In this document: positions 1 through 64,000 of the stretch, one piece after another | Layout: each line of letters starts with the position of its first letter | Position numbering within the stretch: the first letter of the stretch is position 1 | Virus record (IMG/VR): IMGVR_UViG_3300031088_000740 | Source of the DNA: an uncultured virus (IMG/VR IMGVR_UViG_3300031088_000740) | Lineage: Duplodnaviria > Heunggongvirae > Uroviricota > Caudoviricetes | Direction: 5' to 3' (one strand) | Length of the DNA: 64,000 bases | Program-made: the position numbers and the translations under genes | The notes under the pieces: model-generated | Told to the model about the DNA's origin: nothing | Database searches by the model: none | Seen by the model: only the letters and a program-made list of their open reading frames with translations

Positions 1-816
1 TCAGCCAAGAAGAGAGGACAGCAGCGTGCTATCAATACCCTGAATCTTGGACTTAACGATAGTAGCAACATCCGCCGAAGTAGTCTTCAAAGCGGAGGTT
101 ATCTCGGCAAGATTCACGTCACTCTGAATCAACTCAATCGTAAGATCGTCGTTGCAGTCCAGTTGCAGCATTGCAAGATGCGTCGCGTCGTATTCGTTAG
201 AGACAAAGAAGTCATCAAGCGCTGTCGAGACAGTACGTGACTTCAAAGCGTTGACAGTTACCACCGAGCTAGCGCTAAAAGCCCTAATCGTGTTGCGACC
301 ATAAGTGAGCTTCATGGACTCCTGAGTGACAACTCCGGTCTGAATAAGCCGGACAATAGAGGCAGAGGCATCCACGCCACAGGTCATCATTAGCTGAGCT
401 ATTGCTGCGTCTAATCCGAACAAATCCACCGCAAGACCCCACGAGGTGTTCAGGGTCGAAAGATCATCGGTAGTGACTTTTTTCGTCAGCGAGTATCTGC
501 CCTTATCGGAGATGAACTTGACGTGCTGATTGAAAATATCAGGATTGAGGGCAAATCCATGAGCAAGCATCCGAGCATATACAACCTGCTGGTCATTGAC
601 CGGAAGGCTTTCAACAGACACAGAGAAAAGCGATGCCACGAATTCCGTAGCAATGAGGTTCGAGTCGTAAGCGTCAACTACATCGAGAAAAGATTCAAGA
701 TGGGGCAGAGGAAGCATACTCCCAAACAGCGAGAATGCATCAAGGGGCTGAGCGTATGCCTTGTCGTGGTCATACGACTCGGAGGTTGCCCTCTTGATAG
801 TCCTGGTGCTTGTCAT
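1..816 (-). CDS. hypothetical protein
   Basis: 271 aa ORF; leaderless-type TAGAGT-N6-ATG upstream. Confidence 0.6.
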   Translation of the reverse strand: MTSTRTIKRATSESYDHDKAYAQPLDAFSLFGSMLPLPHLESFLDVVDAYDSNLIATEFVASLFSVSVESLPVNDQQVVYARMLAHGFALNPDIFNQHVKFISDKGRYSLTKKVTTDDLSTLNTSWGLAVDLFGLDAAIAQLMMTCGVDASASIVRLIQTGVVTQESMKLTYGRNTIRAFSASSVVTVNALKSRTVSTALDDFFVSNEYDATHLAMLQLDCNDDLTIELIQSDVNLAEITSALKTTSADVATIVKSKIQGIDSTLLSSLLG

Positions 817-847
817 ACAAACACTCTAATGCAGAATCTACCTATAG

Positions 848-1432
848 TCAAGCAACAGCGATGACGGACTTGATGAGGTAGTCGATGTCTTCCTCATGCC
901 TCACCAAGAACTCGCGGTCTTCGTAAGAGGCATGCACTGTAATCGCTAGCTCTCCCTTGACAAAGGCGTATCGGTATTGCCAAAGGGAGTAGTCATCTCT
1001 GAAAATACGCTTCTTGGTGATGTTCCTGAATGCCTTCAAGCCCGTCCCCAAGTTCTCCGAGAAGAATGGAACCATTGACTCATCGCCCTCTTCATTGGGA
1101 AGTAGTGAAGAAAGCTCGATTGAACCATCTTCATTCATGTCGAACATGATGGTGACGTTCATGATGTGCTCACCGATCTCTTCAAGGAGAACAAAACGAT
1201 GCTCGAACTCGTTGCTCGACTCCGCAAGTCTTTCGAGGTAGCGACAGATACTCATTGCCGCTTCTTGGTCTAGACCTTTATCTTCGGAGATCTCTACTGA
1301 CTTCTCCCACGCCCACTTCTTAGGGCTGCTATATCCTTCGGGGAGAGCCATCGGGATATACAGCCACTTCTTCGAGTCGAAATCAACCAGGATTCCAATA
1401 CCATCACTCAATTTTGAACGCTCCATTGTCAT
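848..1432 (-). CDS. hypothetical protein (start moved to MTMERS)
   Basis: AGGAAGG RBS before ATG at 1432; overlaps the end of the upstream membrane gene. Confidence 0.55.
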   Translation of the reverse strand: MTMERSKLSDGIGILVDFDSKKWLYIPMALPEGYSSPKKWAWEKSVEISEDKGLDQEAAMSICRYLERLAESSNEFEHRFVLLEEIGEHIMNVTIMFDMNEDGSIELSSLLPNEEGDESMVPFFSENLGTGLKAFRNITKKRIFRDDYSLWQYRYAFVKGELAITVHASYEDREFLVRHEEDIDYLIKSVIAVA

Positions 1433-1853
1433 AGCCTTCCTGACGGAAGTTTGCAGTAATCGATAGCTTGCGCGGTTGTAGTGTGCGCGGGTAAGCATCC
1501 CTATGAGACGCTTGTCTTCCAATGAAGATGTTGCATATTCCTGTGATGACCCAAGGCATCGCAATAAGCGCCAAAATGAGCGTCAGATGACCACTTTCAA
1601 CAGCGAGAATGTTGACCATGATAGACACACCGAAAGAGATGAGGGTGGCGTAACGGAAGAACTCAATGAACCGGGCAGAGCTAACTATCTGCTTGGTTAC
1701 GCGCACCGACGACTTAGGATTACCCGTCTCCATTTTTGAGTACCAGTCGCCACATTTAACTGTCCACCTGATGTAGGCGACCGAGTAAACAAGTGCAAGG
1801 AGTGTGTAGACACCCCAAAGACCGTATACGATCATGGGCAGATTGGTGAACAT
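1404..1853 (-). CDS. membrane protein (about 3 TM)
   Basis: hydrophobic stretches; TAGCAT-N6-ATG. Confidence 0.6.
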   Translation of the reverse strand: MFTNLPMIVYGLWGVYTLLALVYSVAYIRWTVKCGDWYSKMETGNPKSSVRVTKQIVSSARFIEFFRYATLISFGVSIMVNILAVESGHLTLILALIAMPWVITGICNIFIGRQASHRDAYPRTLQPRKLSITANFRQEGYDNGAFKIE

Positions 1854-1885
1854 GCAGAGATGCTAGCACGTCTGCTTTGGGTAGC

Positions 1886-2317
1886 TTATGGAAGAGTGGT
1901 GATTCCTGATGGAATAACGACACCTTTGGCTACCAGTTCCGAGATATCCGTAGCCGGTGCATCAAACCAGTAAACATCAGCGACACCACTAACCCGATAA
2001 GCGGTTTCTCCACTATCAGTAGAGCCGCTAATGATGTAACCAGACTCAGAGGTGATGACCCTCACACCTTCGGGAAGGGCTGCTGGCGTAGAGTAGATGG
2101 TAGACATAGCATATTCGTACTCTAGCTGCGTAGCTACTGTCGTTATGTTTTGAGCCACGACAGTGCGTCTTGCTTCATCGATACGCTCTGCGCTCTGGGT
2201 ACCTGGCTGAGTGGTGATGGTGTCACTCACCGACTCTGTAACTGCACAGGCTGAAAGCCCAATGACGCTCGCGGCAACAATTGTTGATACAGATAGGAGC
2301 TTTGCTAACTTGTTCAT
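1886..2317 (-). CDS. putative lipoprotein
   Basis: signal peptide with lipobox LSAC. Confidence 0.6.
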   Translation of the reverse strand: MNKLAKLLSVSTIVAASVIGLSACAVTESVSDTITTQPGTQSAERIDEARRTVVAQNITTVATQLEYEYAMSTIYSTPAALPEGVRVITSESGYIISGSTDSGETAYRVSGVADVYWFDAPATDISELVAKGVVIPSGITTLP

Positions 2318-2430
2318 GGTTTCCTCGAAGACTCACGACTTTTGCCGTACCAGTATTCTAATCGGACAAATCCGTCAAACACTCAGTACCGATACTTCGA
2401 TTTGCAATTCGATTCAGGTATGCTGATGCC

Positions 2431-2877
2431 ATGAATACAGACGAAGCACGAGTGATTGTCAAGGGTAATGACTCAGTATCGGGATTCTGGCTCTTTATCG
2501 TCAGCGTTCTAGCTGTGCTCACTCTAATCGTCGTGTTCGTTAGCTCGGATGTGGGATGGGGCAAGCCGACTGCTCAGCAACTAGTTAACTCAGTGACTTC
2601 CGATGGACCAGAAGTGGTATTCACGAATGGATGGGAGAACTGTGGAGGCTCTGGCGGTCATCAGGGTGGGTGCTTCAACCCCTACACGCCAGACAAGATT
2701 TACGTATCACCTGATCTTCGCTACTCGCTCATGAAGTACATCGTTCTACACGAGACGACGCACTACGAGCAGTTCCACGCGGGCAGGGAACTAAATGAGT
2801 GCGAAGCAGATGAGCAGGCTAAGGAGTGGGGAGCCGATATCTCTCCAAGCGTTTACTATGACCAGTGTGACAACTAG
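2431..2877 (+). CDS. membrane-anchored zincin-like metallopeptidase
   Basis: N-terminal TM, HETTH (HExxH) and downstream ECEAD; TATGCT-N6-ATG. Confidence 0.6.
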   Translation: MNTDEARVIVKGNDSVSGFWLFIVSVLAVLTLIVVFVSSDVGWGKPTAQQLVNSVTSDGPEVVFTNGWENCGGSGGHQGGCFNPYTPDKIYVSPDLRYSLMKYIVLHETTHYEQFHAGRELNECEADEQAKEWGADISPSVYYDQCDN

Positions 2878-3593
2878 CTCTGAGCGTACTTCTGACCCGA
2901 GTCATAGCCGTGGTAAGCCTTGTCACGACCATATAGATAATCGCCGTAACGAACTTCTCCTACGAGATCTTTCAGCTTTGTTATGGCTTCACGACACCCC
3001 TTGAAAGCCTTACGCGCCTCGTACTCGGACTCGTATCCCATTTCTTCCATGAAGGACTTGAATCCAGACTGGTTGGTGCTGTAACCCTCGCCAACCAGCG
3101 CGTCAGAAGCGATAGATGACATGACATCTCCCATTTTAGGAGCAGTTGTCCAACCACTGCCAGTGAAGTAGGGAATCTCGATGGTCCTGAACTTACCCTT
3201 GTTCCCATCAAAGCAGTCCAAGGTTACTTCATACTGATAACCGTTGTCCGTACCAACCAATTTGGCGGTAGCAACAACGCCATCCTCTCCGGCTAGGAAG
3301 GGTACTCTACTGTCCATATCGTCAAATTCTTCGCTGTACTCCATCAGCGTATTTCCGTCATCATCCGAGACAACGTTCTCGAAGATCTCACTTGACTCGA
3401 AATCGTATCCGAGCAGTTCAGTATTCACGCCGCGCGGAGGAATGGGGTTATTTGATGATGCCACTTTGGATGCAGAAGGCGGCATCGCCACACCATCAAT
3501 TCGGGTGGCGCTAATGCCACCATCAGCCTTCTTGTGGCGCGTGGTGGTTACACCATTCTTATCGACGACGGTGGTCGGAATTAGGTTTGACAT
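2874..3593 (-). CDS. DKNG-tag protein, unknown payload
   Basis: MSNLIPTTVVDKNGVTTTRHKK N-terminus; GAGAAGAG RBS. Confidence 0.7.
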   Translation of the reverse strand: MSNLIPTTVVDKNGVTTTRHKKADGGISATRIDGVAMPPSASKVASSNNPIPPRGVNTELLGYDFESSEIFENVVSDDDGNTLMEYSEEFDDMDSRVPFLAGEDGVVATAKLVGTDNGYQYEVTLDCFDGNKGKFRTIEIPYFTGSGWTTAPKMGDVMSSIASDALVGEGYSTNQSGFKSFMEEMGYESEYEARKAFKGCREAITKLKDLVGEVRYGDYLYGRDKAYHGYDSGQKYAQS

Positions 3594-3828
3594 CGTGCTC
3601 TTCTCGATAAGTGAAATCAATCACTTGAATCTGTGTTCGGGTTGTTGAGGTGCTTTCAGCGCCATGACTAAATGGTAGTTCAATAAATTGTAGTGCCGAA
3701 GCGAAATCGGCGCTACTTGGCTCTCACTCTTTTGCTTACTCGCTATACATCATAGCAAAGACATATGACAGGCTCGACTAACAGTTTGCTTGACCCTCCG
3801 TGACCATTCTGTTACCGTTGGTTTCTCT

Positions 3829-4512
3829 ATGACTTATTCAAGCACACTAATCCAAAAGTTCGCTCCAGGTTTAGCGCTCGTATGTGTAGGAGGAATGCTT
3901 GTTGGTTCTACCCCGCCCGCAATGGCAGCGCCAGAATCAGTAACGCACGAAAGCATCTATGTATCTCCTGAGACCCAAGAGTACGCAGCCCCCTCTACCG
4001 CTACTGCCGCAGATCTTTCACGAGACTCTTACTCTGTAACCACCCCGCCGCCCATTCCTGTTGTGACCGACCCTACGTCGCCTTCTTATGCAATGGTATC
4101 TCGCGGGGCTACACCCTCAACATCAGGTCAGCCCGGAGCCGTAGCGAGCGTCGTAGCGCCTTCACAGACCTACAGCGGTGCTGCTGTCATCGCCTATGCC
4201 GATCAGTTCGTGGGTGTTGTTCCTTACGGCAACGGCAACAATCCCGCTGATAGCTTTAGCTGTGACGGCTTGGTTCAATACGTTATGGCTGCATTCGGCA
4301 AGTCACTACCGCGTGGGGCTGATTCACAAGGCAGCATGGGTACCGTCATTCCTGCCTCTCAGGCTGTTGCTGGCGACCTACTCTGGTACCCCGGTCAGCA
4401 CATCGGAATCTACGATGGCAATGGAGGCATGATCGACTCGCCTGATTGGGGTAGGAAGGTTCTTCATCGTAACTTCGTATGGGGCAGCCCCCTGTACGTT
4501 CGACTCCCATAG
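3829..4512 (+). CDS. secreted NlpC/P60 peptidoglycan endopeptidase
   Basis: signal peptide; FSCDGLVQY (Cys) ... GDLLWYPGQHIGIYDGNGGMIDS. Confidence 0.9.
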   Translation: MTYSSTLIQKFAPGLALVCVGGMLVGSTPPAMAAPESVTHESIYVSPETQEYAAPSTATAADLSRDSYSVTTPPPIPVVTDPTSPSYAMVSRGATPSTSGQPGAVASVVAPSQTYSGAAVIAYADQFVGVVPYGNGNNPADSFSCDGLVQYVMAAFGKSLPRGADSQGSMGTVIPASQAVAGDLLWYPGQHIGIYDGNGGMIDSPDWGRKVLHRNFVWGSPLYVRLP

Positions 4513-4519
4513 TCACGCC

Positions 4520-4554
4520 AAAGCCCCGGTCGAGTAAATTCGACCGGGGCTTTT
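4520..4554. terminator. bidirectional intrinsic terminator
   Basis: AAAGCCCCGGTCGA-loop-TCGACCGGGGCTTTT between convergent genes. Confidence 0.85.
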
Positions 4555-5178
4555 CTAGCTAGCTGCCAAGACCTGCTTGCGTCTGACTTCTAGGATGTTC
4601 ATAAGAAGCTCGCCTTGCTCCTTTGCGTCATCCAAAGGGTCATGAGTGTGCTTTCGATTTGACCTCACCTCGCTACTCATCAGCCTCTTACCGGACAGCG
4701 CGATAGGGGTGTCAAAGGTTGATGCATAGTCAGTCTTGATATCTCGGTGACGACCATGACCAAACGGTGACTCAATCTCAGAGAACTTGACTAGATACCA
4801 ATAGAAGAACATCCAATCGAAAGCCAGTGGGAATGCTACCGCTACCGGTGATGTGGCATCATACCGAGCAGTCGTGTCGTTTATCCACTGAGCAAATCTG
4901 GTCATCCCGATTACGGGGTCTTCGCCATGCTCCATGAAGTAGTCACGGTCGTGACCGCTAACCGCCAATGTAGCGGGAATCCAGTTGTCAGAGATTGGCT
5001 TGAGTTCAACCATGAACCCGTTTGCTTGGTCGTCTAAATCGAGACGAGTGTATGAGCCATCTTCTTCACGGATACCTACCACAACAGCGCCGAGCGAAAC
5101 CATAGAGAAGTCACCCGGAATCTTACCGTCACATTCGATATCGACCGAAAAGTAGATCTCTCTTACGCGCTCACTCAT
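4555..5178 (-). CDS. DEDDh 3'-5' exonuclease (RNase AS/DUF5051-like)
   Basis: SVDIECDG, AFDWMF, HTHDPLDDAKEQ motifs. Confidence 0.8.
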   Translation of the reverse strand: MSERVREIYFSVDIECDGKIPGDFSMVSLGAVVVGIREEDGSYTRLDLDDQANGFMVELKPISDNWIPATLAVSGHDRDYFMEHGEDPVIGMTRFAQWINDTTARYDATSPVAVAFPLAFDWMFFYWYLVKFSEIESPFGHGRHRDIKTDYASTFDTPIALSGKRLMSSEVRSNRKHTHDPLDDAKEQGELLMNILEVRRKQVLAAS

Positions 5179-5199
5179 GGGTCGAGGCTATCATGGTAC

Positions 5200-5907
5200 T
5201 CAAATCTTCTCTAGATCGGTAATTGCGGCTCGAATGTCATCAACCTTATGATCGGTAGTCTCTGACCAATTATTGAGCGTCTCGATGAGCGAAGCGATGA
5301 TCTTCTCACGCTGTGCATTCTTGATCTCGTCCTCGGTGAGTTCGGGAATGGTGTAGGTCCACGGAGCAAGGGTTCCGGGATCTCCTTCTAGATCTCGGAA
5401 CCGAGGTCCGCTCTGCACCTCGGGACTAAGGTTCTCCCAGATACTCTCGGAACTAGGAACTACCATCTTCTTTTCTTCGACAGCGATGATGTAGTGGCTT
5501 TTGTGGACAGAGCCGTCCTTCTCACGATAAGGCTTCTCAAACGACCAGTCACCGATTAGTTCCAGAAGTTGAAGCTTCTTGGTGCTATCCTCAGGATCGA
5601 TGACAACAGTCCCCCGAATGAGTCTACTGATACCCTCATCGTAATGAAGAACCTGACCTACCTCGGTTGACTCCCAGAAGTCTTCGGTTTCTTCCTTCGC
5701 AGACGTAAAGGTGCTTTGCCAGAAGAGGATTCCTCTCACCTCGCTCACAGAGAAAGGTCGCTCATTGATACCCCACTTGTTTTCGTCTGCAACGGCAAAA
5801 GCAAGATCGCCAAGCAAGCGAACGATGGTGAAGCGAATGGGTTCACCAAGGTAGCTAAATGGGAACGACTTGCCAACAAGCTCATCGGTAGGGGTGTATT
5901 CAGGCAT
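5200..5907 (-). CDS. hypothetical protein
   Basis: 235 aa ORF with AAGGAAG RBS. Confidence 0.6.
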   Translation of the reverse strand: MPEYTPTDELVGKSFPFSYLGEPIRFTIVRLLGDLAFAVADENKWGINERPFSVSEVRGILFWQSTFTSAKEETEDFWESTEVGQVLHYDEGISRLIRGTVVIDPEDSTKKLQLLELIGDWSFEKPYREKDGSVHKSHYIIAVEEKKMVVPSSESIWENLSPEVQSGPRFRDLEGDPGTLAPWTYTIPELTEDEIKNAQREKIIASLIETLNNWSETTDHKVDDIRAAITDLEKI

Positions 5908-5915
5908 TTTCTTCC

Positions 5916-6728
5916 TTAGAAAAGTCGGGCGTACTCGCGAGCCGAGTTGATAAGTTCGTCATCCGAGTAGAGGTGCAGACCAATCTCAGTCCACTCACCG
6001 TTATCCCACGAAAGAGCATTGTCCCAGGGGCAGATGACCCGTCGCCACGTGAAGTTCTTGCTCTCTTCGCCAGAATGCGGGTTGACACGACTGTAGTGCA
6101 CAATCATGCAGTTCTGGATCTTGTACGCGGGGTCTTTGTCCATCTTGATCCACTGATCCGGGGTCATCTGCTCGATGACAAAGAGTGCCACTCGGATTAG
6201 TTCGCCGTGAGCTACCGCGACGACATCATCAGTGATGTTTCCGTCATCGTTCTTTCGGTAGAGCATGTCCATGATGGCGGTGAATCGAGCGCGGACACCA
6301 GTAGCGAGAGACTCTCCACCTGCGGGCTTCCAGTACCACTCGTTCTGCTTCTTGAGCTTCATCGACTCAGGGAAGCGCTCTTCCTGCTCCTTCTTGGTCA
6401 GGGCAGCAAGCTCGCCCCAATCGCGCTCACGCCAGCGGTCATCCACTCGCCACTGACCGCCAAGGTGAAGGTTACCTGCGGTCTCTCGTGTGCGAGTGTG
6501 CGGGGAAACGTAGAAACGCTGAAAGTCTGCAAGACCGTTTTCACGAAGCCAGTCACCAGCAACGCGAGCCTGCTTGGAACCCTTGGGAGAAAGGCGCATG
6601 TTCGAATCGTGGCGCGAGTTGAACTCAGCCGGAGGCATGATGGTGTTCCCGTCATCATCGATTCCAGCTTGGAAGATATTGGCTTCGGACTGACCGTGGC
6701 GGATGATTACCAGATTCTTGGGGAGCAT
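5916..6728 (-). CDS. histidine phosphatase (phosphoglycerate mutase family)
   Basis: IIRHGQSEAN, SPHTRTRET, RERDWG, GGES, VAHG motifs. Confidence 0.9.
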   Translation of the reverse strand: MLPKNLVIIRHGQSEANIFQAGIDDDGNTIMPPAEFNSRHDSNMRLSPKGSKQARVAGDWLRENGLADFQRFYVSPHTRTRETAGNLHLGGQWRVDDRWRERDWGELAALTKKEQEERFPESMKLKKQNEWYWKPAGGESLATGVRARFTAIMDMLYRKNDDGNITDDVVAVAHGELIRVALFVIEQMTPDQWIKMDKDPAYKIQNCMIVHYSRVNPHSGEESKNFTWRRVICPWDNALSWDNGEWTEIGLHLYSDDELINSAREYARLF

Positions 6729-6822
6729 GTGCTTTCCTTTCTACAATTCAACTGTACATGAGGCTAGATACAAAAGCAAACGCCGCCTCAAACCAGAGAC
6801 GGCGTTTGACGGTCTTCATGCC

Positions 6823-7074
6823 TTAGGACTTGAAGAAGGCACCTCGTAGAGCCTTATGGGCGGCTTCTTTATCGGCACCCTCCTTGACCTCTCCGATGAC
6901 GTGGATGGTGTTGTCATCGATGATTGCGACTGTACCGCCAATGAAGTACAAACGCCCCGTGATGCTGCCGAGAAGAGCACCAAGAGATTCATGAGCCTTC
7001 TTGTTCTGCTCGTTGACATCGGTCAAGTTACGAAGTCGAATCTCAACGGTGTTTGGATGGTTGATAAGTGACAT
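6823..7074 (-). CDS. hypothetical protein
   Basis: 83 aa ORF, AGAGGA RBS, followed by a hairpin at about 6777-6808. Confidence 0.55.
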   Translation of the reverse strand: MSLINHPNTVEIRLRNLTDVNEQNKKAHESLGALLGSITGRLYFIGGTVAIIDDNTIHVIGEVKEGADKEAAHKALRGAFFKS

Positions 7075-7085
7075 GAGTCCTCTTT

Positions 7086-7538
7086 CTACTTTGCCTGGGA
7101 TGCTCGGAAGTTGAGCTTGATTGCGCCAGTTTCGCCCAATCCTAACGCGCTATCAGTGACCAAAACGATTTTCCCTTCAATCGTTTGAGAGACGGCGATG
7201 GTTTGTGGCTGAAGCTCCTTGCCATCAAAACCCACTATGGTGATAGTCGCAAGGTTCTTCTCAAACAGAGAGCCGGACTTCTCGATACCAATTTCATCAA
7301 TAAGTCCCGGAGTATCACCAGTGTTGGTGATGACAATACTCTTGGTCTGAGTCTGACCAGGAGCCAGTGCTGCAAACTGAATCGGCTTGTTCTCATCAAA
7401 AGGTTCACCGTCGATAGATGCGGTCACAGCAAAGTTGCTGGGTGCCGGATCTTCCTGTGTAGACGCACAACCATAGGTAGCCATAACGGCGATACCCAGG
7501 ACCAAAACAAGAACACGCTTATGTAGTCTTCTAGACAT
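7086..7538 (-). CDS. putative lipoprotein with beta-sandwich domain
   Basis: signal peptide ending TYGC; ITNTGD motif. Confidence 0.55.
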   Translation of the reverse strand: MSRRLHKRVLVLVLGIAVMATYGCASTQEDPAPSNFAVTASIDGEPFDENKPIQFAALAPGQTQTKSIVITNTGDTPGLIDEIGIEKSGSLFEKNLATITIVGFDGKELQPQTIAVSQTIEGKIVLVTDSALGLGETGAIKLNFRASQAK

Positions 7539-7971
7539 TAGGTGCATCCAATCGGAATAGCTTGTGGAGGCTTACTGGATCATTGGCGACAAGACCGTCT
7601 GCGTTATCGACTAGCCACTGTCGAGCAGCATGTACAGCTTCATCGAACTTAGACCAGTCGCCATCTACTTCATCGAACTCGTAGTACATATCAATCTGGC
7701 TTGAAACATCTGGATCATTCGGCTTGGTTGAGTAGATCACCAATCCGTCATTGTCGTAATCGAGATAAAGCATGCCTGTGTTGGTATCTAGTGGGTCTCC
7801 CCACGCTGCAATCCAACCGCCGAAAGTCTTGATGTCTTCGAGGTCTCCATAGCCAGAAATGCTAGGAATAGGAGTGCGAGGATTTGATACTGCCTGAATC
7901 AACGACATCACTTTACGCATCTGGTGCACCACACGACCTGATCCGGTCTTTAGGTAATCCGCGTCGTACAA
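7531..7971 (-). CDS. hypothetical protein
   Basis: AAGGAGGGG RBS before TTG start. Confidence 0.55.
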   Translation of the reverse strand: MYDADYLKTGSGRVVHQMRKVMSLIQAVSNPRTPIPSISGYGDLEDIKTFGGWIAAWGDPLDTNTGMLYLDYDNDGLVIYSTKPNDPDVSSQIDMYYEFDEVDGDWSKFDEAVHAARQWLVDNADGLVANDPVSLHKLFRLDAPNV

Positions 7972-8079
7972 GCTATCCCCTCCTTATGTATGAATCAAGA
8001 GTAGTGCATCTTTGCTCATATGGCAATGATCAGGTTGGTTAGGTCTAGCTAATCAACAGCAAAGGTGTAGAATCACTTC

Positions 8080-8412
8080 ATGAACGACTCACCCGTACTT
8101 CTCACAGAACAAGCATCCTCCAAAGTAGACGAACTCCTTACCCGCGAAGGCAGAGATGATCTGCGCCTGAGAGTTGCTGTTCAGCCGGGTGGTTGTTCAG
8201 GACTCATCTATCAGATCTACTTCGATGAGCGACTTATGGATGCTGATAGCACGTATGAGTTCGGTAGCGTCGAGCTAGTTGTGGACAAAATGAGCGCACC
8301 CTACCTAGACGGCTCAACCATCGATTTCGTCGATAGCTTGGAGAAGCAAGGGTTCACTATCGACAACCCCAATGCAGCAGGTTCATGTGCTTGCGGAGAC
8401 AGCTTCCACTAA
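8080..8412 (+). CDS. iscA: A-type Fe-S carrier protein (IscA/ErpA/HesB family)
   Basis: GGCSG and C-terminal NPNAAGSCACGDSF signature; TAGAAT-N6-ATG. Confidence 0.95.
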   Translation: MNDSPVLLTEQASSKVDELLTREGRDDLRLRVAVQPGGCSGLIYQIYFDERLMDADSTYEFGSVELVVDKMSAPYLDGSTIDFVDSLEKQGFTIDNPNAAGSCACGDSFH

Positions 8413-8450
8413 GTTTGCGTCAGGCGCATTTCGTGTGCAACCATTAGCGC

Positions 8451-8936
8451 ATGACCATCAAGCATTCGTACGGGATTGTTCTCTACCGGACAGGCAAACA
8501 CGGCAAGGTAGAAATCTTCCTCTGTAAGGCGAATGGCATTCGCTACTGGTCTTCATTGAGAACAAAAATCTGGGGCATTCCCAAGGGTCGTCCAGAGCTA
8601 GATGAGTCTCCTATGCAGACAGCAATGAGGGAGTTTCACGAAGAAACAGGGAACTTGGCACCAGGCATCTCGTATAGCAAACTCTGTGACTTTCAAACAC
8701 CCCACAACAAAATCATCACTGCTTTTATCGGAGACGCTACCGCAGTAAAGGGCATCAAGTTTCGAGGATCGAACGTCATCGAAGCTGAATACCCCGCTGG
8801 CAGCGGAACGATAGTGAGATACCCTGAGATTGCTGATGCCCGGTGGATTGAGTTGGATAAGGCAGAGAACATCATGATGTTTGGGCAAAAAGACATGCTT
8901 CATGACATCAAGAAACACATCAAGAAGCATGCATGA
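8451..8936 (+). CDS. NUDIX hydrolase
   Basis: WGIPKGRPELDESPMQTAMREFHEETG Nudix box. Confidence 0.9.
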   Translation: MTIKHSYGIVLYRTGKHGKVEIFLCKANGIRYWSSLRTKIWGIPKGRPELDESPMQTAMREFHEETGNLAPGISYSKLCDFQTPHNKIITAFIGDATAVKGIKFRGSNVIEAEYPAGSGTIVRYPEIADARWIELDKAENIMMFGQKDMLHDIKKHIKKHA

Positions 8937-8973
8937 CAAAGGCTCCGAGGGTATGAAACTCTCGGAGCCTTTG
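8937..8973. terminator. bidirectional intrinsic terminator
   Basis: CAAAGGCTCCGAG-loop-CTCGGAGCCTTTG. Confidence 0.8.
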
Positions 8974-8976
8974 CTT

Positions 8977-9561
8977 TTACCACCACCACGACATGCTGTG
9001 CCTGTGCTGTGACACATCCATGTCGCTGTCATCTACATCGCCGTTGGCGTTGTACTCTTTTGCGTACCCGATGAGGGTGTCGCGGCTCTTTCTTCTGGAG
9101 CTACCGCTGAGGATTGCTCGGTCTTCCTGTGTGGAGAAGCCGTGGCGGTGCTTGCTTTCCTCAGGTGGCATCTCGGGTGTGCAGGGCAATGTACCGTTGC
9201 GGAATCGCTGTGACTCTTTGGTGTACTTCTGTCCTGCTGTGCACTCATCGGGGTAGACGAAATCGACCACTAACTCGAAGGCTGGGAACCAGCCCCAATC
9301 GTACTCGACTTCCACCCAGTACTCCTTGTAGAGTTCCCTGTGGATTCGAGCCTGTAGTTCTGTTACGCCGTTCTCGTACCCCTTTGACCAATCGAACCCG
9401 ATTCTCGTACCCTTGTTGTGGTAGTAGAGTGGTTCGCCTTCTTCGCTTACCAAGTACTGCCTTTTGTAGACGGTCTTGCCGCAGAGTAGGTGTTTGTGGT
9501 TCGTGAGTGTGCTGTCGTTCTCGCGCACCCAGTATGGTCTATCTTTTCTTGTTCTCGACAT
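8977..9561 (-). CDS. hypothetical protein (MSRTRKDRP..., C-terminal WWW) behind a leader/hairpin
   Basis: ORF; basic N-terminus; alternative start at 9573. Confidence 0.65.
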   Translation of the reverse strand: MSRTRKDRPYWVRENDSTLTNHKHLLCGKTVYKRQYLVSEEGEPLYYHNKGTRIGFDWSKGYENGVTELQARIHRELYKEYWVEVEYDWGWFPAFELVVDFVYPDECTAGQKYTKESQRFRNGTLPCTPEMPPEESKHRHGFSTQEDRAILSGSSRRKSRDTLIGYAKEYNANGDVDDSDMDVSQHRHSMSWWW

Positions 9562-9618
9562 TGCTCGGTCCATTCAGGACCGTAGATGTAGTCAAATCAC
9601 TACTCGGATCTACGGTCT

Positions 9619-9657
9619 CTAATGACCGTAGAAGGTGAGGATGCTGTTCATATTCAT
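9619..9657 (-). CDS. putative leader peptide MNMNSILTFYGH-amber
   Basis: AAGGGA RBS, ATGs at 9657 and 9651, TAG at 9621-9619 inside the hairpin 9566-9628. Confidence 0.55.
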   Translation of the reverse strand: MNMNSILTFYGH

Positions 9658-9683
9658 TCCCTTGGTTGTAAGTTGCTAGTGAA

Positions 9684-9713
9684 ACGATAGCATAGGAAAT
9701 TAGCACCAGTCAA
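9684..9713 (-). promoter_or_regulatory. SigA-type promoter TTGACT-N18-TATCGT (extended TGn)
   Basis: consensus match upstream of the leader peptide. Confidence 0.65.
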
Positions 9714-9726
9714 TACATCCACTTGG

Positions 9727-10014
9727 TTACTCAAACGGATTGACTCTCATGATGCGGCAGTCGCAGCCCCATCTAGTAGCCTTATCAAAAGCAGCTTGGT
9801 AGTCATTCATGACACAATTCGAATGCCAAACGTCCTCTCCTGACTCTTCATCGTATTCATCCCAACCCACGTCGTACAAAGTGCCCACTTCTGCGTCTCT
9901 GGTCTTCCAACCTTCTGATTGAGCCATGCTGAAATACTCCAAAGCGAGAATAGCTATCTCTTCTGGACCAGCACCTTCTATCTCTGCGATGAATTTGGCT
10001 GCAATGACACTCAT
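9727..10014 (-). CDS. hypothetical acidic protein
   Basis: 95 aa; TAATG stop/start coupling with the upstream Pth2-HD gene. Confidence 0.6.
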   Translation of the reverse strand: MSVIAAKFIAEIEGAGPEEIAILALEYFSMAQSEGWKTRDAEVGTLYDVGWDEYDEESGEDVWHSNCVMNDYQAAFDKATRWGCDCRIMRVNPFE

Positions 10015-11036
10015 TACTCGGCACCATTCTCGAACATGACCTTGCAGATAGCCTTGCCTCGCTGATCGAGCCTCTTGTACTTCATCTTGAATCCAGTTGA
10101 CTCAATACCACCGAACATTGCAGCATTGCTAGTCAACTCGGCAAGACCGCTGAGCAGTTGTGCAATGGCAAAGCCAGATTCAACGAACTGGGGTACATCT
10201 ACAGCGGAAAGCAGGTGGATATCCATATCGTGCTCAATGAGGTACGAGACGGATGCATCTGGAGAAGAGAAGGTGTCATTGTAAGTCCTCTGAGATGACT
10301 GTGCATGCATAGGGAAGTGCCTTTTACCCTCATCATCTACTTCGAGAACACTAGGCTTGCCGCAGTCATGTAGCGTGAGGTACCTATCCATGACATACCG
10401 GTCGGGAATGGCGCTGAGAAGCTCTATGCGGTAGTCAGCCAGCCAACTAGGCAAACGCCAGTTACTCGTCTGCGACAGGTCAACCTCGCCCCGTAGGTGA
10501 CTGATTAGAGCGAAGTAGTGTTCACGAACCGAACGACCATGCTGCAATACGTTCTGACCTTCTGTCTGCTCACAATCCATCATTGCGAAAGACATATCGC
10601 GGATCTTTCGCTCGCGCTGGCGAAGCTCAGACTCTCGACTTTCGCTGATGTTCCTACCTGCGCAACGAAGGTTAGAAAGAAGCTTCCTGGTGTTTTCCGA
10701 AGGTCCAAAAGCCAGTGCGGTAATCTCATCACCAAGATCAGGCTCTCTAAACTCTGTGACGAGCATTCCCTTACCGGCAGCAGACTCCTGCAACTCATAG
10801 AGATGTCTTGCGCTATCAGCCTCTAGGACGATAACCGAGTTGGAAGTAAGGTTCCATGTTTTCGCTTCGTCGGGGTTGTTCAAGATGAACTCCGCAACAA
10901 CGTGTGCGATTTGTGCGGTCTGGTATCCGCTGGATAGTTCTTTATGTGTAACGAGGTACAGCTTGTCTTTGTGTTCGAGTGATGCAGGCTCCACGATAGG
11001 AGCGGGGATGATGGTGTTGTTGGAAACCTAAGTCAT
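10014..11036 (-). CDS. Pth2-like peptidyl-tRNA hydrolase domain fused to an HD phosphohydrolase; in-frame TAG at codon 3
   Basis: KLYLVTHKELSSGYQTAQIAH...FREPDLGDEITALA (PTH2-like); HDCGKP...HFPMHA...HDMDIH (HD). AGAAAGAG RBS precedes ATG-ACT-TAG at 11036, 14 codons in frame upstream of the GTG at 10994. Confidence 0.8.
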
Positions 11037-11066
11037 GATGACTCTTTCTGTTTGATGTGAGAGACA

Positions 11067-11095
11067 ACAGTAGCATACGCAACAACATCAGTCAA
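11067..11095 (-). promoter_or_regulatory. SigA-type promoter TTGACT-N17-TACTGT
   Basis: consensus match with TGn extension, 30 nt upstream of ATG 11036. Confidence 0.7.
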
Positions 11096-11138
11096 GACAA
11101 AATCATTGCCGACACACCTCTCGTGATACCTTTACCAG

Positions 11139-11840
11139 ATGTATAGCATTAGGGGTCAATATGACATTGATCAGGTCAAAGTAGCTGTTGAAAATTCTCG
11201 TAGCTACAGCGCAGCATTAAGAGTTTTGGGGTATGAGCCTCATGGTAAAAGACATTACGAGTTCACAGCGCTTGTGAAGGAGCTTGGTATCAATACAGAT
11301 CACTTCTCTCGTTTTGGACCTCGCGCTGCTCCAAAAGCCACGGAAGAACTACTTGTTGAAAATAGCCCTCGTAGGGTTACTGCCCATAGATTGAGAAGGG
11401 CGCTTATTGAGATAGGAAGAGAGGTCAGATGTGCGCACTGTAAAGTTCGAGACACATACAACAATCGCCCAATCACCTTAGAAATAGACCACATCAATGA
11501 AAATCCGCTCGACAACAGAAGAGAGAATCTGAGGTTTCTCTGCCCCAATTGTCACTCGCAAATAACAGCATCCAATAACGACAGTAGACGGGCTAGATGT
11601 GCTTGTGGAGCTAACAAGAGTAGAGATTCAACCCAATGTCACAGATGTCACTATTTGGCTGTACGAAGCGGAATTATCAAAATCAGTTCGCATCGAGACA
11701 AGATCGAATGGCCGGAGCAAAGAGAGCTAGTGCAGATGATTGCAGAGAGCAACTACTCTGAGACTAGCCGCAACCTAGGTGTATCGGTCGCCGCCATCAA
11801 GAAGAGACTTGCCAAGATGAGTCAATTACATCCAGAATAA
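11139..11840 (+). CDS. HNH homing endonuclease
   Basis: CAHC...LEIDHINENPLDNRRENLRFLCPNCHSQ; extra Cys cluster and C-terminal HTH; lies next to the tRNA. Confidence 0.9.
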   Translation: MYSIRGQYDIDQVKVAVENSRSYSAALRVLGYEPHGKRHYEFTALVKELGINTDHFSRFGPRAAPKATEELLVENSPRRVTAHRLRRALIEIGREVRCAHCKVRDTYNNRPITLEIDHINENPLDNRRENLRFLCPNCHSQITASNNDSRRARCACGANKSRDSTQCHRCHYLAVRSGIIKISSHRDKIEWPEQRELVQMIAESNYSETSRNLGVSVAAIKKRLAKMSQLHPE

Positions 11841-11844
11841 TCGG

Positions 11845-11917
11845 TGCCTTTGACGGGATTTGAACCCGCGTACGCAAGATTTTAGAGATCTCCGCTCAGC
11901 CGCTGAGCTACAAAGGC
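11845..11917 (-). tRNA. tRNA with anticodon CUA (amber suppressor)
   Basis: acceptor GCCUUUG/CAAAGGC plus A73, D arm GCUC/GAGC, anticodon arm GAGAU-CUCUAAA-AUCUU, T arm GCGGG-UUCAAAU-CCCGU; anticodon at 11885-11883; CCA not fully encoded (CCG). Confidence 0.92.
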
Positions 11918-11936
11918 TTGTTGTTGTTTCGAGTAA

Positions 11937-11965
11937 AGCCTAGCACGTCATTTTCGGATATGCAA
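11937..11965 (-). promoter_or_regulatory. SigA-type promoter of the tRNA, TTGCAT-N17-TAGGCT
   Basis: consensus-like with TGn, about 20 nt upstream of the tRNA 5' end. Confidence 0.6.
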
Positions 11966-12019
11966 CTCGAAAACTAGATGTCGCACTAGCCACCTATACT
12001 GATTCAAAGGAGTTCAACT

Positions 12020-12451
12020 ATGTCATCGCCATTAGTACCCAAACAAGGCATCGATTCACGAGGTAGAGCGTATACCCGAATGGTCAAGGTGCCGGGTGGC
12101 AGTAGATCATCTGTCCCGCTTTCCGCGCCGAAAGATATCTATGCTTTGAGTAATGAAGATTACAGCGAGAGGTATCTTGGCGTTTCCAATTTGGAAAGAC
12201 AAGGTTCAGACCAACTCGATTTCCACGATGTCAGTGTCACCTCTATTAGGTCAATGCTCAACGCAGTAGCCAAAGATCACACAGGCAAGGAGCTATCCAA
12301 AGATGCCCTTGGCAAAATTATTCACGAGCACCTTTGGGACGCAGACGGAGATGATCTAGAAACGCGAAACTCAGATCACCTTGACTTCCATGACGTATTC
12401 GTCAGCGGTCTTAAGCGTGCCATCGAGAGCGCAAAAGTAGTGCAGAGGTAA
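12020..12451 (+). CDS. divergent DKNG-tag protein with an internal duplication
   Basis: PKQGIDSRGRAYTRMVK N-terminus; LE-R-SD-LDFHDV-V repeated twice; AAAGGAG RBS. Confidence 0.65.
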   Translation: MSSPLVPKQGIDSRGRAYTRMVKVPGGSRSSVPLSAPKDIYALSNEDYSERYLGVSNLERQGSDQLDFHDVSVTSIRSMLNAVAKDHTGKELSKDALGKIIHEHLWDADGDDLETRNSDHLDFHDVFVSGLKRAIESAKVVQR

Positions 12452-12724
12452 TTAGCTGTTCGTCGCGTATCCGTTAGCTCGCACGGATACAGAACGAGGG
12501 ATGTCGATGTGGTTGATGGCATCGATGATGTCTTCGTCAGAGCTACGAATGATCACCCTACGGCGCATGCTTCTGACACCACTGTCGTCCGTAATGGCAT
12601 CGAGTGCCTTGAACTCAACCGAAGTCTCCGGAGACTCGATAGCAAGCATGTCCTCAACAACCTTATCGAGGTTCTTGTGATCGGCTGATGCGAAGGTGAA
12701 GGTGTATTTGTTGATTTCCGTCAT
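12452..12724 (-). CDS. ribosomal protein S10/NusE-like protein lacking the long loop
   Basis: KYTFTFASADHKNLDKVVEDM and RRRVIIRSSDEDIIDAINHIDIPRSVSV resemble the S10 termini; TACAAT-N6-ATG. Confidence 0.5.
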   Translation of the reverse strand: MTEINKYTFTFASADHKNLDKVVEDMLAIESPETSVEFKALDAITDDSGVRSMRRRVIIRSSDEDIIDAINHIDIPRSVSVRANGYATNS

Positions 12725-12817
12725 GACTGGATTGTACAGTGAACCGTTCGATAAGGCAAGACTGGGTACAGCAACGGGGTGGCACTCCGAAAAGTACCAC
12801 CCCGTTATCTACTACCT

Positions 12818-13585
12818 CTATCGACGAAGAGCGAAGATTCTTACGAACTCAACATAGAGCCATACGACAGTGACGAGGATGCCGAAACCAGCCATCCACT
12901 CATACTTCTGAGCAATTCTGTTGTTCGCTCCGTTCTTGACGAACTCGAAGTCAAGAACTAGTGAGTACGAAGCCATGATGACCGCAAAGATGCCAATGAT
13001 AATACCCACCGGAATACCCGCAATCTCCATGCCGCGAATGCCGAAGGGGGTGTCAACGATACCTGTGATGCTGAGACCGAAGTTCAACAGAGAGAATGCA
13101 AGGTACGACACCATAGCCACCATAAAGACCTTGGTTGCTCTTCGTGAAGAACGAATCTTGCCGCTAGCAAATAGAGCCAGAACCACAGCAACGGTCACGA
13201 GGGTCGCTAGTACAGCCTGAACGATAACCCCAGGATACCTGCCTTCAGCAATAGCCGAGAAGCCTCCCAGACCAACGCCCTCAAACACCGCGTAGAGCAT
13301 AATCAGGGGAACAGATGGCTCCTTCTTGAATGCGTTCACAAGACCTAGGACAAGCGCAATCACCAGGGCAGGAATAGCAAGCTGAGGGATGAACCATCCA
13401 ACAGCGGCGGTGAGGACGACGATAGCGAACAAAGCGCTTGTCTTGATGAGCGTTGACTCAACCGTCATGACTCCCGAACCACCTGCGAGTGCAGGGGGAG
13501 GGTATGCGCCCAGAAGGTTCGGATTGCGTTCCGACTGGTTCGTTTGGTTGAACAACTTGTTGTTACGTAAAACAGGATTAGCCAT
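12818..13585 (-). CDS. Bax inhibitor-1/YccA family membrane protein
   Basis: about 7 TM; LVLDFEFV...EWMAGFGILVTVVWLYVEFVR C-terminal signature. Confidence 0.9.
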   Translation of the reverse strand: MANPVLRNNKLFNQTNQSERNPNLLGAYPPPALAGGSGVMTVESTLIKTSALFAIVVLTAAVGWFIPQLAIPALVIALVLGLVNAFKKEPSVPLIMLYAVFEGVGLGGFSAIAEGRYPGVIVQAVLATLVTVAVVLALFASGKIRSSRRATKVFMVAMVSYLAFSLLNFGLSITGIVDTPFGIRGMEIAGIPVGIIIGIFAVIMASYSLVLDFEFVKNGANNRIAQKYEWMAGFGILVTVVWLYVEFVRIFALRR

Positions 13586-13637
13586 AGGCGAAGTATATCC
13601 GAACTGATGATGGAAGTACAGGTTATTTACATGACAA

Positions 13638-13667
13638 AGGCGGGGCTGCTATATAGCAGCCCCGCCT
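13638..13667 (-). terminator. intrinsic terminator
   Basis: AGGCGGGGCTGCT-ATAT-AGCAGCCCCGCCT hairpin. Confidence 0.75.
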
Positions 13668-13681
13668 CATCTAGTGAAGGG

Positions 13682-14398
13682 TTACGAGGTACCCTCAGAA
13701 ACCCATGACTCTACGGTCGCGGTGTTCTCGGGGCAGAAGCTACGAACACCGTAAGCAAACATGAATCCCTTGAGGTTAGCTTCGGTCGAAGCCTGTGGTC
13801 CATCCTCAATCGAAGAAGCGATGTAACGGATGAAGTCTTCCTTGGTGGCAATACCGTTGTCGAACTGCTCACAAGCTGCGTACCCGTAGTCCAAAGCAGC
13901 CTCAGGGGTAAGACCGGTGTAGGCGATGCTTGTGGCGTACTGCTGCGACTGGTCGATGTAGTCCTGCTCCAAAAGGCTGATGGAGTTGGGGTCGGTATCG
14001 CGGTCGTTAGTAGCACTTGGCTGTTCGGACGGAGCGGAAGGCTCTTCGGAGGGTGCAGTGGACTCAGAAGGTGCGCTAGAACTAGTGGGTGCGCCAGCGG
14101 GGTCTTTGTCACTGTTGTTGGATGCTGCACCAATTGCAGCAAATACGGCAACAACGATGATGATGAGCGCAATAGCACCTCCTACGATTCCAAGAATAAG
14201 CGGGAGCTTACTCTTCTCGGGAGTGTTCTGAGCCTGCTGAGTCCAACTCTGCTGAGTCGGATACTGGTTTGGAGAAACCGGTGCCTGACCTGAACTTGGT
14301 CGAGTGTTCTCGGTCCACGCATTACCATCCCACCAACGCTCTTGCGAAGGGTTTTCTGGGGCGGGGTACCATCCTGGGGAAACGTTGTTATCTGCCAT
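13682..14398 (-). CDS. DUF2510-domain membrane protein
   Basis: PGWYPAP...RWWDGNAWT, a TM, an S/P-rich linker and a Cys-paired C-terminal domain. Confidence 0.75.
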   Translation of the reverse strand: MADNNVSPGWYPAPENPSQERWWDGNAWTENTRPSSGQAPVSPNQYPTQQSWTQQAQNTPEKSKLPLILGIVGGAIALIIIVVAVFAAIGAASNNSDKDPAGAPTSSSAPSESTAPSEEPSAPSEQPSATNDRDTDPNSISLLEQDYIDQSQQYATSIAYTGLTPEAALDYGYAACEQFDNGIATKEDFIRYIASSIEDGPQASTEANLKGFMFAYGVRSFCPENTATVESWVSEGTS

Positions 14399-14436
14399 AC
14401 ATGAATGATTGCACAGTTCCAGCAAAGATCAAGCGT

Positions 14437-16197
14437 TTACTCATCTTCTTTTCCGGTCGAGAGATCAAGCCAGTCGGCACCAATAAGTTCTGCAACTTGC
14501 TGCAATGCAGATGTGTCGGCACCAGCCAATCCATCCGATGCCGCAAACCTCTGAATCATCACACGCGATACCTTTTCTTCAACCGTTGAGTCAGCAGCCA
14601 TGACCACCCAGGGGGATACTTGACCGTCTCGGTGAGTTCGACCAATAACCTGCCTACCCTTTAGCCCGGAGTAGATAGGTGCAGTCATCGCGCCTACACG
14701 CTGGTTCATAGTAGCCTTCCTACCATCCTGGCTCACTGCACCAGCCTGTAGGTTGATAGATGCGCTCATCGTCGTCACCGCAACAGGAGAAGCACCAGAG
14801 TAGAAGGCATCAAGCTCTGATGCAACGTTATAGTCCTTGCCAAATAATCGAGCAACACCAAACTTCTTATCCTGAAGAGCCTCAGTGATTGGGTTAGCAC
14901 CGACCCCTACGAAGTCCGTATAGAGCACCACTTGATTATCAAGCTCTAACTGCGCAGAAGCCCATTCAACGATTTCAGGGATACGAAGAACCAGAGCCTT
15001 TTGTCTCCATCTCAGAACAGCAGCGCGACCCTTGTCGCCCCTACCTGCGCTTCTTGCGGCGGCTAGTTCATCTTGGAACTCAGACCAATCACTGTTGTAC
15101 TGCTGCTTCCTGGTCACGTCAAGTTCAATCGTTGCGATATCCAACGGAGCCTGACCCCACGGTGCTTCTCGATACAACGTACTGGGAACACCAGAAGTGA
15201 GCCACGACCTAAACAGACGAACATCCTCAGCGCGCTCTTCTGGCTTCTCTGTCCACTGCTTGCCGTATCGACCAGATGGAATATGCAATCCATGACGGGC
15301 TAGTGACTCTACGAACTCGCCGTTCTTTCCAGACCAGTCCTTAGCTGGCTCACCGAGTACCTGGGCAAGGAGTGGTGCGAGGTAGGTAAGTTCAGTAGGA
15401 TCGTGCGCGGGAGTGGCTGTCATCCAGATGACAAACGGTGCCAACTTGGGTGTAGCAGAGACGCGAGCAACTTTTGCCAAGCTCTTAGAACGACGGGTGT
15501 CGGTAGCTCTGAATCCATGAGCTTCATCGACAATAACGACATCCCACTTCACGTCTAGGTCAGCCACCTTGTGAACTCTGTCTACGGTCGTAACAAGCCA
15601 CCTATTGCCCTCGTCTCCAACAGCCTGAATGGTCCTTCGGAAGTCAGGAATGCAGATAGCAGCGGGGCGATTTGCAATGACCAGAATGTTTGCTGGGCGT
15701 ACTCCTGAAGTTTTGGTACGGGCAGCGTCCAAAGCTGCCTTCACCGACACAATGGTCTTTCCAGTACCAGTCTGAGATGTCAAGAAGAACCCTCTGGAGC
15801 CTGCACTGAGAGACTTCGCGATAGACTTGATATCCTCTTGCTGGTCAGCGCGCGGTGTCATAGGATCGGCTTTTGCTGCGGGTCTTACTTCACCATTGAT
15901 ATCGTCTTCAATCCACCGAGACAGCGAGTAGTCGGTAGATGAGAAGAGGGCGGCAAACGGCGACAGGCTGCTGCCAATGAACAACTGAGCGTTACGGGTC
16001 TTATCTGTCACCAGACCAGGGAATCGAGTCCCAAAAGGAACATCCTCCATGACCCATACTTTTTCATTGGGGTTCTTGGTAGCTACCGGATCGACAGGTG
16101 CTGCCTTAGGCGCTGCTTTACGACGAACAGGGGTCTTCCGCTTTGTAGAAGATGTCGTACTTCTCTTGACTGGCGATTTTCTCTTTGCGACCATCAT
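14437..16197 (-). CDS. superfamily II helicase (SNF2-like/DEAH)
   Basis: QTGTGKT, VDEAH, MTATP, QVIGRTHR motifs; ACGGAGG RBS before 16197. Confidence 0.85.
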   Translation of the reverse strand: MMVAKRKSPVKRSTTSSTKRKTPVRRKAAPKAAPVDPVATKNPNEKVWVMEDVPFGTRFPGLVTDKTRNAQLFIGSSLSPFAALFSSTDYSLSRWIEDDINGEVRPAAKADPMTPRADQQEDIKSIAKSLSAGSRGFFLTSQTGTGKTIVSVKAALDAARTKTSGVRPANILVIANRPAAICIPDFRRTIQAVGDEGNRWLVTTVDRVHKVADLDVKWDVVIVDEAHGFRATDTRRSKSLAKVARVSATPKLAPFVIWMTATPAHDPTELTYLAPLLAQVLGEPAKDWSGKNGEFVESLARHGLHIPSGRYGKQWTEKPEERAEDVRLFRSWLTSGVPSTLYREAPWGQAPLDIATIELDVTRKQQYNSDWSEFQDELAAARSAGRGDKGRAAVLRWRQKALVLRIPEIVEWASAQLELDNQVVLYTDFVGVGANPITEALQDKKFGVARLFGKDYNVASELDAFYSGASPVAVTTMSASINLQAGAVSQDGRKATMNQRVGAMTAPIYSGLKGRQVIGRTHRDGQVSPWVVMAADSTVEEKVSRVMIQRFAASDGLAGADTSALQQVAELIGADWLDLSTGKEDE

Positions 16198-16272
16198 GTC
16201 CTCCGTAGATATGAGCGTGCATAGCCTAACAAAAGCATTGTGCATAAAACCCGGACATGAGATACTCGCGGC

Positions 16273-16797
16273 ATGACCACGAGCGAGAACAGTACAAATC
16301 TACCGGACACCGATGGATTACTAGTTCAGGCTTTCCCCACTACCGGACCTTGGTCACAGTTGGTCGAAGGTAGGCGGCTAACGTCACAAACGCTTTCCAG
16401 TCACAGTATCGAACAGATGCTTTCTGCTCAACTGACTGGCGAAGAAGTTGGCTTTGTTGTTTACGAGAAAGCAATGGTCCAGCCTGTAGGTGGAAAATCT
16501 CGTTCCTATGAGCCAAATTACGATCCATCCGAAGTAGTGCGCTTGGACGAAAATGGTAGAGAGTACCTCATCGCTAAAATCACTCTACCTAAGAGGATAC
16601 ACAAGCTGATAATCGAGTCCGTGAGCGTTCTTTCACGGGGGTATGACGGTTCAGCAGAAAGTTCCAAATGGTCTGCCGTTGGGACGCATTCTTACGCGGT
16701 CGATAATGGCTATTCCGGCACCAGAAGGCACAAGCTCTACTACGACATTCAGCACGAAAATGGTGTCACCACGCTAGAACACAGAGCAGAAGAGTAA
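16273..16797 (+). CDS. hypothetical protein
   Basis: 174 aa ORF ending at a terminator (16805-16832). Confidence 0.55.
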   Translation: MTTSENSTNLPDTDGLLVQAFPTTGPWSQLVEGRRLTSQTLSSHSIEQMLSAQLTGEEVGFVVYEKAMVQPVGGKSRSYEPNYDPSEVVRLDENGREYLIAKITLPKRIHKLIIESVSVLSRGYDGSAESSKWSAVGTHSYAVDNGYSGTRRHKLYYDIQHENGVTTLEHRAEE

Positions 16798-16846
16798 ATA
16801 GGAAAGGGAGCTTGGTGCAATACCAAGCTCCCCTCCTTTATCTCCA

Positions 16847-17338
16847 TTAGCTAATGGAGATTGTTCTCGGTTCTACCTTCGCAGGAACCTTAGTTCTGAT
16901 GGTCACCTTGAGAACGCCATCCGTGTACTCAGGTTCGATGGAATCGAAGTCCACATTCTCCGGCAACTTGAATCTCATATCGACCGTCTTGTCGTAGAAG
17001 CCTCGACTGACAGTTCCAGAGGTTTCCTCGGGTACTTCACTAAGAACCTCAGAGAGATCCTCATCAGGCTTTACGTCCTCGCGAACTGATTCGTCATCCT
17101 TCTCGATTCCAGCGGTTACAAGAAGAAGGTTCTCAACCTCATCAACAGAGATATCGATATCTTCCTTTCGGTATCCAGCAAGGTTCAGTGAAAGATGAGT
17201 CAATTCGCCGTTACGGGATACTCGGTATGGAGCGAAGATGTTCTCATAAGCCCTCGTTCCCAAGTTTGCCATGTCTCCAAACAGAGAACCAAGCCCCTGC
17301 GAGAAGACTGCCGATCTACGGTTAATTCCATTCATCAT
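16847..17338 (-). CDS. small heat-shock protein (Hsp20)
   Basis: LAGYRKEDIDISV...FKLPENVD...YTDGVLKVTI alpha-crystallin pattern; AAAGGAG RBS. Confidence 0.85.
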   Translation of the reverse strand: MMNGINRRSAVFSQGLGSLFGDMANLGTRAYENIFAPYRVSRNGELTHLSLNLAGYRKEDIDISVDEVENLLLVTAGIEKDDESVREDVKPDEDLSEVLSEVPEETSGTVSRGFYDKTVDMRFKLPENVDFDSIEPEYTDGVLKVTIRTKVPAKVEPRTISIS

Positions 17339-17433
17339 TTTGCTCCTTTTCTAGGTTGTTACAAGGAGTTTAACGCTGAGTGCGACAGTACATTCCAAAG
17401 TTGATTCAACTGGACTCAACTTTGAGCAACCTC

Positions 17434-18123
17434 TCAGATTAGATGAGCAACCACAGTCAATGTGTTCGGCGCAACTTCGGTAAATCCGGCATCACGAACC
17501 TCTACACCCCAAGACTCCCTGCTCTCAAAAGACACAAGAGTAATGACGGGTCTATCTAGTTCCCATCGGAAAAGCTGTTCTGCGCTTGCTGACATGATTG
17601 CCAACTGCACAGCGTGACCAACTTGCGCCATTGACTTACCAGTGGTCATTTCGACTTCTGGATTGAGAGCAATGAGAATCTCTGCCCGGTCGTCCGATTC
17701 AATCGGTCTACTCGGTAGATCAAGACCCTGAACCTGTAGTTTCTTTACGGCAGGATTCTGATCGGTTACAAGGGTCGGTGGCATAACCCACACGACGGCA
17801 TCTCCGTAAGAACCGATGACACCAGGAACATCAGTCACTGCATCCCATGCAGAAGCTCTTGCTCTCTTAGCAAGCTTCCGAATGCGACCATCAAGCCACA
17901 GAGAGGTAGCCTCGTGCCAGTCTCCACCGTCACGAATCTCTTCGCTAAGGAAGTAGTCGCGAATGGCAGCAGCGGTTGCGAGCAAGGCATCTTCGTGAGA
18001 AAGGTCTAGACTCTTCTCCAGATCGAGAACGATAGGAAGCGCCCTGATCTCAGACTCGTCTCTATCCCATTCAGGGACGGAGGAAACAAGACCAGTGAGA
18101 TCGGAAAAAGACATAGCGCTCAT
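17434..18123 (-). CDS. Pth2-family peptidyl-tRNA hydrolase (actinobacterial type)
   Basis: LNPEVEMTTGKSMAQVGHA...VRDAGFTEVAPNTLTV; alternative start at 18114. Confidence 0.85.
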   Translation of the reverse strand: MSAMSFSDLTGLVSSVPEWDRDESEIRALPIVLDLEKSLDLSHEDALLATAAAIRDYFLSEEIRDGGDWHEATSLWLDGRIRKLAKRARASAWDAVTDVPGVIGSYGDAVVWVMPPTLVTDQNPAVKKLQVQGLDLPSRPIESDDRAEILIALNPEVEMTTGKSMAQVGHAVQLAIMSASAEQLFRWELDRPVITLVSFESRESWGVEVRDAGFTEVAPNTLTVVAHLI

Positions 18124-18157
18124 GCTACTAGATACATGAGCGCTATGTCTACCTTAC

Positions 18158-18664
18158 TCAGTTACGCATTCCATTTGCAGGAGGCGGAGGTGGTCGGTGT
18201 CCATCGGAATCCATGTAGGGGTTATGCGGGACATACTCATTAGTAGCGTATCCAGGACCATCATAGGCACCAGCATCATCGTTGTACTCGTCGCGACCGA
18301 AAGCGAAAATGCCTAGCCAAACTGGACTTAGGAAGAAGTAAAGAACTGTGTATCCTGCACCCTTGCCGAACCCCTTATTGATGTCGTGAGCAGCCATAGT
18401 CATAAAGATGACAGAGAAGATGCCAAAGAACGGGATGAGTGAGATGACTGCCCAGAATCCAGCCTGTCTTCCCGCCTGAAGGAAGATATAGCTACTGTAG
18501 ACAGGAACCCAAGCCTTCCAAGGCTCAATGCCCATCTTGCCAAATATCCTACTCAATGTGAACGAGTAGTAAAGGTAGAAGATGACGTAGAAGGCTAGCT
18601 GCCCAAAAATTGCAGCGGTGCTATAAGTGGGGTCGGAGTAGTATCCGGAATCTGTACCGTACAT
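18158..18664 (-). CDS. DUF5684/DUF805-like membrane protein
   Basis: IFGKMGIEPWKAWVPVY...KGFGKGAGY pattern. Confidence 0.7.
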   Translation of the reverse strand: MYGTDSGYYSDPTYSTAAIFGQLAFYVIFYLYYSFTLSRIFGKMGIEPWKAWVPVYSSYIFLQAGRQAGFWAVISLIPFFGIFSVIFMTMAAHDINKGFGKGAGYTVLYFFLSPVWLGIFAFGRDEYNDDAGAYDGPGYATNEYVPHNPYMDSDGHRPPPPPANGMRN

Positions 18665-18710
18665 CTATCAATGGTAGTGCACCTAGACGCATCCAGGTAG
18701 TCTTATCGAA

Positions 18711-19451
18711 TTAGCTGACAGGTTCGGACAGTGAGACCTTATGCTTCCCTCCGGGAGCTTCGTATGAGGAATCAAGCATGAGTCGCCAAGAATGGACTGA
18801 ACGATCATATTCAGCATCACGCAGAATTCTGTCCATGCCGGGAAGGTGTGCAGCACCCCATACGAGGACGACATCGCGGTCAGTATCAAGGGCAGCAGAA
18901 ACAGCAAAGCGATTGCGCTGGTGCAGGATTCCCTCACTGGAAATGATACCCCTGGTGAAGGGAATTAGGTTGCCCAGAGGCGCGATGATGTGCATGTTCC
19001 GAAGACTCCATAGTGCCTTGCGAGGGCTAATGGTGATTTCTTCTGCTGACACCTGACCGAGAACTTTAAGTGTCTTCTGGCTCATCTTCTGTACAACATC
19101 GAGCTTGGTCACATCATGCTTCTCCCACCTGGGAGCGTTGGCAAATGCGTCAGTCTGATAAGTCAGTCCCGTAAGATTGGCAATCTTCTTTCCCAACATC
19201 ATGAGTGATGTGAGCGTGTTGAGGCTGGCACGCTCATAGTCTGTTCTACCTACTGCTTCCTGAACACCTTCAAGGTGAATTACGGCACCCTGGCTTTCCT
19301 TCTCTTTCAAGAAGTCGATGAGTTCCGACCAAGATGCGTCTGTCGCTGCATGCATGACACCAACTGTCGTGATGCGCTTGCCTGAGATACGGTGAGTATA
19401 CTCCTGCACACGAGCTTCTAGACCTCTGGCTGTCTTACGAATGGCTCTCAA
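18711..19451 (-). CDS. hypothetical protein (possible TraB/GumN-like)
   Basis: GVMH, LEG, RN and WGAAHLPG motifs. Confidence 0.5.
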   Translation of the reverse strand: MRAIRKTARGLEARVQEYTHRISGKRITTVGVMHAATDASWSELIDFLKEKESQGAVIHLEGVQEAVGRTDYERASLNTLTSLMMLGKKIANLTGLTYQTDAFANAPRWEKHDVTKLDVVQKMSQKTLKVLGQVSAEEITISPRKALWSLRNMHIIAPLGNLIPFTRGIISSEGILHQRNRFAVSAALDTDRDVVLVWGAAHLPGMDRILRDAEYDRSVHSWRLMLDSSYEAPGGKHKVSLSEPVS

Positions 19452-19490
19452 CGTCCCCTGCTTTCTGTGAAGGGTGCGATCCTATCCCAT

Positions 19491-19554
19491 AGGTGTCGGT
19501 TTTGTCTAATCGACCTACTTCATGATGAAGTCAGAGGATGAGGATAAGATGGAT
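19491..19554 (+). repeat. 64-bp direct repeat, copy 1 (upstream region of duplicated gene)
   Basis: near-identical to 20499-20562. Confidence 0.85.
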
Positions 19555-19574
19555 GTATACAAGGAGGACAATCT

Positions 19575-20396
19575 ATGTCTACAGTACGAACACCCATCTT
19601 CGATAAGAACGGCAAGCTCACCACTGTTCACAAAAGGCTAGATGGAGACAAGATACATAACCGCTCGCGAGGGCTTGATGTTCCTCCCAAAACGGCTTCT
19701 GCTGTAGTGCAAAAGCCGGGTCTAATTGACGGTAAGCCAAGTTCTACGGACACATGGAATCCCGAAGCATACCTCGATGATTCCTATTCTAAGACCTCTG
19801 ATCTAATCAGACCATCTGGTCAAGCTGACACCAAAAAGCAGCTAAGTGACCCAAGTGGTCGTAAGTCACAAGGCAAAGTTCGTTGGGTTGATCTCGATTA
19901 CAAAAATACAGACACCACCGCTCCCCGAATGGTCGGATTGAGCGAATACAGCAAGCCTATGTCTGAGAGGCGTGACACCTTCAACATTGTTCCTCCGACC
20001 AATGGAACACCCATGATTGTCCGTGTCAATTCCGGTATGGCACGCTTGAACATCGAAAGCGGAAACGCTGTCGTTGTGTTGAATTCTGGCTGGGGTAATT
20101 CATTGCGTGTTGCTGGTGATGCCAACGTAACCGTAATCGCTGGTGCTGATATGAAGGTCAGTATTGATGCTACTGAGGACGCAAAGGTTCGTATTGTTCC
20201 GGGTATTGGTACGCGGGGTCACATCTCACCGAAGGAGAATGCTCAGGTTGAGATTGTGGATTATGAGGCAACCGCCGACCAACACACTTTCACCGATTTT
20301 TCGGTGCCTAGACCAGTCAAACCCACGCGCGATGTTGCTGCCGAAGAAACTCGCGTGCAGGAATGGATCGAAAAACAGCAGACTAAGAACAGCTAG
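19575..20396 (+). CDS. DKNG-tag protein, paralog A
   Basis: MSTVRTPIFDKNGKLTTVHK; AAGGAGG RBS; highly similar to the next gene. Confidence 0.85.
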   Translation: MSTVRTPIFDKNGKLTTVHKRLDGDKIHNRSRGLDVPPKTASAVVQKPGLIDGKPSSTDTWNPEAYLDDSYSKTSDLIRPSGQADTKKQLSDPSGRKSQGKVRWVDLDYKNTDTTAPRMVGLSEYSKPMSERRDTFNIVPPTNGTPMIVRVNSGMARLNIESGNAVVVLNSGWGNSLRVAGDANVTVIAGADMKVSIDATEDAKVRIVPGIGTRGHISPKENAQVEIVDYEATADQHTFTDFSVPRPVKPTRDVAAEETRVQEWIEKQQTKNS

Positions 20397-20406
20397 TTCT
20401 TGCAAC

Positions 20407-20443
20407 AGAAACGCCTCGGAGATAACTAATCCGGGGCGTTTCT
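20407..20443 (+). terminator. intrinsic terminator
   Basis: AGAAACGCCTCGGA-loop-TCCGGGGCGTTTCT. Confidence 0.75.
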
Positions 20444-20498
20444 CGATACCCCATAGTGTCGTCGTGAGGGCGAGCGTTGATAGAGTAAATAATCCCGC

Positions 20499-20562
20499 AG
20501 GTGTTGGTTTTGTCTAATCGACTTACTTCTCGATGAAGTCAGAGGATGAAGATAAGATGGAT
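20499..20562 (+). repeat. 64-bp direct repeat, copy 2
   Basis: near-identical to 19491-19554. Confidence 0.85.
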
Positions 20563-20581
20563 ACATCCAAGGAGGACTTAG

Positions 20582-21400
20582 ATGTCTACAGTAAGAACGC
20601 CCATCGTTGACAAGAACGGCAAGCAGACCACCGTTCACAAGAAGGTGGACACGGGAGTAACCAAGAACCGTGTAGGAGCCGTTGGCGCGCCACCTAAGAC
20701 CAAGGTGGTTGAGAAGCCAGGTCTCACCAGTGGTCGCCCAGAAGCAGCCAATATCCTTCCTCATCACTTCATTGATCCTAGCTACGGAGATGTCACTAAC
20801 TACGACATCAGCGTACCGAAGAACCGCGCTGAGACCGTCAAGGCTCTAAGCGACCCCTCCGGACGCAAATCAAAAGGTAATGTTCGATGGCTTGAACTGG
20901 ACCACCAGAATACTGACACCAGTAGAGTGAGAGACAAGGGGATCAGCGAATACAGCAAGCCAATGTCCGAACGTAGCGACACATTCAACATCGTTCCTCC
21001 CAAAGATGGAACACCAATGGTAGTGAGGGTTCACTCGGGAATGGTTCGCCTCAACATCGAAAGCGGTAACGCGGTGGTTGTGCTGAGTTCAAGTTGGGGC
21101 AACTCGCTTCGTGTAGCAGGAGATGCCAATGTGACCGTTATCGGTGGCTATGAAAGTAAGGTCTCGATTGATGCTGATGAAGATGCGACCGTAACTGTGG
21201 TTCCACAGACAGGAACTCGCGGGCACATCGCGCCTAAGGGAAATGCGAACGTAGAAGTCACTGACTATATGACTGACCACAGCAGCCACAGTTTCAGAGA
21301 CTTCTCTAAGCCGTTTGACGGTCTTCCTCACAGAGATGTTGCTGCTGACGAAGCTCGCGTCCAGGCATGGATGGAAGAGCAAAAGGCTAAACGAAGCTGA
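20582..21400 (+). CDS. DKNG-tag protein, paralog B
   Basis: MSTVRTPIVDKNGKQTTVHK; AAGGAGG RBS. Confidence 0.85.
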   Translation: MSTVRTPIVDKNGKQTTVHKKVDTGVTKNRVGAVGAPPKTKVVEKPGLTSGRPEAANILPHHFIDPSYGDVTNYDISVPKNRAETVKALSDPSGRKSKGNVRWLELDHQNTDTSRVRDKGISEYSKPMSERSDTFNIVPPKDGTPMVVRVHSGMVRLNIESGNAVVVLSSSWGNSLRVAGDANVTVIGGYESKVSIDADEDATVTVVPQTGTRGHIAPKGNANVEVTDYMTDHSSHSFRDFSKPFDGLPHRDVAADEARVQAWMEEQKAKRS

Positions 21401-21406
21401 ACATGA

Positions 21407-21438
21407 AGAAGCCCTCCGAATCAAATCGGAGGGCTTCT
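21407..21438. terminator. bidirectional terminator
   Basis: AGAAGCCCTCCGA-loop-TCGGAGGGCTTCT between convergent genes. Confidence 0.8.
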
Positions 21439-21444
21439 CTCTGT

Positions 21445-22779
21445 TTAGGACTCAAACTCAACCAAGTACTTGATGTTGACCTGCTCGGTGTTCCACACGA
21501 TAGCCTCGTGGTTTCTCACGCCACCGTAACCCGGACGAACGTTGATGGAGTTGAACGGCTTGCCAAACTTGTTCTTCTCGGTACGGGCGTAGCGAGGGTA
21601 GTTCTTGTCGTAGTTGCGACCCGTGCGGTACTCAGAACCCATCGCGACATCAGCAAGGAACATGAAGCAGCTATTGTCACGCGAGCCAGACCAGTAGCCG
21701 TGCGAGTAACCAAGGCTCTTAGTGCTGTCGTTGGAGAGATAGATACCATCTCCGAACATGCGACCTGCAATGACGTACTGACCACCAGTGGTCGGCGGGA
21801 CGAATAGCCCCCGACGAAGAATGGAAAGGATGTTGAAGCTACGTGAGCCGTGCCAAAGCTGCTGGACGTTACCAATCTCCTTGGCAATCTCGTCAAATCG
21901 CTTCTGACCTTCCTCGTCGGACACAGTGAAGATACGCTTGACCTTCAGGTAGCCCCAAGAGTGGTGGGCGTTCTTGGCATCCTGGTACTTCTTGACGATG
22001 CCCTTGTACTCATCAGATTCAGGGTCAAGAACAGCGACCTTGTACTTGAAGAGACGCTCGTACTTGGTGGCGATATCGTCGTCAGCAGTCGTTGCCTTCT
22101 TCTCCGCATCCTTGTTCGCCTCCGCAAACTTGATGGAGTCGGCAAGCTGGTCCAGAAGCTCGCGCTGCTTCTGGTACGAGTCAGCACCATCGAAGAAGGT
22201 CTCGTACCAGCCACGCTTAGCGGGAACCTTCTGAGGTACCAACTTGAGGTAGTTCTGCAACGCAGGAAGGAAGTCCGCGTCCGAGACCTTCAAGCCTTCC
22301 AGCTTGTCGATGAGGCGGCGAGCATCGTTGATGGACGACAGGCTGATGAGTCCGAGAGGGGTGCTCATCCGACCGGAATCAGCATCCACCTTGATGAGTC
22401 CGCCAGAAGCCTCGATGATCTCGTGGCGGTTGATGCGAACCAAGCGTTCAATGAGAGACTCAAGCTCAGGGTTGCCGTGCTCACCCACAAGAACAGTCTT
22501 TGCAACCTCCGTGAGGTGCGACTGATCGCCAGTCTCCTTTGCCTTGGTGGTAGTCACCACTTCGGTGCGCTCGTAACCCTTGCGCATCTTGCCGCGAATG
22601 ATTCGCTCGAAGGCAACAGGACCGCCAGACTGGTTGCTGTATGCACCAGAACCACCCACGCGACCGTAGTGGATCTTGATGGCACCAGTGCTAAACAGGG
22701 TGGCATGATAGAACTTGTTGTGGTTGTCGATTCCATCAACAAGGATGAGCATTTCTTCGCGCTCGATTACATCAGCCAT
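21445..22779 (-). CDS. WGR-domain PARP-family ADP-ribosyltransferase
   Basis: NKFY...HYGRVG...KMRKGY (WGR); LWHGS, GRMFGDGIYLS, KSLGY, NHEAIVW (H-Y-E triad). Confidence 0.9.
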   Translation of the reverse strand: MADVIEREEMLILVDGIDNHNKFYHATLFSTGAIKIHYGRVGGSGAYSNQSGGPVAFERIIRGKMRKGYERTEVVTTTKAKETGDQSHLTEVAKTVLVGEHGNPELESLIERLVRINRHEIIEASGGLIKVDADSGRMSTPLGLISLSSINDARRLIDKLEGLKVSDADFLPALQNYLKLVPQKVPAKRGWYETFFDGADSYQKQRELLDQLADSIKFAEANKDAEKKATTADDDIATKYERLFKYKVAVLDPESDEYKGIVKKYQDAKNAHHSWGYLKVKRIFTVSDEEGQKRFDEIAKEIGNVQQLWHGSRSFNILSILRRGLFVPPTTGGQYVIAGRMFGDGIYLSNDSTKSLGYSHGYWSGSRDNSCFMFLADVAMGSEYRTGRNYDKNYPRYARTEKNKFGKPFNSINVRPGYGGVRNHEAIVWNTEQVNIKYLVEFES

Positions 22780-22833
22780 TAGTTAAATCTCTCTGTATGC
22801 GGGTGGGCTTTCGCCTCTTGATTCGTTACTCAG

Positions 22834-22862
22834 ATTATAGCAAACATTCAGAGCCAAGTCAA
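22834..22862 (-). promoter_or_regulatory. strong SigA promoter TTGACT-N17-TATAAT
   Basis: near-perfect consensus with TGn upstream of the PARP gene. Confidence 0.8.
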
Positions 22863-22884
22863 CTCAAACCGACCGGCATAGAGA

Positions 22885-23877
22885 TTAAGTTCTCGACAAA
22901 TAGACCGCTCTGAACTCGCGTACGCGATGGGTGAATTCCAGTACGTCTTCTGGCGCAAATTGCACATCGTGGTAGCTGGTGTCTCCTGCTGTTACGTCAA
23001 GACCGGCAGTTAGATCCGGCTCGCTATGAGCACCTCTAGAGTAGCTTCCTACGTAGCGGGCGAGGTATTGGGTCTGCTGATTGAGGAAGAGATGCGAGAA
23101 CTCACCAATACGGATACGACCTTTTTCATCGCGAGGCATTCGTTCAATACGAGCGGTCTCTTCATCAAAGTCTGCTGCGTTCTGAGCCTCCACCTTGTGT
23201 AGACGCTCGGCTGCCTGCTCCATGCCGTAGACACCATTAGCCTCTTGAGGGTGGCTCGTTGCCATCTCACGTAGGGTCTCTACCGGGGTGGGTGTCTCAG
23301 CCCAGATACCAGCCACCTCAGAGTCGTCATCGTGTAGCTTTCCGATGACTGTACGATATTCCCTCGTCATCCTGTCGTACCTATCCCAGGTAATCTCTGG
23401 GAAGTCATCATTAGGAACGAGATGGCGGGTAGCTAGAGCAAGCGCACAATCTTCGAAGTGTGCATCAACAACAGCGCGGGTACTATTAGAGTCAAGTAGC
23501 GCACGAGAAATAGGGTTACGGCGAGTATCGTGGACGTACTGAGCCATCATCTCACCAGCATCACCGTCTAGCTCGACAGCAGCAGAATAGTGCTCTCTAT
23601 CTGCGCTCTTGGTACCATCAGCCGAATGTTGTTCGAACAGTGTTGATAGAACCTTGCGCTCGGAGCCGGTTACTTCCTTCACCCTTTCGCCAAGCATTGA
23701 GACGGCGAGGAACTGTGTGTCACGAACGTAATCTTGGGGATTGATGTCGCCAGAAGCACGAAGAACAACCTCCTTGATGCGCCCCTTCTTGCCATTGGAA
23801 TCAGCAGCGCGATAGACGGTTGTGCCCTTACCATTCTTATCGATGATTGGTGTCTTGATTAGCCTAGACCGGTCCAT
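22885..23877 (-). CDS. DKNG-tag protein, unknown payload
   Basis: KTPIIDKNGKGTTVYR; AAGGGAG RBS. Confidence 0.75.
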   Translation of the reverse strand: MDRSRLIKTPIIDKNGKGTTVYRAADSNGKKGRIKEVVLRASGDINPQDYVRDTQFLAVSMLGERVKEVTGSERKVLSTLFEQHSADGTKSADREHYSAAVELDGDAGEMMAQYVHDTRRNPISRALLDSNSTRAVVDAHFEDCALALATRHLVPNDDFPEITWDRYDRMTREYRTVIGKLHDDDSEVAGIWAETPTPVETLREMATSHPQEANGVYGMEQAAERLHKVEAQNAADFDEETARIERMPRDEKGRIRIGEFSHLFLNQQTQYLARYVGSYSRGAHSEPDLTAGLDVTAGDTSYHDVQFAPEDVLEFTHRVREFRAVYLSRT

Positions 23878-23988
23878 GCGCTACTCCCTTATCGGTTTCA
23901 CCTAGTTTACCCTTTGGCGCAGACACTTGCGTTAGAGTACTGACTGATGTAACATCTCCGGATTACCAGACCGAAAGGGTCAAATAAC

Positions 23989-25044
23989 ATGCCTTCAGTT
24001 GTTGAAGCTCACCTAGCAGTAGAAAAGGCTGCCGCGAAATTCCTTCCGCATCCATTCTTCTATCACGTGAGTAACGGTAAGGTCATCGGAATCACCGCAG
24101 GGGTAACTCCTGACCAGTATCCGAAGCTGTCAATTGATGACTATGCAGACATCGCCACCAAGCTGAAAGCTCCATTCCACATCATCGAACGTAAGGCAGA
24201 GGATGTACTTCTGAGCGATAACGTCTTCGGTGAGACGTTTGATATCGGTAAAAACGAATCAGAAATCTTCGAAGACATTCGATTCTCTGACTTCGTTACC
24301 ACCGCTGTCGAGAATCGTGCCAATGGTGATGTTCAGACATTCAGCTTTGGAAAAGTAGATCCAGTCATTGCGGACTATCTCGATGCAGAGAAGCTCTCTT
24401 CAAAGCGCCATGACTTCGAAGGCTATGCAGTCCTCGATTATGAGACAACAGGATTCACCCCCGCGACAGGTGACCGTGGTATCGAAATCGCTATCGTCCA
24501 CATCAGCCCTACGGGTGAATACCAGGACCACTGGGACACCCTAGTAAATGCCGACGGTAAGGATGCAGGCGCTACGCACATCCACAAGATCACAAACGAG
24601 ATGCTCGCAAAGGCACCATCGATTGACGACGTAGCCTTCGCATTCGGGGCACTGTTGCAGAACCGCAAGGTTCTTTCTCACAATAAGAAGTTCGACCACC
24701 CGTTCCTCGCGAACGAGTTCAAGCTAGGCGGCTTGGACAGCCCTATTGAATACGACGACATGCTGTGCTCGCTCATTTGGTCGCGAGCAGCCGACAGGCA
24801 CGAGAGAAGCCACAAGCTCATCGATGCTGCTGGTCGCTACGGCATTCAACTAGATGGCGCTCACGAGGCTATTTACGACACAATGGCAACAGCTAACCTC
24901 GTCGCAAAGTTCCTTCGCAAGTACGGCGATGAGTACCCTCTTACGGGAAGCCCCGTTCAGCCCTCTTTCCTCTACGAAAGCGGACTAGACCAGCTTGATA
25001 ACTTCGTGAGTCGTGCCAAGGAAAGCATGATCAAGAGGTTCTAA
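23989..25044 (+). CDS. DnaQ-like DEDDh 3'-5' exonuclease with N-terminal extension
   Basis: VLDYETTG, SHNKKFD, AHEAIYD. Confidence 0.85.
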   Translation: MPSVVEAHLAVEKAAAKFLPHPFFYHVSNGKVIGITAGVTPDQYPKLSIDDYADIATKLKAPFHIIERKAEDVLLSDNVFGETFDIGKNESEIFEDIRFSDFVTTAVENRANGDVQTFSFGKVDPVIADYLDAEKLSSKRHDFEGYAVLDYETTGFTPATGDRGIEIAIVHISPTGEYQDHWDTLVNADGKDAGATHIHKITNEMLAKAPSIDDVAFAFGALLQNRKVLSHNKKFDHPFLANEFKLGGLDSPIEYDDMLCSLIWSRAADRHERSHKLIDAAGRYGIQLDGAHEAIYDTMATANLVAKFLRKYGDEYPLTGSPVQPSFLYESGLDQLDNFVSRAKESMIKRF

Positions 25045-25055
25045 GTACCACTGCA

Positions 25056-25715
25056 TCATTCAACGAAACGCCGTTCTTCGTGAGCGGCGTTTCGTGCATC
25101 CAGGCGGGCAAGGTCATCCTGAATTCTTGCAACCCACTCTTCGGGCGTAAGTACAAGAGGAAACTCTGCATTCTCATCCACTTGCGAATAAGTGAAGTCA
25201 ACAATAAGTGCTGGCTCGCCATCCGATGCAAACAAGTTGGCATAATGGACATTCAATTCTGGATGAGGCTCGGGCATGCCCTGTACTGAGAGAACATCGG
25301 TACCTTCTCGGGACTTCATGTACTGAGTAACAGCTTCAGACACCCCTACACACATTCCCCGCGAGTTATCAGCCACTGACAACTCATTCATGGACTGAAT
25401 TAGACCATCTTCATCACCGTCGCCAGTTGATGAATACACCTCAGGTAGCCAGTCTGGATCGTCATCCATCATCAATGCCACATCAGCAGCGTACTGACGC
25501 ATTTCCAACTTGGCAGAATCAATCTCTTGCTGGGAAAAGGACGCATTATCTCCACGCCAAACGTTTGCAATGTAATCGGAGTAGTCAATGCCATCATGGT
25601 ATCCACTGGGCGCTAACGGGAGAGACCTAGTGGCGGGCACCTTCGATACCGATCTGTGAACAAACGTGCTTTTCCCATTCTTATCAATGATGGGTGTTTT
25701 CACTAGATCCGACAT
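25056..25715 (-). CDS. DKNG-tag protein with a papain/transglutaminase-like Cys-His-Asp domain
   Basis: KTPIIDKNGKSTFVHR; GMCVGVS...HYAN...IVDFTYSQ. Confidence 0.65.
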   Translation of the reverse strand: MSDLVKTPIIDKNGKSTFVHRSVSKVPATRSLPLAPSGYHDGIDYSDYIANVWRGDNASFSQQEIDSAKLEMRQYAADVALMMDDDPDWLPEVYSSTGDGDEDGLIQSMNELSVADNSRGMCVGVSEAVTQYMKSREGTDVLSVQGMPEPHPELNVHYANLFASDGEPALIVDFTYSQVDENAEFPLVLTPEEWVARIQDDLARLDARNAAHEERRFVE

Positions 25716-25798
25716 AAGTCAATAGTACATCGTTCGCACGACACCCTAATGCAAGAGACCCTTACCGTTGCCAGTAAGGGTCTATACATAGACGAAAC

Positions 25799-26875
25799 TT
25801 AAGCTCGCTTCTCCACAGCGAAGTTGGCTGAAAGAACAGCCTCCGCACGCTCCAGTAGAGCAGCCTGAGCGCGCTCTGTCTCTTCATGGATCTTGTACTC
25901 GTAAGCGGCAATTGCAGACTTCACAGCATCACCCGCAGCAGTGATAGCCTGAACGTACTTAGCGTCAGCAACATCACCGACCGCAAAGATGTTGGGCAGG
26001 ACACCTGCGCCGGTAGTCACACGGTGCTCATCATCAGTGAGGACGTAACCGTGGTCATCAAGACGCACCTTGGAGTCCTTCAGGAATGCGGTGTTTGGGT
26101 CTCGACCAACAGCAACGAATAGTCCATCTACCTGACCCTTGACTTCACCGGACGGATTGGTCAACGTGATATCTCCCAACTTCTTGCCATCCTCAGAAGC
26201 ATTGACGGAGGCAACAGATGTGTTCCAGTGAACCTTTACGTTACTCTGCTCCATGAGAAGCCTTGACTCGGGAGAGTTGGTACGGAGTCTGTCGCCACGA
26301 ACATAGAGGTGAACCATCTCAGCCTTCTGTGCAAGATAGAAAGCATCCTCAACAGCAGTATCGCCACCGCCGACAACGCCGACAGTCTTGCCTTCATAAG
26401 CCCAGCCATCACACGTTGCGCAAGTCGATACGCCACGACCATAGAACTCGTCTTCACCAGGAACGTTCAACTTGCGAGATACAGCGCCGGTTGCAACAAT
26501 GATGGTCTTAGCGTAGACCGTGACCGGCTCATCACCGAACTCAGAAACCTGAGCCGATACGTAACCCTCGGAATCCAAATCGACATCAACGCTCAGTACC
26601 AAAGCCTCTACGCGCTCAACGCCAAACTTGTCGTTCTGACCACGAAGGTTCTCAATGAACTCTTCACCCGTACCCGTGAAACCAGGGAAGTTCTCGATAG
26701 CCTCAGTCAGCATCAAAGCGCCGCCAGGAACCTCGGTGTTGGACACCAGTTCACCCTCCACGACCAAAGTAGACATGCCACTTCGGATGGTGTAAATAGC
26801 AGCGGAAAGACCAGCAACACCGCCGCCAATAATGAGCGTGTCGTAGTGCGTCTGGGCAATGATGGGTTGAGACAT
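25799..26875 (-). CDS. trxB: thioredoxin reductase
   Basis: GGGVAG FAD site, CATCDG, GGGDTA NADPH site, FAVGD...QAITAAG; AAGAAGGA RBS before 26875. Confidence 0.92.
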   Translation of the reverse strand: MSQPIIAQTHYDTLIIGGGVAGLSAAIYTIRSGMSTLVVEGELVSNTEVPGGALMLTEAIENFPGFTGTGEEFIENLRGQNDKFGVERVEALVLSVDVDLDSEGYVSAQVSEFGDEPVTVYAKTIIVATGAVSRKLNVPGEDEFYGRGVSTCATCDGWAYEGKTVGVVGGGDTAVEDAFYLAQKAEMVHLYVRGDRLRTNSPESRLLMEQSNVKVHWNTSVASVNASEDGKKLGDITLTNPSGEVKGQVDGLFVAVGRDPNTAFLKDSKVRLDDHGYVLTDDEHRVTTGAGVLPNIFAVGDVADAKYVQAITAAGDAVKSAIAAYEYKIHEETERAQAALLERAEAVLSANFAVEKRA

Positions 26876-27019
26876 AGTTCCTTCTTGAAGCGAGATTTGA
26901 GGGGTAATCATAGCACCGTAGCTACACAATGCAAGTGATGTTTGCGAACGGGAAAGGTTACCGCTGATACAACAAAGGAGCCGCCAGGAAATTCCCCAGC
27001 GGCTCCTTGTCACAATGAC

Positions 27020-28072
27020 TTATGTCCAGGTCGAATCGACATTGGCTGCATAGGCTGGCTTGTGCACACCAGCTACTTCGTCCCAGCCATATCCAACAGC
27101 CTTGCTGTCAAGAACCGCAGGGTTGTCCTTGTTGATAGTGGTGTTGATGCCACCACCAGAGAACTCAACCTCATGACCAGAACCGTTATACTTGTCGATC
27201 AGAAGCACGTGTGCCGAATCACCGAATTCTAGGCGGCGCTCATCCTTCTGCTCACCGTCAACCCACTCACCAACGTTGGCATCAGAGATGTCGCCGTACC
27301 AAATGATTTCGGCGGAAACACCCTCGTGCCAATCGTAAGGTCCGTTGTCAACAAGCTCAGCAAGATTGTCGAGTGCTTCCTTCGAGGTAACGTCAAACCC
27401 TCTATCACCGAGGATGTCCTGAAGAACCTTGATTCTCGCTTCTGATGCGCGGTCATTTCTACCCCACTGAACCGTACTTACGAAGTCTTCGCCGCCAAAG
27501 GTGTTTTCGTCACCGGTCTCAAAATCGGAAGTATCGTGGTTCGCAGCGTAGTCAACAGCCTCGCCGCTCATGTTGTCACCAAGCACCGCTCGCATAAGCT
27601 GACTGGGTGTGTTTCTAACCAGATCGTTCACGGGGTTTGATTCGTCCTTATCCATGATGGCGAATCGCAACTCGTCCTGATCTTCAGGCTCTAGGTCATC
27701 CCATTCGATATCGACAGCAGCAAGCTTCTCTTTCGCAATATCGACAGCAGCTTCATACACTGAATCAGAGAACACGTTATCGATCTCTTCAATAACGTCG
27801 TCAATAGTACCGCTGAGGTAAGACTCAATCTGACCATCCATGAGCTTGTCGTCGTAATTGACGTAAGCAAGGGAGAACTTCTCGTCACCCTTGTTGATCG
27901 CACTGAGAACCTGCTCGTAAGGTCCACCACTAGACTCGACACTGGAAGTCGATGGGGTAACCCCGGCAACTCGGTTAACAGCGTCCGAAGCACCCTTATC
28001 CAAGTTCTTGTGGACAGTGGTTGTCTTACCGTTCTTGTCAACGATCTGGGTTGGTGTCAAATTGCTCATCAT
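27020..28072 (-). CDS. DKNG-tag acidic protein
   Basis: PTQIVDKNGKTTTVHK; GAAAGGA RBS. Confidence 0.8.
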   Translation of the reverse strand: MMSNLTPTQIVDKNGKTTTVHKNLDKGASDAVNRVAGVTPSTSSVESSGGPYEQVLSAINKGDEKFSLAYVNYDDKLMDGQIESYLSGTIDDVIEEIDNVFSDSVYEAAVDIAKEKLAAVDIEWDDLEPEDQDELRFAIMDKDESNPVNDLVRNTPSQLMRAVLGDNMSGEAVDYAANHDTSDFETGDENTFGGEDFVSTVQWGRNDRASEARIKVLQDILGDRGFDVTSKEALDNLAELVDNGPYDWHEGVSAEIIWYGDISDANVGEWVDGEQKDERRLEFGDSAHVLLIDKYNGSGHEVEFSGGGINTTINKDNPAVLDSKAVGYGWDEVAGVHKPAYAANVDSTWT

Positions 28073-28201
28073 CGTCCTTTCGATAGTTCAACTATATCCG
28101 ACACTGACGACATCCAAGCTCAGCATTACTCAATGAGTGGTGTCATCAAGCACTACTTCTGTCGTATGAAGTTGCTAGAATGGCACTAACGAAAGGCTGT
28201 T

Positions 28202-28819
28202 ATGGCAAACCAAGCAACAACACCAGAACCAATCATCGACAAAAACGGTAAAGCAACAACCGTATGGAAGAAGATCGAACCCGCACTATCCGGTGGACAG
28301 CGACTATCCGAAGCAGCCAAGAACTTCGCCAAGCCAAAAGGTCACCCACCAGTAGACGACTGGGCAAAGAACTACCTATTCTCAACAGTGCAGAACCTGC
28401 GCCCACAGAACAGAAACAGGTTCCTCGATGACAAAAGCGGATTCGATGCAATGTTCAGCATGGAGTACATGGGAGGCTCACCCGACTTCGAATTCGGAGC
28501 GCCGCGCGAGTCACTCACCAGAATGCGGAAAGACGACATGGGTCTCGAAAGACTCAGCAGAGAGTTCACTTTCAATGGCGCAACACGAGAGGTTCACTTT
28601 GTAGGAACCAACCTCGAAAACAAGGTAGCTGAATTCCAAGAGTGGCTAGACAACGGAGCAACCTCTCAGGAAGAAACCAACTTCGGTGCTAACTTCGAGC
28701 AGAGCAACACAGAGGTGCAAGGCAAGACGAAAGCCTGGTGGTCCCTCTCAGGAGACATCGCATGGACTTTCGATGAAGAGCTTGCAGATGACCTTGTAGA
28801 GGCAATCGTCCCCTACTGA
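28202..28819 (+). CDS. DKNG-tag protein
   Basis: PEPIIDKNGKATTVWKK; GAAAGG RBS. Confidence 0.8.
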   Translation: MANQATTPEPIIDKNGKATTVWKKIEPALSGGQRLSEAAKNFAKPKGHPPVDDWAKNYLFSTVQNLRPQNRNRFLDDKSGFDAMFSMEYMGGSPDFEFGAPRESLTRMRKDDMGLERLSREFTFNGATREVHFVGTNLENKVAEFQEWLDNGATSQEETNFGANFEQSNTEVQGKTKAWWSLSGDIAWTFDEELADDLVEAIVPY

Positions 28820-28821
28820 GA

Positions 28822-29424
28822 TTACTTGCCAGTCAACCAGTTGCGCTTAGGCTTATTGCTCGCTGAATTACCAGCGGGCGATTTTGCTGTCTTCTTACCA
28901 CGAGGCGCACGCTCCTTACGCGAACGACCCTTCTTCCCATCAGAAGCCTCTTCTTCGCCATCAGCAGGAATCTCACCGCGCTCAATAGCAGCCGCACGAG
29001 CCGCAGCCTCAGCAGCAGCCTGTTGCGCAGCAGCAAGATCATCAGCAGATAGCTCAGCGTCATGACCACGCTCAGTAATCAAGCGACGAATCTCCAACTG
29101 GTCAACCGTGTTGAACCTGTTGATAGAAGCGAGAAGTAGTGTCCGGAGAACCCAGTCAGGAGCAATTGAAATCGTCTGCTTGGCTAGATCGACACAATCC
29201 TCAGAATGAAGACCCACGATGACATTCTCCAAAAGATCAAACGTCTTCGTCCCATCGGGGATCTTCTTTACCGTGTGTCGCTTTGCCGCCATGAGCGAAA
29301 GAGCGCGAAGCTCATCACCGTCCATGCTCTCGACAAGATTGAAAGCGTCCTGCTTATTGTCCTTGATAGACCACACATCCAAGCTCTCAAGCTTGTAGTG
29401 CAAGTCCCGGAAATCTACAGCCAT
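28822..29424 (-). CDS. hypothetical protein with Ala-rich and basic C-terminal tail
   Basis: 200 aa; GAAGGG RBS. Confidence 0.65.
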   Translation of the reverse strand: MAVDFRDLHYKLESLDVWSIKDNKQDAFNLVESMDGDELRALSLMAAKRHTVKKIPDGTKTFDLLENVIVGLHSEDCVDLAKQTISIAPDWVLRTLLLASINRFNTVDQLEIRRLITERGHDAELSADDLAAAQQAAAEAAARAAAIERGEIPADGEEEASDGKKGRSRKERAPRGKKTAKSPAGNSASNKPKRNWLTGK

Positions 29425-29664
29425 TATTCACCCTTCAACTGGCATACACACGGATAGTAGCACGCACGATGAGGGCGCACAAGCAATTGGACCTACTTAC
29501 CATAACCACGAAATCGGCTAGATTAACGTTGGTTAACGGCGCATCGGGGTGCCGACAAAAGATTCTGGCTCTTGGTTGTAGTTAATACGGAAATGGCTAG
29601 AACACCTCTCCCTCCAGACCCCCGAAATCCCTTAATCCGGCACCCCGAAATCACCCGGGATAAT

Positions 29665-30186
29665 TCACCAACGAGGAACCGACTCTTCGAAATCAACAGT
29701 GCTGAAATCGAACGTATACGTCCCATCATCATTATCCTCAACCAACCCTGTAGCGAGTGCCTTGCCAAGCTCAACATGATCCAGAGCGTGAGCCAGTGCG
29801 GCTACACCCTCACTCTCTCCATCCACATATTCTGCATACACCTCTCCTGCGGCTGCATCAACAACAGTAGTGATGACGGACTGTCCTTCATCCCCGAACT
29901 CAAAAGTAATAGCGCGGGGTGAGTCACCATCAAACAGAAGCTTCGTGTCATCAATAAGCGTCGTGAGCACAGCACGATTACCTTCACGTAGGTAATCATT
30001 CGAGCGCGAAGCAATCAAACTGTTCAGCTTCGAGATGCGGTCAGGCGAGGTGAAAGTCTCAGTAGCCTTGTGAACGGTGGTCTGCTTTCCATTCTTGTCC
30101 ACGATGGGAGTGGCAACGGTAGAACCAGAACCACCCTTGGACTTGTAATTAGGCTTAGGGTTGTACTTGGGCTTGTATTCAGGCAT
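29665..30186 (-). CDS. DKNG-tag protein
   Basis: MPEYKPK...ATPIVDKNGKQTTVHK; GGAGAAG RBS. Confidence 0.75.
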   Translation of the reverse strand: MPEYKPKYNPKPNYKSKGGSGSTVATPIVDKNGKQTTVHKATETFTSPDRISKLNSLIASRSNDYLREGNRAVLTTLIDDTKLLFDGDSPRAITFEFGDEGQSVITTVVDAAAGEVYAEYVDGESEGVAALAHALDHVELGKALATGLVEDNDDGTYTFDFSTVDFEESVPRW

Positions 30187-30275
30187 GTGTTCTTCTCCAT
30201 GAAGTGTAGTGAGCATCTCTACGACGCTCTGTAAGGGTTTGGGATAGTGCGGGTGGTACGAGAGTCCGCTAAGGG

Positions 30276-30779
30276 CTAGCGAGACCTGTGTGCTTCTACT
30301 ACGTCGTCTATGAGGTTGAGCTTTACCTCGAACAGACCCCACGCAAGAGGTGCCTCCTTGACATAGCCAGACTCATTACCTCGGGTGTAGTCAAAGTTAC
30401 GGAGTGCTCGGGTGAGTGAGTCAACTTCGCTCCCATCTACGTCACTTGGTTCATCTACGGAATAAAGAGTCTTTCCGTTCTTGTCAAACACGCCGGTAAT
30501 CTCTTCGAAGTCATCAGCATCTTCGTTTAGACCCACACAGAAGCTCTCGGCTCCCGGGAACACAACACGAAAGTCATGTGAGAGATCAGACAAGAAAGCG
30601 TCTTGCTTAGCTTCTATCTGCTCTGGCGTGGTAGCGAAAACGAATGGTCTGCTACCACTAAGGCGAAGGTTGCGAGAGTCGTCTTGGTCTTGTGACTTAT
30701 GTACGGTGGTTGTCTTCCCATTCTTATCAACAATCTGGGTGGGCACCTTAGGTCCACGGGTGGGGTTCTTTCCTGGCAT
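30276..30779 (-). CDS. DKNG-tag protein
   Basis: PTQIVDKNGKTTTVHK; AAGGAG RBS. Confidence 0.8.
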   Translation of the reverse strand: MPGKNPTRGPKVPTQIVDKNGKTTTVHKSQDQDDSRNLRLSGSRPFVFATTPEQIEAKQDAFLSDLSHDFRVVFPGAESFCVGLNEDADDFEEITGVFDKNGKTLYSVDEPSDVDGSEVDSLTRALRNFDYTRGNESGYVKEAPLAWGLFEVKLNLIDDVVEAHRSR

Positions 30780-30805
30780 GAGTGATTCTCCTTAGGGATG
30801 GATGG

Positions 30806-31249
30806 TTAGTTCTGGGATGACACGTATGCGTCAACGGATAGGAAGTCGATAAGCAGATGACCTTCATGGGAGTCATGCGTGATATAGCCACCAACAAGAC
30901 CAAGCTCATGGTCGAGTTCATCAATGCTTCGCTGTACGGCGTTCTGCGGGGATGAATAACCACTCTGGTACGTGTGGAGTCTTGTACCGTCTACGTCCTG
31001 CACAGTGACAGAGGCGGTGTATGGGTCAAGGATGAGACGGGCAGCTTCGGGGTAATCAGTTCTGCACTCAGACGATATGGTCGAAAGGTGCATCATCTGA
31101 GCGTCGAAGTAATCGTCAGGGGTGATAACGGGGTTGTAGCGACTGAGGGTGTTTATTCGTGAGCGGCTAGGCGCGAAGACGGGACTCTTGTGAACGGTAG
31201 TGTATTTACCGTTCTTGTCGATGACCTGGGTGGGGATTTTCTGATCCAT
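30806..31249 (-). CDS. DKNG-tag protein
   Basis: MDQKIPTQVIDKNGKYTTVHK; AGGAGGG RBS. Confidence 0.75.
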   Translation of the reverse strand: MDQKIPTQVIDKNGKYTTVHKSPVFAPSRSRINTLSRYNPVITPDDYFDAQMMHLSTISSECRTDYPEAARLILDPYTASVTVQDVDGTRLHTYQSGYSSPQNAVQRSIDELDHELGLVGGYITHDSHEGHLLIDFLSVDAYVSSQN

Positions 31250-31386
31250 CACGAACCCTCCTGTACATCCAATTGTACCGGCAGTGGGTGACACCATAAA
31301 TCTAAGTCCGAAAAGAGCGATGGCGGGGGTGGTTAGCCCTAGAATGATGACCGACCCGATACACCACTTGCCGAAAGAGGAAACCA

Positions 31387-31812
31387 ATGGCTAGGAATGC
31401 CGCGAAGAAAGAGCTACGGAGCTTTGAGAACAGCGAGCGTAATCAGCGCACCAAGGACGGATTCAGATTCGCCGGAGCAGGAGCGGCAAGCGTCTGGACC
31501 TACCCCTTGGTACTCATCCTCTGCTTCGTCATCAACGCCTTTACCACCGGTCTCCCTGAATTCGAGAAGAACAACGCTGCTATGGGCGCACAGAGCGTCA
31601 GTCAACTCACGTTCTTCTACGCCAGCATGGTCCCTGGTGCTGTCCTCGCAGTCGCCGGTATCTTCCTCGTCAAGGGTCGTTGGTGGAGCATCGTCGGTGG
31701 AGCGTTGACATGGTTCCTGAATCCCTACACAACGATGCTCCTCCTTCTCCCCACCGTCAGCGCCATCCCCGGCTGGTTCAGTGACTTGACCGCCCAGCTA
31801 TTCAGTAGCTAA
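31387..31812 (+). CDS. membrane protein
   Basis: several TMs; RWWS...FLNPY similar to 37506-37868. Confidence 0.65.
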   Translation: MARNAAKKELRSFENSERNQRTKDGFRFAGAGAASVWTYPLVLILCFVINAFTTGLPEFEKNNAAMGAQSVSQLTFFYASMVPGAVLAVAGIFLVKGRWWSIVGGALTWFLNPYTTMLLLLPTVSAIPGWFSDLTAQLFSS

Positions 31813-31822
31813 GACCAGAACA

Positions 31823-31862
31823 AAGAAACCCCCTGAGCAGATATTCACTCAGGGGGTTTCTT
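31823..31862. terminator. bidirectional terminator
   Basis: AAGAAACCCCCTGAG-loop-CTCAGGGGGTTTCTT. Confidence 0.85.
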
Positions 31863-31879
31863 ATGTGGTGGGTAGGTAG

Positions 31880-32518
31880 TTACCCGATGCCGTTCAGTGC
31901 GAAGTCATCACGGTGCCGCCAGTCCGCCGAAGTGGTGACGTGACCTGCCCGGACGAACTTGGCAACCTTGCTACGGAAGTCCTTCTCCGCAATCGTTCCA
32001 GCATCTCGCAGAACAAAGCCCTCGGAAACGGTAGTGTCCTTCTGCTTCTCCCATGCAGCCACAGCCTCATCGAAGTCATCGCCCCGGTACAGGGTGGGAA
32101 CAACCGGAAGACCAAGCTCAGCAGCAAACTCCTCAGTGAAGTCCCAATCAAGCAGTTCATCCTTGTCATCCCAGACACCAAAGACCATGTAGAAACCCGG
32201 TAGGGAGTCATAGCCGACGCTACGACGGGCGTAGAGGCTCTCACCGGACACTCGCCAGCCTTCGGGAATCTGAAAGCGCACAGAAGCCCACAGCGCCTTA
32301 GCGGGGGTATCCCACGAGTGGGTTCCCGAGTCAAGCGAACGAGCGAAGAAGTGGTTACGAGTCATGGTGACGTTTCCGCCGTCCATCTTCTCGGTCACCA
32401 AGAACTCACTCGCGCTACGGAGCGTGTCAAGACCTGACTTGGTGATGAACTTGTCATCGGACGTAGCACCCGGGGAAGTCGGCAGGTGTGCCGTACGGGG
32501 ATACTTTTTGTTCTCCAT
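31880..32518 (-). CDS. ATP-dependent RNA ligase (Rnl2-like adenylyltransferase domain)
   Basis: KYPRTAHL, TEKMDG (motif I), GES, EGFVLR, AKFVR. Confidence 0.85.
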   Translation of the reverse strand: MENKKYPRTAHLPTSPGATSDDKFITKSGLDTLRSASEFLVTEKMDGGNVTMTRNHFFARSLDSGTHSWDTPAKALWASVRFQIPEGWRVSGESLYARRSVGYDSLPGFYMVFGVWDDKDELLDWDFTEEFAAELGLPVVPTLYRGDDFDEAVAAWEKQKDTTVSEGFVLRDAGTIAEKDFRSKVAKFVRAGHVTTSADWRHRDDFALNGIG

Positions 32519-32644
32519 GATCGCCTCCTAACATCGGTGAATAAGTACAGTCGTAACACTACCAGTAGAAATTAAGTCATGTCAAGTTGTCTTGCTTAAC
32601 ACATAGAGGCGTGCTAACTTGATAGACGGAAGGAGTGTCTATTC

Positions 32645-33826
32645 ATGGATTCAGTAGTCATCAACGAGCGCTACACGCTGGTGTGGTCTGACGGTCATGC
32701 TTCTTTCGTGTCGGATGAAGAAGATCGTAATCAGTCGATAATGCCGTATCTTGTGAATGGTATGTTCGGTTCGTACTTCCGCGATGAAGCCATCTTTGAG
32801 CAGTGCAAAGCCTTCATGGAGGCGCATGGTATCCCCCGTGAGATGGCAGCAAATGTCCAAGAGTCCGACGCTTACAGCAGTGACGAAGCAAGCCAGGTAG
32901 GCGTTGGAATTGTCATGAACATCTTCCCGGTGTTCTGCGAGTTGTTCCCAAGTCAGCGTATGAGTGATGGTTACTACGGCACACACCCGGTCTTCTCTGA
33001 AAAGATCGTTCGCGCCTGTGCTGCACGGAAAATCAGAGACTTCACAGAGATTCTCTTCGGTGAATACCGCAAGGATCTTGTCAAGCTCCTTGTGTCCAAT
33101 GTTCACTGTCAGGATATCTTTTGGCTGAGCTTGTTCGCCGGTCATGTACCGGCAGAGTGGATAATTGCCGCCATGAACGACACCACCAAGCTCCCCATGT
33201 CGTTTGGCTCGTACGTCGAGGTGTCACACATGGACAACCTTCTGTCACGACTTACCCCTTACGAATGCCGCCGTCTCATGACACCTGCTAGTAAAGACCC
33301 TACGGATATCACCGAAGCGTCACGAATCCTCAGTGCTATCCCCGAGCCGCTCATCAGTCTTCCGAACAAGAGAGACGCTGAGTCTCTTCACAATCACTTC
33401 ACTCTCGTCTCTAAGGGTTCATCCCTTGAAGCCAACTTCGATATCCCTGACGTTATCGCCAACCTCGACAATGCATCATTCGATGGTCTCACCGCCTCTG
33501 TGCTTCCTACAGCGGCTGATTATCGTCATGTGGGTGAGGTGATGGATAACTGTGCGGGAACGGCTGTATACGCCGTCAACGCCTTGGAGAACAAGGGTTA
33601 CCTCGTCAAGTTCGGCAATGATGAGGTGACATACAAGTACCTACTTGAGTTACAGGTACGTCATGAGACACAATGGTCTGTGAAGCAGTTGTACGGCGTG
33701 AAGAACTCCAAGCTTCCAGAAGATGACCTCAAAGCCATCAACCAGTTCCTGACCGAATCAATACCAGAAATCACACTCGGCGGCGTAGTCAACAACCGCC
33801 CTAACATCGATGGGATACAGATATGA
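32645..33826 (+). CDS. hypothetical protein with possible C-terminal PcfJ-like domain
   Basis: GEVMDNCAG..Y...ELQ...QLYGVKN; promoter TTGCTT-N17-TAACTT and AAGGAG RBS. Confidence 0.55.
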   Translation: MDSVVINERYTLVWSDGHASFVSDEEDRNQSIMPYLVNGMFGSYFRDEAIFEQCKAFMEAHGIPREMAANVQESDAYSSDEASQVGVGIVMNIFPVFCELFPSQRMSDGYYGTHPVFSEKIVRACAARKIRDFTEILFGEYRKDLVKLLVSNVHCQDIFWLSLFAGHVPAEWIIAAMNDTTKLPMSFGSYVEVSHMDNLLSRLTPYECRRLMTPASKDPTDITEASRILSAIPEPLISLPNKRDAESLHNHFTLVSKGSSLEANFDIPDVIANLDNASFDGLTASVLPTAADYRHVGEVMDNCAGTAVYAVNALENKGYLVKFGNDEVTYKYLLELQVRHETQWSVKQLYGVKNSKLPEDDLKAINQFLTESIPEITLGGVVNNRPNIDGIQI

Positions 33827-34191
33827 GCAAGGCAGTAGTAGACAAGCTCGTCATGCGCGACTCGGGTGAAGACCTGTACGAGGACATCGTTGAGGCGTGG
33901 GAGGCGGTCGTTCAGGAGAACACCGATGAGCTACACCTCGTCACCGCATCTCAGCGCGAAAGCTGGCTGAGGTTCCGTCAGTCGTACACCGAGCAGATCA
34001 TCGCTCTTGGTGAGGCTGGCGCTAACGGTTCGTGGAACATGAAGGCTCTGGAAGGTGTCATCAGTCGGTTGCAGGGTGCGACCCACAAAGACCGGTCCAC
34101 CCTCGAAGCGGAGTTCTCCGACAAGAGCCGCGAAGAGCGTTCCAAGCACACCAAGGGTCTCGTCAACCGTTTGAAGAACCTACTCGGTTAG
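33823..34191 (+). CDS. hypothetical protein
   Basis: ATGA overlap with the upstream gene; terminator at 34198-34231. Confidence 0.65.
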   Translation: MSKAVVDKLVMRDSGEDLYEDIVEAWEAVVQENTDELHLVTASQRESWLRFRQSYTEQIIALGEAGANGSWNMKALEGVISRLQGATHKDRSTLEAEFSDKSREERSKHTKGLVNRLKNLLG

Positions 34192-34234
34192 CAACGTCAA
34201 AGCCCCGGACTGAACATGGTCCGGGGCTTTGTGC

Positions 34235-34666
34235 TTAGATGAGCTTCGAGTGTTGCTTCTTCGCCTTATCTGGGAGGAACGTCATCATGCTGCGAGGCAG
34301 TGTCCTGTAGGTGTCGTCAGTGTCAAGGATTCTGAATGTGCTGTTCTCTTCGTACGAAATGACACGGACCTTGCGACCTCGGAAAAGAGCGTACCGAGGC
34401 ATGGTGTCCGGTTTTCCCTCGTAACCTTTCGGAGAGACTGACACAGGAGTAGAAGTCTCAGCTTCATCGTCCTCCATGTCAGAGAAAAGGTCAAAGCTAC
34501 CTTGGGTGCTCAACACCGGCTGACTGGCGCTCAGACGACTTGTACCGGCTTGGTAGCCACGGGACTGGTATCGGTGACTCACGCAGTGTGTATCGCCTCC
34601 TGAGACCATATGACCGCAGGCACTACCTTTGGCTGTTCTGCCTTGGCAAGGTCTCGAAGTGGTCAT
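34235..34666 (-). CDS. hypothetical protein with N-terminal Cys/His zinc-knuckle
   Basis: CQGRTAKGSAC...HCVSH; TAAACT-N6-ATG. Confidence 0.6.
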   Translation of the reverse strand: MTTSRPCQGRTAKGSACGHMVSGGDTHCVSHRYQSRGYQAGTSRLSASQPVLSTQGSFDLFSDMEDDEAETSTPVSVSPKGYEGKPDTMPRYALFRGRKVRVISYEENSTFRILDTDDTYRTLPRSMMTFLPDKAKKQHSKLI

Positions 34667-34693
34667 GTACCCAGTTTAGCGGAAAGGTACGAC

Positions 34694-35542
34694 TTACTCG
34701 ATAAGGAAGTCCGCATAGAGACCGTAATGGTCAGAGATGGTGAGTCCATCATGATCGGTGCTATCAGCCCATCGGCGGCAGAGCAGCGGAGAACCGGTCT
34801 TGCCATACGTGTATCCGAACGCCTTGATATAGTCAATCCTTCGAGGCGGAACCAACTCAGGGTAGCGAATACCAACAGAGCGTGCAGTTGAGCGGGCAAA
34901 CTCGTTATCTACCCGCGAAGTCATCTCTTCCTCAGGAAGACCAACGGTGTCATAGGCATCTACCCAAAGAGTTGATGACACGCCTAGTGCAGTCTTGCCA
35001 TCGAGATATCGATTCATGTCCGAATCCGGTGTTGTATTGAAGTCACCACCGACAATGATAAGAGCATCAGAGTGGGAGTCTTTGATCCTACGCGCGTATT
35101 TGTCTATGCTCGCTGCCTGCTGCTGACGGAGTATTTCGTTGTCTCCACCCCATGCAAAATGAGAACTGATGACATCTACGCGATTACCGTGAACTTCGGT
35201 CGTGATGGCGATAGAGGGAATCTCTTTGGATGTGCTGACCGGACCAATCACCCGAGAGCTTGCGATTGCAGTCTTTGAGAGGATGACGTTACCGGACGTG
35301 ATACCTTCATATTTCGTTGGCACTCGATCACCAAAGACGTACCCTGCGAGCTTCAAATCACGTTGGATGCAGTGAGGTAGATTGAACGGTGTCTCCTTCA
35401 TCACCTCTTGAAGACAGATGATGTCAGGCTGAATTTCAAGCAGTTCATCAATAATGAGACTTCCGCGCTCCGACAACAACTTGGGGTTGTTCAGTGTGTT
35501 GAGGGTTGCAACCCGGATCTTCTTGTGCTCATCATCGGTCAT
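34694..35542 (-). CDS. endonuclease/exonuclease/phosphatase (EEP) family
   Basis: TLN, LQE, GDFN, RIDY, SDH motifs. Confidence 0.9.
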   Translation of the reverse strand: MTDDEHKKIRVATLNTLNNPKLLSERGSLIIDELLEIQPDIICLQEVMKETPFNLPHCIQRDLKLAGYVFGDRVPTKYEGITSGNVILSKTAIASSRVIGPVSTSKEIPSIAITTEVHGNRVDVISSHFAWGGDNEILRQQQAASIDKYARRIKDSHSDALIIVGGDFNTTPDSDMNRYLDGKTALGVSSTLWVDAYDTVGLPEEEMTSRVDNEFARSTARSVGIRYPELVPPRRIDYIKAFGYTYGKTGSPLLCRRWADSTDHDGLTISDHYGLYADFLIE

Positions 35543-35689
35543 GACGTGATTTTAGCAAACACAAAGGGTCTAGCCGATGTTACTCAACTAGACCCTTGTG
35601 CGTTGCCCTATCAGAAAGGAATAATGGAAACCCAACCCCATTACCTATCTGCAAGTGTAGGGAAGAAGTGAACCTTTGTCAAGAGCTAT

Positions 35690-36493
35690 TTACTCACAAC
35701 CACACTGACCACCGGATGACTTCACCATGAAGCAATCGGTGCACACTTCGCCAACAGCTTCCTTACGAGCAGAAATGGCAGCAGCTTCACGAGCTTCACG
35801 CTTCTGCCTTGCGACAATCTCCAAAGCATCGGAGGTGAATCGAGACATGGTGTCCTGAGAGGAAGCAATATCTTCACCAAGGTCATCAGCTTCTGCCTGG
35901 TCACTCCATGAAGAGATGCAGGCAACACGACGGTCGATGGTTGAGTCAGCGTAGCCGTAGAGGCTACCTACGTACTTCCTAAGCTCTTCTTCGCCTTCCT
36001 GACGGTAGATCTGAACAAGGTCGAGGTTACCGATGGACTGAGCGAGGACATCCTGTCTCGTATCGGGATCGAGAGCTACGAACTCCTGACCTTTGCCGGT
36101 GAGTTCGTACTCGGGGAGACCGTCTTCTGAAACCTTCTCGGCAAGACCGAGGTAGACGATTGCGTCACCGTAGTAAGAACCAGCGCGGTCAGACTTGCTG
36201 TTGGACTCAACACCAAGAGCGATAGCTTCTGGTGTGGTTGCTCCGCGACCGATCATGTCAGCAACGGCAGCGACCTTGCTGAGGCTGTTTGCCTGAGGGA
36301 ACGGAGCATTCTCGTTAGGCTCCAACTCCAAGGTGCTAGCACCGTAATGGGGCTTGTATGACGTAGCGGATGCAATAGGCGTAACGACAGCGTTAGCGCG
36401 GGAGTTAGTGGGTGCAGGACCATCGAGGTTCTTGTGACGGGTAGATGCGCGTCCTAGTTTGTCAACGATTGGGGTAGCGACAAGATTAGACAT
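35690..36493 (-). CDS. DKNG-tag protein with probable winged-helix domain and C-terminal Cys cluster
   Basis: TPIVDKLGRASTRHK; FPQANS...YYGDAIVYLGL...YELTGKG...STIDRRVA; CTDC...C. Confidence 0.7.
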   Translation of the reverse strand: MSNLVATPIVDKLGRASTRHKNLDGPAPTNSRANAVVTPIASATSYKPHYGASTLELEPNENAPFPQANSLSKVAAVADMIGRGATTPEAIALGVESNSKSDRAGSYYGDAIVYLGLAEKVSEDGLPEYELTGKGQEFVALDPDTRQDVLAQSIGNLDLVQIYRQEGEEELRKYVGSLYGYADSTIDRRVACISSWSDQAEADDLGEDIASSQDTMSRFTSDALEIVARQKREAREAAAISARKEAVGEVCTDCFMVKSSGGQCGCE

Positions 36494-36570
36494 AAGGGGT
36501 GCCTTTCAAGAGGGTTAGTTACAGTGTACCTCTTGTGTATGACACCTTTCTTTCGACCTGACAAACAAGT

Positions 36571-37437
36571 TCAGTCAGGCAATCGGCAGATGATACCGAA
36601 GATGTCACTTGCGAGAACCTCATCGATGACAGCACTATCACCATCAGAGGCATAGCCAAAACGATAGACAGTCTCCGCTAGGGAGGTCATGTCCTTGCGC
36701 AGCGCGATGCTGGCTTTCTCGTACGAAAAAGGATCACCGGGTGTGACATAGCTCTGAGGTGTTGTATACCTATCGACGCGCGAGGCGTATAAGACGGCAG
36801 TCACAATCAACCATGACATGAACATGCGAGGGTTCTGTAAGTCATACGAACTGATACCACGAGCAACACGCTGCTCGTCATGGTCTATCTGCTGTGTGAA
36901 TTCCACGACTGTGGGATCGGGAAGAATAGAACGAGTGAACTCGACGGAGAAACAGTCCTCAGAAGCCGTACGCATCGCTCTGACGGCTTCCAATCCAGAC
37001 TGGTAGTCATCGTCCGAAATAGGCTGTTGCGAAAGACCACCAAAGGTGTCCGCGAAAGACTGAGCGAGCTTGGCTGACACGATCAGGCTACGTGCATTGC
37101 TTGTCTTGTGCCATGAATCCTTGTGCTTTCGGGTGCGGTAAAGCCTATCGAAGTTGTCATCCATGATGAAGTACTTGGTCAAACGCATCAAAGACGATGC
37201 TGCATCACGACGCTTCTCAGAAACGTCAGTCATCTCAAAGACGGCGGTTGCGGCGTAATTGAGGTAGGTCATCAGCGTGTAGCTGTACTCAGCCCGAAGG
37301 TCAGAATCAATGCAGTGCATCTGACGTTCGATGTCATTGAACGACTGAGATTCCGTGGATGACAACTGCTTACGCTTATGTGAATAGCGCTCTGCAATGA
37401 GCCTTTCATCGACAAAGAAAGCGTTCTCGCCACTCAT
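36571..37437 (-). CDS. hypothetical protein
   Basis: 288 aa ORF, GAGG RBS. Confidence 0.6.
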   Translation of the reverse strand: MSGENAFFVDERLIAERYSHKRKQLSSTESQSFNDIERQMHCIDSDLRAEYSYTLMTYLNYAATAVFEMTDVSEKRRDAASSLMRLTKYFIMDDNFDRLYRTRKHKDSWHKTSNARSLIVSAKLAQSFADTFGGLSQQPISDDDYQSGLEAVRAMRTASEDCFSVEFTRSILPDPTVVEFTQQIDHDEQRVARGISSYDLQNPRMFMSWLIVTAVLYASRVDRYTTPQSYVTPGDPFSYEKASIALRKDMTSLAETVYRFGYASDGDSAVIDEVLASDIFGIICRLPD

Positions 37438-37505
37438 TCTTCATCACCTCTTGTCTGTGTGCAGTACTATCACGATATCAGCGAACGGCGCAAAGGACAA
37501 ATGAC

Positions 37506-37868
37506 ATGAGTGACGGCGGATACGACTACACCAAACTGCCCAAGGTCAGCTATGACGACTACGACATCCCCGATGGTCGAACAGGGTGGAGCTTTCAGGA
37601 AACTGGACGTGTATCCATTCTGGCTTACATAGCAACTATCGTCATCTGTGTCATCATTGTCGGCAAGGGGCAGACCTCTTCTGATGTAAACCTTTTCGTA
37701 TCAATCGCCCTAGGCGTGTCCTTCTTGCCCGCAATCTTTGGCATTATCGGTCTGTTTAGAAAGCCCGGTAGATGGTGGTCACTGCTTACTCTCATCGCTA
37801 CCTTCGTCATCAACCCATTCCTCCTGGCAATTGTCTTCATTTTGTTTGCTGGTGTTGTTACTTTCTGA
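37506..37868 (+). CDS. membrane protein
   Basis: 3 TM; AAAGGA RBS. Confidence 0.65.
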   Translation: MSDGGYDYTKLPKVSYDDYDIPDGRTGWSFQETGRVSILAYIATIVICVIIVGKGQTSSDVNLFVSIALGVSFLPAIFGIIGLFRKPGRWWSLLTLIATFVINPFLLAIVFILFAGVVTF

Positions 37869-37929
37869 TGTTCTATGACGCGGTGGTACTAGAATGGGGC
37901 ACTGAAAGACCATTGGGTAGGTAATTCAC

Positions 37930-38382
37930 GTGAAAACCATCACTAAAAATCTCGTAACCGCAGAAGAACGACAGAGCTACATTGAAGCAAGGGTCGTTCC
38001 CTATATCCGCCACATGACATCAGAAGAAGTCAAGCAGGTCGCATTTGAACCAAAGCCTCGCGCACAAGAGGTTTTCCAAAGCGTAGCCATGATCATTGTC
38101 AAGCAGTCGGGTCGCCTTCCGGAACTAGCAAAGTACAGAAGGCTCATTCGTGATGCCATCTCACCGAAGTTTTCCGACTGGGAGAAGGAGCTAGCCAGCG
38201 AGTTACAGTGTGTCGCGACCTCAATCGTTCTCGCGGACCTCGTAGGTGAAGTGTTCGTCGGTGACGAAGAGTCTTACGACTTCAACGGGGTTGAGATCGA
38301 AGTCACTAATTCAATGGTCGAAATGGTCTGCCACACATGGAACGAAAAGACCTCACTGGCTGTAGTTGCTGAGCTTGTGTAG
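37930..38382 (+). CDS. hypothetical protein
   Basis: 150 aa ORF. Confidence 0.5.
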   Translation: MKTITKNLVTAEERQSYIEARVVPYIRHMTSEEVKQVAFEPKPRAQEVFQSVAMIIVKQSGRLPELAKYRRLIRDAISPKFSDWEKELASELQCVATSIVLADLVGEVFVGDEESYDFNGVEIEVTNSMVEMVCHTWNEKTSLAVVAELV

Positions 38383-38775
38383 CTCCATCCTGATGTACTT
38401 ACGAGTGGCACTCACCGAATAGCGCATCGTACGCCGTCTGCCTCTATCTGACAACACAAGAACACGGCGGTAGATCTTTCTCAGCGCACGTATTTCATCA
38501 GCTATCTCCATGACAGCAACCCAGCCGACTCCTGAATCAGAGCCGTATTCGCTCAACAAGTATGAATCATCGCTAGAGAGTTCGTTCATGATTTCGAGGT
38601 AGGTACGTGCTTTGGAACGCACGCCAAATAGCCTCTTCTTGGAGAACTTGTAGGTGGGGTGAATACCCAAAACGATTCTGAAGCTCAGTTCCTCATTCAT
38701 GTCCCGAAGCATGCTCACGCCATCATCAATCGCCTTCTGATGGCGCGATACATCGAAAGTGACCTGATTTGGCAT
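38353..38775 (-). CDS. hypothetical protein
   Basis: GAGGGG RBS; follows the phosphoesterase gene. Confidence 0.55.
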   Translation of the reverse strand: MPNQVTFDVSRHQKAIDDGVSMLRDMNEELSFRIVLGIHPTYKFSKKRLFGVRSKARTYLEIMNELSSDDSYLLSEYGSDSGVGWVAVMEIADEIRALRKIYRRVLVLSDRGRRRTMRYSVSATRKYIRMELHKLSNYSQ

Positions 38776-38781
38776 GACTGA

Positions 38782-39705
38782 TTACCCCTCGAAGACCCGT
38801 CTCTCACCAATGATGTGTTTTGTACCGATAGCGACTTCTCTATCGAGGATGCTCACATCGAGCTTATCGACATCAAGCACTGCAATGTTGTGGGGCGAGT
38901 TGTCCATGTTGAGACCAACGATCCTGCTCTCAAACGACACAGAGCTTTCCTCCGACCAACCATCAGAGTCAGCCCAGTGATTCTCGAACTCACCCGTCTC
39001 GTCAAGATAAAGATGCCAGTGTCCATGCATCAACAAACCGGGCTGTGCGAAATGGAACACCTTGTCAAGCCGAGCGCGCGATGTCTCCGCATAGGCTAGC
39101 TCCTTGATATCCCAGTTCAATGAAGTACTAGCTGCATACTCAGCCAGAGTGATGACATCTCGTGGAGCATCGTGAGTGAACATTGCGTCAACATGAACAC
39201 CATCAAGCTCAGCGATAATCGAATCTACCTCTCCATCAGTGATGTTCTCGCCTTCCCACCATGTCTTATTGCGTGTCCTGTGGAGGAAGTCAATGGAAGA
39301 TGCTCCACCCAGACCCATGAACAGCCTCTTACGGTGCTGCCATGTAAATCCACGAGGAAGCAGACCAATGCGAGATTCCAAGTGAGCTACGCCTGTTTTG
39401 GTCCATCGAATCCCAAACTCATCGATATCAAACTTTGAATCGTCATTGATGTAGTCATAGTTCTCATGGTTACCAGGGACCACGAAGAGCCACTGGTCGT
39501 TTTCAAGGAGTGTCTTGTTGATTTTCGCAAGCCACCTAAAAATGTCTCCCATGAGACCAAAGTCTCCAAGCTGAACAATCGAAGAGATGCCTGACAAAGA
39601 GAGTGTTTTGAGCGCGAAGCGAGTCCATTCGACATTGCCGTGCACGTCACCTAGAACACCTAGATAGCGTGTATCTAGGTGAGGTACGTGCGATGGTGTC
39701 AACAT
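38782..39705 (-). CDS. calcineurin-like metallophosphoesterase
   Basis: GDVHG, LGDFG, GNHE, THD, HGHWH. Confidence 0.9.
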   Translation of the reverse strand: MLTPSHVPHLDTRYLGVLGDVHGNVEWTRFALKTLSLSGISSIVQLGDFGLMGDIFRWLAKINKTLLENDQWLFVVPGNHENYDYINDDSKFDIDEFGIRWTKTGVAHLESRIGLLPRGFTWQHRKRLFMGLGGASSIDFLHRTRNKTWWEGENITDGEVDSIIAELDGVHVDAMFTHDAPRDVITLAEYAASTSLNWDIKELAYAETSRARLDKVFHFAQPGLLMHGHWHLYLDETGEFENHWADSDGWSEESSVSFESRIVGLNMDNSPHNIAVLDVDKLDVSILDREVAIGTKHIIGERRVFEG

Positions 39706-39803
39706 TGGCTAATCCTACATGGATGAAACCTATCTGTCCATCAAATCGTAATGTGTATGGTATCGAGCTACCCGTTGTCGCTAGCCCTTGATACTATACA
39801 GAC

Positions 39804-40706
39804 ATGCCACTAAACCCTAACACCCAACCAAAGCAGATCGTTGATGTCAATGGTCATCTCACGACCCGTCACGTTTCGACCAACAAGACAACCAAGGGTG
39901 TTGACCGAGTGGCAAGCATCGTTCCTGTCAAGCCTTCTCTCGATAGAAGCAAGTACTCATCCCCGCTAGACAGAACCATTCAAAACACTCCGCTCAAGGA
40001 GATGGGACCGGCTCTTCTTTCTGCCGCAATTCAGCACAAATTCCCATCAGAACGTGTGGGCGATGCTATTGCGATGGCATCCTACCTTCACCGTAAGCAG
40101 ACCAGAGGATCGCGCGGTAGTCAGCCCCGTGATGAGTACATTTCCCACCCACTACGAAACTCTTTGCGCGCCATTCGGTTCAACTGTGAATCCGAGAACA
40201 TCGCTATCGCCAACATCATGCACGACACGGTGGAAGACTGCACTGATGAGATGATTGCTATTGAGTACCCCGAGCTTGATATCAGTGACTGGACTCAGCA
40301 GGAAAAGCAAGACTTCGCCATTGACGAAATCATCCTCCCGGCGTTCGGTGAGAGGGTAGCAAAAACGGTCAAGGGCGTTACCAACGCTCCTAAGAAGCCT
40401 GGTATCAGCAAGTTGCAGAGCCAGCAGGAGTACCGCGAAAAGGTTCTCAAAGCAATTGAAGATGAGGACGTTTTCATCGTCAAGACTTTCGACTGGCTCG
40501 ATAACGCTGGCTCCCTACATCACCATGTTGGCGAGAAGCCGGGTATGGTCAAAAGCATGGCTGGTAAGTACCGACCGCTAGCGCAAGCATTCATCGAGAG
40601 ATTGAAGACTGTCGAACAGATTCCTGAGCACAGCAGGGCGCTCTTGGAGATGAAGATTCGTGAGGTCGAAGCTCGTCTTATCGAGTTCGAAGCTATGGAA
40701 CTCTAA
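39804..40706 (+). CDS. DKNG-tag protein with RelA/SpoT-type HD hydrolase (Mesh1/SAH-like)
   Basis: KQIVDVNGHLTTRH tag; HRKQTR...YISHPL...MHDTVED...FGERVA..VKGVT...VKTFDWLDN. Confidence 0.85.
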   Translation: MPLNPNTQPKQIVDVNGHLTTRHVSTNKTTKGVDRVASIVPVKPSLDRSKYSSPLDRTIQNTPLKEMGPALLSAAIQHKFPSERVGDAIAMASYLHRKQTRGSRGSQPRDEYISHPLRNSLRAIRFNCESENIAIANIMHDTVEDCTDEMIAIEYPELDISDWTQQEKQDFAIDEIILPAFGERVAKTVKGVTNAPKKPGISKLQSQQEYREKVLKAIEDEDVFIVKTFDWLDNAGSLHHHVGEKPGMVKSMAGKYRPLAQAFIERLKTVEQIPEHSRALLEMKIREVEARLIEFEAMEL

Positions 40707-40762
40707 TTGACTCGAATGCCCTCCTTCTGATAGTGTTTGTGTATCAACCAGAAGGAGGGCAT
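40707..40762 (+). promoter_or_regulatory. promoter TTGACT-N18-TAGTGT embedded in a 14-bp hairpin that sequesters the downstream RBS
   Basis: arms 40716-40729 and 40749-40762; right arm contains AAGGAGG. Confidence 0.7.
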
Positions 40763-40766
40763 CGTC

Positions 40767-41561
40767 ATGTCAACACAAGAAATCAGCTTGTCGGGCATCG
40801 ACGACCTTTCGTTGATCCTTCACACTGTCTACGGTTCTGAAGTTCACCACATCAACTACGGTGATGCATCAGACCGAGATGAAGTCGCTATCTACGTCCC
40901 TACGATTGACGAAGCACTGAGCCTTCAGTCTCCGATTGAACTGTATCGGTATCGCTCTGCCTATGACCGTAGAGGCGAAGAGGACTACCATACTCAACCT
41001 CGTAGTCAGAAAGGCGATCTGGACTTCAACGTTTACGAAGTGAGGCATTGGTCTCGCATTGCTCTAACGGGTAGCCCATTCATCCTCGCACCACTGTTTG
41101 TTGACGAAGAGTGGATTATCTCGGAGACAGATATGGGCGCGGAGCTTCGAGAGAACTGGGATCGGTTCATGTCTCGAAGCGTCATCACCAAGTCAATTGG
41201 TTACATGAAGTCACAGTACGAGCGGATGATGGGCATTCGAAGCAACAGGGTATCTCGACCTGAGCTTGTCGATGCTCATGGTTACGATACGAAGTTCGCG
41301 GCTCACATGATTCGCATTGGTATCCAAGCTCGCAAGGTGGTTGCTGGTAAGGGTATCGAAATTCCTGTCAATCCTGTCGATGCTGCAAAGATTCGATCTG
41401 TCCGAGCAGGTGAGGTAGAGCAAGATGAGGTGGTCGCTTGGTATCACGCACTCTACGCTGAGCTTTCTTCTGCACTAGATGAAGAAAGGTACTTTGTTCC
41501 CGAGGAACCGGATTACGCTTGGGTGAATGACTGGGCAGTAAGAGCCATCCGCAATCAGTGA
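40767..41561 (+). CDS. predicted nucleotidyltransferase (Nuc-transf/YcgL-like)
   Basis: GSEVH...SDRD; GYDTKFAAHMIR...IRSVRAG. Confidence 0.8.
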   Translation: MSTQEISLSGIDDLSLILHTVYGSEVHHINYGDASDRDEVAIYVPTIDEALSLQSPIELYRYRSAYDRRGEEDYHTQPRSQKGDLDFNVYEVRHWSRIALTGSPFILAPLFVDEEWIISETDMGAELRENWDRFMSRSVITKSIGYMKSQYERMMGIRSNRVSRPELVDAHGYDTKFAAHMIRIGIQARKVVAGKGIEIPVNPVDAAKIRSVRAGEVEQDEVVAWYHALYAELSSALDEERYFVPEEPDYAWVNDWAVRAIRNQ

Positions 41562-41594
41562 GAAAAGTGAGGGGCGATCTTTCGAGGTCGTCCC

Positions 41595-42233
41595 TTACTC
41601 TGATGCGAAGAAAATAGGCTGACCTTCAAAGTAGTCGTATGGTCCATCGTAAGGAGCATACGTCACACCCTTGGTGGATGGAGAACCCTTCTCGGTAGCG
41701 CCAACGAAACACTGGTTGATGACAACGTTGCCTTGGTCGAATGACTCTCCAAAAGCTGTCGTTGCGCAGTCTTCCCATCCTAGGATTGCCACACCCTGTG
41801 TCTTGGTGCCATCGCTATGTGCGGGGTAGAAGTCAGCATAGTTCGACTCCAACGAGACCGAAGAACCCGATACTTTTGTCTCTTCCATCCTGATGATGGT
41901 GAGGTCGTAACGCTCTAGCTGGGGTAGCTTGCGTACGAGATAGTCGCGTTGTTCATCAGTTGCTGGGTCTAGGCTTACCAGTCGAGATGCCAGAACAGCT
42001 TTCTGATCGTCAAGTCCCACATACTCGTAACTAGCCCAATCCTGCGCCTCGACTGAACTGCCTTTAGGGGTGAGTGCCTTATCGCTCCTTATGCCCCCTG
42101 AGTCGCTCTGTGAGCCACTTGAATCGGATTGGACGGGAGAACTACCACCCGCACCGATGGCGCATCCAGCAAGAAGCAGAGCGCTCGTCAGCACACCCGC
42201 TATACAGAGTGGTATCTTCTTGCGCATAAACAT
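41595..42233 (-). CDS. lipoprotein
   Basis: lipobox LAGC followed by a Ser/Gly linker. Confidence 0.7.
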   Translation of the reverse strand: MFMRKKIPLCIAGVLTSALLLAGCAIGAGGSSPVQSDSSGSQSDSGGIRSDKALTPKGSSVEAQDWASYEYVGLDDQKAVLASRLVSLDPATDEQRDYLVRKLPQLERYDLTIIRMEETKVSGSSVSLESNYADFYPAHSDGTKTQGVAILGWEDCATTAFGESFDQGNVVINQCFVGATEKGSPSTKGVTYAPYDGPYDYFEGQPIFFASE

Positions 42234-42285
42234 CCTTAGTGCTATGCACTAAATTTACAGCAGCTATCCGCCTTCACCCTCGGAT

Positions 42286-42537
42286 TCAGGAAGTCTGAAA
42301 GGGAACTGTCTGGTAATAGCTTCCTTCTTGACCCGGCTCGTTAGACCCGGTACAGGAATTTCTATGGTCAGTTGCTTTCGGACATCTCTTGTTACCGCAG
42401 TCAGCGCAAAGAATCATCCTTGATGAGAGTGCGTCAAGTCCAGCGCCATTTGCCTTCTGGAACTCTCTCCGCTCGTTATCGCACACCATACAGTCAGTGG
42501 TCCACATGTTCTGTGTAGCCGGATTGTGCGTAGTCAT
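42286..42537 (-). CDS. small Cys-rich zinc-binding protein
   Basis: CMVC...CADCGNKRCPKATDHRNSCTGSNEPGQEGS. Confidence 0.7.
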   Translation of the reverse strand: MTTHNPATQNMWTTDCMVCDNERREFQKANGAGLDALSSRMILCADCGNKRCPKATDHRNSCTGSNEPGQEGSYYQTVPFQTS

Positions 42538-42629
42538 ATCTTTCCCTAGCTCGACGAATTCTCAGGGTACACGCTTGTTCACCGGTTAAACAACAATACC
42601 GACCCCGGTAGAAGAGGTCGGTATTGTTG

Positions 42630-43208
42630 TTAGTCGGTCTTCAAGCTATCAAAGAAGGCGAGCATTCTGTCTAGGTCGGGCTTCAGCATACCGTAGTCAG
42701 GGTCAGTAGCCAAGACCAAGTGAGGAACATCAAGATCCCCCACGAAGTCTTTGGGGTCATAACTCGGTGTCGCGTCATCATCGATCCAGACGAACGGACG
42801 CGGATCTGCACGAAGGGTTGCGAGAAGAGCAGCATACTTCCTGTCCGCCCTGATGAGGGTTACCAAGTCCGAAGTGGCTTTGTCGGTGCCACTCGGAAGA
42901 CCGCCATCAGCATCCCAATCGACGTAACCGTCCGAGCGAGTAAGAAGCGCCCTATCGACATCAGTCACGGTGGTGTCAAGCCAGGTAGACAGCCACAGCC
43001 ACTTGAACCCATACAGGTTCTTGGCGGAGTTGAACTTGCTCACCATCTCTGCCGAATACATCACGGGGAATGTGTATCCATAGCGAGAGTAGCCAAGGTT
43101 GTTCTTTCGAACATAACCAAAGGCATCCTTTCGCCGCACGTAAGAGTTCTTCGATGCGGAGATGTTGAAAACTCCGTCGAAGTCACTGAGCAGTAATGGC
43201 GTATTCAT
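42630..43208 (-). CDS. HAD-family phosphatase (RNA-repair-associated type)
   Basis: LSDFDGVFN, WLSTW, PFVWIDDD. Confidence 0.8.
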   Translation of the reverse strand: MNTPLLLSDFDGVFNISASKNSYVRRKDAFGYVRKNNLGYSRYGYTFPVMYSAEMVSKFNSAKNLYGFKWLWLSTWLDTTVTDVDRALLTRSDGYVDWDADGGLPSGTDKATSDLVTLIRADRKYAALLATLRADPRPFVWIDDDATPSYDPKDFVGDLDVPHLVLATDPDYGMLKPDLDRMLAFFDSLKTD

Positions 43209-43239
43209 AGTTCTAAGTTAGAGTAGAAAACGCTAGTTG

Positions 43240-43554
43240 TCAAGCAGAGGGCTGAACGACCACATTATCGTTAGGGACGGGAGTGGTCTTGATTCGAGAA
43301 ACGACTCGCCTTCTGTCTCGAACAAAGCCATCGATGATTGATGCGAACGTCGCGATGACAATAGCAACCAGGATGAATTCGGTACTGATAACTGCAATCG
43401 ATGAAGCCGACGAGTTGAGGTTGAGCAAGTCGATGAAGTAGGGGTAGGTGATGAACACAAAGTAGAGACCGCTCCATGCGGCAACCCAGAAGAGCAGCGC
43501 AAGGATGATCAATCGGTGTCGAGAAATAAACGACGGTCGCTTCGCTTTGTGCAT
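43240..43554 (-). CDS. membrane protein
   Basis: 2 TM; AAGGGA RBS. Confidence 0.55.
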   Translation of the reverse strand: MHKAKRPSFISRHRLIILALLFWVAAWSGLYFVFITYPYFIDLLNLNSSASSIAVISTEFILVAIVIATFASIIDGFVRDRRRVVSRIKTTPVPNDNVVVQPSA

Positions 43555-43811
43555 AGTGAAATCCCTTGTTGTCAAGCTTGGCTGTGACAGTATCACGTTG
43601 TCAGGTCAAAGGGAACACCTAAATTATCGACGGGCGCGCTTTCTCTTGCCGTGTCCGATAATGAACATCCCAATGAGCACAATAGCAGCGCACACCAGGG
43701 TGATCCAGGCAGACATCTGAGACATAAACCATTCACTGAATTCCATTGCAGCACTCCATTTCAGAGACAGGATAACACGAACAAATCAAGGTGTATTGGT
43801 TTGCGTGATTA

Positions 43812-44561
43812 CTAGGCGTGCAGAGCTAAAGCCCATAGCGTAAGTTCGGTAGTGATACCAAAGGCGATACCGAGGATGATGAGTATGCCGGATAGGACTG
43901 GCTTAGACGCAAACATCGGGTAGTAGTCCTTGAAGTGTTTCTCGACGTACTTGAATCCCTTGCGCTCGTGAATGAGCATGATGCGAGCAGGTAGGTTCTC
44001 AGAAAGCCACCAAAGGTCTTGTACATCCCATCGTTCCATGTTCAATCTGAACATCATCTCATCGCCTCGGTAGAAGCATGCCCATCCCTTGTGGTTGAAC
44101 CTGCTTTGTGCGGTAGTGTTTGAGAAGTAAGCAATGAAGAAGTCTGATTGAGTTTGTTCACCGATGTAGAACGAAACCGATGATCCAAGCGCGGTCTGGT
44201 AGTGCAAGATGCCCTCATCAGGCGAAATGACTATCCGATTATCCCTCTGCATGAGCATGTAGAGAACCACTGGAATCAAAGTGATGAGGACAGCAACGAA
44301 CCATGAAATTGTGACATCGATAGAACCCTCGCCGGGTATGACGTTGATCATTGTGTACAGCAACAAGGGAACCACAGCCGCCAGCGAAGTAAGCAGTGCA
44401 AATATCCCTAGTCGGGAAGTCTTACGCTCGGGATAGATAGAGATAGTCTGAGACTTGTCAACAGCGACATTCTGAGTCTTGATAGGTGTCGATTTGCCCT
44501 TGTCACCGGAGAGGTAGGGCGTGCGAAATGAAGCGGTCCTTGTGCTCACTCTATCCGACAT
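43812..44561 (-). CDS. membrane protein
   Basis: 3 TM. Confidence 0.6.
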   Translation of the reverse strand: MSDRVSTRTASFRTPYLSGDKGKSTPIKTQNVAVDKSQTISIYPERKTSRLGIFALLTSLAAVVPLLLYTMINVIPGEGSIDVTISWFVAVLITLIPVVLYMLMQRDNRIVISPDEGILHYQTALGSSVSFYIGEQTQSDFFIAYFSNTTAQSRFNHKGWACFYRGDEMMFRLNMERWDVQDLWWLSENLPARIMLIHERKGFKYVEKHFKDYYPMFASKPVLSGILIILGIAFGITTELTLWALALHA

Positions 44562-44611
44562 GAGCAACATGCTATCAACCCAATTCGAAGGCTATGGCGA
44601 AAGCGAGTGGA

Positions 44612-45136
44612 TTACAAATCGTATGCGACGAGTTCCCCTTTGGAGTTACGACCCACTTGACCACAATCAACGTATCCAACCCAGTTAGGCATGTCTTGGT
44701 AGCTAGCTGTCACTATCTCGACCTTCTCCATAACAAGGACAGGAATGTCATCAATGAACTCCATTCTACAATCAGCCAGCGGTATAAAGTCATCTGCCCA
44801 CTTACTTTCGTTGCTGGTGGCAATGGCACCTTCTCCATCGAGCGAGAATTTGATAACGAAGCCATCGCCTCTATCGAATGTAGCGCGAGTTCGACCGCAC
44901 CAAGGATCTCCGTACTGCTCAACGAGTGATTCGAAAACCGGAATTAGTTCGGTATCTTCACTGAACTCACCATCTGTCAGCATATCCATCGCATACTCAT
45001 AGTCGTATCGATGAGCTACTGCGGCGCTCGGGACGGCAGTGGTTCCAGCCTGAGCGGTGTTTGCCTGCTCAGGATTTTTCCACACATGAGTCAGCTTGCC
45101 GTTCTTGTCAGTGACCGGCGTACGAACCGCATTCAT
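44612..45136 (-). CDS. DKNG-tag protein with a minimal protein-kinase-like domain
   Basis: TPVTDKNGKLTHVWK; GRTRATF...VIKF...NE...LVMEKV...D..QVG...VAYD. Confidence 0.6.
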   Translation of the reverse strand: MNAVRTPVTDKNGKLTHVWKNPEQANTAQAGTTAVPSAAVAHRYDYEYAMDMLTDGEFSEDTELIPVFESLVEQYGDPWCGRTRATFDRGDGFVIKFSLDGEGAIATSNESKWADDFIPLADCRMEFIDDIPVLVMEKVEIVTASYQDMPNWVGYVDCGQVGRNSKGELVAYDL

Positions 45137-45137
45137 G

Positions 45138-45995
45138 TCAGTTGAACATCCTCATGAGTACGGCTTGTGCGTGCTCGAAAAGCTCACGCTGGTCTCTCTG
45201 GACCTGGGAGTGGAATCCTGGCTCGTCAGGCTCTTCAATGACACCATTGTGGTGATCGAGAGGGAATACTACCTCTGGCTGGTTGATGCCCTGTCTAAAC
45301 GAGACAGTACTGGAGTCACCGTCAAGAGCAATCTTGTATGCACCCAAGTTTTTGGTCATAACCATTACTGCATTGTTAGGTCTCTCTCCGGGACCGAGGT
45401 CACCACCATAAGGGTAACTGCTGGTCACCTCTACGAAGGCACCGGGAGTACTGATTTCCTTGTCTCGGAAAATGAGCGGACGGTTAGAAAGACCTCCACC
45501 TTTGAAGCTTTCAACACCCTTAGCTTCCCAGTCCTTGATAGCCTGAGCTTTGTCCATGTTTCGGTAGTAACCTCGAACATAGTGCTGAACGGCACCAATT
45601 CGGGTTGTATCTCCCTTGCCCATGTTGTCTGAACGCTCACCAACGGTATCAGTTTCGTTGCCCCGAGTGAGGGCGTACCACCTGCTTGAAACGGAGTTTC
45701 GGGTGACATACCTTTTGCTGCCACCACGGCTTGTGTCGGTATCGCGCTTCTCTACCATGCCGATAGGAGTGCCATTGAAGTAGATCAACTGGTCCTCGCC
45801 GTCAGTGACCTTCCCTACTTCGATGACATCATCCTTGTCACGCATAGGGTTTTCAATCTGAATCCTCTTACTGTTGCCAGGAGCACCAACACCAGCAACC
45901 CGATTCTTCGTCGGCGCGGAATCAGCACGCTTCTTTCGGGTGGTCTGCACACCGTTTTTATCAACGATGGGCGTGGGTACAAGATTACCTGACAT
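45138..45995 (-). CDS. DKNG-tag protein
   Basis: PTPIVDKNGVQTTRKK; AAGGAG RBS. Confidence 0.8.
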   Translation of the reverse strand: MSGNLVPTPIVDKNGVQTTRKKRADSAPTKNRVAGVGAPGNSKRIQIENPMRDKDDVIEVGKVTDGEDQLIYFNGTPIGMVEKRDTDTSRGGSKRYVTRNSVSSRWYALTRGNETDTVGERSDNMGKGDTTRIGAVQHYVRGYYRNMDKAQAIKDWEAKGVESFKGGGLSNRPLIFRDKEISTPGAFVEVTSSYPYGGDLGPGERPNNAVMVMTKNLGAYKIALDGDSSTVSFRQGINQPEVVFPLDHHNGVIEEPDEPGFHSQVQRDQRELFEHAQAVLMRMFN

Positions 45996-46086
45996 GAGTG
46001 TTATCTCCTTCTTGCTTCTAGTGTACCGCAACCGACCGACTTATCTACCAACGCAAAAACGCCCCTAGTGCTTAGGGGCATTCTTG

Positions 46087-46440
46087 CTATCGAAGAGCCT
46101 TTTGAGGGTCGTATACCTCGGATTCGACATCCGCTTCGTCATCGAAGGTCACTGCCTGGTTCGGTCTGATGGGTTCAGGGTCAAGACTGTCGTCGCCCGC
46201 ACCGCTTTCTCGGTAGAAGGCGTAGATAGCAGCGAGCGCCTGTCCTGCTCCTACGATGAAGAGAACTGCGATACCAGCAAGGACGAGATAGAACCAGAAA
46301 GGCATGGTCACGCCCATGACGTTGTAGCTCTGAGTGTTCTGGAGTGCTCCGGCAACACCGCTCATGATGAACGATGCGATGATACCTACCATGATGGCGG
46401 TAGCAGCCTTGAAGCCGTGAGACTTGGTGCGTGCGAACAT
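46087..46440 (-). CDS. membrane protein
   Basis: 2 TM; promoter TTGACA-N17-TACTGT and AAGGGAG RBS. Confidence 0.65.
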   Translation of the reverse strand: MFARTKSHGFKAATAIMVGIIASFIMSGVAGALQNTQSYNVMGVTMPFWFYLVLAGIAVLFIVGAGQALAAIYAFYRESGAGDDSLDPEPIRPNQAVTFDDEADVESEVYDPQKALR

Positions 46441-46513
46441 GATTTGCTCCCTTCCTAACTAAACAGTAGTTGAAATTAGGAAGCATGTCAAGTTAGGACA
46501 ACAAGATCATCGG

Positions 46514-47401
46514 TTACGGAGTGTCGAACGTGAGGTATGTCTGCTTTTCATTATCAGCGAGCTTGCTGTATCCCGGGTCGATACCAATGAGCGTACCACC
46601 AGCCATGCTCGTAACAACAGCGCGATTCGTCTCATCCAGCTTGGTGTCATTCTTGAAGTCTCTGAAGCTACGATCTGTTCGTGCCCACCACTTCTTTGAC
46701 TTCCAGTCGAAGGACAGCGAGTGTCCATGAACTTGCACAAAGTCCATATCGATGAATTCGGAACTGTCCGGGTCAACCCAACTGTTGTATACCTCGTTGT
46801 TTCCCGTAGCCCATGCTGGTCCCGCAGCGAGGTTAGTACGCCCAGTGAGCATCTCTCCTGGCTGAGTGAGCATGTAGACAGGCTGGCTGTTCATAAGTCT
46901 AGAACCCTCTTCGAGAGTGCGGTCAGGACCAATGTACACTTCCCACCACTTGCGAGTTAGACCAGCATGAGAGAAGAACATTCCCTTTTCGGCATGTAGA
47001 GGAACACGAGGCTTTACTGAGATTGCAACATCGTGGGCTTCATCGACAGCAAATGTAGCTTTAGCCAAACCTTCATCGAACCATGCATTGATGATCTCGA
47101 TATCTTCGGCATCGCAATCGCAGCGCCAAAATACGGGCGATCCGCTAATGTGCTGGAATTCATGGTTGCCTAGAATTTGCTCCCACTGACCAGGGTTCTG
47201 CCTAATCAGGGTATCAACCACAGCAAGAAGGACTTTACTGTTTGGACCTTTGTGAATCAGATCTCCACAGTGAACAACCCTTTTGCCCTCTGGGATAATT
47301 CCGTCCCTAGGCTCAATACCAATCTCTCTCAGCGCAGCAAATAGCTGCTTAGCGTGACCGCCCGTATCTCCAAAAACGTAGTTCTTCATAGCCTCTGACA
47401 C
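46514..47401 (-). CDS. metallophosphoesterase
   Basis: GDTGG, GDLIHKG, GNHE, SHAG, VHGH. Confidence 0.85.
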   Translation of the reverse strand: MSEAMKNYVFGDTGGHAKQLFAALREIGIEPRDGIIPEGKRVVHCGDLIHKGPNSKVLLAVVDTLIRQNPGQWEQILGNHEFQHISGSPVFWRCDCDAEDIEIINAWFDEGLAKATFAVDEAHDVAISVKPRVPLHAEKGMFFSHAGLTRKWWEVYIGPDRTLEEGSRLMNSQPVYMLTQPGEMLTGRTNLAAGPAWATGNNEVYNSWVDPDSSEFIDMDFVQVHGHSLSFDWKSKKWWARTDRSFRDFKNDTKLDETNRAVVTSMAGGTLIGIDPGYSKLADNEKQTYLTFDTP

Positions 47402-47431
47402 TCTCTTTGAGCGTACAGAGTACCCCGGAAC

Positions 47432-47878
47432 TTAGCTGTTAGAAGCCTTATTGGCACTTTCGTTCACTCGTGACTTTACGCCATCGGATGCCTTATCTAC
47501 GGCATCTTTGGCATTGGACTGAGCATCTTCTACCTTGTCTGTGACCGAAGACTTTACATCCCCAAGCTTGTCCTTGGCATCCTCATGAAAATCAGCGGCA
47601 GTCCACTTAGCCTTCTCTACCTTATCGCCAGCGGTACGGCTGAGCTTGTCAGTAGCGTCCTTGTATCGACTGCTTGTTCTCTTAGCGACACCATGCGTGA
47701 GGATAACCACCACTCCTGCGAGGGCAACAGAGCTAAGTACCAGCGAGGTCACGATACCCAGCTTTGCACTGGTACTGGTGTGAGCCTTGAAGGGCAACTG
47801 AGTATTCTTAGTTGCCTTGACACCTTTCTCTACGTATGGCTTTGCGAAGACGACTGCCTTTTCCTTGAGCTTGGTCAT
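47432..47878 (-). CDS. membrane-anchored protein with LEA/YtxH-like repeats
   Basis: TM followed by K/D/A-rich helical repeats; AGGAGG RBS. Confidence 0.6.
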   Translation of the reverse strand: MTKLKEKAVVFAKPYVEKGVKATKNTQLPFKAHTSTSAKLGIVTSLVLSSVALAGVVVILTHGVAKRTSSRYKDATDKLSRTAGDKVEKAKWTAADFHEDAKDKLGDVKSSVTDKVEDAQSNAKDAVDKASDGVKSRVNESANKASNS

Positions 47879-47999
47879 GTAATTCCTCCTGTGATTGAAA
47901 CGATTTCTACACCATACCGTTAACCTAATGGGCAACTTGCTGGTATTCATTCAATGGGTATCACGCAGACTAAACTCTCAGGAAAGGGCAGCCGTTCGG

Positions 48000-49478
48000 T
48001 TACTCTACACGCTTGTCTAGCTCATCCATAGCGTTTCGAACGAGTTCCGTCAACTGCTGAGGAGTGAGAGAACCGAGGTCCGTAGTCCCACCATCTGTGC
48101 TACTCACGGCACCCTCCGGACTGATGATGTTGCCATCCTTATCCATGAGCACGATATTCTTCTCTTCATCGATGGATGCTCGGAACTTGATGGACTGATT
48201 CTGACCAATCGATGCGACCCACGTACCATCTTCAGCGGGAACAATCTCGAAGATATCGATACCTGAAGCCCAGTCAGTCAGACCAGAATACTTGGTCTTG
48301 ATCTCTCGCGTTACTGCCGAGATAGCCTGACGCGACTCATTGTCCTTGTACTTGTAGACCGTGTAGTCATTGAGCTTTCCCGGAGTGAAAGAACCGGCTT
48401 CCGAAACACCTAGACCGATGATGGAGTTGGAGTCTCCGTTAGGGGAAAGAGGCGTGACATAAGTAGCATCACCACTGTCTGCGAGACCTAGCTGAATCTC
48501 GGTGTTGCCGTCGCCTCCGGGAAGGTAACCGGTCGCGCCCCACAGTCGATCCCCAAGGGTGCCAGACGAAGTAGAGGATGCGCGCTGAGCGGAAACAAGG
48601 CTAATCGGGTAGGTCGAACCGGGAGTGGAGTTGATGACCTTCTCATCAGTGGTGACGTTGATATCACCGGTCTTACCGTTGTAGAGAGCAAGACCGTAAG
48701 GGGTCTGCCATGCCCCGTAGAAGCCGTGAGTCTCCTTCAGAGGAATCACCACGTAAGGGGTGCCATCTTCGCAGTACCCGTATGCATCCCCGGTGTCATA
48801 AAGGACATCGAAAGGAATCTGCCAGTCAAGGGCGCGGTTGAGGTTGTTCTTGGGGAAGAAGCCATTGAATCGAAGATTGGCGGACTCATCGAACTCGCAG
48901 AAGGAAACATCACTGTTGCTCACCGAGCCAAACAGCGGCGCATTGATGGTCTGGATTGCCTCGTAACCGCGACCGACTCCACGGCGTTCGATCATCGAGT
49001 TCCACTGACCATCATCACCAAGGTCAGCAACCGCCTTTACGCCAACAGAAGTACCGGTGATATCACCCATGTTGTTATTCGAGGACGCGACAGCGACATC
49101 ATACGGCGCACGAGATCCGAAGGAAGGTGTCTCATCTTCCACAACCTTGATAGACCCTGCGTAGTGACGCTCACTGTCGTAACCCACACGAACGAAGAAG
49201 GTGACAACCATCGCCAGCGTGAGAACGCCAACAACACCTGCACCCAACTTGAACGGAAGGCTGGACTTCGACGTATTGTACGAATCATCCAGCGTATAAG
49301 CGCGGTAACTAAGGGCGATGACAACGCCGAGTCCCACCACGACCAGAAGCACGAGGGACATGAACGTACGCCATGAAACGAACACGGTTTTGGCGAACTG
49401 CGGACCCCACATCCAGACGAACAGGGCGAGTAGCGCTGCGCCGACAGCGATTGAGACGATAATAGAAATCTTGCGCAT
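48000..49478 (-). CDS. membrane protein with a large extracytoplasmic domain
   Basis: 3 N-terminal TMs; AAGGA RBS. Confidence 0.7.
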   Translation of the reverse strand: MRKISIIVSIAVGAALLALFVWMWGPQFAKTVFVSWRTFMSLVLLVVVGLGVVIALSYRAYTLDDSYNTSKSSLPFKLGAGVVGVLTLAMVVTFFVRVGYDSERHYAGSIKVVEDETPSFGSRAPYDVAVASSNNNMGDITGTSVGVKAVADLGDDGQWNSMIERRGVGRGYEAIQTINAPLFGSVSNSDVSFCEFDESANLRFNGFFPKNNLNRALDWQIPFDVLYDTGDAYGYCEDGTPYVVIPLKETHGFYGAWQTPYGLALYNGKTGDINVTTDEKVINSTPGSTYPISLVSAQRASSTSSGTLGDRLWGATGYLPGGDGNTEIQLGLADSGDATYVTPLSPNGDSNSIIGLGVSEAGSFTPGKLNDYTVYKYKDNESRQAISAVTREIKTKYSGLTDWASGIDIFEIVPAEDGTWVASIGQNQSIKFRASIDEEKNIVLMDKDGNIISPEGAVSSTDGGTTDLGSLTPQQLTELVRNAMDELDKRVE

Positions 49479-49588
49479 GGTTTCCTTCATAGATGAACAG
49501 AACTCTCTAAATCTAGCTGGAACATTCAAGTTTGTCAAACAAGACTGTGTTGTGGTAGCTTAGACACCAAGAGAAAGAAGGAAGTGAC

Positions 49589-50116
49589 ATGAAGCGTTCA
49601 TCGGCAACTAACACAAGCCGCCATTTGGCGTACCTGCTTCGTCACGAGCCTTCTTTCGTCAACGAGTTTGGGTGGGCAACTATCTCGGCAGCAGAGAGCG
49701 CATTGAGCGCACACGCTGGTGGCACTGTCACTCGCGGCGACATTAAGAAGATCGTTGCCGAGGACTCCAAGGGGCGTTACGAGATTCAGGGCGAGCGTAT
49801 CCGCGCTGTTCAGGGTCATTCGCACCCTGTCAACCTTGGATGGGTTTCTACGACCCCGCCCGAGACTCTTCTTCACGGAACGGTCGAGAAGTTCGCTGGC
49901 GCTATCCTTCGCGAGGGTTTGAAGCCTCAGTCTAGGACGCACGTCCACATGTCGGAGACGGTTGAGACTGCCGTTCAGGTCGGTTCACGTCGGGGAGAGG
50001 CAGTGATTCTCACCATCAACGCTGCACAAGCTGCGGCAGAGGGCGTAGCCTTTTTCCAGTCCGCCAACGGTGTCTGGCTTGCTCAGCACGTCCCAGCTAA
50101 GTTCATCAGCCGCTAA
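49589..50116 (+). CDS. kptA: RNA 2'-phosphotransferase (Tpt1/KptA)
   Basis: LLRH, KGRY, IRAVQGHS, HGT, RTHVH, VGSRR, NGVWL. Confidence 0.92.
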   Translation: MKRSSATNTSRHLAYLLRHEPSFVNEFGWATISAAESALSAHAGGTVTRGDIKKIVAEDSKGRYEIQGERIRAVQGHSHPVNLGWVSTTPPETLLHGTVEKFAGAILREGLKPQSRTHVHMSETVETAVQVGSRRGEAVILTINAAQAAAEGVAFFQSANGVWLAQHVPAKFISR

Positions 50117-50487
50117 GGTCGTCTCTGATTTTTCAGGGCGACCTTAGCCCTGATACGTGCTTCCTCCTGGCGACGAACGAAGTCATCTAGGAACTCCTTA
50201 TCATCCTCACTGAGATGAATCAGTTTGCGTTGCCTTGATATCCTCAACTCTGTAGATGCTCCCCACAGGGAAAGAAGGATCATGATGCCGCCGATTACCA
50301 CTAGAGCTTTGATGGCTATTCCTGTGTAGAACACAAGGCTCGATGTGACTATCTCTACGATGATAAAGGCGATAGCTACGCTAGCCAATGCAGTAAGAAG
50401 TAGGAACGAAGTGAAAAACCAACGCCTGTAAGTCAGTAGATACCCGAACTTCTCAATGGGGTTGATCTGCTCATCCGGGCTTGTCAT
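50113..50487 (-). CDS. membrane protein
   Basis: 2 TM; TAGTCT-N6-ATG. Confidence 0.6.
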   Translation of the reverse strand: MTSPDEQINPIEKFGYLLTYRRWFFTSFLLLTALASVAIAFIIVEIVTSSLVFYTGIAIKALVVIGGIMILLSLWGASTELRISRQRKLIHLSEDDKEFLDDFVRRQEEARIRAKVALKNQRRP

Positions 50488-50579
50488 GAACGAAGACTAC
50501 CTTGCTCATAACCGCCGATGTCATTTTCCCGGCTCTGTCATTGGCATCCCTTAGACTTGGTTCAGAAAGGTAACCAATC

Positions 50580-51197
50580 ATGAGCAACACTAGACCAGAG
50601 CAAGTTGTCGATAAGAACGGCGTTCTCACCACCCGTCACAAGTCAGTGGATAGTGGAAGGCGACTGGACGATAGATCTTCCGGTGTTGCGTTGCCGAAGT
50701 CAGAAAGAGCAACCAATGCAACGCTTGACTTCAATGACATTGGTGACAACAGCACCGTTATCCATCACATTGATGACCCGATCTTCACATCTGTAGAGGT
50801 CAAGTCAGAAAACGGCAAGTTCACCGCAATGGCTCAGTTCACCCTTGATGGAGAACTGGAGCCACTCATCTACGAGGTTGATGACCTATCTGATTACCTC
50901 AGGGACAACTACTCCGAGGTAAAGGGTATCCTCATGAGTCAGTATGGTGCCGATTCGGTCGAACTGGACTACCTAGATGCCACATTGACAGTAGGGTACG
51001 CCGTACCGCTGGAAGGCGGAAAGACTACCGAGAACGATCTACTGGATAGTCTGTACGAAACACGTGGTGTAAGCCTCCACGATGATGCCAACAACTCGGA
51101 CAAGCTTGTATTCGCACTCTCTGATCTAGGCTCAGATCAAGATGACTCATTCGAGCCGAGGCACTCCGGAAAGTTTGCATTTGACGACGAGGGTTAG
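50580..51197 (+). CDS. DKNG-tag acidic protein
   Basis: PEQVVDKNGVLTTRHK; GAAAGG RBS. Confidence 0.8.
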   Translation: MSNTRPEQVVDKNGVLTTRHKSVDSGRRLDDRSSGVALPKSERATNATLDFNDIGDNSTVIHHIDDPIFTSVEVKSENGKFTAMAQFTLDGELEPLIYEVDDLSDYLRDNYSEVKGILMSQYGADSVELDYLDATLTVGYAVPLEGGKTTENDLLDSLYETRGVSLHDDANNSDKLVFALSDLGSDQDDSFEPRHSGKFAFDDEG

Positions 51198-51580
51198 TCT
51201 ATGAGCAGCAGACCGTAAAGGTGATACAGAGCTAATAGGCTCAATACAGAACAGGTCATGATGAGACCAAATCGAGCAAGTCTTGATTCTCTCTCATGAC
51301 CTTTTCTCTGCGCAAAAGCAAAGAGCGAGATGAAGAGCATCACACCTAATGTCACGCGAGCAATCATTGTCGCTGCAAAACTTGCCTCTTCAGAGAACCC
51401 ATTAGCCAAAATGAAGTTGGCTAGACTATTGAGGAGACCGTTACCTTCCTGAGCGATTCCTCTCGCGGCGATGTTGATGTAAGAGGCTATTCCATCGAAG
51501 ATTGTGACTGTGATTCCGAGCAAGAGGATTCTCTCGTTGCTGATCTTCGGTCTCGAATCATCGGTGACGAATTCGTTCAT
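51194..51580 (-). CDS. membrane protein (DUF5658-like)
   Basis: FDGIASY...QEGNGLL plus TMs. Confidence 0.55.
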   Translation of the reverse strand: MNEFVTDDSRPKISNERILLLGITVTIFDGIASYINIAARGIAQEGNGLLNSLANFILANGFSEEASFAATMIARVTLGVMLFISLFAFAQRKGHERESRLARFGLIMTCSVLSLLALYHLYGLLLID

Positions 51581-51906
51581 GCTGCTACGACTGCATCCGC
51601 CTTGCTATTTGCTAGCTTGCGGTATCCAATGTGCCCTTCAGCGAACGGGAACCACTTCAGCTTGACCTCATGCACCTTCAAAACGTAGCGCTTCACTCCG
51701 CTAAGAGATAGCTGTTGGTACTCAGTCCTGTCTCCCAATGCGGCAACAGCATCTTCACGACTCTCAAAGAAATCAGCGACTGCGTTGATACCGCCAACAG
51801 GGAGTACCCACTTGCCACGGGGAACTTCACCGCCGATGACCTGACCGTCATAGCCGACGATGTATCCGACCGTATTGTACTTGTGGTTGGAGGCTGCGTT
51901 AGACAT
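51577..51906 (-). CDS. hypothetical protein
   Basis: promoter TTGACT-N17-TATAGT and GAAGGG RBS. Confidence 0.6.
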   Translation of the reverse strand: MSNAASNHKYNTVGYIVGYDGQVIGGEVPRGKWVLPVGGINAVADFFESREDAVAALGDRTEYQQLSLSGVKRYVLKVHEVKLKWFPFAEGHIGYRKLANSKADAVVAA

Positions 51907-51994
51907 AGGAACCCTTCTGATTTGAGGTGACTATAAGAGGTGCGCTCTGTGAAGTCAAGTAATCAGGGCGGGCAATTAGTGATACCCTCAGGGT

Positions 51995-52600
51995 ATGACC
52001 TTGAAAGATCTGGATACCAAGAATACCGTCGCTATCAACTGGCTTATCGCCGTGTCTATCACGGTGTTTGTTTTTCCCTTTGTGGTCATGCTGTCGATTT
52101 TCACGGTGATCCCTAGCTTTTTAGCATTCATCCCGCTCTTCATTGGCGCGCCATACTTCACCTTCGTGGCTATCTACAGTGCAGTCAAGAGGAAGGCTGA
52201 GATACCTATAGGGTTTACCATCGATGAGAAGGTTCTTCAGTTCGGAACACTGCGCCAGCAGATCACGCTACTGGCAAACATAATCCTCGTAGCCAACCTG
52301 TCAGGATGGGCACTCGTACTGTTCTTAGGTAGTACAAGAAGCATTGTTTTTGTTGTGGTCGTGCTGACCGGGTTCCTCGGTATTCTCTCCATCATCGTCA
52401 ACATTCCGCTCATTTACGGTAAGTTTTACTGGTCGGAGAGGGTCGCAAGAAGGGATCACCTGGGTCGTTGGAAGTTCATCAGGGCATCCAGAATTCTATG
52501 TTGGTCTGTATGGTCCATTTATGCCGCTATGAGTCTCATCATCCTCTTTGCTGGAAGGTTTCTTGATCTAACCGATCACCTCCTTGGTGTCGCTAGCTAG
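51995..52600 (+). CDS. multi-pass membrane protein
   Basis: about 5 TM; TACCCT-N6-ATG. Confidence 0.65.
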   Translation: MTLKDLDTKNTVAINWLIAVSITVFVFPFVVMLSIFTVIPSFLAFIPLFIGAPYFTFVAIYSAVKRKAEIPIGFTIDEKVLQFGTLRQQITLLANIILVANLSGWALVLFLGSTRSIVFVVVVLTGFLGILSIIVNIPLIYGKFYWSERVARRDHLGRWKFIRASRILCWSVWSIYAAMSLIILFAGRFLDLTDHLLGVAS

Positions 52601-52632
52601 CGGTAGACTAAGTTCACACCGGAAGGAACATC

Positions 52633-53376
52633 ATGTCAGGATCAAAGGTCAAGACCCCGATTGTCGATAAGAACGGCAAGCAGACAAGCGTTTGGAAGAA
52701 CACCGACTCAGGAGAGTCTTCTCGTCAACTCCCTGTTATCTCGTTGGGCGAAAGTGGTAGTCAGCTACCCGAGGGGTGGGATTCCCGTGACGAAAACAAC
52801 GCAGATATCGACGACCTCGTTGCAGAGTACGTAGACAAGGGTGTTCTTCATGCTACTCGCACAATGAATGGGGACCGACGCTACGAGACCGGAGATATTT
52901 TTGTCGGTCGCCGGGAAGATGGTACTAAGATCTACGTCAATCTTAGCCTAGAGCACATCAACAAAGAACGACTTGACCAGGACTTGAATCCAGTAGGAGA
53001 AAGCTGGGACTTTTCGATGACGGGAAGTCGCAAGCTTGGTCGTCACCGTAACGGCGGCGGACAGATAACAGAAGACCTTCTTTCCATTACCAAAGACTCG
53101 CCTATTGGTCAGGATGAGGTCAAGCAGCTTCATGACATTTGGGATGACAACCACCTCAACAGCATGCACGCTGGTACCAAAGCACAAGAAGAGAAGCGTG
53201 CTGAGCTTATCGATAGCGGCGTAAATCCTGGCAACACTTATGACATCTTGAAGGATGAGCAGTATCACGACAATGGATACAGATACGGCTCCAAGTGGCT
53301 TCACTCTGATGTCCCCGCAGGAATCGTTGAAACTGCGCTTGACATCCTAAGCCGTGGAGACCGAAACAAGAGGTAA
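52633..53376 (+). CDS. DKNG-tag protein
   Basis: KTPIVDKNGKQTSVWKN; GGAAGGA RBS. Confidence 0.8.
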   Translation: MSGSKVKTPIVDKNGKQTSVWKNTDSGESSRQLPVISLGESGSQLPEGWDSRDENNADIDDLVAEYVDKGVLHATRTMNGDRRYETGDIFVGRREDGTKIYVNLSLEHINKERLDQDLNPVGESWDFSMTGSRKLGRHRNGGGQITEDLLSITKDSPIGQDEVKQLHDIWDDNHLNSMHAGTKAQEEKRAELIDSGVNPGNTYDILKDEQYHDNGYRYGSKWLHSDVPAGIVETALDILSRGDRNKR

Positions 53377-53383
53377 CCGGCAT

Positions 53384-53428
53384 AACGAAGAACGCCCCGA
53401 GAATTGTAAGCTCGGGGCGTTCTTCGTT
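53384..53428. terminator. bidirectional terminator
   Basis: AACGAAGAACGCCCCGAG-loop-CTCGGGGCGTTCTTCGTT. Confidence 0.85.
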
Positions 53429-53441
53429 GATGGAAGTGTAC

Positions 53442-54137
53442 TTAGCGATGTTGCCAGCAGTGGTAGTCGTAGGTAGCCCTCGTGCATGGTCCAGTAGGGG
53501 TGTAAGCGCCACACGTTCTGCTTTCACGACTTGGCGACTGAGCGCGGAACATACCAGTCGGTAGCCTGAACTCTTGCTCTACACCAGAAACCTTGTTTCC
53601 TGCCACAACTTCACCGTCAGGTGTCATCAACGGAGTCTTCTTAGTGTTTCCACGATAGTCCTGCGACTCGATATAGAGACCCCCGTCTTCACCTTTGCGT
53701 AGGTATCCGGTGTAAGAAAGTCCAGAGTGATTGCGGTCAAACTCTTTGATGATAGCTCTTTGATCAAGAGGCGGCAGCGGCATACTGAGGATGCTTTCTT
53801 TACGCCATGCAAAATCGCGCGCTTCTTTTTGCTTCTCGGCTTCAGCGGGGTTACGGTAAGCCCAAGCAAGCTCATTGAGGTTGTCTACGTGAGACTTACT
53901 GTCCGGAGAATACTCTGTATGGTTATGCCCACCTGGGTTAGGGTATGGTGCAGCTTTCAAGGCTGATTCCGGGTTGTCGTAGCCACCCCTTGCATACTCG
54001 AAAGACTCATGGTCGAAATCATCATCCCATTCAGAATCATAGTCCTCGCCGCCACCCATAGACACCCTGCTGTAGAAGCCGACACTCCATGTGTTATCTT
54101 CGCTTTGCCACACTTCTACTTCGTGGTACCTACTCAT
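53442..54137 (-). CDS. hypothetical protein with C-terminal Cys/His zinc-knuckle
   Basis: CGAYTPTGPCTRATYDYHCWQH. Confidence 0.65.
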   Translation of the reverse strand: MSRYHEVEVWQSEDNTWSVGFYSRVSMGGGEDYDSEWDDDFDHESFEYARGGYDNPESALKAAPYPNPGGHNHTEYSPDSKSHVDNLNELAWAYRNPAEAEKQKEARDFAWRKESILSMPLPPLDQRAIIKEFDRNHSGLSYTGYLRKGEDGGLYIESQDYRGNTKKTPLMTPDGEVVAGNKVSGVEQEFRLPTGMFRAQSPSRESRTCGAYTPTGPCTRATYDYHCWQHR

Positions 54138-54189
54138 AAGTAACCCCTCTCTACAATCAGTATAGAGAGGGGTTACGACAAGAAGCTAC

Positions 54190-56217
54190 TTAGTAAAGAG
54201 CCGCCTGAACTCCAAACGGAACCTTGCGTCCGGTTCTCTTGGAGCCTTGAGGCTTCTGCTTCTGCCCTCTACCCTGACCCCTTCCTTGCCCTCTGTTCTG
54301 GGAAGGGTTTTGCCTGAGTCGGTAGCACTTCTGGCAGATATCGAACTGCAATGGTGCAGGCTGGCTGCATTCCTTGCAAGGGTGGTCCGAGACAACCGCA
54401 GAACTCGAACCAAGGTGCTTTTCAATCGCAACATTGAGAGCCAACTCCGTCGCTGAAATCTGCTCCTTGGTGAGAAGACCGAGGTTGTCGAAGATGACGG
54501 AGAACATCTTGAACTCTCCCAGCTTGGCACTTGCCGCTTCGAGGTCTACAAGGGTTGTGTTCTCTGTAGCTACCGGCTTTTCCACCAACTCGAAGAATGC
54601 TTCTGACATACGGTTGGATTCAAGTCTTGCTTCGGCATCCAGTGCCAGCCAGTACAGGGAAGGCTCTACCACTCCGTTACGAGCATCGAATGCGCCAGTC
54701 ATCAGTCTCCACACATCGAGGATGTTGATATCTAGATGACCGTCAAGCTGCTTGCGAGGAACGAGGTCGAAATCTTCGGTCCATAGCTTGCTCGGAGCAT
54801 CTACAAACTCCAAAACAGCCTTGAGGTTGTTGAGTGCAGTGGTCATCGTGGAAGCAGAAAGGTTCCTGTCCTTTACTCGCTGCTGAACACGACGCTTCCA
54901 TACCTCAATGGCGTATGTGAGCTTGACTGCCTCGGCAGTACCACCATCGGGGTCTAGTCCTAGATCTCCAAAGCGGGGGAACAACGAAGCGGTTTCTAGT
55001 TCAAGGTCAGTTGGCTTCAAACCGGCAGCCGCCTTGATTCCATTTCGCACAACTGCGTAGTCCGGAGTGAGCCAGGTAACACCGCTAGCGGCATAGACCC
55101 GACCTTCATTCGAAAGACCGAATCGACCAGCACGACCAGCAATCTGAGCAGCCTCCCAGACGCGCAGTGACCTACGCTCAAATCCATCGAACTTGCTTGT
55201 CTCAGCGAACACTACGTTATCGATGGGGAGGTTGATACCGTGACCGATAACGTCTGTCGTCACCATGATGTCAATTTCACCACGCTCGTAAGCGTCAAGC
55301 TGCTGCTTGCGCGCTGACAGTGGCAATGCGCCGTACAAGACACCTACGTTGAGACCAGTCTTACGGATCTCGTGCGCGATAGCGTACACACCGCGTCGAG
55401 AGAAACAGACGACCGCGCTACGTGGCGGGATCTTGTGAAGGGGCATCTGTCCACCCCAGCGTAGAGGTGTCTTACGCTGGAAGGTTTCTTCCTCAATGAC
55501 CCATGCATCGGCAACAAGCTTCTTGATGAGAGGAACAGCCTCAGCGGCAGTGGCAACGTACATGTTGGCGTACTTACCGCCGATAAGGATTCGGCTCCAT
55601 ACGTGACCTCGGTGTGGGTCGGTAAGCCAATGAGCTTCGTCGATGAGGATAGACGCACCTTCGTCGGGTGCCATCTCCATTGTGGTTGCCAGAAGCTTTG
55701 CGTCAGGGTTGATCGCTTCTTCCCCGGTAATGAATCCTACGTACTCTTCACCGAATCGGTCGCACATCTTCTTGTAGACCTCATAAGCCAGCAGACGCAG
55801 CGGAGCGGCATAGACATGCACTGACTCACGGTTCGTCTCAAAGTCGCTGAAAAGGCGCTGTAGCCCGTTGTAGGTCTTACCTGAGTTGGTCGCACCAATG
55901 AACAACTTGACGCATTCGACGGCATTCTTCCTATCGCGGACAAATACCTGTACTCCATCAGCAATAGGCTTGAGGGCTGCATGGGTATTCTGCTTGCGCA
56001 ATGCCGTGTCTGCCTTGACCTTTTTAGAGGCGGAGTAATCTCGTGGCTCAGTGTTCACCGCCTTAGCGCGTGATGGTGACTGTGAACGCTTCTGACCGTA
56101 TTTCTGAACCAAGGATTTTCGCCTTCTGTCGGTGTTAGGTACATCATCGCACACCCCTCTGACACCAATCCCAACTTGAGATTTGTTTACCCAAGCGATA
56201 CAATTCGCACATGACAA
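54190..56217 (-). CDS. SUV3-like SF2 helicase (start uncertain)
   Basis: GATNSGKT, APLRLLA, DEAH, YGALP, TDVIGHGINL, QIAGRAGRFG; C-terminal CxxC...CxxC. Confidence 0.88.
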   Translation of the reverse strand: MSCANCIAWVNKSQVGIGVRGVCDDVPNTDRRRKSLVQKYGQKRSQSPSRAKAVNTEPRDYSASKKVKADTALRKQNTHAALKPIADGVQVFVRDRKNAVECVKLFIGATNSGKTYNGLQRLFSDFETNRESVHVYAAPLRLLAYEVYKKMCDRFGEEYVGFITGEEAINPDAKLLATTMEMAPDEGASILIDEAHWLTDPHRGHVWSRILIGGKYANMYVATAAEAVPLIKKLVADAWVIEEETFQRKTPLRWGGQMPLHKIPPRSAVVCFSRRGVYAIAHEIRKTGLNVGVLYGALPLSARKQQLDAYERGEIDIMVTTDVIGHGINLPIDNVVFAETSKFDGFERRSLRVWEAAQIAGRAGRFGLSNEGRVYAASGVTWLTPDYAVVRNGIKAAAGLKPTDLELETASLFPRFGDLGLDPDGGTAEAVKLTYAIEVWKRRVQQRVKDRNLSASTMTTALNNLKAVLEFVDAPSKLWTEDFDLVPRKQLDGHLDINILDVWRLMTGAFDARNGVVEPSLYWLALDAEARLESNRMSEAFFELVEKPVATENTTLVDLEAASAKLGEFKMFSVIFDNLGLLTKEQISATELALNVAIEKHLGSSSAVVSDHPCKECSQPAPLQFDICQKCYRLRQNPSQNRGQGRGQGRGQKQKPQGSKRTGRKVPFGVQAALY

Positions 56218-57203
56218 ACAGCACCCCTTATGACATTCCTACATGTTGGGGTGTATCTACCAGAAACTCTGAGCGGACCAGGAGTAGAAACGAGGCACAT
56301 ACCGAGTTCATCTACGCCAACATCGACGGCATCTCGAACACTCCGTTCATCTACCAGTTCTGCGGTCATGAAAATCGTAAGGACGAATGCGTAGTACCTA
56401 AGCACAAGCGGTCTGAGGCGGACTCCGAGTATGCATGTCGAGTCATCACAGCAATCATCGTCCCCTTTGCAGCGGGTTCATTCGATCTCGTCGTGGCTGA
56501 CAGGGCACGTGCTATTGGTAAGAAGATGGACGTACCGGTCTTCTATGTCTATCACCACCCATTCGACTACAACTACGATCACACGATTGAGTTCGAGGTG
56601 CTCAAACCTGACGGCAGCAGGACATACCATGCGCTTGCCAAATGGAAGCGCGGCTTGCTTACGGCGCTTCTTGATACGCAGATTGATCACGAAGAGCAGC
56701 ACAACTGCTTCATTGATGTTCCCGAAGGTGCTGTTGACTGGCTTGATGGAGAGAAAGATGCATCCATCACTGATGATTCCAAGGTGCATGAGAAGGATGG
56801 CGTTGATCTCACTCTATCTGGGATTCTGAGACTCATTCCCGGCGTGCGACACCTCGATATCGATGCCTGTGTAACCTGCGACCTCTGTAATGAACCTATC
56901 GCACTCATCGAAGCATCGAGCGATGGATACAGTCGTGGAAAGCTGGCAGGCAAGAAGAAGACTGCCGCCATGACACTGAAGGTCGGTGCGCAGCTTGATG
57001 TTCCGACAATGAAGTTGCTGCATGAACCCAGCAAGGATGTTGACTTTGACTCTGGCGCTGACGTAACGACATGGAAGCCTGGGAAGCTCTGGGATAACGA
57101 CGGGTACGTAGTTGTGGATGGGGAGAGACCTATCGATATGGAAGACGCTGTTGGATTCGTTGAGGACGTACTCAAGCAGCACCGTATCGATCACCATTCT
57201 TGA
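56211..57203 (+). CDS. hypothetical protein
   Basis: 330 aa ORF with Cys motifs. Confidence 0.6.
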   Translation: MTNSTPYDIPTCWGVSTRNSERTRSRNEAHTEFIYANIDGISNTPFIYQFCGHENRKDECVVPKHKRSEADSEYACRVITAIIVPFAAGSFDLVVADRARAIGKKMDVPVFYVYHHPFDYNYDHTIEFEVLKPDGSRTYHALAKWKRGLLTALLDTQIDHEEQHNCFIDVPEGAVDWLDGEKDASITDDSKVHEKDGVDLTLSGILRLIPGVRHLDIDACVTCDLCNEPIALIEASSDGYSRGKLAGKKKTAAMTLKVGAQLDVPTMKLLHEPSKDVDFDSGADVTTWKPGKLWDNDGYVVVDGERPIDMEDAVGFVEDVLKQHRIDHHS

Positions 57204-57255
57204 ACAATCTCAAATCTTTTCGTCACACTGACTAAAACTCTGCTACCATGTGCAC

Positions 57256-57921
57256 ATGAGCGCAGTTATCGAGATTTTCAACATCGTGGTATTCACAGCC
57301 TTCGGAGCGCCAGTAACGCTTCTGGAGCTATTCGGATTCATCACTGGTGGACTTTGTGTCTGGGCGGTGGCGAAGCAGTACAAGTGTAATTGGTACGTCG
57401 GTGCGGCAAATGCAGCGGCATTCATCTTCCTGTTCTTCGGAGTCGGTCTTTACGCAGACGCATTCCTCCAGGTCGTCTTCCTCGTGATGAGCTTCTACGG
57501 CATCTACTCTTGGACATTCGGAGGCAAGGGAACCGCCAAGAACGCACTTCCCGTCAGGCGAGTGGTACCCAGGGAGTTGTTCATCTTGATTCCACTCACT
57601 ATCGCCGCCACGGTAGGTGTAGCCCACCTACTGAGAGCAGAGACCGACAGCAACGTGTACTGGTTTGATGGTGCCGTGCTTACCCTCTCGATTCTGGCAA
57701 CCTACGGACAGACCAAGAAGATCGTCGAAAGCTGGTACGTCTGGATTGTTGTGGACCTCATCTCCATCCCGCTCTACTTCTACAAGGGACTCACACTCAC
57801 AGCGTTGCTCTACGGAGTGTTCCTCACGCTCTGCTTCATCGGTCTTGTCAAGTGGAGAAGTGAGTTGACCCCCAAGAAGACCATCACCGACACCACACGA
57901 ATTGCAGAGGTAGCAGCATGA
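57256..57921 (+). CDS. pnuC: nicotinamide riboside transporter
   Basis: multi-TM; LYAD..LQ, D...LSILA, ESWYVWIVVDLISIPLY; TACCAT-N6-ATG at 57256. Confidence 0.92.
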   Translation: MSAVIEIFNIVVFTAFGAPVTLLELFGFITGGLCVWAVAKQYKCNWYVGAANAAAFIFLFFGVGLYADAFLQVVFLVMSFYGIYSWTFGGKGTAKNALPVRRVVPRELFILIPLTIAATVGVAHLLRAETDSNVYWFDGAVLTLSILATYGQTKKIVESWYVWIVVDLISIPLYFYKGLTLTALLYGVFLTLCFIGLVKWRSELTPKKTITDTTRIAEVAA

Positions 57922-59030
57922 GCAAGCAGTACAGACACGCGGTAGTCATCGGTAAGTTCTACCCGCCTCATGTGGGTCACCTCCACCTGATTCAGGAAGC
58001 AGCGAGGGTGGCAGAGAAGGTTAGCGTCGTAGTGTACGGAAGTCGCTACTACAACATTCCCGCCCAAACGAGAGTCGAGTGGATGTACGCTGACCTCGAA
58101 GTACCCGATAACAACGTCACGCTCTACCCCGCCGAGTCGGATATCTATGAGGACTACAACAGCGACATCATCTGGGATGCGCACATGTCCCACTTGCGCG
58201 CTTTCCTTCGAGTACGCGGGCTAGAAGGTGCTTTCGATGTCGTAGTTGCAAGTGAAGAGTATGCCAATGTCATGGCGCGAGACTACTTCGGTGGCATTTC
58301 CGCACATGTTGTCGATACCGAGAGGGTTGCTTTCCCCATCTCTGGGACGGCTTTCAGGAACGATGCGGTCGCCAACTGGAACTACCTAATACCCTCTGCA
58401 CGCCGTGCGCTGATGCCTAGGGTCATTGTTCTGGGTTCCGAGTCCACAGGCACCACGACGCTCTCCAAGGCGCTCAGCGAGCACTACAACGCCCGTTGGG
58501 TTGCGGAATACGGCGCTCAGTACACCTTTGACCGACTGGCTGAGGGGCAAGCAGCAGACCACAACTTCGGAATGGACGATATCGTCTGGGATAACAAGGC
58601 GTTCGCAGATATCGCGAAGAAGCAAACACAACTCGAAGACGAAGCGGTATTGGCAACTGATGGTCGTTTCCCGCTCTTCATTGGTGACACAGATGCCTTT
58701 GCTACGGCACTATGGGAGAAGCGTTACACGAGCGGCATTTCCACCTACGAATCGACCACAAGAGGTTATGCCAGCAACCTCCCCAAGCGCGACCTCTACA
58801 TCATTACAGACCATCAAGGGGTTGCCTTTGAGCAAAACGGAATCCGCGATGGAGAGCACATTCGAGAAGACATGACGACAGACTTCGAAGACGCTCTGGC
58901 TATAATCAATGCGTCTTGGATCAAGATTCGAGGCACTCATGATGAACGAATGGACGCGGCAACACACATGATCGATGGCATCATTGCTACCGCATTTGAG
59001 TTCACTGACCCAAAGAGGTTCTCGCGCTAG
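57918..59030 (+). CDS. nadR: NadR-type NMN adenylyltransferase / ribosylnicotinamide kinase
   Basis: GKFYPPHVGH (HxGH), ISGT, P-loop GSESTGTTT, EYG, DTD; ATGA coupled to pnuC. Confidence 0.9.
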   Translation: MSKQYRHAVVIGKFYPPHVGHLHLIQEAARVAEKVSVVVYGSRYYNIPAQTRVEWMYADLEVPDNNVTLYPAESDIYEDYNSDIIWDAHMSHLRAFLRVRGLEGAFDVVVASEEYANVMARDYFGGISAHVVDTERVAFPISGTAFRNDAVANWNYLIPSARRALMPRVIVLGSESTGTTTLSKALSEHYNARWVAEYGAQYTFDRLAEGQAADHNFGMDDIVWDNKAFADIAKKQTQLEDEAVLATDGRFPLFIGDTDAFATALWEKRYTSGISTYESTTRGYASNLPKRDLYIITDHQGVAFEQNGIRDGEHIREDMTTDFEDALAIINASWIKIRGTHDERMDAATHMIDGIIATAFEFTDPKRFSR

Positions 59031-59545
59031 TCACTCTCAGGTTCTAGTACGCGGTGACCAATCCACTCAATGTTGTTGACAGGGATGCCAAAAGCACGAG
59101 CAGCATGCTCCCGAGTGGCTTTGGTCGTTACCGAACCAGCGAGAATCTGCTTGGTGATGCCCTGGGCGGTCTTAAGACTTACTCCGCCCCGGGTCATGAT
59201 GCTGGTAGAAAGTTGCTCTGTATCCATACTCCGGCTAGCTGCCGAGAAGACAATACCAGCAGCGAACAGAACGCTTGCTCGGTCTGCACCAGACTCCAAG
59301 AGAGTGACAAGCGAACCCATCTGCTCAAAGTACGAAACTGGCTTGCCGGTTGCCTTGGCGATTGCCTTCTTAGTAGCTACAGAAGGCTCGACACTTCCAT
59401 TCTTGTATCCATAGATAAGGTCAGTAGATGCATCAGGAGATCCAGAAGCTTCGAGCTTCTTGGCGAGTTCGTCATTGGTCATATTCACTGCTCGTGAGTG
59501 GTGAAGAAGTCCCTTGCCAAAGGCTACCGAGTGCGTCGAAGTCAT
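59027..59545 (-). CDS. XRE-family HTH protein (possibly two HTH repeats)
   Basis: MTNDELAKKL...IYGYKNGSVEPS...IAKATGKPVSYF. Confidence 0.7.
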   Translation of the reverse strand: MTSTHSVAFGKGLLHHSRAVNMTNDELAKKLEASGSPDASTDLIYGYKNGSVEPSVATKKAIAKATGKPVSYFEQMGSLVTLLESGADRASVLFAAGIVFSAASRSMDTEQLSTSIMTRGGVSLKTAQGITKQILAGSVTTKATREHAARAFGIPVNNIEWIGHRVLEPESD

Positions 59546-59624
59546 AGTATTCGCATACTACCCCAAATCCTTCGATGAGTCTACTTCCGCCTGTAGAATG
59601 ACACAACTATCTATTAGGAGCGAG

Positions 59625-60173
59625 ATGTCGATTTTCACCCACGTACCAGATGAGTTTGAGTTCGAGTATCAGGGTGGAAACTTCTTCGCCAAAAAGTCGT
59701 TCTGGCAAAACACCCTTGACAAGAGTTGCACTACATACATCATCTCCCTCGAAGACCGAGGCGAAATTGGCGAGCTTGACATCAATGTCAACACCGATGA
59801 CTGGGAAGCCGATTCCAAGGAATTCATAGATACGAAGGTAGCCGACCTCACGATGGATAAGTTCATCCAAACCGGCGACGAAGATGTCAACGAAAGCCTC
59901 GTCGAGGCAGTTACTTCACCACCCGAAGAAGAGACTGACTTCGTAGTCGAAGAAGACGAAGATGTACTACCTTTCCCTGCTGTCGAAGAAGATGACAGCA
60001 TTCCAGCCGTAGGTGAAGTGCACGGTGAGTCTTTTGACGGCGACAATGCCGAAGCGGTCCAAGAAGTAGATGAGTCACAGACGAACGATCAGCCGCGCGA
60101 TGAAGAGTTTGTATTCGGTATCAACACCGATACGCCTGACAACGCAAGATACGGATTCAGTCAGAGTAACTGA
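59625..60173 (+). CDS. highly acidic hypothetical protein
   Basis: AGGAG RBS; D/E-rich C-terminal half. Confidence 0.6.
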   Translation: MSIFTHVPDEFEFEYQGGNFFAKKSFWQNTLDKSCTTYIISLEDRGEIGELDINVNTDDWEADSKEFIDTKVADLTMDKFIQTGDEDVNESLVEAVTSPPEEETDFVVEEDEDVLPFPAVEEDDSIPAVGEVHGESFDGDNAEAVQEVDESQTNDQPRDEEFVFGINTDTPDNARYGFSQSN

Positions 60174-60221
60174 GAGTCGGTAGAAGCATCTACAATGGGA
60201 TGAGACCTAAGGAGCTAGAAA

Positions 60222-61205
60222 ATGGGCAAGATTAAGACATCCATTGTCGATAAGAATGGCAAGTCAACTCACGTGTGGAAGAACCCCGACGTGCCTGGCG
60301 GAAACAAGTCATTCGACCGACTAGGTAATGTCGCAACTCAGTACATTCCTATCTCGCAGGAAGAAAGCGACTCGAACTTCTCCGGTATCGTGTTTGGTAG
60401 CGATATGGCAAGTATCACTACCAAGGATGGTGGCGATATGGTTCCTCTTAGCATTCCCGAAATGGGCGCTGTCTCATCAGAGCTAGCAGCTTTCCAGTGG
60501 GAAGGCGTGGTCAATGAGAAGAGCAAGACGACAAGGATATCCAAGGATCTTGCCGTTTCTTATGACGGACCTGTGTTTACAATTCACGATTCACGTGCAG
60601 GAAACATCACGCTGAACGGCGATGAAGCAAGCTTGCTTGCACGTAACATCGACCTTTACATGAACACTGCTCGTGGAGTCGATGGCTTGTTGCAAGTTGG
60701 TGGATATGCTGATTTTGTCGAGTCGCCCGTTAGCGATAGAGAGATGAATTACTACATCACTCTTGGAGAAGGGTCACTCGTCGCCCTCTACATTTCCGAT
60801 GCTGGACTCAGCCCCGAAGAGGATGCTTCTTATGGGGACGAAAGAGATCAGGTTTCGTTCTCTCGCGTTGATGGCGAGCCAAACAAGGTACACGCGCAAT
60901 TTGCGTTCTCCGATGATGGTTTTGACATCGATGGTGTTGTGGATGATCTAGATGATGATGCACTAAATGAGTTCAGAGAGGGCATTCAGTCCAGCTTGAA
61001 TGATATCGACTCTCGATGGGCTGCTAGCTTTGACAACGAATCAAGTGTCGAACTTCTCTACAACCACTACGACCAAGCTGAGGTGGATAGTGAAGGAAGA
61101 GTAGAATTCACCACATCAAACGTCTTGGCTGCTGGTGAGATTGATATGAACCCTACCATCGACGCTGCATACAAAGTCATTTGGGATGCCATCGAAAACC
61201 TGTGA
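60222..61205 (+). CDS. DKNG-tag acidic protein
   Basis: KTSIVDKNGKSTHVWKN; AAGGAG RBS. Confidence 0.8.
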   Translation: MGKIKTSIVDKNGKSTHVWKNPDVPGGNKSFDRLGNVATQYIPISQEESDSNFSGIVFGSDMASITTKDGGDMVPLSIPEMGAVSSELAAFQWEGVVNEKSKTTRISKDLAVSYDGPVFTIHDSRAGNITLNGDEASLLARNIDLYMNTARGVDGLLQVGGYADFVESPVSDREMNYYITLGEGSLVALYISDAGLSPEEDASYGDERDQVSFSRVDGEPNKVHAQFAFSDDGFDIDGVVDDLDDDALNEFREGIQSSLNDIDSRWAASFDNESSVELLYNHYDQAEVDSEGRVEFTTSNVLAAGEIDMNPTIDAAYKVIWDAIENL

Positions 61206-61206
61206 G

Positions 61207-62502
61207 CTAGTTCGCGTTAGAGCAAGTCACCTGATTAGCCGTTTGTCCTGTTACCTGAGAGGGTAGGGCAACCGGCTCTTTTGGTTGTGCCTCGGGAACC
61301 ACTGGCATAGAAGGAGACGGAGTGGCAGAGGGTGTAGAGGTCTCAGGTACAGCAGGAGCGACAGGTACATCAGGAACAACGCCTGTCACAATAGAGCCAA
61401 TCTGACCCGGCGCAGTTCCACCAGTGAGTGCCAGCGGGTCATCATTGAGAACAGCAGTCATAAGCGCGCTGGCAGCATCTGTGATGGGCAATACTCCCGA
61501 CTGAGATCCCAAGGTGGTGACTGCCGTTGGGTACTGGATGAAAGCAATGCGATCTAGTGGAATCTCACGCATCGTCTTAGCAAGACTCACCATCGTATCG
61601 ATGCCCGTTAGGCTCGTAGAGAGCACAACGTTCTGAGCGGTGGCATTTGCCAGGGCATAGAGCTTGGAGGGGTCGTTCAGAGTTGAGTCACTCTTGATGG
61701 AACGGATGAGAGCGGAAAGGAAAACCTGCTGGTTGCTGATGCGACCCAAGTCGCTACCATCACCCACACCGTGTCTAGTGCGAAGGAATGCTAGCGCGTC
61801 AGAGCCTTGGAGGGTCTGCTCACCGGCAGCTACGTGAAGACCGGTGTACTTGTCGTTGATGTCTTCGTTGATGCAGACAGTGACACCGCCCACAGCGTTA
61901 GACATCTCAACCACTCCATCGAACTCGATAAGTCCAGCGTAAGGAATGCTCGCTCCTGTGAGGCTCTCTACGGTACTAACAACGCAAGCTAGTCCACCTC
62001 GACCAAGAGCTTCATTGATCTTTGTACCGCTCGATGCTGCTCGGACTGCGCCAGTGTCAGGATTGGTGCATTCTGGGATGTTGACGAACGTGTCTCTTGG
62101 GAACGAGATGACAGACATGCCACTATGATCCTCGTTGATGTGCACAAGGATGTTGACATCATTCAGACTTGCTCCACGAACGCCATAGGCTGCATTACCC
62201 TGACCGGAATCACTACCCACAAGAAGAATGTTCGCCCCGCCGTCAAAAGAGCCGATCTCAACAGGCTTGGGGGTCTCGGTGGGATCGGTAGCTGTTGGTG
62301 CAGGCTCGGGAGTTGTATCCAAAGCGACTGCATTGTCCTTCAACTGTCTGTCAAGGTTGTATACCGCGATGGCTGCTACCGAGCCAGCAGATACCGTAAC
62401 GACCGCGACGATGGCAAGGAGAACCTTGAGAAGGGTGAGGACGGGATGAGGTCGCTTCAGCTTACCGTGACGTACAGAAGCGACACGGCGATGTGAAGGC
62501 AT
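61207..62502 (-). CDS. LytR-CpsA-Psr (LCP) cell-wall glycopolymer transferase
   Basis: TM, NILLVGSD, SFPRD, KINEA, RTRHGVGDGSDLGRISNQQ; TACAAT-N6-ATG at 62502. Confidence 0.92.
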   Translation of the reverse strand: MPSHRRVASVRHGKLKRPHPVLTLLKVLLAIVAVVTVSAGSVAAIAVYNLDRQLKDNAVALDTTPEPAPTATDPTETPKPVEIGSFDGGANILLVGSDSGQGNAAYGVRGASLNDVNILVHINEDHSGMSVISFPRDTFVNIPECTNPDTGAVRAASSGTKINEALGRGGLACVVSTVESLTGASIPYAGLIEFDGVVEMSNAVGGVTVCINEDINDKYTGLHVAAGEQTLQGSDALAFLRTRHGVGDGSDLGRISNQQVFLSALIRSIKSDSTLNDPSKLYALANATAQNVVLSTSLTGIDTMVSLAKTMREIPLDRIAFIQYPTAVTTLGSQSGVLPITDAASALMTAVLNDDPLALTGGTAPGQIGSIVTGVVPDVPVAPAVPETSTPSATPSPSMPVVPEAQPKEPVALPSQVTGQTANQVTCSNAN

Positions 62503-62533
62503 GATGTGATTGTATACGCTAGTTCCGGCAAAA

Positions 62534-63148
62534 TCAATCAGTTGGCTCAGTTGTGATGAAAGCGTTAATGGTCTGAGGATCAATATCGTGTTCTGCGTAG
62601 TTAGCAACCCTCTCGACATCAGTCGTATCAAGGCTTACCCAGAGCGACTTGAAAACCTCAGGGCTAATGCCTCGTTCGATGAAGCTTGGGATCTTAGCCG
62701 TAATCTCTTTGTTGCTCGAAATAGAGCGGTCGTCCATAATCATCGACCAGCGAACAGCATGTGACGCATCGACACCATGAGCGTTGATGAGTTCATACAA
62801 GGTATGAGCCTGCATTGTTGACCACGACTCTCTACCTCTTTTGAGATAGTCAATGTCATCGGGGTTCTTGTTGATTTCCTTCTTCACCAGGGGCGACAGC
62901 GCAAAACCCGAACGACTAGCAAAGTGATTGAACGCAATCATAACGAGAATGAGACCGACAACAATAAGAATCATGAAGGCGACATACCAGCCGCCTGTCG
63001 GTCCATTAGGACTAAACATTGAAATGAAGCTAGCTGACACAAAGAGGGTCATAGCGACTGAATTGAGAACCTGACCAACCCGGAGGTTTTTGTTCTGGTA
63101 GACAACGCAAATCATGAACCTGACTGCTTTGATGAAGTCTTTCATCAC
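62534..63148 (-). CDS. membrane protein, paralog of the next gene
   Basis: 2 TM; GISPEVF...EHDID. Confidence 0.6.
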   Translation of the reverse strand: MMKDFIKAVRFMICVVYQNKNLRVGQVLNSVAMTLFVSASFISMFSPNGPTGGWYVAFMILIVVGLILVMIAFNHFASRSGFALSPLVKKEINKNPDDIDYLKRGRESWSTMQAHTLYELINAHGVDASHAVRWSMIMDDRSISSNKEITAKIPSFIERGISPEVFKSLWVSLDTTDVERVANYAEHDIDPQTINAFITTEPTD

Positions 63149-63747
63149 ACGTCCCCTAAGATCTTCTTCGGATGGTACATGATTCGTATACGACGGTCGA
63201 TGTCGGTTACGAGCGGAAATATCTGCTTGACTAGCTCTCTATCAATGTCGTTCTCGCCAATAGTGACGAGTTGAGCAACGGTATCAACGCCAAGCTTGTA
63301 CATCTGAACAAACGTTTCGGGCGAAAGACCAGACTTGTCGAGCTTGATGATGACCGGGGCGAAAGTAGACTGATCCGTGAATCTCATCTTACTGTCGTTG
63401 AAGGCTGATATCCATTCTAGCGCAACAAACTCATTAACGCCAGCAGCAACAAGATGGTCGTAAAAGCCTTTGTAGATAACCCAGTTCTCAACGACCTTCG
63501 AGGTGTCGATTACGCCTTGATACTTCTTGAGACGTTTTGGTACGTAGAGACCATTTTCTAGGCTTTGCAGATACAAGCTACGGAAGAAGAGCACTACCGA
63601 AACAGCCCCGACTACGGCAGCGATGATTCGGATGGCTGAGTTATCGATGCCGTAGCTGAGGGCGCTCACGACCATGACAGCAATAATGACCGCCTGTCTT
63701 CTCAGGCTTCGTCGAACAAAGGTTTTCGACGGCTCAATTCTGCTCAT
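63145..63747 (-). CDS. membrane protein, paralog of the previous gene
   Basis: 2 TM; GLSPETF...ENDID; TAGTCT-N6-ATG. Confidence 0.6.
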   Translation of the reverse strand: MSRIEPSKTFVRRSLRRQAVIIAVMVVSALSYGIDNSAIRIIAAVVGAVSVVLFFRSLYLQSLENGLYVPKRLKKYQGVIDTSKVVENWVIYKGFYDHLVAAGVNEFVALEWISAFNDSKMRFTDQSTFAPVIIKLDKSGLSPETFVQMYKLGVDTVAQLVTIGENDIDRELVKQIFPLVTDIDRRIRIMYHPKKILGDV

Positions 63748-64000
63748 ACAACCAGACTAATTTAGGTGTGAGTTTTTGTCAATGGGAAGCTCTTTGATGA
63801 TACGGTTGTTAGACCAATTGATCCACAAGCCATCGGCGGCTTTTACCGAAAGGAAGTAGCCTCCGAATGGCTAACACCTCTATTGTCCTTGTCCTGGGTG
63901 TCATCTCATCCATCACACTCATCATCTCCGCGTTGTCGGTGCATCGAGCACGCTTATTGACTTTCTCTGCTGTCACTACGGCGCTAGTTATCGCACAACT

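Follow-up and report, generated by a model that had tools for sequence, protein, structure and literature searches.

The MIX and LXG N-terminal markers and the cargo packaging signals of eCIS/PVC work on one principle, in which a similar N-terminal region marks unrelated cargo for one machine; the machines are T6SS, T7SSb and contractile injection systems. In phage T4 the internal proteins IPI-III, which counter host defences and accompany the DNA, are small, diverse and fast-evolving, and they share a short conserved N-terminal address, the capsid-targeting sequence (CTS) (PMC3012670). The XVIPCD of the Xanthomonas X-Tfe effectors is one module on polymorphic effectors that is read by one part of the T4SS machine (VirD4), with a beta-sheet bearing exposed hydrophobics as the contact (PMC8740702); this proteobacterial domain is C-terminal, about 120 residues long and of alpha-alpha-beta-beta-beta topology, and its tail is rich in Gln. 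Polyvalent proteins couple effectors to delivery through an N-terminal ArdC-N header and fuse 2–15 domains into one giant polypeptide (Iyer et al. 2017, PMC5512222).

Here we describe a tag that looks like an address label, not yet described, on many unrelated soluble effectors encoded in a 64-kb window (the whole stretch of DNA that we analysed) from an uncultured element. The analogy with the T4 CTS drawn by an earlier note on this DNA holds in that the tag is a short N-terminal peptide on diverse proteins (18 of 18 in the window and 745 representatives in databases), but no head genes were found in the window or in G001, a 203-kb IMG/VR contig that also carries the tag. Also unlike T4, the tag is ~40 residues long and a predicted beta-hairpin with no recognisable cleavage site after it, T4-type head, scaffold and protease genes were not seen, and the carriers may not be phages. 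We take its sequence to be unrelated to that of the T4 CTS. A recruitment domain of the XVIPCD type was rejected because the tag is N-terminal and only ~40 residues long, and a T4SS-DNA_transf search of G001 found no VirD4-type coupling protein; the host, moreover, is probably actinobacterial. The machines that read MIX, LXG and eCIS/PVC signals were not detected here, and to our knowledge those signals are unrelated to the tag in sequence and size. Polyvalent proteins share the same effector repertoire (ArdC-N, zincin MPTase, ART, GNAT and ParB-like domains; PMC5512222), but here the effectors are separate genes, each with its own small tag, and fusions are rare (P0006). The tag matches no Pfam model of the polyvalent-protein system.

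All 18 genes that the earlier note had listed do begin with one shared module of ~40 residues, as judged by inspection of their start sites (Table 1), and tagged genes make up about one in five genes of the window. The consensus is M-S-N-x-x-P-T-P-I-V-D-K-N-G-K-x-T-T-V-H-K-K, followed by a variable stretch and then R-h-x-x-h-x-x-P. This last form fits better than the R-x-x-hydrophobic-P first given for the second motif, which is nevertheless real (A3, our alignment of 125 tags, has the R in 114 of 124 rows; for the P the figure is 78 of 122). D-K-N-G is exact in about 16 of the 18 tags, with D-K-L-G in the gene at 36493, D-V-N-G in that at 39804 and D-S-R-G in the divergent tag at 12020 as exceptions. 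We trained an HMM on the 18 tags and searched 1,499 six-frame segments of the window with it. The tags themselves score 40.9–66.8 bits (self-scores) and the best segment after them 4.7 bits, so the window holds neither a further copy of the tag nor a chance look-alike. The genes are scattered over both strands as reported (8 plus, 10 minus), and the tag is N-terminal in 18 of 18, with the correction that two genes have short extensions ahead of it, of 18 residues after the ATG at 30186 and of six at 30779.

Table 1. Tagged genes of the 64-kb window, with scores of the window tag HMM
Length (aa)	Coordinates	Strand	Tag score (bits)	Features of tag, payload and upstream region
239	2874..3593	-	59.5	Tag is ~40 first codons (3456-3593); payload acidic (pI 4.4), no Pfam match
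143	12020..12451	+	40.9	Divergent tag, G-I-D-S-R-G-R-A-Y-T-R; payload DUF6900 x2 (E 2.6e-23)
273	19575..20396	+	60.0	Paralog of 20582 (payloads 62% identical)
272	20582..21400	+	59.8	First 46 aa modelled, giving a beta-hairpin
330	22885..23877	-	55.1	Payload acidic
219	25056..25715	-	49.5	Promoter-like GGTGTC-N12-TACTAT at 25722-25745
350	27020..28072	-	66.8	Payload net charge about -47
205	28202..28819	+	55.2	T-T-V-W-K variant
173	29665..30186	-	61.0	Extension ahead of tag is K/P/Y-rich, 18 residues
167	30276..30779	-	62.5 (2 domains)	Weak second internal copy, F-D-K-N-G-K-T-L-Y-S-V, near 30485
147	30806..31249	-	58.1	Promoter-like site 31272-31295
267	35690..36493	-	56.0	D-K-L-G-R variant; payload DUF7226; promoter-like site 36523-36546
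300	39804..40706	+	48.8	D-V-N-G-H variant; payload RelA/SpoT-type HD hydrolase (HD_4)
174	44612..45136	-	54.3	T-H-V-W-K variant
285	45138..45995	-	62.4	G-V...R variant; in largest payload family (16/240)
205	50580..51197	+	62.3	G-V...R variant
247	52633..53376	+	59.8	Promoter-like site 52586-52609
327	60222..61205	+	49.3	Payload net charge about -41

What the earlier note said of the payloads, that they are mostly unrelated, often acidic and free of signal peptides and membrane segments, agrees with our results. The sole paralogous pair among the window payloads is 19575/20582 (blastp, E<1e-3), and blastp splits 240 payloads into 105 components, of which 57 are singletons; by this sequence comparison there appear to be at least 100 unrelated payload families. 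Median pI is 4.4 for payloads against 5.3 for 65 untagged ORFs. No TM-like or signal-like segment was found in any of the 18 tagged window proteins, in which the highest 19-residue Kyte-Doolittle mean is at most 1.03, whereas 25 of the 84 ORFs in the greedy set reach 1.6. We rejected a Sec, Tat, lipoprotein or prepilin signal peptide since there is no hydrophobic core near the N-terminus and the tag is polar and basic.

A name can be given to only a few payloads, namely ArdC-N/zincin proteins, ADP-ribosyltransferases, GNAT, a ParB-like nuclease, SprT, an HD hydrolase and a CCA enzyme. The matches behind these names are ArdcN with MPTase-PolyVal, GmrSD_N, the CCA enzyme and DUF7007 in G001, HD_4 in the window, and elsewhere ART-PolyVal, ADPrib_exo_Tox and GNAT as well as GmrSD_N, SprT-like and ArdA-like domains. 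A Pfam match was obtained for 16 of 268 tagged proteins (4/139, 4/93, 5/18 and 3/18), and 13 of the 16 are effector-type enzymes or anti-restriction domains, with four of these 13 matches below the Pfam cut-off, so the label "effector" rests on a small minority of the proteins scanned. Some of the tagged genes form a co-regulated subset: 11 of 124 tagged ORFs, but none of 116 untagged neighbouring ORFs, have the promoter-like sequence GGTGT[CT]-N11-21-TA[CG]NNT upstream.

The earlier note had also called for an HMM scan beyond the window, and this lends the tag support that does not depend on the self-scores. Profile A1, made from the window tags alone, matches 745 representative proteins at E<=1e-3 in a search of 1.84 billion proteins. 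The tag is at residue 1 in nearly all of them, and it starts at residues 1–5 in 142 of the best 150 matches. The ten tagged proteins that we looked up are all metagenomic. There are 18 further tag places in G001, and we found no equivalent in cultured phages, plasmids or 185,579 species genomes. The tag region matches no model in Pfam-A, PHROGs or NCBIfam, the ESM Atlas gave no usable match, and a PDB profile search found no equivalent, the best hit being an ssRNA-phage coat hairpin at E 0.027. Tagged proteins are 97–770 aa long and mostly carry one payload each. Exceptions are P0006, which has three copies of the tag, and P0019, which has one at each end; since the tag can be internal or C-terminal in such proteins, a free N-terminus is not essential.

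Selection has acted on the peptide rather than the DNA, as every synonymous codon is in use (for the tag Gly, GGC 83, GGT 53, GGA 22 and GGG 14; n=172). Among 158 distinct metagenomic tagged frames an upstream ATG was found for 145, and in all 145 the offset of the tag from its expected register is between -3 and +3 residues. In A3, D and G are present in 125 of 125 tags, N in 123, K in 119 and the two T residues in 119 and 117. Two positions change as a pair, with G-K...V seen 230 times and G-V...R 16 times in 264 tags and K...R and V...V never, and this fits a single structural unit. In one payload family overall identity is 18–44% and nine of the 11 invariant columns are inside the tag, so the tag is far better conserved than its cargo. 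AF2 run on the 125 tags predicts a beta-hairpin with strands at 3–9 and 15–21 and DKNG(K) as the loop (pLDDT 91–95), and in a full-length model, that of the 45995 gene, residues 1–41 (pLDDT 31–50) are unpacked from the payload (about 70–88). In this model the tag is flexible and the payload folded, with no PDB fold match. The modular hairpin with a DKNG turn that the earlier note had proposed is therefore borne out by prediction. By our own reading of the predicted strands, one face of the hairpin is hydrophobic (I, V, V, T, T).

The explanation that we favour, tentatively and at somewhat less than even confidence, is that the tag serves as a docking header: through it, a single conserved partner would take on an arsenal of effectors, which would then travel with the DNA. 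In this header the predicted hairpin is basic and amphipathic, its two strands joined by a D-K-N-G-K loop; a second short anchor (R-h-x-x-h-x-x-P) follows, and after that comes a flexible leash rich in Pro, Ala and Ser. A clade of giant elements would put the header on a large, fast-changing set of soluble, mostly acidic effectors, and a single conserved partner, probably contacting the hydrophobic face, would recognise the hairpin whatever cargo follows. Loaded on the element's transfer machinery, the effectors would reach the new host with the DNA and act before gene expression, for example by countering restriction, modifying proteins and nucleic acids, or repairing tRNA/RNA. Our data show the tag, its modular character, selection on the protein sequence, the predicted hairpin and the range of payloads; the single reader and the co-transfer are parts that we infer. 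The nameable payloads match the repertoire assigned to proteins delivered with invading DNA by Iyer et al. 2017 (PMC5512222). Window and G001 have only tag-bearing proteins in common, mostly through the tag alone, and no untagged gene (blastp, E<1e-5), which places the partner either beyond the 64 kb or among the host's own proteins. Counting against the header reading, the T4SS signals that we know of are C-terminal or internal, not N-terminal.

The carrier, a giant uncultured mobile element, probably belongs to an actinobacterial (Actinomycetota) host. It spans at least 0.64 Mb, of which the window covers 64 kb, and proteins of the window recur on contigs of up to 0.8 Mb. G001 encodes transfer-type genes, namely a very divergent VirB4-like AAA_10 ATPase with a 12-TM protein beside it, an FtsK/SpoIIIE protein, and a Tad-type pilus set (T2SSE x2, T2SSF, prepilin peptidase and pilin-like genes). 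Its match to the relaxase model Replic_Relax is weak and sub-threshold, and the tagged genes are scattered rather than grouped beside the transfer genes. It is possible, though rather doubtful, that monoderm (actinobacterial) hosts have a route of protein delivery not yet described, with the tag as its signal. Extrachromosomal elements of 0.2–0.8 Mb would then each encode a few dozen separate hairpin-tagged effectors, whose dedicated receptor would sit on a divergent VirB4/FtsK/type-IV-pilus-like apparatus or an unrecognised capsid, and which would be injected ahead of the DNA.

That the element is instead a giant phage, and the tag a capsid-targeting sequence that directs effectors to proheads, to be injected in the manner of the T4 internal proteins, we consider unlikely, although T4 offers the textbook example of one conserved N-terminal address on diverse anti-defence proteins (PMC3012670). 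G001 is listed as viral in IMG/VR and has 64 tRNAs, a tmRNA, phage-like replication and nucleotide genes, and a DnaE whose nearest relatives among phages are in Streptomyces phages, and the window has a suppressor tRNA, HNH genes, and genes for RNA repair and NAD such as large phages typically carry. However, our searches turned up no capsid, portal, terminase, protease or tail family, either among the untagged proteins of the window (65 compared with Pfam, 48 with PHROGs) or in the 203 kb of G001 (PHROGs on 140 proteins, Pfam on 96), nor did TerL_ATPase, Terminase_6N or Phage_capsid match in its six frames. We give no weight to a Gp23 search of G001, in which the control itself was silent. 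With 64 of at least 640 kb visible, a head module could sit elsewhere. Also against a phage, A3 has no conserved acidic, protease-type cleavage motif after the tag, the tag is absent from cultured phages, and of the tag-bearing contigs only G001 has a match in IMG/VR, which lacks the long ones from JGI (358, 231 and 180 kb). The virion as destination, one of the options that the earlier note had inferred, is thus not supported, and for now a conjugation-type apparatus has a slight edge over a capsid as the vehicle.

We regard two further readings as improbable. In one, the basic hairpin binds RNA or the DNA of the element and tethers acidic effectors to it, which would then hitch-hike on the nucleic acid or act on it with no protein reader. 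Basic two-stranded ribbons are a known nucleic-acid-binding form, the tag (pI 9.4–11.1 in the window set) sits on payloads of acidic median pI, and several payloads act on DNA or RNA (ArdC-N, GmrSD_N, SprT, CCA enzyme). But only about four basic residues are conserved, neither the invariant D nor the T-T pair is a typical nucleic-acid contact, and the hydrophobic face suits protein docking. ArdC-N and CCA enzymes bind nucleic acid already and yet are tagged; the ArdC-N protein of G001 has its own ssDNA-binding header, which argues that the role of the tag is other than DNA binding. In the other, the tag is a handle for a controlling host or element factor, such as a chaperone, an adaptor/protease for timed degradation, or a modifier like the element's PARP; its retention across elements that otherwise share nothing fits a conserved host partner, but it resembles no degron class known to us, there is no reason for unrelated enzymes to need common control, and proximity is the sole link between PARP and tag (the PARP gene lies at 21445-22779 among tagged window genes, and ADP-ribosyl hydrolase and Macro genes adjoin tagged genes in relatives).

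If the undescribed delivery route considered above exists, the tag would be a secretion or packaging signal of a new class, and the proteins that carry it would be a ready catalogue of hundreds of unknown counter-defence proteins.

The 64-kb window has a G+C content of 49–52% and carries short genes on both strands, with 84 ORFs in a greedy non-overlapping set that covers 91% of it. The earlier note had listed 18 genes that begin with a common peptide, and all 18 do carry it at the N-terminus; our set is identical to that list. We trained an HMM on these 18 N-termini; it scored its own members at 40.9–66.8 bits (self-scores), and the best non-member among 1,499 six-frame segments of the window reached 4.7 bits. 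Because the next segment scores just 4.7 bits, we consider the tag set complete for the window and do not attribute the pattern to chance. The analysis confirms the observation and shows it to be far larger than the window alone implies.

Alignment A3 brings together 125 non-identical tags of the window, of a relative and of metagenomic sequences, and its consensus is M-S-N-[TLK]-x-P-T-P-I-V-D-K-N-G-K-x-T-T-V-H-K-[KRN]-x-[DE], followed by 6–8 variable small or polar residues and R-h-x-x-h-x-x-P. The D and the G are invariant (125/125 each), the N (123/125), the K (119/125) and the two T (119/125 and 117/125) are nearly so, and the later R of the second motif is present in 114 of 124 rows. There are two flavours of the tag, which differ by a paired swap at G+1 and G+5: D-K-N-G-K-x-T-T-V-H-K accounts for 230 of 264 tags and D-K-N-G-V-x-T-T-R-H-K for 16. 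A third pairing, G-R...V, was found in 14, and the combinations K...R and V...V in none of the 264. Both main flavours are present within one element.

Occasionally the tag is internal or C-terminal. P0006, a 770-residue representative protein found with the profile of the window tags (A1), holds three copies, and P0019 (600 aa) has a copy at each end of a core that looks ART-type by eye, with no family match in a Pfam search. A weak second copy is present in window gene 30276–30779. These multi-tag forms appear to have arisen by fusion of adjacent tagged genes.

The tag is a protein feature rather than a DNA feature. At 172 distinct core sites the synonymous codons are all in use, with GGC 83, GGT 53, GGA 22 and GGG 14 for the core Gly and ACC 71, ACG 38, ACA 30 and ACT 30 for the first core Thr. 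Since synonymous sites vary freely, we ruled out nucleotide-level origins such as a leader RNA, a recombination cassette or a translation signal. AlphaFold2 on the A3 alignment predicted a two-stranded hairpin (strands 3–9 and 15–21) with D-K-N-G-K as the loop between them, at a pLDDT of 91–95 across the first 20 residues. By our reading of the strand register, I/V/V/T/T would lie on one face and basic residues on the other. We also modelled gene 45995 at full length, with 15 members of its payload family (A4). Residues 1–41 have a pLDDT of 31–50, whereas the payload (45–285) is mostly at 64–89 per ten-residue block, with two blocks down to 45–54. This difference suggests that the hairpin is an appendage on a flexible leash, outside the payload fold. 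Overall identity in this family, the largest among the payloads, is 18–44%, yet the tag holds 9 of the 11 invariant columns. A PDB fold search with the gene 45995 model returned nothing at E<=0.001.

Behind the tag, the proteins have little in common. The earlier note had described the payloads as mostly unrelated, often acidic and free of transmembrane segments, and this holds in the window: there is one paralogous pair only, the median pI is 4.4 with net charges down to -47, and no payload has a TM-like segment. The tags themselves are basic (pI 9.4–11.1). From all sources together, 240 tagged payloads fall into 105 blastp components, 57 of them singletons. Pfam recognises few of them: in the window 3 of 18 (DUF6900, DUF7226, HD_4), compared with 28 of 65 untagged window proteins; 5 of 18 in the 203-kb IMG/VR relative G001 (ArdcN with MPTase-PolyVal, GmrSD_N, CCA-adding enzyme, DUF7007 and a weak Tox-PLDMTX); 4 of 139 tagged representatives (GmrSD_N, SprT-like, a weak ArdA, LRV); and 4 of 93 metagenomic tagged ORFs (ART-PolyVal, ADPrib_exo_Tox, GNAT and a weak Tox-PLDMTX).

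With the exception of LRV and the DUFs, these are domain types of the "polyvalent proteins" described by Iyer et al. 2017 (PMC5512222), which probably enter a new host together with the DNA of a phage or conjugative element. The same paper describes ArdC-N as an N-terminal "header" of such proteins. Our set reads like the same arsenal unbundled, with separate genes that each have a small common header, although rare fused forms such as P0006 and P0019 exist.

We searched widely for the tag. The A1 profile gave 745 matches at E<=1e-3 among 1.84 billion representative proteins, including 52 at E<=1e-10, and the match began at residues 1–5 in 142 of the best 150. One match, P0020, was a repeat artefact. 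The ten matched clusters that we examined were all metagenomic only and had uninformative names. The tag is absent as a domain from Pfam, PHROGs and NCBIfam, was not found in PDB sequences (best E 0.027) and had no usable match in the ESM Atlas. Nor was it detected in 50,697 phage records, in 72,556 plasmids or, with a strict back-translated pattern, in 185,579 species genomes. IMG/VR has it in one contig only, G001; a search there with two window proteins found no relatives, and a 40-base stretch of the window had no exact match there. In JGI metagenomes the same back-translated pattern found 113 stretches on some 60 contigs, among them contigs of 358, 231, 180 and 100 kb that hold many copies; the long contigs were read as 3-kb pieces. 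These loci hold 158 distinct tagged frames, and an upstream ATG was found for 145, in every case no more than 3 residues to either side of where the register predicts it. Text matches to the motif core (DKNGK, TTVHK) were all in unrelated papers with no description of the tag, and topical literature searches turned up analogues and no description of the tag itself.

Several window proteins (27020–28072, 45138–45995, 21445–22779 and others) recur as exact copies, or have near-identical mates in their cluster, on metagenome contigs of 412,594, 637,428 and 805,269 bp, so the window is a small part of an element of at least 0.64–0.8 Mb. The domains DUF2510, DUF732, LytR_cpsA_psr, WhiB and HA point to an actinobacterial host, as do the best genome matches of a thioredoxin-reductase-like gene, which lie in Schaalia, Actinomyces and Sanguibacter (about 40% identity). 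Despite the tRNA-CUA we rejected TAG recoding, since TAG terminates 18 of 82 ORFs. A PARP encoded among the tagged genes has 36–39% identity with its counterparts in jumbo phages of Xanthomonas and Stenotrophomonas. In the element's relatives, ADP-ribosylglycohydrolase and Macro genes adjoin tagged genes. The window also has NAD-salvage genes and an RNA-repair set that is dispersed across it. GGTGTC-N12-TA(C/G)NNT, a motif that resembles a promoter, is present 8 times in the window, where 1.65 would be expected; in relatives a looser form stands upstream of 11 of 124 tagged ORFs, as against 0 of 116 untagged neighbours.

Coordinates of features in the window and in the relative G001
Feature	Coordinates	Strand	Remark
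Promoter-like sites	25722-25745, 31272-31295, 36523-36546	-	directly upstream of tagged genes
Promoter-like site	52586-52609	+	directly upstream of a tagged gene
Single tRNA, anticodon CUA (amber suppressor)	11843-11917	-	ARAGORN label tRNA-Pyl; between HNH gene and divergent tagged gene 12020
WGR + PARP catalytic-domain protein, 444 aa	21445-22779	-	among tagged genes
RNA ligase	31880-32518		RNA-repair set
RlaP nucleotidyltransferase	40737-41561		RNA-repair set
HAD_SAK_2	42630-43208		RNA-repair set
Tpt1 2'-phosphotransferase	49589-50116		RNA-repair set
Two PTH2-like	10014-10994, 17434-18123		RNA-repair set
PnuC and NadR-like genes	57250-59030		NAD salvage
Tag flavour examples	45858-45995, 50580-50717, 3456-3593		positions G+1 and G+5
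G001 tRNA array	64.9-81.8 kb
G001 cas set	114-122 kb
G001 pilus-like set	24.5-42 kb
G001 VirB4-like set	142-163 kb

G001 is 202,737 bp long with 51% G+C and has 18 tagged genes between 2 and 133 kb. In IMG/VR it is classed as a provirus, though capsid and terminase were undetected. At E<1e-5, every blastp match between G001 and the window is to a tag-bearing protein, in most cases over nothing but the tag, and the two have no untagged protein in common. G001 combines several unusual gene sets. Its transfer-type and pilus genes include two T2SSE ATPases, one T2SSF protein, a prepilin-peptidase match below the Pfam cut-off and a run of proteins that each have a single N-terminal hydrophobic segment; a Tad/type-IV-pilus-like cluster has about nine pilin-like proteins, some of them longer than 500 aa. 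In a second, very divergent cluster, an AAA_10 (VirB4-like) ATPase adjoins a 12-TM protein of 1,297 aa. There is an FtsK/SpoIIIE protein and a sub-threshold Replic_Relax match, while a VirD4-type match and a terminal repeat are absent. For defence, G001 has all the cas genes of a type I-E set. Genes of replication and housekeeping type encode DnaE, clamp, clamp loader, GyrA, NAD-dependent ligase, RNR and WhiB, and a single array of 17 kb holds 64 tRNAs together with a tmRNA. We rejected a small cell genome, as no RNA polymerase, ribosomal-protein or aminoacyl-tRNA-synthetase match was seen among the scanned proteins in 203 kb. On balance we lean slightly towards a plasmid-like element rather than a giant phage for the clade.

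The hairpin is most readily explained as a docking element for one conserved partner, because it is strictly conserved, independent of the payload and flexibly tethered. This reading is stronger because the tag is conserved between elements that have nothing else in common. The payloads include DNA mimic-like and ssDNA-binding proteins, nucleases, proteases, ADP-ribosyl- and acetyl-transferases, a ppGpp-type hydrolase and a tRNA CCA enzyme. As these have no common substrate, a common transport or loading step is more plausible than a common target. We tentatively propose that the tagged proteins are co-transferred with DNA, leaving the vehicle unspecified; we regard this as a real possibility, short of an even chance. 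The logic of the tag matches that of the T4 CTS (PMC3012670), of XVIPCD-type T4SS effectors (PMC8740702) and of polyvalent-protein headers (PMC5512222), and it differs from each in sequence, size, position and host.

Loading into a capsid in the T4 manner, which the earlier note had suggested by analogy, we consider unlikely. The note's outline of an address tag on an effector set is supported, but its phage-virion specifics are not: in G001 neither PHROGs (140 proteins) nor Pfam (74 + 22 proteins) revealed a capsid, portal, terminase or tail family, and TerL_ATPase, Terminase_6N and Phage_capsid had no match when searched in six frames. The basic hairpin could instead tether the payloads to nucleic acid, which we think rather improbable, and to a similar degree we doubt that the tag is a common handle by which a chaperone, a protease or a modifier controls these proteins. 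Some other explanation altogether has a slim chance. Compared with these, co-transfer with DNA remains our preferred reading.

One 20-residue motif selects several hundred otherwise unannotatable protein families from metagenomes and assigns all of them to a common functional class. Should the tag be a delivery address, it would serve to find new proteins for anti-defence and host takeover in actinobacterial mobile elements, and as a portable handle to load foreign cargo. It is also a direct bait for the transfer machinery of a clade of 0.2–0.8 Mb elements, be they phage or plasmid.

What the first reader, a model, noticed from the sequence alone, without database searches (positions are those of the whole stretch)
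8977..11965. Amber-suppressor tRNA clustered with amber-gated translation genes: a candidate stop-codon-sensing module
Seen: a canonical tRNA with anticodon CUA and its own promoter. On the same strand downstream lie a Pth2-HD gene that starts RBS-ATG-ACT-TAG in frame, a coupled small ORF, and a gene whose leader ends in TAG inside a hairpin. Ordinary genes here still end at TAG, so this is not genome-wide recoding. Known: RF1 terminates at UAG, Pth recycles peptidyl-tRNA, and RF2 autoregulation uses an internal stop. Inference: the tRNA and the two TAG-gated genes form a circuit that reads the RF1-versus-suppressor balance and switches on tRNA recycling or rescue functions during infection or when host defences attack translation.
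Basis: partly seen in the sequence, partly recalled or inferred. Interest (0 to 1): 0.92.

Follow-up and report, generated by a model that had tools for sequence, protein, structure and literature searches.

The report
Suppressor tRNA gates phage Pth2 gene
A large phage carries its own amber-suppressor tRNA beside a tRNA-recycling enzyme gene that opens ATG-ACT-TAG, and the same early stop codon with a matching suppressor tRNA recurs in dozens of distant phages, which points to a translational switch we could not find described.

Summary
The window is part of a large phage. It holds one tRNA (anticodon CUA, 11843-11917, minus strand). On the same strand lies a Pth2-HD gene that opens SD-ATG-ACT-TAG (TAG at 11030-11028) and runs in frame to 10014.

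In the window alone this pattern could be chance. Comparison with relatives shows it is not. I examined 88 distinct phage Pth2 N-termini. Of these, 66 open with ATG, a few codons, then an in-frame stop, with no ATG before the conserved core. In 48 of the 66, ARAGORN finds a suppressor tRNA in the held DNA. In all 48 its anticodon matches the gate codon: 42 TAG/CUA, 3 TGA/UCA, 3 TAA/UUA. Separately encoded HD genes carry the same gate. So do the cultured phages pT24, CBB and XacN1.

There is no sign of genome-wide recoding. The 198-aa gene has a leader ORF that ends in TAG, conserved in 5 of 5 relatives. In the window that leader is not a simple read-through.

Best reading: a suppressor-tRNA-dependent translational gate on tRNA-end-processing enzymes. 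Why the phage wants this coupling is inferred, not shown. Five literature searches found no description of it.

Main caveats:
- There is no expression or decoding data.
- Two complete gated genomes lack a canonical suppressor tRNA.

The parts
11937..11965 (-). Promoter-like motif upstream of the tRNA: TTGCAT (11965-11960), 17 nt, TAGGCT (11942-11937)
   Evidence: Read from the sequence. The consensus scan did not list it. L042 has TTGCAT-N17-TATAGT at the same place before its tRNA. Function not shown.
11843..11917 (-). tRNA with anticodon CUA (amber suppressor type), 7-nt anticodon loop CUCUAAA, discriminator A, CCA not fully encoded
   Evidence: ARAGORN. Rfam RF00005 at 58.5 bits, model positions 1-71 of 71. 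It is 82.4% identical to the CUA tRNA of Pectobacterium phage CBB. Among 388 tRNAs of the loci, its nearest matches are other CUA tRNAs.
11139..11840 (+). HNH endonuclease gene inserted between the tRNA and the gated gene; present or absent in natural populations
   Evidence: Pfam HNH/HNH_3 (below their curated cut-offs) and phrog_10822 at 8e-41. The syntenic relative L042 lacks it. Contigs of runs X2 and X6 join 11052 to 11879 with 67 other letters between.
11042..11049 (-). Purine-rich Shine-Dalgarno-like stretch AGAAAGAG, 5 nt before ATG 11036
   Evidence: Read from the sequence. Similar stretches (AGAAAGAA, GAAAGAAAG, AAAGGAAA) precede the ATG of L042, L045 and L044. No such stretch precedes GTG 10994.
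11028..11036 (-). The gate: ATG ACT TAG, with the stop as codon 3, followed by GTT
   Evidence: The same opening is found in 11 of 11 relatives of the fused gene whose N-terminus lies on the contig: M-T-TAG in 10 (L042-L045, L047-L049, L051, L053, L058) and M-T-F-T-TAG in L046. No variant appears at these 9 bases in the three DNA runs that cover them.
10997..11027 (-). Codons between the TAG and the first canonical start (GTG 10994), encoding VSNNTIIPAPI
   Evidence: The peptide is conserved in relatives: VQNTVIPAPVVEPAS, VSNNIIPFIPAEPVS, VTSNTIPTIENEPES, and in called proteins P0003 and P0013. Run X3 has an in-frame 3-nt deletion at 11015.
10014..11036 (-). Pth2-HD gene. Pth2-like domain at about 10659-10982, HD-fold domain at about 10020-10634.
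   Evidence: Pfam PTH2 and phrog_14850. AlphaFold model with pLDDT 95.3. Pth2 fold: TM 0.77 to 3erj, and Z 13.0 to 1wn2. HD fold: Z 13.5 to 3wfo and Z 8-8.7 to other HD proteins.
9727..10014 (-). 95-aa ORF whose ATG overlaps the Pth2-HD stop (TAATG); function unknown
   Evidence: Homologues follow the Pth2-HD gene in L042, L045, L047 and L050. No Pfam, PHROG or Atlas lead.
9684..9713 (-). Promoter-like site TTGACT-N18-TATCGT before the leader of the 198-aa gene
   Evidence: Listed by the scan. The same two hexamers with the same spacing occur in L042.
9619..9657 (-). Leader ORF MNMNSILTFYGH ending in TAG (9621-9619)
   Evidence: A leader ORF ending in TAG lies in frame, 60 or 63 nt before the conserved ATG of MSRT.KDRPYW, in 5 of 5 relatives.
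9574..9631 (-). Leader hairpins. CTACGGTC (9631-9624) and GACCGTAG (9617-9610) flank the TAG. A third copy, CTACGGTC (9585-9578), can pair with the second instead. Further in-frame stops: 9612-9610, 9594-9592, 9576-9574.
   Evidence: Folds: z -2.66 and z -3.14. A hairpin starts 1-5 nt after the leader TAG in 4 of 5 relatives, with different sequences.
8977..9573 (-). 198-aa gene of unknown function (conserved start probably ATG 9561); travels with the tRNA/Pth2-HD module
   Evidence: Homologues lie beside the module in L042, L044, L045 and L051. Only 3 protein hits in the large database. No family.

Best explanation
The window is an accessory region of a large phage. It holds a suppressor-tRNA-dependent translational gate.

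How it works:
- The Pth2-HD gene is translated from ATG 11036.
- Its third codon is UAG.
- If a release factor wins at that codon, only a dipeptide is made.
- If the phage's own tRNA-CUA (11843-11917) decodes it, the ribosome goes on and makes the full two-domain enzyme.
- Output therefore follows the activity of the suppressor tRNA relative to termination.

Why the gate sits where it does (inferred): it lies in a non-conserved N-terminal tail. Any inserted amino acid is tolerated there, and failed suppression costs almost nothing. It is followed by a purine, which I recall favours amber suppression in E. coli.

Ancestral arrangement: the tRNA lies about 50-60 nt upstream on the same strand. 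One transcript probably gives both the tRNA and the mRNA. Here an HNH endonuclease gene has been inserted between them.

The enzyme: a divergent Pth2 domain fused to an HD-fold domain. The HD domain most resembles a region of a PDB entry titled 'tRNA processing enzyme'. The enzyme probably acts on the 3' ends of tRNAs.

Purpose (inferred): enzymes that recycle or clean tRNAs are made only when, and as far as, stop-codon suppression is active. Suppression sends ribosomes past normal stops and raises the load on rescue and recycling. A second gene of the module has a conserved TAG-ended leader ORF with hairpins and may respond to the same signal.

Shown: the anatomy, its conservation, and the match between gate codon and anticodon. 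Inferred: decoding in vivo, co-transcription, enzyme activity and physiological purpose.
For: 1. The tRNA is real: ARAGORN and Rfam at 58.5 bits.

2. The gene starts upstream of GTG 10994.
- The 11 codons between the TAG and the GTG encode a peptide conserved in relatives.
- Only ATG 11036 has an SD-like stretch before it.
- A natural variant has an in-frame 3-nt deletion in this stretch.

3. Survey of 107 evaluable Pth2 N-termini, 88 of them distinct.
- 66 are gated: ATG plus up to 9 further codons, then a stop, with no ATG before the core. The stop is TAG in 59, TGA in 4 and TAA in 3.
- The stop is codon 3 in 38 of the 66.
- The base after the stop is A in 42, G in 21, C in 3 and T in 0.

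4. The gate codon matches the anticodon.
- 48 of the 66 have an ARAGORN-called suppressor tRNA in the held DNA.
- All 48 match: 42 CUA, 3 UCA, 3 UUA.
- 47 of the 48 lie on the gene's strand.
- 20 lie within 200 nt upstream, and 7 lie just behind the short gene.
- On a quick tree, TAA gates sit in 3 places and TGA gates in 2 clades, each with its matching tRNA.

5. Each half of the enzyme, when encoded alone, has its own gate. Of 12 distinct HD-only genes, 6 open with an early TAG and 1 has an internal TAG.

6. Cultured phages show it.
- pT24: ATG AAA TAG, with a CUA tRNA.
- CBB: Pth2 opens ATG GCA CAA TAG behind an AGAGGA SD, its HD gene has an internal TAG, and it has a CUA tRNA.
- XacN1: ORF364 opens ATG AAG TAG behind its SD. 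The XacN1 paper says the targets of its two CUA tRNAs could not be found (PMC5852040, passages).

7. There is no general recoding.
- In the window, ORF coverage is 0.912 with the standard code and 0.916 with TAG as sense. 18 of 83 ORFs end in TAG.
- Among 29 gated loci (window included) of at least 12 kb, the gate's stop gave the largest coverage gain in 7. About a third would be expected by chance.

8. Even among the 17 ungated Pth2 genes, 13 have a suppressor tRNA in the held DNA, mostly just behind the gene.

9. Context fits tRNA recycling or rescue.
- tmRNA genes lie in the held DNA of 8 loci (6 of 107 by ARAGORN, 2 more by Rfam), and in the Pth2/CUA tRNA array of phage IkeLoa.
- Read-through caused by suppressor tRNAs is cited as a source of non-stop complexes (PMC3985003, passage citing Ueda 2002).

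10. The gate is kept in natural variants: no change at 11028-11036 in runs X2, X3 and X6.
Against: - There is no direct evidence that the tRNA is expressed, charged, or reads this UAG. The only RNA-library data are four short contigs, which may be DNA carry-over.
- In the window alone the pattern is not rare by chance. GTG 10994 could serve as a start.
- 18 of the 66 gated genes have no ARAGORN suppressor in the held DNA. Ten of these are on stretches under 3.3 kb.
- Two complete genomes with a TAG gate (G003, 362 kb, 57 tRNAs; G004, 360 kb, 48 tRNAs) have no tRNA with a suppressor anticodon. The only candidates there are tRNA-like sequences with a CUA-bearing loop near the gate. I picked these out by eye, and neither ARAGORN nor Rfam calls them.
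- L003, L008 and L031 show no candidate within 1.5 kb of the gate.
- In mycobacteriophages IkeLoa and Phabba the TAG stands directly between an NTG and the annotated GTG start, and the SD spacing favours that GTG. Those cases are ambiguous.
- The Pth2 domain lacks the lysine of the archaeal 'GK' motif; it has Tyr there. The enzyme may therefore not be a classical peptidyl-tRNA hydrolase.
- The loci were found through conserved peptide motifs and are not a random sample. Many are related to each other.
Confidence: 0.8

Rival explanations
1. The 2-5 codon ORF is an ordinary upstream mini-ORF. Ribosomes terminate at its stop and start again at the next codon (often ATT, a known rare start), or start there directly. 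The suppressor tRNA nearby is only one member of a tRNA cluster in which Pth2 genes happen to sit.
For: The codon after the stop is ATT in 31 of 66 gates, ATA in 3, ATC in 1 and GTG in 1. Two complete gated genomes lack a canonical suppressor tRNA. Pth2 genes often lie within tRNA arrays.
Against: In 29 of 66 gates the next codon is not start-like under the strictest count: GTA 10, GTT 7 (the window's own), AAC, ACA, AGT, CAC and others. This rival does not explain why the stop type matches the neighbouring anticodon in 48 of 48 cases, including the rare TGA/UCA and TAA/UUA pairs in separate lineages. It also does not explain the internal TAGs in the CBB HD gene and in the L038 Pth2 gene.
Confidence: 0.08
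2. These phages read TAG (or TGA, TAA) as a sense codon throughout, or in a large block of genes, as in known recoded phages. The TAG in Pth2 is then just one of many.
For: Phage suppressor tRNAs are best known from recoded phages (preprint 10.1101/2021.08.26.457843 and PMC13037316; search listings, abstracts and some passages). In a few loci, such as L069 and L047, ORF coverage rises when TAG is read as sense.
Against: In the window, 18 of 83 ORFs end at TAG, and reading TAG as sense merges only one ORF pair (83 to 82) with coverage 0.912 to 0.916. Among 29 loci (window included), the gate's stop gives the largest gain in only 7. General recoding would not place the stop at codons 2-5 in 60 of 66 genes.
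Confidence: 0.03
3. In this window the TAG is a chance feature or a decayed start. The protein starts at GTG 10994, and the tRNA serves other purposes.
For: The pattern occurs 12 times by chance for TAG in the window. GTG is a legal start. The Pth2 core begins after it.
Against: All 11 relatives of the fused gene (48-68% identity) whose N-terminus lies on the contig keep an ATG, 1-3 codons, then TAG; L050 is cut at the contig end. 7 of the 11 have no ATG, GTG or TTG at all between the TAG and the core. The peptide upstream of the GTG is conserved. There is no SD before the GTG. The gate is unchanged in three natural variants.
Confidence: 0.03
4. The gate is read by the tRNA, but its purpose is only to keep a potentially harmful enzyme at a low level, or to delay it until phage tRNAs have accumulated. 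It does not sense any changing state.
For: An early stop is a cheap attenuator. The tRNA lies directly upstream on the same strand in 20 of 48 cases, so the gene cannot be translated well before its own tRNA is made. I recall, but did not check, that archaeal Pth2 enzymes have a looser substrate range than bacterial Pth.
Against: Nothing here excludes this. It is a variant of the best explanation and shares its mechanism. The extra TAG-ended leader with alternative hairpins on a second gene suggests more than a fixed attenuator.
Confidence: 0.3

Closest known systems
Stop-codon recoding in phages with suppressor tRNAs (code 15 / code 4 phages such as crAss-like and Lak phages)
   Same: A phage-encoded suppressor tRNA decodes in-frame stops in phage genes in a host that uses the standard code. 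This has been proposed to regulate when genes are translated (preprint 10.1101/2021.08.26.457843; search listing and start of abstract only).
   Different: There, dozens to hundreds of late genes carry in-frame stops at many positions. Here the rest of the window uses the standard code. The stop sits at codons 2-5 of one enzyme family, and the tRNA is usually its direct neighbour. That preprint holds no occurrence of 'peptidyl-tRNA hydrolase' or 'Pth2'.
prfB (RF2) autoregulation by an early in-frame stop
   Same: An in-frame stop close to the start makes synthesis depend on competition at the ribosomal A site (PMC12421855; search listing and abstract).
   Different: prfB needs a +1 frameshift, and its product is the factor that reads the stop. 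Here the frame is unchanged, the competitor is a dedicated tRNA, and the product is not a release factor.
Selenocysteine and pyrrolysine insertion
   Same: A special tRNA with a stop-codon anticodon reads a specific in-frame stop, sometimes helped by a hairpin behind it.
   Different: Nothing here points to a special amino acid. The window tRNA fits the general tRNA model in full. The gate lies in a variable N-terminal tail, and all three stop codons are used across phages. The hairpin after the TAG occurs only in the leader of the 198-aa gene.
Lambda bar-type minigenes and Pth
   Same: An SD-driven ORF of 2-4 codons. Such minigenes cause peptidyl-tRNA to accumulate and make cells depend on Pth (PMC2490762, abstract; the lambda bar details are recalled).
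   Different: Here the mini-ORF is the closed state of a gene that itself encodes a Pth-like enzyme, and it continues in frame into that gene.
Engineered amber-suppression gene switches
   Same: A UAG near the start of a gene plus an orthogonal suppressor tRNA works as a translational switch (PMC6412442; search listing and abstract).
   Different: Those are man-made. This appears to be a natural counterpart with three codon/anticodon versions.
Jumbo-phage Pth2 as described by Iyer et al. 2021
   Same: The same protein family, proposed to hydrolyse peptidyl-tRNA during rescue after tRNA cleavage (PMC7824862, passages).
   Different: That paper's main text holds no occurrence of 'suppressor', and the passages shown on PTH2 mention no early stop.

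Membership tests
Pth2 (PF01981) | Profile match above Pfam's gathering score | tested here: met
   26.0 bits against a cut-off of 23, residues 13-101. A profile of A1 finds archaeal Pth2 and Bit1 chains at E 3e-7 to 1e-5.
Pth2 (PF01981) | Pth2 alpha/beta fold | tested here: met
   Model pLDDT 95.3. Foldseek: 3erj_A TM 0.77, rmsd 2.4 over 112 columns. VIA: 1wn2_A Z 13.0, rmsd 2.3, 106 residues aligned.
Pth2 (PF01981) | Catalytic residues (Lys, Asp and Thr of the Sulfolobus enzyme; roles recalled, not from a call) | tested here: inconclusive
   D86 and T92 are invariant in 27 sequences. The Lys of the archaeal 'GK' aligns with Tyr24.
Pth2 (PF01981) | Hydrolysis of peptidyl-tRNA | not testable with these tools
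   Needs an enzyme assay.
HD phosphohydrolase superfamily | His...His-Asp...Asp metal-binding motif | tested here: met
   H152, H209-D210, H230, D256 and H260 are invariant or nearly so in A1.
HD phosphohydrolase superfamily | HD fold or family profile | tested here: inconclusive
   No Pfam HD model matches. VIA gives 3wfo_A ('tRNA processing enzyme') Z 13.5, rmsd 3.3, 180 aligned, then GppA, PPX, PhnZ, PgpH and GlyRS-beta HD domains at Z 8-8.7. The tool warns that helical domains reach such Z values easily.
Nonsense-suppressor tRNA | Canonical tRNA with an anticodon complementary to a stop codon | tested here: met
Nonsense-suppressor tRNA | An in-frame stop of the matching type in a conserved gene | tested here: met
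   Window gate. 48 of 48 matches across phages.
Nonsense-suppressor tRNA | Aminoacylation and decoding of the stop in vivo | not testable with these tools
   The amino acid is unknown. The nearest sense tRNAs are Arg(UCU) and Lys(CUU), weakly.
Genome-wide stop-codon reassignment (code 15-like) | Coding density and ORF length rise when the stop is read as sense; few genes end at that stop | tested here: not met
   Coverage 0.912 against 0.916, and 18 of 83 ORFs end in TAG. The gate's stop gives the largest gain in 7 of 29 loci (window included). Only 64 kb of the phage is held.
Pyrrolysine system (ARAGORN's label) | pylS/pylBCD genes and the atypical tRNA-Pyl architecture | tested here: not met
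   None among the 68 window proteins scanned with Pfam. The tRNA fits the general model over positions 1-71. The rest of the genome was not seen.
prfB-type programmed frameshift | Early in-frame stop bypassed by a +1 frameshift | tested here: not met
   The conserved frame continues straight through the TAG.

The most novel reading that the evidence does not exclude
The tRNA and its cognate stop codon form a self-contained, portable translational sensor. It may have no task other than to measure the contest between decoding and termination at codon 3, for example when release factor is depleted or tRNAs are damaged by host defence. It converts that measurement into synthesis of enzymes that clean or repair tRNA 3' ends. 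It exists in three orthogonal versions (UAG/CUA, UGA/UCA, UAA/UUA) and moves between unrelated phages as a cassette, sometimes with a homing endonuclease. It may also explain the 'orphan' suppressor tRNAs of jumbo phages that use the standard code. The second gene's TAG-ended leader with alternative hairpins would be a further output of the same sensor.
Probability: 0.3. Interest if true: 0.95.

Novelty: new variant of a known kind. Interest (0 to 1): 0.88.

Why it matters
Suppressor tRNAs in phages that otherwise use the standard code have had no known target. The XacN1 authors say so explicitly. This work gives them a conserved target and a testable logic: one enzyme family is gated by one stop codon that changes together with the tRNA's anticodon.

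It would be a natural counterpart of the amber-suppression switches used in synthetic biology.

It also exposes a systematic annotation error. Gene callers cut or miss the N-termini of these genes, for example in CBB and the Rak2-like phages.

It links phage Pth2, HD enzymes and tmRNA to the consequences of stop-codon suppression.

Cultured phages with the gate exist (pT24, CBB, XacN1), so it can be tested directly.

Tried and rejected
- Whole genome of the window: none is held.
- Earlier notes of this scan on this place or on this protein: none.
- A viral-contig scan with the single protein found nothing. The alignment-based scans did find loci.
- A search for a look-alike of the window tRNA in LR745206 found nothing.
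- The pattern TCTAAA...GGTTCRA in five gated phage records hit only tRNA-Arg(UCU) genes and non-tRNA places.
- Genome-wide recoding: rejected.
- Other gates in the window:
  - ATG-GGA-TAG at 19484, before gene 18711-19451, has an SD-like GGGG before the later TTG start. Judged chance and not followed up.
  - ATG-TCG-CAC-TAG at 11987 lies before the AAGGAG SD of the DUF6900 gene. Judged chance.
  - ATG-TAG at 56241 lies before a TTG start with its own SD. Judged chance.
- The second Pth2-like gene (17434-18123) is preceded by TAA, not TAG, and has its own ATG.
- Simple read-through of the leader TAG into the 198-aa gene: rejected for the window and L042, where further stops follow. It remains possible in L044, L045 and L051.
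- Function of the 198-aa and 95-aa proteins: Pfam, PHROGs, the homologue search and the Atlas gave nothing usable.
- RNA evidence: one metatranscriptome run holds four short contigs on the stretch, two of them in the Pth2-HD gene. The tool warns that this does not show transcription.
- The consensus promoter scan does not list the tRNA's putative promoter.
- The amino acid carried by the tRNA could not be settled. Positions aligned with gate or internal TAGs are variable.
- The careful tree did not finish in time; the quick tree was used.
- No complex prediction was run.
- Supplements of the papers were not opened.
- Not examined for gates: L023, L050, L056, L059, L123.

Full report
**What is in the window**

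ARAGORN finds one tRNA in the 64 kb, at 11843-11917 on the minus strand, with anticodon CTA. Rfam's general tRNA model matches it end to end at 58.5 bits and nothing else in the window reaches a gathering score. ARAGORN's label 'tRNA-Pyl' only restates the anticodon.

Downstream on the same strand the sequence reads AGAAAGAG-TCATC-ATG(11036)-ACT-TAG(11030-11028)-GTT. This is in frame with the 326-codon ORF that a mechanical ORF list starts at GTG 10994 and ends at 10014.

That ORF has two domains.
- The N-terminal domain matches Pfam PTH2 at 26.0 bits against a cut-off of 23. It also matches phage family phrog_14850 at E 3.4e-58.
- An AlphaFold model built on 27 sequences has pLDDT 95.3. Its N-terminal domain has the Pth2 fold: 3erj TM 0.77 and 1wn2 Z 13.0, rmsd 2.3, 106 residues aligned.
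- The C-terminal domain has an HD-type fold. Its best match is a PDB entry titled 'tRNA processing enzyme' (3wfo: Z 13.5, rmsd 3.3, 180 aligned). Other HD proteins follow at Z 8-8.7.
- His/Asp residues typical of HD enzymes are invariant or nearly so.
- The lysine of the archaeal 'GK' motif is replaced by tyrosine. The enzymatic activity is therefore open.

Three more features belong to the neighbourhood.
- A 95-codon ORF (9727-10014) starts on the stop of the Pth2-HD gene.
- A 198-codon gene (8977-9573) follows, behind a leader.
- An HNH endonuclease gene (11139-11840) lies on the other strand, between the tRNA and the Pth2-HD gene.

**What kind of DNA this is**

No genome is held for the window. 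The gene content fits an accessory region of a large phage. It includes RNA ligase, Tpt1, an RlaP-type nucleotidyltransferase, an HD_4 protein, a PARP-like protein, NadR and PnuC, Hsp20, a second Pth2-like gene and many proteins without a family. Several have PHROG matches.

Near-identical DNA occurs in plant, phyllosphere, leaf-litter and straw metagenomes. Twenty runs hold the stretch or part of it, and the listed runs come from 17 studies in all.

**Is the window recoded?**

No.
- With the standard code, greedily chosen ORFs cover 0.912 of the window. There are 83 ORFs, of which 18 end in TAG.
- Reading TAG as sense gives 0.916 and 82 ORFs. That is less gain than removing TAA or TGA gives.

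**Is the early TAG chance?**

Within the window it could be. The pattern 'ATG within 9 codons, then a stop, then at least 80 open codons' occurs 12 times for TAG, 7 for TAA and 7 for TGA. Three things in and around the window argue against chance.
- The 11 codons between the TAG and GTG 10994 encode VSNNTIIPAPI. This peptide is conserved in relatives (VQNTVIPAPVVEPAS, VSNNIIPFIPAEPVS, VTSNTIPTIENEPES) and in called proteins such as P0003, MTTPNTSVIPFIAAEPAS.
- Only ATG 11036 has a purine-rich SD-like stretch before it.
- In three DNA runs that cover the place, the nine bases ATG ACT TAG are unchanged. One run has an in-frame 3-nt deletion at 11015, inside the stretch that would be untranslated if GTG were the start.

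**The comparison with relatives**

Tblastn against phage records gave the first cases.
- Tenacibaculum phage pT24 opens its Pth2-HD gene ATG AAA TAG ATA and has a CUA tRNA 2.5 kb upstream.
- A 635-kb uncultured phage opens its gene ATG AAC AAT TAG.
- Pectobacterium phage CBB has an internal TAG in its HD gene and a CUA tRNA that is 82% identical to the window's.

I then collected loci with an alignment of 27 homologues: 38 from viral contigs, 80 from metagenomes and 2 from genomes. For each locus with a Pth2 N-terminus, a script walked upstream in frame from the conserved KLY-VTR strand to the first stop.
- Of 108 entries, one ran off its contig. That left 107 evaluable, 88 of them distinct.
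- I dropped 16 loci before the count because their match was to the HD domain, was partial or was weak: L001, L007, L023, L036, L050, L054-L056, L059-L062, L064-L066 and L123.

Result of the survey:

| Class (of 88 distinct) | Count |
|---|---|
| Gated: an ATG 1-10 codons before the stop and no ATG between stop and core | 66 |
| Such a stop, but a later ATG is also present | 3 |
| Plain start | 17 |
| Unclear | 2 |

One of the 17 'plain' genes, L049, in fact opens M-T-TAG-V 73 codons upstream of the core.

Properties of the 66 gates:
- The stop is TAG in 59, TGA in 4 and TAA in 3.
- The stop is codon 3 in 38, codon 4 in 8, codon 5 in 12 and codon 2 in 2.
- The next base is A in 42, G in 21, C in 3 and never T.
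- The next codon is ATT in 31, GTA in 10 and GTT in 7.

All 11 relatives of the window's fused gene whose N-terminus lies on the contig (48-68% identity) have an ATG, 1-3 codons, then TAG (L050 is cut at the contig end). Ten open M-T-TAG and one (L046) opens M-T-F-T-TAG.

**Gate codon and anticodon go together**
- In 48 of the 66 gated genes, ARAGORN finds a suppressor tRNA in the held DNA.
- In all 48 the anticodon matches the gate: 42 CUA with TAG, 3 UCA with TGA, 3 UUA with TAA. There is no mismatch.
- 47 of the 48 are on the gene's strand. Twenty lie within 200 nt upstream, typically 45-65 nt. Seven lie just behind the short Pth2 gene.
- On a quick, poorly resolved tree of 92 Pth2 domains, TAA gates appear in three places (at least two forced by well-supported branches). 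TGA gates appear in two clades. Each has its matching tRNA.
- The suppressor tRNAs are diverse: 84 in all, 70 distinct. This fits a gate placed where any amino acid is tolerated.

**Both halves of the enzyme are gated**

Where the HD domain is a separate gene, it has its own gate. I looked at 12 distinct HD-only genes.
- Six open with an early TAG: L036 MT*, L054 MKDT*, L055 MTH*, L007 MSDYL*, L068 MT* and XacN1 ORF364 MK*.
- CBB's has an internal TAG.
- Four have no gate.
- One is unclear.

**Cultured phages**
- CBB's Pth2 gene opens ATG GCA CAA TAG AAT behind an AGAGGA SD. Its annotated CDS starts further in.
- In three Rak2-like phages listed (fHe-Yen9-04, pEa_SNUABM_50, pEa_SNUABM_12), no feature is annotated under the Pth2 match at all.
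- In XacN1 the SD stands before ATG AAG TAG, not before the annotated ATG four codons later. The XacN1 paper states that in-silico read-through of annotated amber stops found no target for its two CUA tRNAs (PMC5852040, passages).
- Mycobacteriophages of the Bxz1 type have Pth2 next to a CUA tRNA and a tmRNA. There the TAG stands directly between an NTG and the annotated GTG start, and the SD spacing favours that GTG. I count them as ambiguous.

**Controls and evidence against**
- Local recoding does not explain the gates. Among 29 distinct gated loci (window included) of at least 12 kb, turning the gate's stop into a sense codon gave the largest gain in ORF coverage in 7. About a third would be expected by chance.
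- Eighteen gated genes have no ARAGORN suppressor in the held DNA. Ten of these are on stretches under 3.3 kb.
- I read two complete phage genomes with TAG gates in full. ARAGORN lists 57 and 48 tRNAs, none with a suppressor anticodon.
- Near the gates of these two genomes, and of L006, L044 and L045, lie tRNA-like sequences with CUCUAAA or UUCUAAC loops and odd D-arms or anticodon stems. ARAGORN and Rfam do not call them as CUA tRNAs. These are by-eye candidates only.
- L003, L008 and L031 show no candidate within 1.5 kb of the gate.
- There is no evidence of expression. One metatranscriptome run holds short contigs inside the gene, which the tool warns may be DNA.

**The original arrangement and the HNH insertion**

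L042 is 68% identical in the protein and syntenic from the BaxI gene to the Fe-S gene. It has the tRNA 60 nt before ATG ACG TAG and no HNH gene.

Contigs of two runs join window position 11052 to 11879 with 67 other letters between. HNH-less alleles of this same phage therefore exist. The tRNA and the gated gene were probably one transcription unit. The TTGCAT-N17-TAnnnT motif before the tRNA is shared by the window and L042.

**The second gene**

The 198-aa gene has a promoter-like site, TTGACT-N18-TATCGT. The scan lists it, and L042 has it identically.

Its leader holds a short ORF ending in TAG.
- A TAG-ended leader ORF is found in 5 of 5 relatives. The peptides differ: MNMNSILTFYGH, MRSITLYDHL, MINASTRFL, MVNTGFGFK and MTMRKTFR.
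- The TAG is always in frame with the main ORF, and always 60 or 63 nt before the conserved ATG of MSRT.KDRPYW.
- In L044, L045 and L051 the frame stays open into the main ORF.
- In the window (TAG 9612-9610, TGA 9594-9592, TGA 9576-9574) and in L042 (TAA) it does not.
- A hairpin begins 1-5 nt after the TAG in 4 of 5, with different sequences.
- In the window, three copies of an 8-mer allow alternative pairings.

This is a conserved element centred on a TAG. Whether the suppressor extends the protein or shifts ribosomes on the leader is open.

**How it most likely works**

Shown:
- the anatomy;
- its conservation across very distant phages, with GC content from 0.28 to 0.63;
- the match of gate codon and anticodon;
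- the absence of general recoding.

Inferred: the tRNA decodes the gate in competition with a release factor, so that the amount of Pth2-HD follows suppressor activity.

Three points bear on the purpose.
- Thirteen of the 17 ungated Pth2 genes still have a suppressor tRNA in the held DNA, mostly right behind them.
- tmRNA genes lie in the held DNA of 8 loci: 6 of 107 by ARAGORN and 2 more by Rfam.
- Read-through caused by suppressor tRNAs is a cited source of non-stop ribosomes (PMC3985003, passage).

Together these suggest that the enzyme deals with by-products of suppression, or with the tRNA pool itself.

**What is known**

Seven full-text searches were run, five of them aimed at this question. 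I read passages of five papers.
- Jumbo-phage Pth2 has been noted, without any link to suppressors (PMC7824862).
- Suppressor tRNAs are tied to genome-wide recoding (the preprint on stop-codon recoding in phages; PMC13037316).
- Suppressor tRNAs without known targets are reported for XacN1 and Atu_ph07.
- I found no description of the gate.

Subscription journals and supplements were not searched.

**Verdict**

The finding is a widespread variant of programmed stop-codon suppression, not found in the literature searched. Its physiological purpose remains to be tested.

Noticed in passing
window 11053-11878: The HNH endonuclease gene is an insertion that is present or absent in natural populations. 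Contigs of runs X2 (minor form) and X6 replace these 826 bases by 67 other letters. The junction lies inside the tRNA's 3' half.
   Followed up: partly
window 17434-18123 (-): A second, 229-aa protein with a partial PTH2 match (aa 150-188). It is preceded by TAA and has its own ATG, so it is not gated. A 30%-identical relative lies in L069, 3.9 kb from that locus's gated Pth2.
   Followed up: partly
window 31880-32518, 39804-41561, 49589-50116, 21445-22779: A set of RNA-repair-type genes (RNA ligase, HD_4 protein, RlaP-type nucleotidyltransferase, Tpt1 2'-phosphotransferase) and a PARP-like protein lie in the same phage region.
   Followed up: no
L008 8551-8905; L010 4047-4429; L027 5208-5584; L013, L019/L020, L026, L041; L124 11262-11696: tmRNA genes lie within a few kb of Pth2 genes in several phages. 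In mycobacteriophage IkeLoa the tmRNA is in the same tRNA array as Pth2 and the CUA tRNA.
   Followed up: partly
L010 9885-9958; L027 about 9520-9600; L006 about 9850-9935; L044 1686-1763 and 2503-2572; L045 4926-5001 and 5833-5906: tRNA-like sequences with a CUA-bearing but enlarged or poorly paired anticodon arm, or with odd D-arms. They stand where relatives have their CUA tRNA. ARAGORN reads them as something else, or not at all.
   Followed up: partly
L001 5630-5968 (CBB); fHe-Yen9-04 289142-289390 and relatives: In Rak2-like jumbo phages the Pth2 gene is annotated only in part or not at all, and the HD gene is split into two CDS. In CBB the cause is seen to be the in-frame TAGs; the other records were not read.
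   Followed up: partly
L125 3004-3843 (XacN1 ORF364): Here the two domains are fused in the opposite order: HD first, Pth2 second.
   Followed up: no
L038 10172 and 10799-10892: An ungated Pth2 gene with an internal TAG. A 94-nt CUA tRNA, possibly with an intron, lies on the opposite strand.
   Followed up: no
window 19476-19484 (-): ATG GGA TAG stands in frame 11 codons before the TTG start of gene 18711-19451. An SD-like GGGG precedes the TTG, so this is probably chance.
   Followed up: partly
L016/L084/L085, L039, L086, L094, L096, L109: Some loci carry two different suppressor tRNAs of the same anticodon next to the Pth2 gene.
   Followed up: no

Follow-up and report, generated by a model that had tools for sequence, protein, structure and literature searches.

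How can a gene be expressed in full length if its third codon is an amber stop? This question is raised by a gene for a Pth2-like/HD-like protein on the minus strand of the window, which denotes here the whole 64,000-nucleotide stretch of viral DNA analysed and is probably part of the genome of a large standard-code phage of plant-associated Actinobacteria. The reading frame begins with ATG ACT TAG and leads without a frame break into a 326-codon ORF. It is preceded by the sequence AGAAAGAG (11042..11049), which by its composition is a likely Shine-Dalgarno element, and a 5-nt spacer (TCATC, 11041-11037), followed by the ATG proposed as the true start codon (11034..11036), ACT as codon 2 (11033-11031), and the in-frame amber codon 3 (TAG, 11028..11030), which is proposed to act as a gate. 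This arrangement had been described in an earlier note on the same DNA and is borne out by the minus-strand coordinates. Behind TAG 11030-11028, the frame continues with GTT TCC AAC AAC ACC ATC ATC CCC GCT CCT ATC to a GTG at 10994 and stays open up to the TAA at 10016-10014, giving 340 codons plus stop (10014..11036) if the TAG is read through, while the ORF called with table 11 starts from GTG 10994 (10014-10994). The bases 5' of this GTG (CCCGCTCCTATC) are not purine-rich and contain no Shine-Dalgarno sequence, as had also been noted before. Farther upstream, the promoter-like sequence TTGACT-N17-TACTGT (minus strand, 11067..11095, with TTGACT at 11095-11090 and TACTGT at 11072-11067) is indeed present, but its earlier assignment as a promoter finds no support in a consensus promoter scan of 9900-12100, from which it is missing, since its -10 hexamer agrees at just three of six positions; it is regarded as weak.

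The amber codon itself is no assembly error, because positions 11028-11036 are unchanged in contigs from three other DNA runs of three studies (X3, X6, and X7), which are 95-99% alike to the window and span 11005-11071; this settles a doubt raised in the earlier note. Two of these contigs (X3 and X7) carry a 3-nt deletion at 11015 that keeps the frame, an observation of little weight because it falls inside a tandem trinucleotide (AAC AAC). The RNA run X18 yielded a single 161-nt contig from the gene interior (10835-10995), which is uninformative on starts or read-through.

A view on the eight closest metagenomic relatives (L002-L009, 54-69% identity) shows that all of them have the leader with an equivalent ATG, seven reading ATG ACN TAG with all four Thr codons in use, and one (L006) reading ATG ACA TTC ACC TAG. 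Purine-rich runs resembling AGAAAGAG lie 5' of the leader ATG in L002-L008. Past the TAG, a motif ..IP..(I/P)..EP.S is conserved in the relatives, and the residues encoded between TAG and GTG in the window (..IIPAPIVEPAS) are kept with synonymous changes; for example, GTT TCC AAC AAC of the window and GTA TCT AAC AAC of L004 both encode V-S-N-N. Such a pattern indicates that the codons directly 3' of the TAG are read as protein. Because these residues are conserved and the GTG is not, GTG 10994 is, as judged from the sequences, a gene-caller artefact and not the real start. Together with the tRNA(CUA) gene found upstream (see below), these features support the earlier proposal that the full-length protein would need amber read-through. 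Searches of viral contigs with the protein and with the family alignment returned no relative, a genome contig search found one distant locus only, matching the C-domain alone, and a megablast of 9500-13500 against phage records gave no match.

In the wider family, dozens of relatives (34-69% identity) retain the amber leader, with the remainder of the gene intact. An ATG followed within 1-9 codons by TAG as the first upstream in-frame stop was found in 44 of 74 family ORFs and in 27 of 594 control ORFs (at least 100 aa, outside the family, in the same 82 sources), so the amber leader exceeds chance. It is most frequent in ORFs starting with the Pth2 part, 23 of 25 of which show an ATG, at most nine codons (0-8 sense codons), and TAG; the genes with an HD-like part only bear the same leader. 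The final sense codon of the leader is variable, and the TAG is not scattered but confined to codons 2-10 across phyla. For 36 out of 41 leaders, no ATG, GTG, or TTG precedes the first profile-aligned residue, the next canonical start falling inside the conserved domain, and in L023, L024, L027, L056, and L057 this start follows only 121 codons on. Among the 41 leaders, the TAG is followed by A 28 times, by G 11 times, by C twice, and never by T, a context reportedly found to favour suppression by Bossi and by Miller and Albertini. What counts against a gate in this survey is that TAG and ATG were found in only 21 of 47 ORFs starting with the C-domain, and that seven of these ORFs have a TGA or TAA leader.

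The sole tRNA of the 64-kb window, overlooked in the earlier note, has the anticodon CUA, as expected for an amber suppressor, and is encoded upstream of the Pth2-like gene on the same strand (minus, 11843..11917). It was identified by ARAGORN and by the Rfam tRNA model (58.5 bits), with a cloverleaf as minimum free energy structure and the anticodon loop CU-CUA-AA. A tRNA with a CUCUAAA/CUA loop occurs within about 1 kb of the gene in all eight close relatives, and among the 71 tRNAs adjoining the family in 517 kb, 14 have the anticodon CUA, with the runner-up anticodon occurring five times. In the window, the 806-nt gap between tRNA and gated gene contains an oppositely oriented (plus-strand) ORF for an HNH endonuclease (11139..11840; Pfam HNH_3 and HNH, both below the cut-offs), probably a homing-endonuclease insertion, which makes co-transcription of tRNA and gene uncertain here. 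No HNH ORF is found in L002-L007, where a tRNA or tRNA-like element on the same strand stops 40-53 nt 5' of the leader ATG (41-53 nt from the tRNA end in L002, L003, L006, and L007), and this spacing is what suggests that both are co-transcribed. A gathering search with Rfam over 12 loci for a ribozyme or other RNA family between tRNA and gene returned tRNAs only. All 18 CUA tRNAs examined have a short variable arm and most have discriminator A, which, by the class II tRNA rule, argues against a suppressor of Ser, Leu, or Tyr origin. In the phages HyRo, RsoM2USA, and Kaldavass, the tRNA paralogues closest to the suppressor are no more than 66-74% similar to it and belong to different isotypes.

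Leader and tRNA(CUA) also occur together in the cultured phages ME3, Arash, Kaldavass, pT24, and RsoM2USA. XacN1 has the same leader, with ATG AAG TAG located five codons 5' of the annotated start of ORF364, and a tRNA(CUA) is reported among its tRNAs (PMC5852040). The PTH2-like gene of Agrobacterium phage Atu_ph07 reads ATG, five codons, and TGA ATT AAT, and its next canonical start lies 32 codons further, within the domain; this phage encodes a suppressor tRNA(UCA), with neither CUA nor UUA among the 30 tRNAs checked. The stop type of the leader thus matches the suppressor anticodon, TAG occurring with CUA and, in this one opal case, TGA with UCA. The Lak-B8 gene reads ATG AAT ATC and then TAA, and a tRNA(UUA) lies some 500 nt 5' of it, but the case is ambiguous because canonical starts follow the TAA. 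Three further observations count against a gate: the Shine-Dalgarno spacing in HyRo and Myrna (cluster C mycobacteriophages) favours a GTG directly after the TAG, making these cases ambiguous; LR745206 has no CUA tRNA among the 58 tRNAs listed for the fetched regions, with 21 more Rfam matches outside that list; and the Pth2 genes of T4-like Aeromonas phages start in the ordinary way. The survey also reveals systematic annotation errors, since several family members are annotated as truncated or split genes (pT24, Arash gp84c with 50 aa, Kaldavass, and XacN1 ORF364) and CUA tRNAs are unannotated or misnamed (missing in the HyRo record, "tRNA-Ser" in Myrna, and "tRNA-Phe" in Arash).

The protein behind the leader consists of two domains. 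The Pth2-like domain (residues ~8-112 in the 326-aa numbering, 10659..10973, minus strand) was recognized by Pfam (PTH2, PF01981, residues 13-101, 26.0 bits vs. a gathering cut-off of 23), by PDB profiles of Bit1 and archaeal Pth2 (1q7s, 1wn2, 1rzw, and 2zv3, E about 1e-5), and by its fold, which is the alpha/beta fold of Pth2 (3erj_A, TM(target) 0.77, rmsd 2.4, 112 columns; 1wn2_A, Z 12.9, rmsd 2.3, 106 aligned). The catalytic residues of Pth2 enzymes are the Lys of a KGK motif, an Asp, and a Thr, roles which are said to go back to work on the S. solfataricus enzyme. In the HMM alignment, KGK of 1wn2 and GkgK of 1q7s correspond to S-G-Y-Q, with invariant G37, Y38, and Q39, whereas D86 and T92 are invariant in a FREPD..T segment. 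The canonical catalytic Lys therefore appears to be lost, and peptidyl-tRNA hydrolase activity is to be regarded as putative. The C-terminal domain (residues about 123-320, 10035..10628, minus strand) is all-helical and HD-like in the AF2 model (pLDDT 96.7). Its sequence matches no Pfam family, HD families included, at E<=5 (residues 140-326) and no PDB entry by sequence profile, while VIA-align of the model gives 3wfo_A ("tRNA processing enzyme") as best match (Z 13.5) and more than 15 chains of the HD superfamily at Z 6.5-8.8 over residues ~123-320, among them GppA/PPX, GlyRS-beta HD, PhnZ, HD-GYP, and PgpH, although helical folds give middling Z values by chance. Across 60 sequences, H152, H209-D210, H230, D256, and H260 show a conservation of at least 90%; these residues follow the H...HD...D pattern and are predicted metal ligands. 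A second PTH2-like gene of the window (17434-18123) is without leader.

The window uses the standard code and is not recoded, as far as the 64 kb of the genome seen are concerned. Coding coverage amounts to 91.0% with code 11 and rises to 91.7% if TAG, or to 92.3% if TGA, is taken as a sense codon; 18 of 83 genes end with TAG. A phage-encoded suppressor tRNA, a feature of recoded phages, is present (11843-11917), but their combination of in-frame TAG codons and low coding density was not found, and the loci of the relatives behave similarly. The TAG-ending genes show no significant adaptation to the suppressor, their next in-frame stop following after 9 codons in the median and 29 at most, compared with a median of 16 for TAA genes (p=0.13). 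Two further amber-led candidates of the window, 18711-19451 and 54190-56217, were rejected; the ATG..TAG upstream of them was judged to be due to chance because good ribosome-binding sites precede their own TTG starts.

Taken together, the Pth2-like/HD-like gene is probably under a translational gate that depends on the suppressor tRNA. Translation would start at ATG 11036 and, upon RF1-mediated termination at the UAG in codon 3, yield a dipeptide only; the 340-residue enzyme would appear only if the phage tRNA(CUA) is transcribed, matured, charged, and decoding that UAG. Read-through of the codon is suggested by the conserved residues behind it, and its product should contain the peptide (M)T-X-VSNNTIIPAPIVEPASLEHK, with X as the residue inserted at the amber codon. 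If the enzyme needs tRNA(CUA), the phage suppressor tRNA would have a natural and dedicated target in this gene, and both together would form a translational AND gate or a coherent feed-forward loop, for which an early nonsense codon and the cognate suppressor tRNA are present in one genome. As purpose we prefer that a potentially harmful tRNA-end-processing enzyme would not be made before the phage tRNA set is expressed, and then only at low dose.

The leader might instead act without read-through, as an upstream mini-ORF which tunes initiation, with ribosomes stopping at the TAG and restarting either at GTG 10994 or directly behind the stop, at a codon that is not a canonical start. GTG 10994 is in frame in the window and in L002, and a protein begun there retains the entire Pth2 domain, which counts against the gate; so does the codon after the TAG, which is ATT in 23 and ATA in 3 of the 41 leaders, both rare start codons, making a restart conceivable in AT-rich clades, and the well-spaced GTG of HyRo and Myrna points in the same direction. 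However, the corresponding codon in the clade of the window is GTT or GTA, neither of which is a start codon, the GTG is missing in L003-L008 and has no Shine-Dalgarno sequence in the window, and 36 of the 41 leaders have no canonical start ahead of the conserved domain. A restart would also leave the near-universal TAG, the excess of CUA tRNAs nearby, and the TGA leader of Atu_ph07 unexplained, and is therefore considered unlikely. Still less probable is the proposal of the earlier note that the two-codon ORF serves as a bar-like minigene, in which drop-off of fMet-Thr-tRNA feeds the very Pth2 enzyme it precedes in a self-feeding or self-sensing loop. From work on lambda bar minigenes, short peptidyl-tRNAs are known for frequent drop-off; ATG ACT TAG has two sense codons and a Shine-Dalgarno sequence, all leaders are short, and in 18 of the 41 a single sense codon separates ATG from TAG. 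What speaks against this proposal is the leader length of 0-8 sense codons with a variable last codon, the use of four Thr codons with different isoacceptors, the same leader on HD-like-only genes, and the conserved protein resuming in frame directly after the stop; the loss of the KGK Lys motif leaves even the Pth activity putative. The conserved element is the stop itself, as TAG with CUA tRNAs and as TGA with UCA.

It would be very improbable, too, that part of the genome uses a TAG-sense code (code 15 type) and the leader TAG is an ordinary sense codon of a recoded block. Apart from the suppressor tRNA, such a code is suggested by L056 and L057, which gain 7-9% coverage with TAG as sense, and by the MTQ N-termini of four homologues from databases (P0015, P0027, P0030, and P0071; contigs of 1.4-3.7 kb), which may stem from a gene caller that assumed a TAG=Q code. 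Against it stand the coverage of the window, where the gain with TAG as sense is smaller than that with TGA, the 18 genes ending with TAG, the ribosome-binding sites before the TTG starts of the other ATG..TAG leaders, and the fixed place of the TAG across phyla. Finally, nothing except the stop at codon 3 itself speaks for a nonsense mutation, a pseudogene, or a sequencing error, and with the same TAG in contigs of three other studies and its conservation in dozens of otherwise intact relatives, this explanation can practically be dismissed.

A wider reading goes beyond the suppressor-dependent gate of this single gene and is, taken as a whole, put forward as a rather doubtful speculation: suppressor tRNAs of standard-code phages would exist mainly as one half of a pair, together with a tRNA-end enzyme of the Pth2-like/HD-like type that has the cognate stop at the 5' end of its own mRNA. 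Such a pair, spread over phages of Actinobacteria, Proteobacteria, and Bacteroidota, would represent a natural self-sensing circuit with an enzyme output proportional to suppressor activity; the enzyme may feed back to the suppressor or to peptidyl-/aminoacyl-tRNAs, resulting in read-through homeostasis, and the pair may serve as a standing "seed" for the evolution of genome-wide stop-codon reassignment in phages. The gate of the single gene, if true, would already provide the suppressor tRNAs of standard-code large phages with a concrete, testable target; gene-specific translation gated by a tRNA would exist in nature as counterpart of an engineered leak-dampening circuit, and a route would be suggested by which a suppressor tRNA is held under selection ahead of wider recoding. 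The compact leader and its tRNA are also possible parts for synthetic biology. In the literature searched, no paper connects Pth2 or HD genes led by an amber codon with a suppressor tRNA.

Several known systems invite comparison. The bar minigenes of phage lambda are free-standing and toxic in Pth-deficient hosts. The leader shares with them the Shine-Dalgarno sequence, the two-codon ORF, and the stop (AGAAAGAG-N5-ATG ACT TAG) as well as the link to peptidyl-tRNA hydrolase biology, but its mini-ORF is in frame and continuous with a conserved protein, and its stop type tracks the phage suppressor tRNA. Pyrrolysine decoding likewise employs a CUA tRNA for UAG, and ARAGORN labels the tRNA at 11843-11917 as "tRNA-Pyl" from the anticodon alone; unlike in the pyrrolysine system, however, this tRNA folds into a canonical cloverleaf and reaches 58.5 bits with the general tRNA model, and scans of 40 window ORFs with Pfam and of 39 with PHROGs revealed no Pyl genes.

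Recoded phages, such as crAss-like and Lak phages, use a suppressor tRNA to read TAG as Gln, and this tRNA has also been proposed to control when genes are expressed (Borges et al., preprint 10.1101/2021.08.26.457843, as far as its text was available, in which the words "peptidyl" and "hydrolase" are absent). As is proposed here for the window, the tRNA(CUA) of recoded phages decodes in-frame UAG of phage genes in a host with standard code, but these phages have recoded stops in many genes and low code-11 density, whereas the window has the standard code and a single amber, at codon 3 of one gene near the tRNA gene. Further parallels are XacN1 (PMC5852040), RsoM2USA (PMC8504454), and Atu_ph07 (PMC6102473), large phages which likewise use the standard code and combine one or two suppressor tRNAs with genes for tRNA processing and for Pth. 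The accessible portions of these papers leave the target of the suppressor tRNA unnamed, and read-through of 18 terminal ambers yielded nothing in XacN1 (PMC5852040); the target proposed here is located instead at the 5' end of a gene, as an amber (or opal in Atu_ph07) codon. A functional counterpart is the synthetic "leak dampener" of Ho et al. (2020, PMC7969014), a coherent feed-forward loop in E. coli with a ribozyme-processed suppressor tRNA, in which the tRNA and a nonsense-bearing target are switched on together and are both required, so that leaky expression is suppressed. The same logic is proposed for the gated gene, with the difference that the leak dampener is engineered, whereas the arrangement in the window is natural and conserved.

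On the minus strand of the window, the triplets ATG ACT TAG (11036-11028) stand in frame with the Pth2-like/HD-like ORF, as the earlier note had claimed and as is confirmed from the minus-strand sequence, and are preceded by AGAAAGAG (11049-11042) and the nucleotides TCATC directly before the ATG. The codons after the TAG are GTT TCC AAC AAC ACC ATC ATC CCC GCT CCT ATC GTG (10994) GAG CCT, and the frame then runs on without interruption as far as the stop at 10014. The promoter proposed in the same note, TTGACT (11095-11090, minus strand) followed after 17 nt by TACTGT (11072-11067), is weak and absent from the output of a consensus scan of 9900-12100. The TAG at 11030-11028 itself is genuine, since contigs from three other DNA runs of three studies, which are 95-99% alike to the window, cover the site and are identical to it at 11028-11036. 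A 3-nt deletion at 11015 in two of these three contigs preserves the frame, but falls in an AAC AAC repeat.

An ORF caller using translation table 11 starts the gene at GTG 10994, giving a product of 326 aa, and this GTG is not conserved in the relatives. The leader is present in all eight close full-length metagenomic relatives (L002-L009, 54-69% identity), seven of which have ATG ACN TAG with ACT, ACG, ACC or ACA as the second codon, while L006 has ATG ACA TTC ACC TAG. The codons following the TAG differ synonymously, as in GTT TCC AAC AAC of the window vs. GTA TCT AAC AAC of L004, both specifying V-S-N-N, and therefore appear to be read as protein in that frame. Among the 184 homologues retrieved by protein search, those with longer N-termini align to the read-through extension MT-X-VSNNTIIPAPIVEPAS of the window and share the motif ..IP..(I/P)..EP.S; four of them start with MTQ, which may represent gene-caller output under TAG=Q, and their contigs measure only 1.4-3.7 kb.

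The leader is also found well beyond the close relatives. A metagenome scan returned 80 loci, in 26 of which the match reaches the N-terminus; two of these are cut by the contig end, and the other 24 all have a TAG soon after an ATG, this TAG being the first in-frame upstream stop in 21 of them and lying within the match itself in L004, L005, and L007. When the family ORFs were identified by a profile of the family protein alignment, 23 of 25 ORFs with the Pth2-like domain first showed an ATG, up to 9 codons and a TAG (the exceptions being L049:3919 and L039:5509). The 47 ORFs starting with the C-domain were more mixed, with 21 TAG leaders with ATG, 5 TAGs without ATG, and 7 and 14 cases of TGA or TAA with and without ATG, respectively. 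In three loci encoding the two domains as separate genes (L013, L022, and L035), both genes carry the leader. As a control, 594 other ORFs of at least 100 aa from the same sources yielded 27 TAG, 27 TAA, and 21 TGA leaders. Between ATG and TAG, the 41 leaders contain no sense codon in 5 cases, one in 18, two in 6, three in 8, and more in 4, and the first ATG, GTG or TTG lies past the first profile-aligned residue in 36 of them, in five loci as far as 121 codons on. The TAG is followed by A in 28 of these leaders, by G in 11, by C in 2, and never by T; A or G after a stop is the context that favours suppression. The bases after the stop are also alike across non-homologous N-termini (TAG ATT GAT AAA or TAG ATT AAC AAA, e.g. 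in L061, L063, L068, L071, L073, and L053), which may reflect a read-through context at the RNA level more than conservation of the protein.

The only tRNA detected by ARAGORN in the 64-kb window carries the anticodon CUA (11843-11917) and is encoded on the same minus strand as the amber-led gene; it folds into a cloverleaf with the loop CU-CUA-AA and scores 58.5 bits with the Rfam tRNA model. A tRNA(CUA) adjoins six of the eight close relatives according to ARAGORN, and tRNAs with the same CUCUAAA loop, mis-called or missed by that program, were recovered with Rfam and folding in L004 and L005. Across 517 kb of family loci, 14 of 71 tRNAs have the anticodon CUA, the next commonest one occurring five times. 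The 3' end of the tRNA lies 41-53 nt upstream of the leader ATG in L002, L003, L006, and L007. In L004 (2503-2572) and L005 (4884-4957), this position, here 40-43 nt from the leader ATG, is taken by tRNA-like elements that score 50 and 40 bits with Rfam, have collapsed or odd anticodon arms, and may have been retained as a processing signal. Both loci also have, between this decayed element and the genuine tRNA(CUA), a gene of no known family (L004:1840-2475, L005:4189-4848), which begins with ATG, 8 codons and TAG GTW AGC CGC, has its next canonical start 15-19 codons on, and may be a second amber-gated gene. In the window, an HNH-endonuclease-like ORF on the plus strand (11139-11840) separates tRNA and gene, terminating 2 nt from the 3' end of the tRNA. 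Because the relatives have a tRNA or tRNA-like element just before the leader and no HNH-like ORF, this is probably an inserted homing endonuclease that split the cassette.

The TAG is unlikely to be an ordinary sense codon of a recoded genome. Greedy gene-set coverage of the window rises from 91.0% with code 11 to 91.7% with TAG and 92.3% with TGA as sense codon, and TAG is the terminal stop of 18 of the 83 window genes; the window is not recoded, and neither are the loci of the relatives. In one of these TAG-ending genes, BaxI_1 (12818-13585, minus strand), the terminal TAG is followed at no more than three codons' distance by two extra in-frame ones (the three TAGs are codons 255, 257, and 258; 12810-12820), which may serve as backup against suppression, an effect not significant across all 18 genes. 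By gene content, the window looks like part of a large phage of Actinobacteria, with DUF2510, DUF732, BaxI_1, and Hsp20 families and numerous ORFs without any family match, and metagenomic contigs from the phyllosphere, leaf litter, plants, and food also contain the stretch. It also encodes a tRNA/RNA-repair and NAD toolkit (31880-32518, 39804-41561, 49589-50116, 21445-22779, and 57250-59030) of an RNA ligase, an HD_4 protein with an RlaP nucleotidyltransferase, a Tpt1 RNA 2'-phosphotransferase, a PARP with WGR domain, PnuC, and an NMN adenylyltransferase. A second PTH2-like ORF (17434-18123, minus strand, 229 aa) carries the PTH2-like domain C-terminally and has no stop leader, and its start codon is spanned by a perfect 16-bp inverted repeat, AGACATAGCGCTCATG...CATGAGCGCTATGTCT (18109-18150).

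Cultured phages carry comparable leaders: ATG AAA TAG in Tenacibaculum phage pT24, where the annotated CDS begins 32 codons into the match and a CUA tRNA (among three tRNAs by ARAGORN, four by Rfam) lies 2.5 kb upstream; ATG ACT TAG in Acinetobacter phage ME3, with a tRNA annotated as "anticodon CTA" about 420 nt upstream; ATG CTG TAG in Salmonella phage Arash, whose annotated "peptidyl-tRNA hydrolase" has just 50 aa and whose nearby CUA tRNA (L088:2473-2547) is named tRNA-Phe in the public record; and ATG GCT CAC TAG in Erwinia phage Kaldavass, with a CUA tRNA at 2.3 kb. The HD-like gene of Kaldavass (L087) contains an extra internal in-frame TAG (1603-1605, ..DTG-TAG-GDP..), and its annotation is broken up into several small CDSs; matches in Rak2-like phages also cross 2-4 annotated fragments. 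RsoM2USA has ATG AAA TCG TAG before its HD-like gene and one CUA tRNA, and ORF364 of XacN1, with the HD-like and Pth2-like domains in reverse order, has ATG AAG TAG 5 codons ahead of the annotated start. The leader also occurs in two huge uncultured phages. In one of them, the 635-kb LR745206, no CUA tRNA was found among the 58 tRNAs examined, and the homologue is interrupted (L085, 3001-4549; the tblastn match falls into two parts that differ in frame and exceeds the gene by about 500 nt), making it a candidate for an intervening element or a frameshift. Cluster C mycobacteriophages show (A/G)TG TAG GTG next to a CUA tRNA, which is unannotated in HyRo (L084/L120, 92250-92323) and labelled "tRNA-Ser" in Myrna (L139:2966-3037), and were counted as ambiguous because the distance from the SD better suits the GTG that follows the TAG. 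Ordinary starts without leader were found for the Pth2 genes of T4-like Aeromonas phages, as well as for the canonical, high-scoring Pth2 genes that XacN1 and Atu_ph07 encode.

One of three PTH2-like genes of Atu_ph07 begins with AAAGG-N7-ATG ATT GGC GAA CAC TTT TGA ATT AAT, its next canonical start lying 32 codons downstream, within the domain; this phage has a tRNA(UCA) and neither CUA nor UUA among 30 tRNAs checked, so that the leader stop seems, in this single case, to follow the suppressor type. Its post-stop bases resemble the TAG-led metagenomic ones. An ambiguous candidate for an ochre version is Prevotella phage Lak-B8 (L142), where ATG AAT ATC TAA (2417-2428) precedes a Pth2 homologue, canonical starts follow, and a UUA tRNA (1862-1934) lies about 500 nt upstream of the homologue.

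An AF2 model of the family protein from 60 sequences (pLDDT 96.7, pTM 0.92) shows, by structure comparison, a Pth2 fold in the N-domain, in which the canonical KGK motif is replaced by S-G-Y-Q; peptidyl-tRNA hydrolase activity therefore cannot be taken for granted. No Pfam family matches the C-domain, which resembles 3wfo_A (Z 13.5), a chain described as "tRNA processing enzyme" and taken by us to be a class II CCA-adding enzyme, as well as many HD-superfamily domains (Z 6.5-8.8), with H152, H209-D210, H230, D256, and H260 conserved. We infer that the protein may be a hydrolase or phosphohydrolase directed at tRNA 3' ends. The proposal that the minigene generates the substrate of its own product found no support.

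Production of the full-length protein by amber read-through, also put forward in the earlier note, is supported and extended by the conserved leader, the protein-like reading of the post-TAG frame and the tRNA(CUA). Most likely, translation would initiate at ATG 11036, RF1 and the phage tRNA(CUA) would compete at the UAG, and the enzyme would be made only upon suppression; with the stop at codon 2-10, the aborted product would be a tiny peptide. Such gating could serve to limit toxicity, to time the enzyme with the phage tRNA set, or to feed back on suppression. In the literature portions accessible to full-text search, no description of a suppressor tRNA paired with an amber-led Pth2-HD gene was found; as far as their available text goes, three jumbo-phage papers (PMC5852040, PMC8504454, PMC6102473) state or imply that suppressor targets are unknown, the first reporting two CUA tRNAs in XacN1 without naming a target. 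Because the tRNA lies directly upstream of its putative target in the relatives' cassette, the pair resembles the engineered suppressor-tRNA feed-forward leak dampener, as outlined in the available part of its description (PMC7969014).
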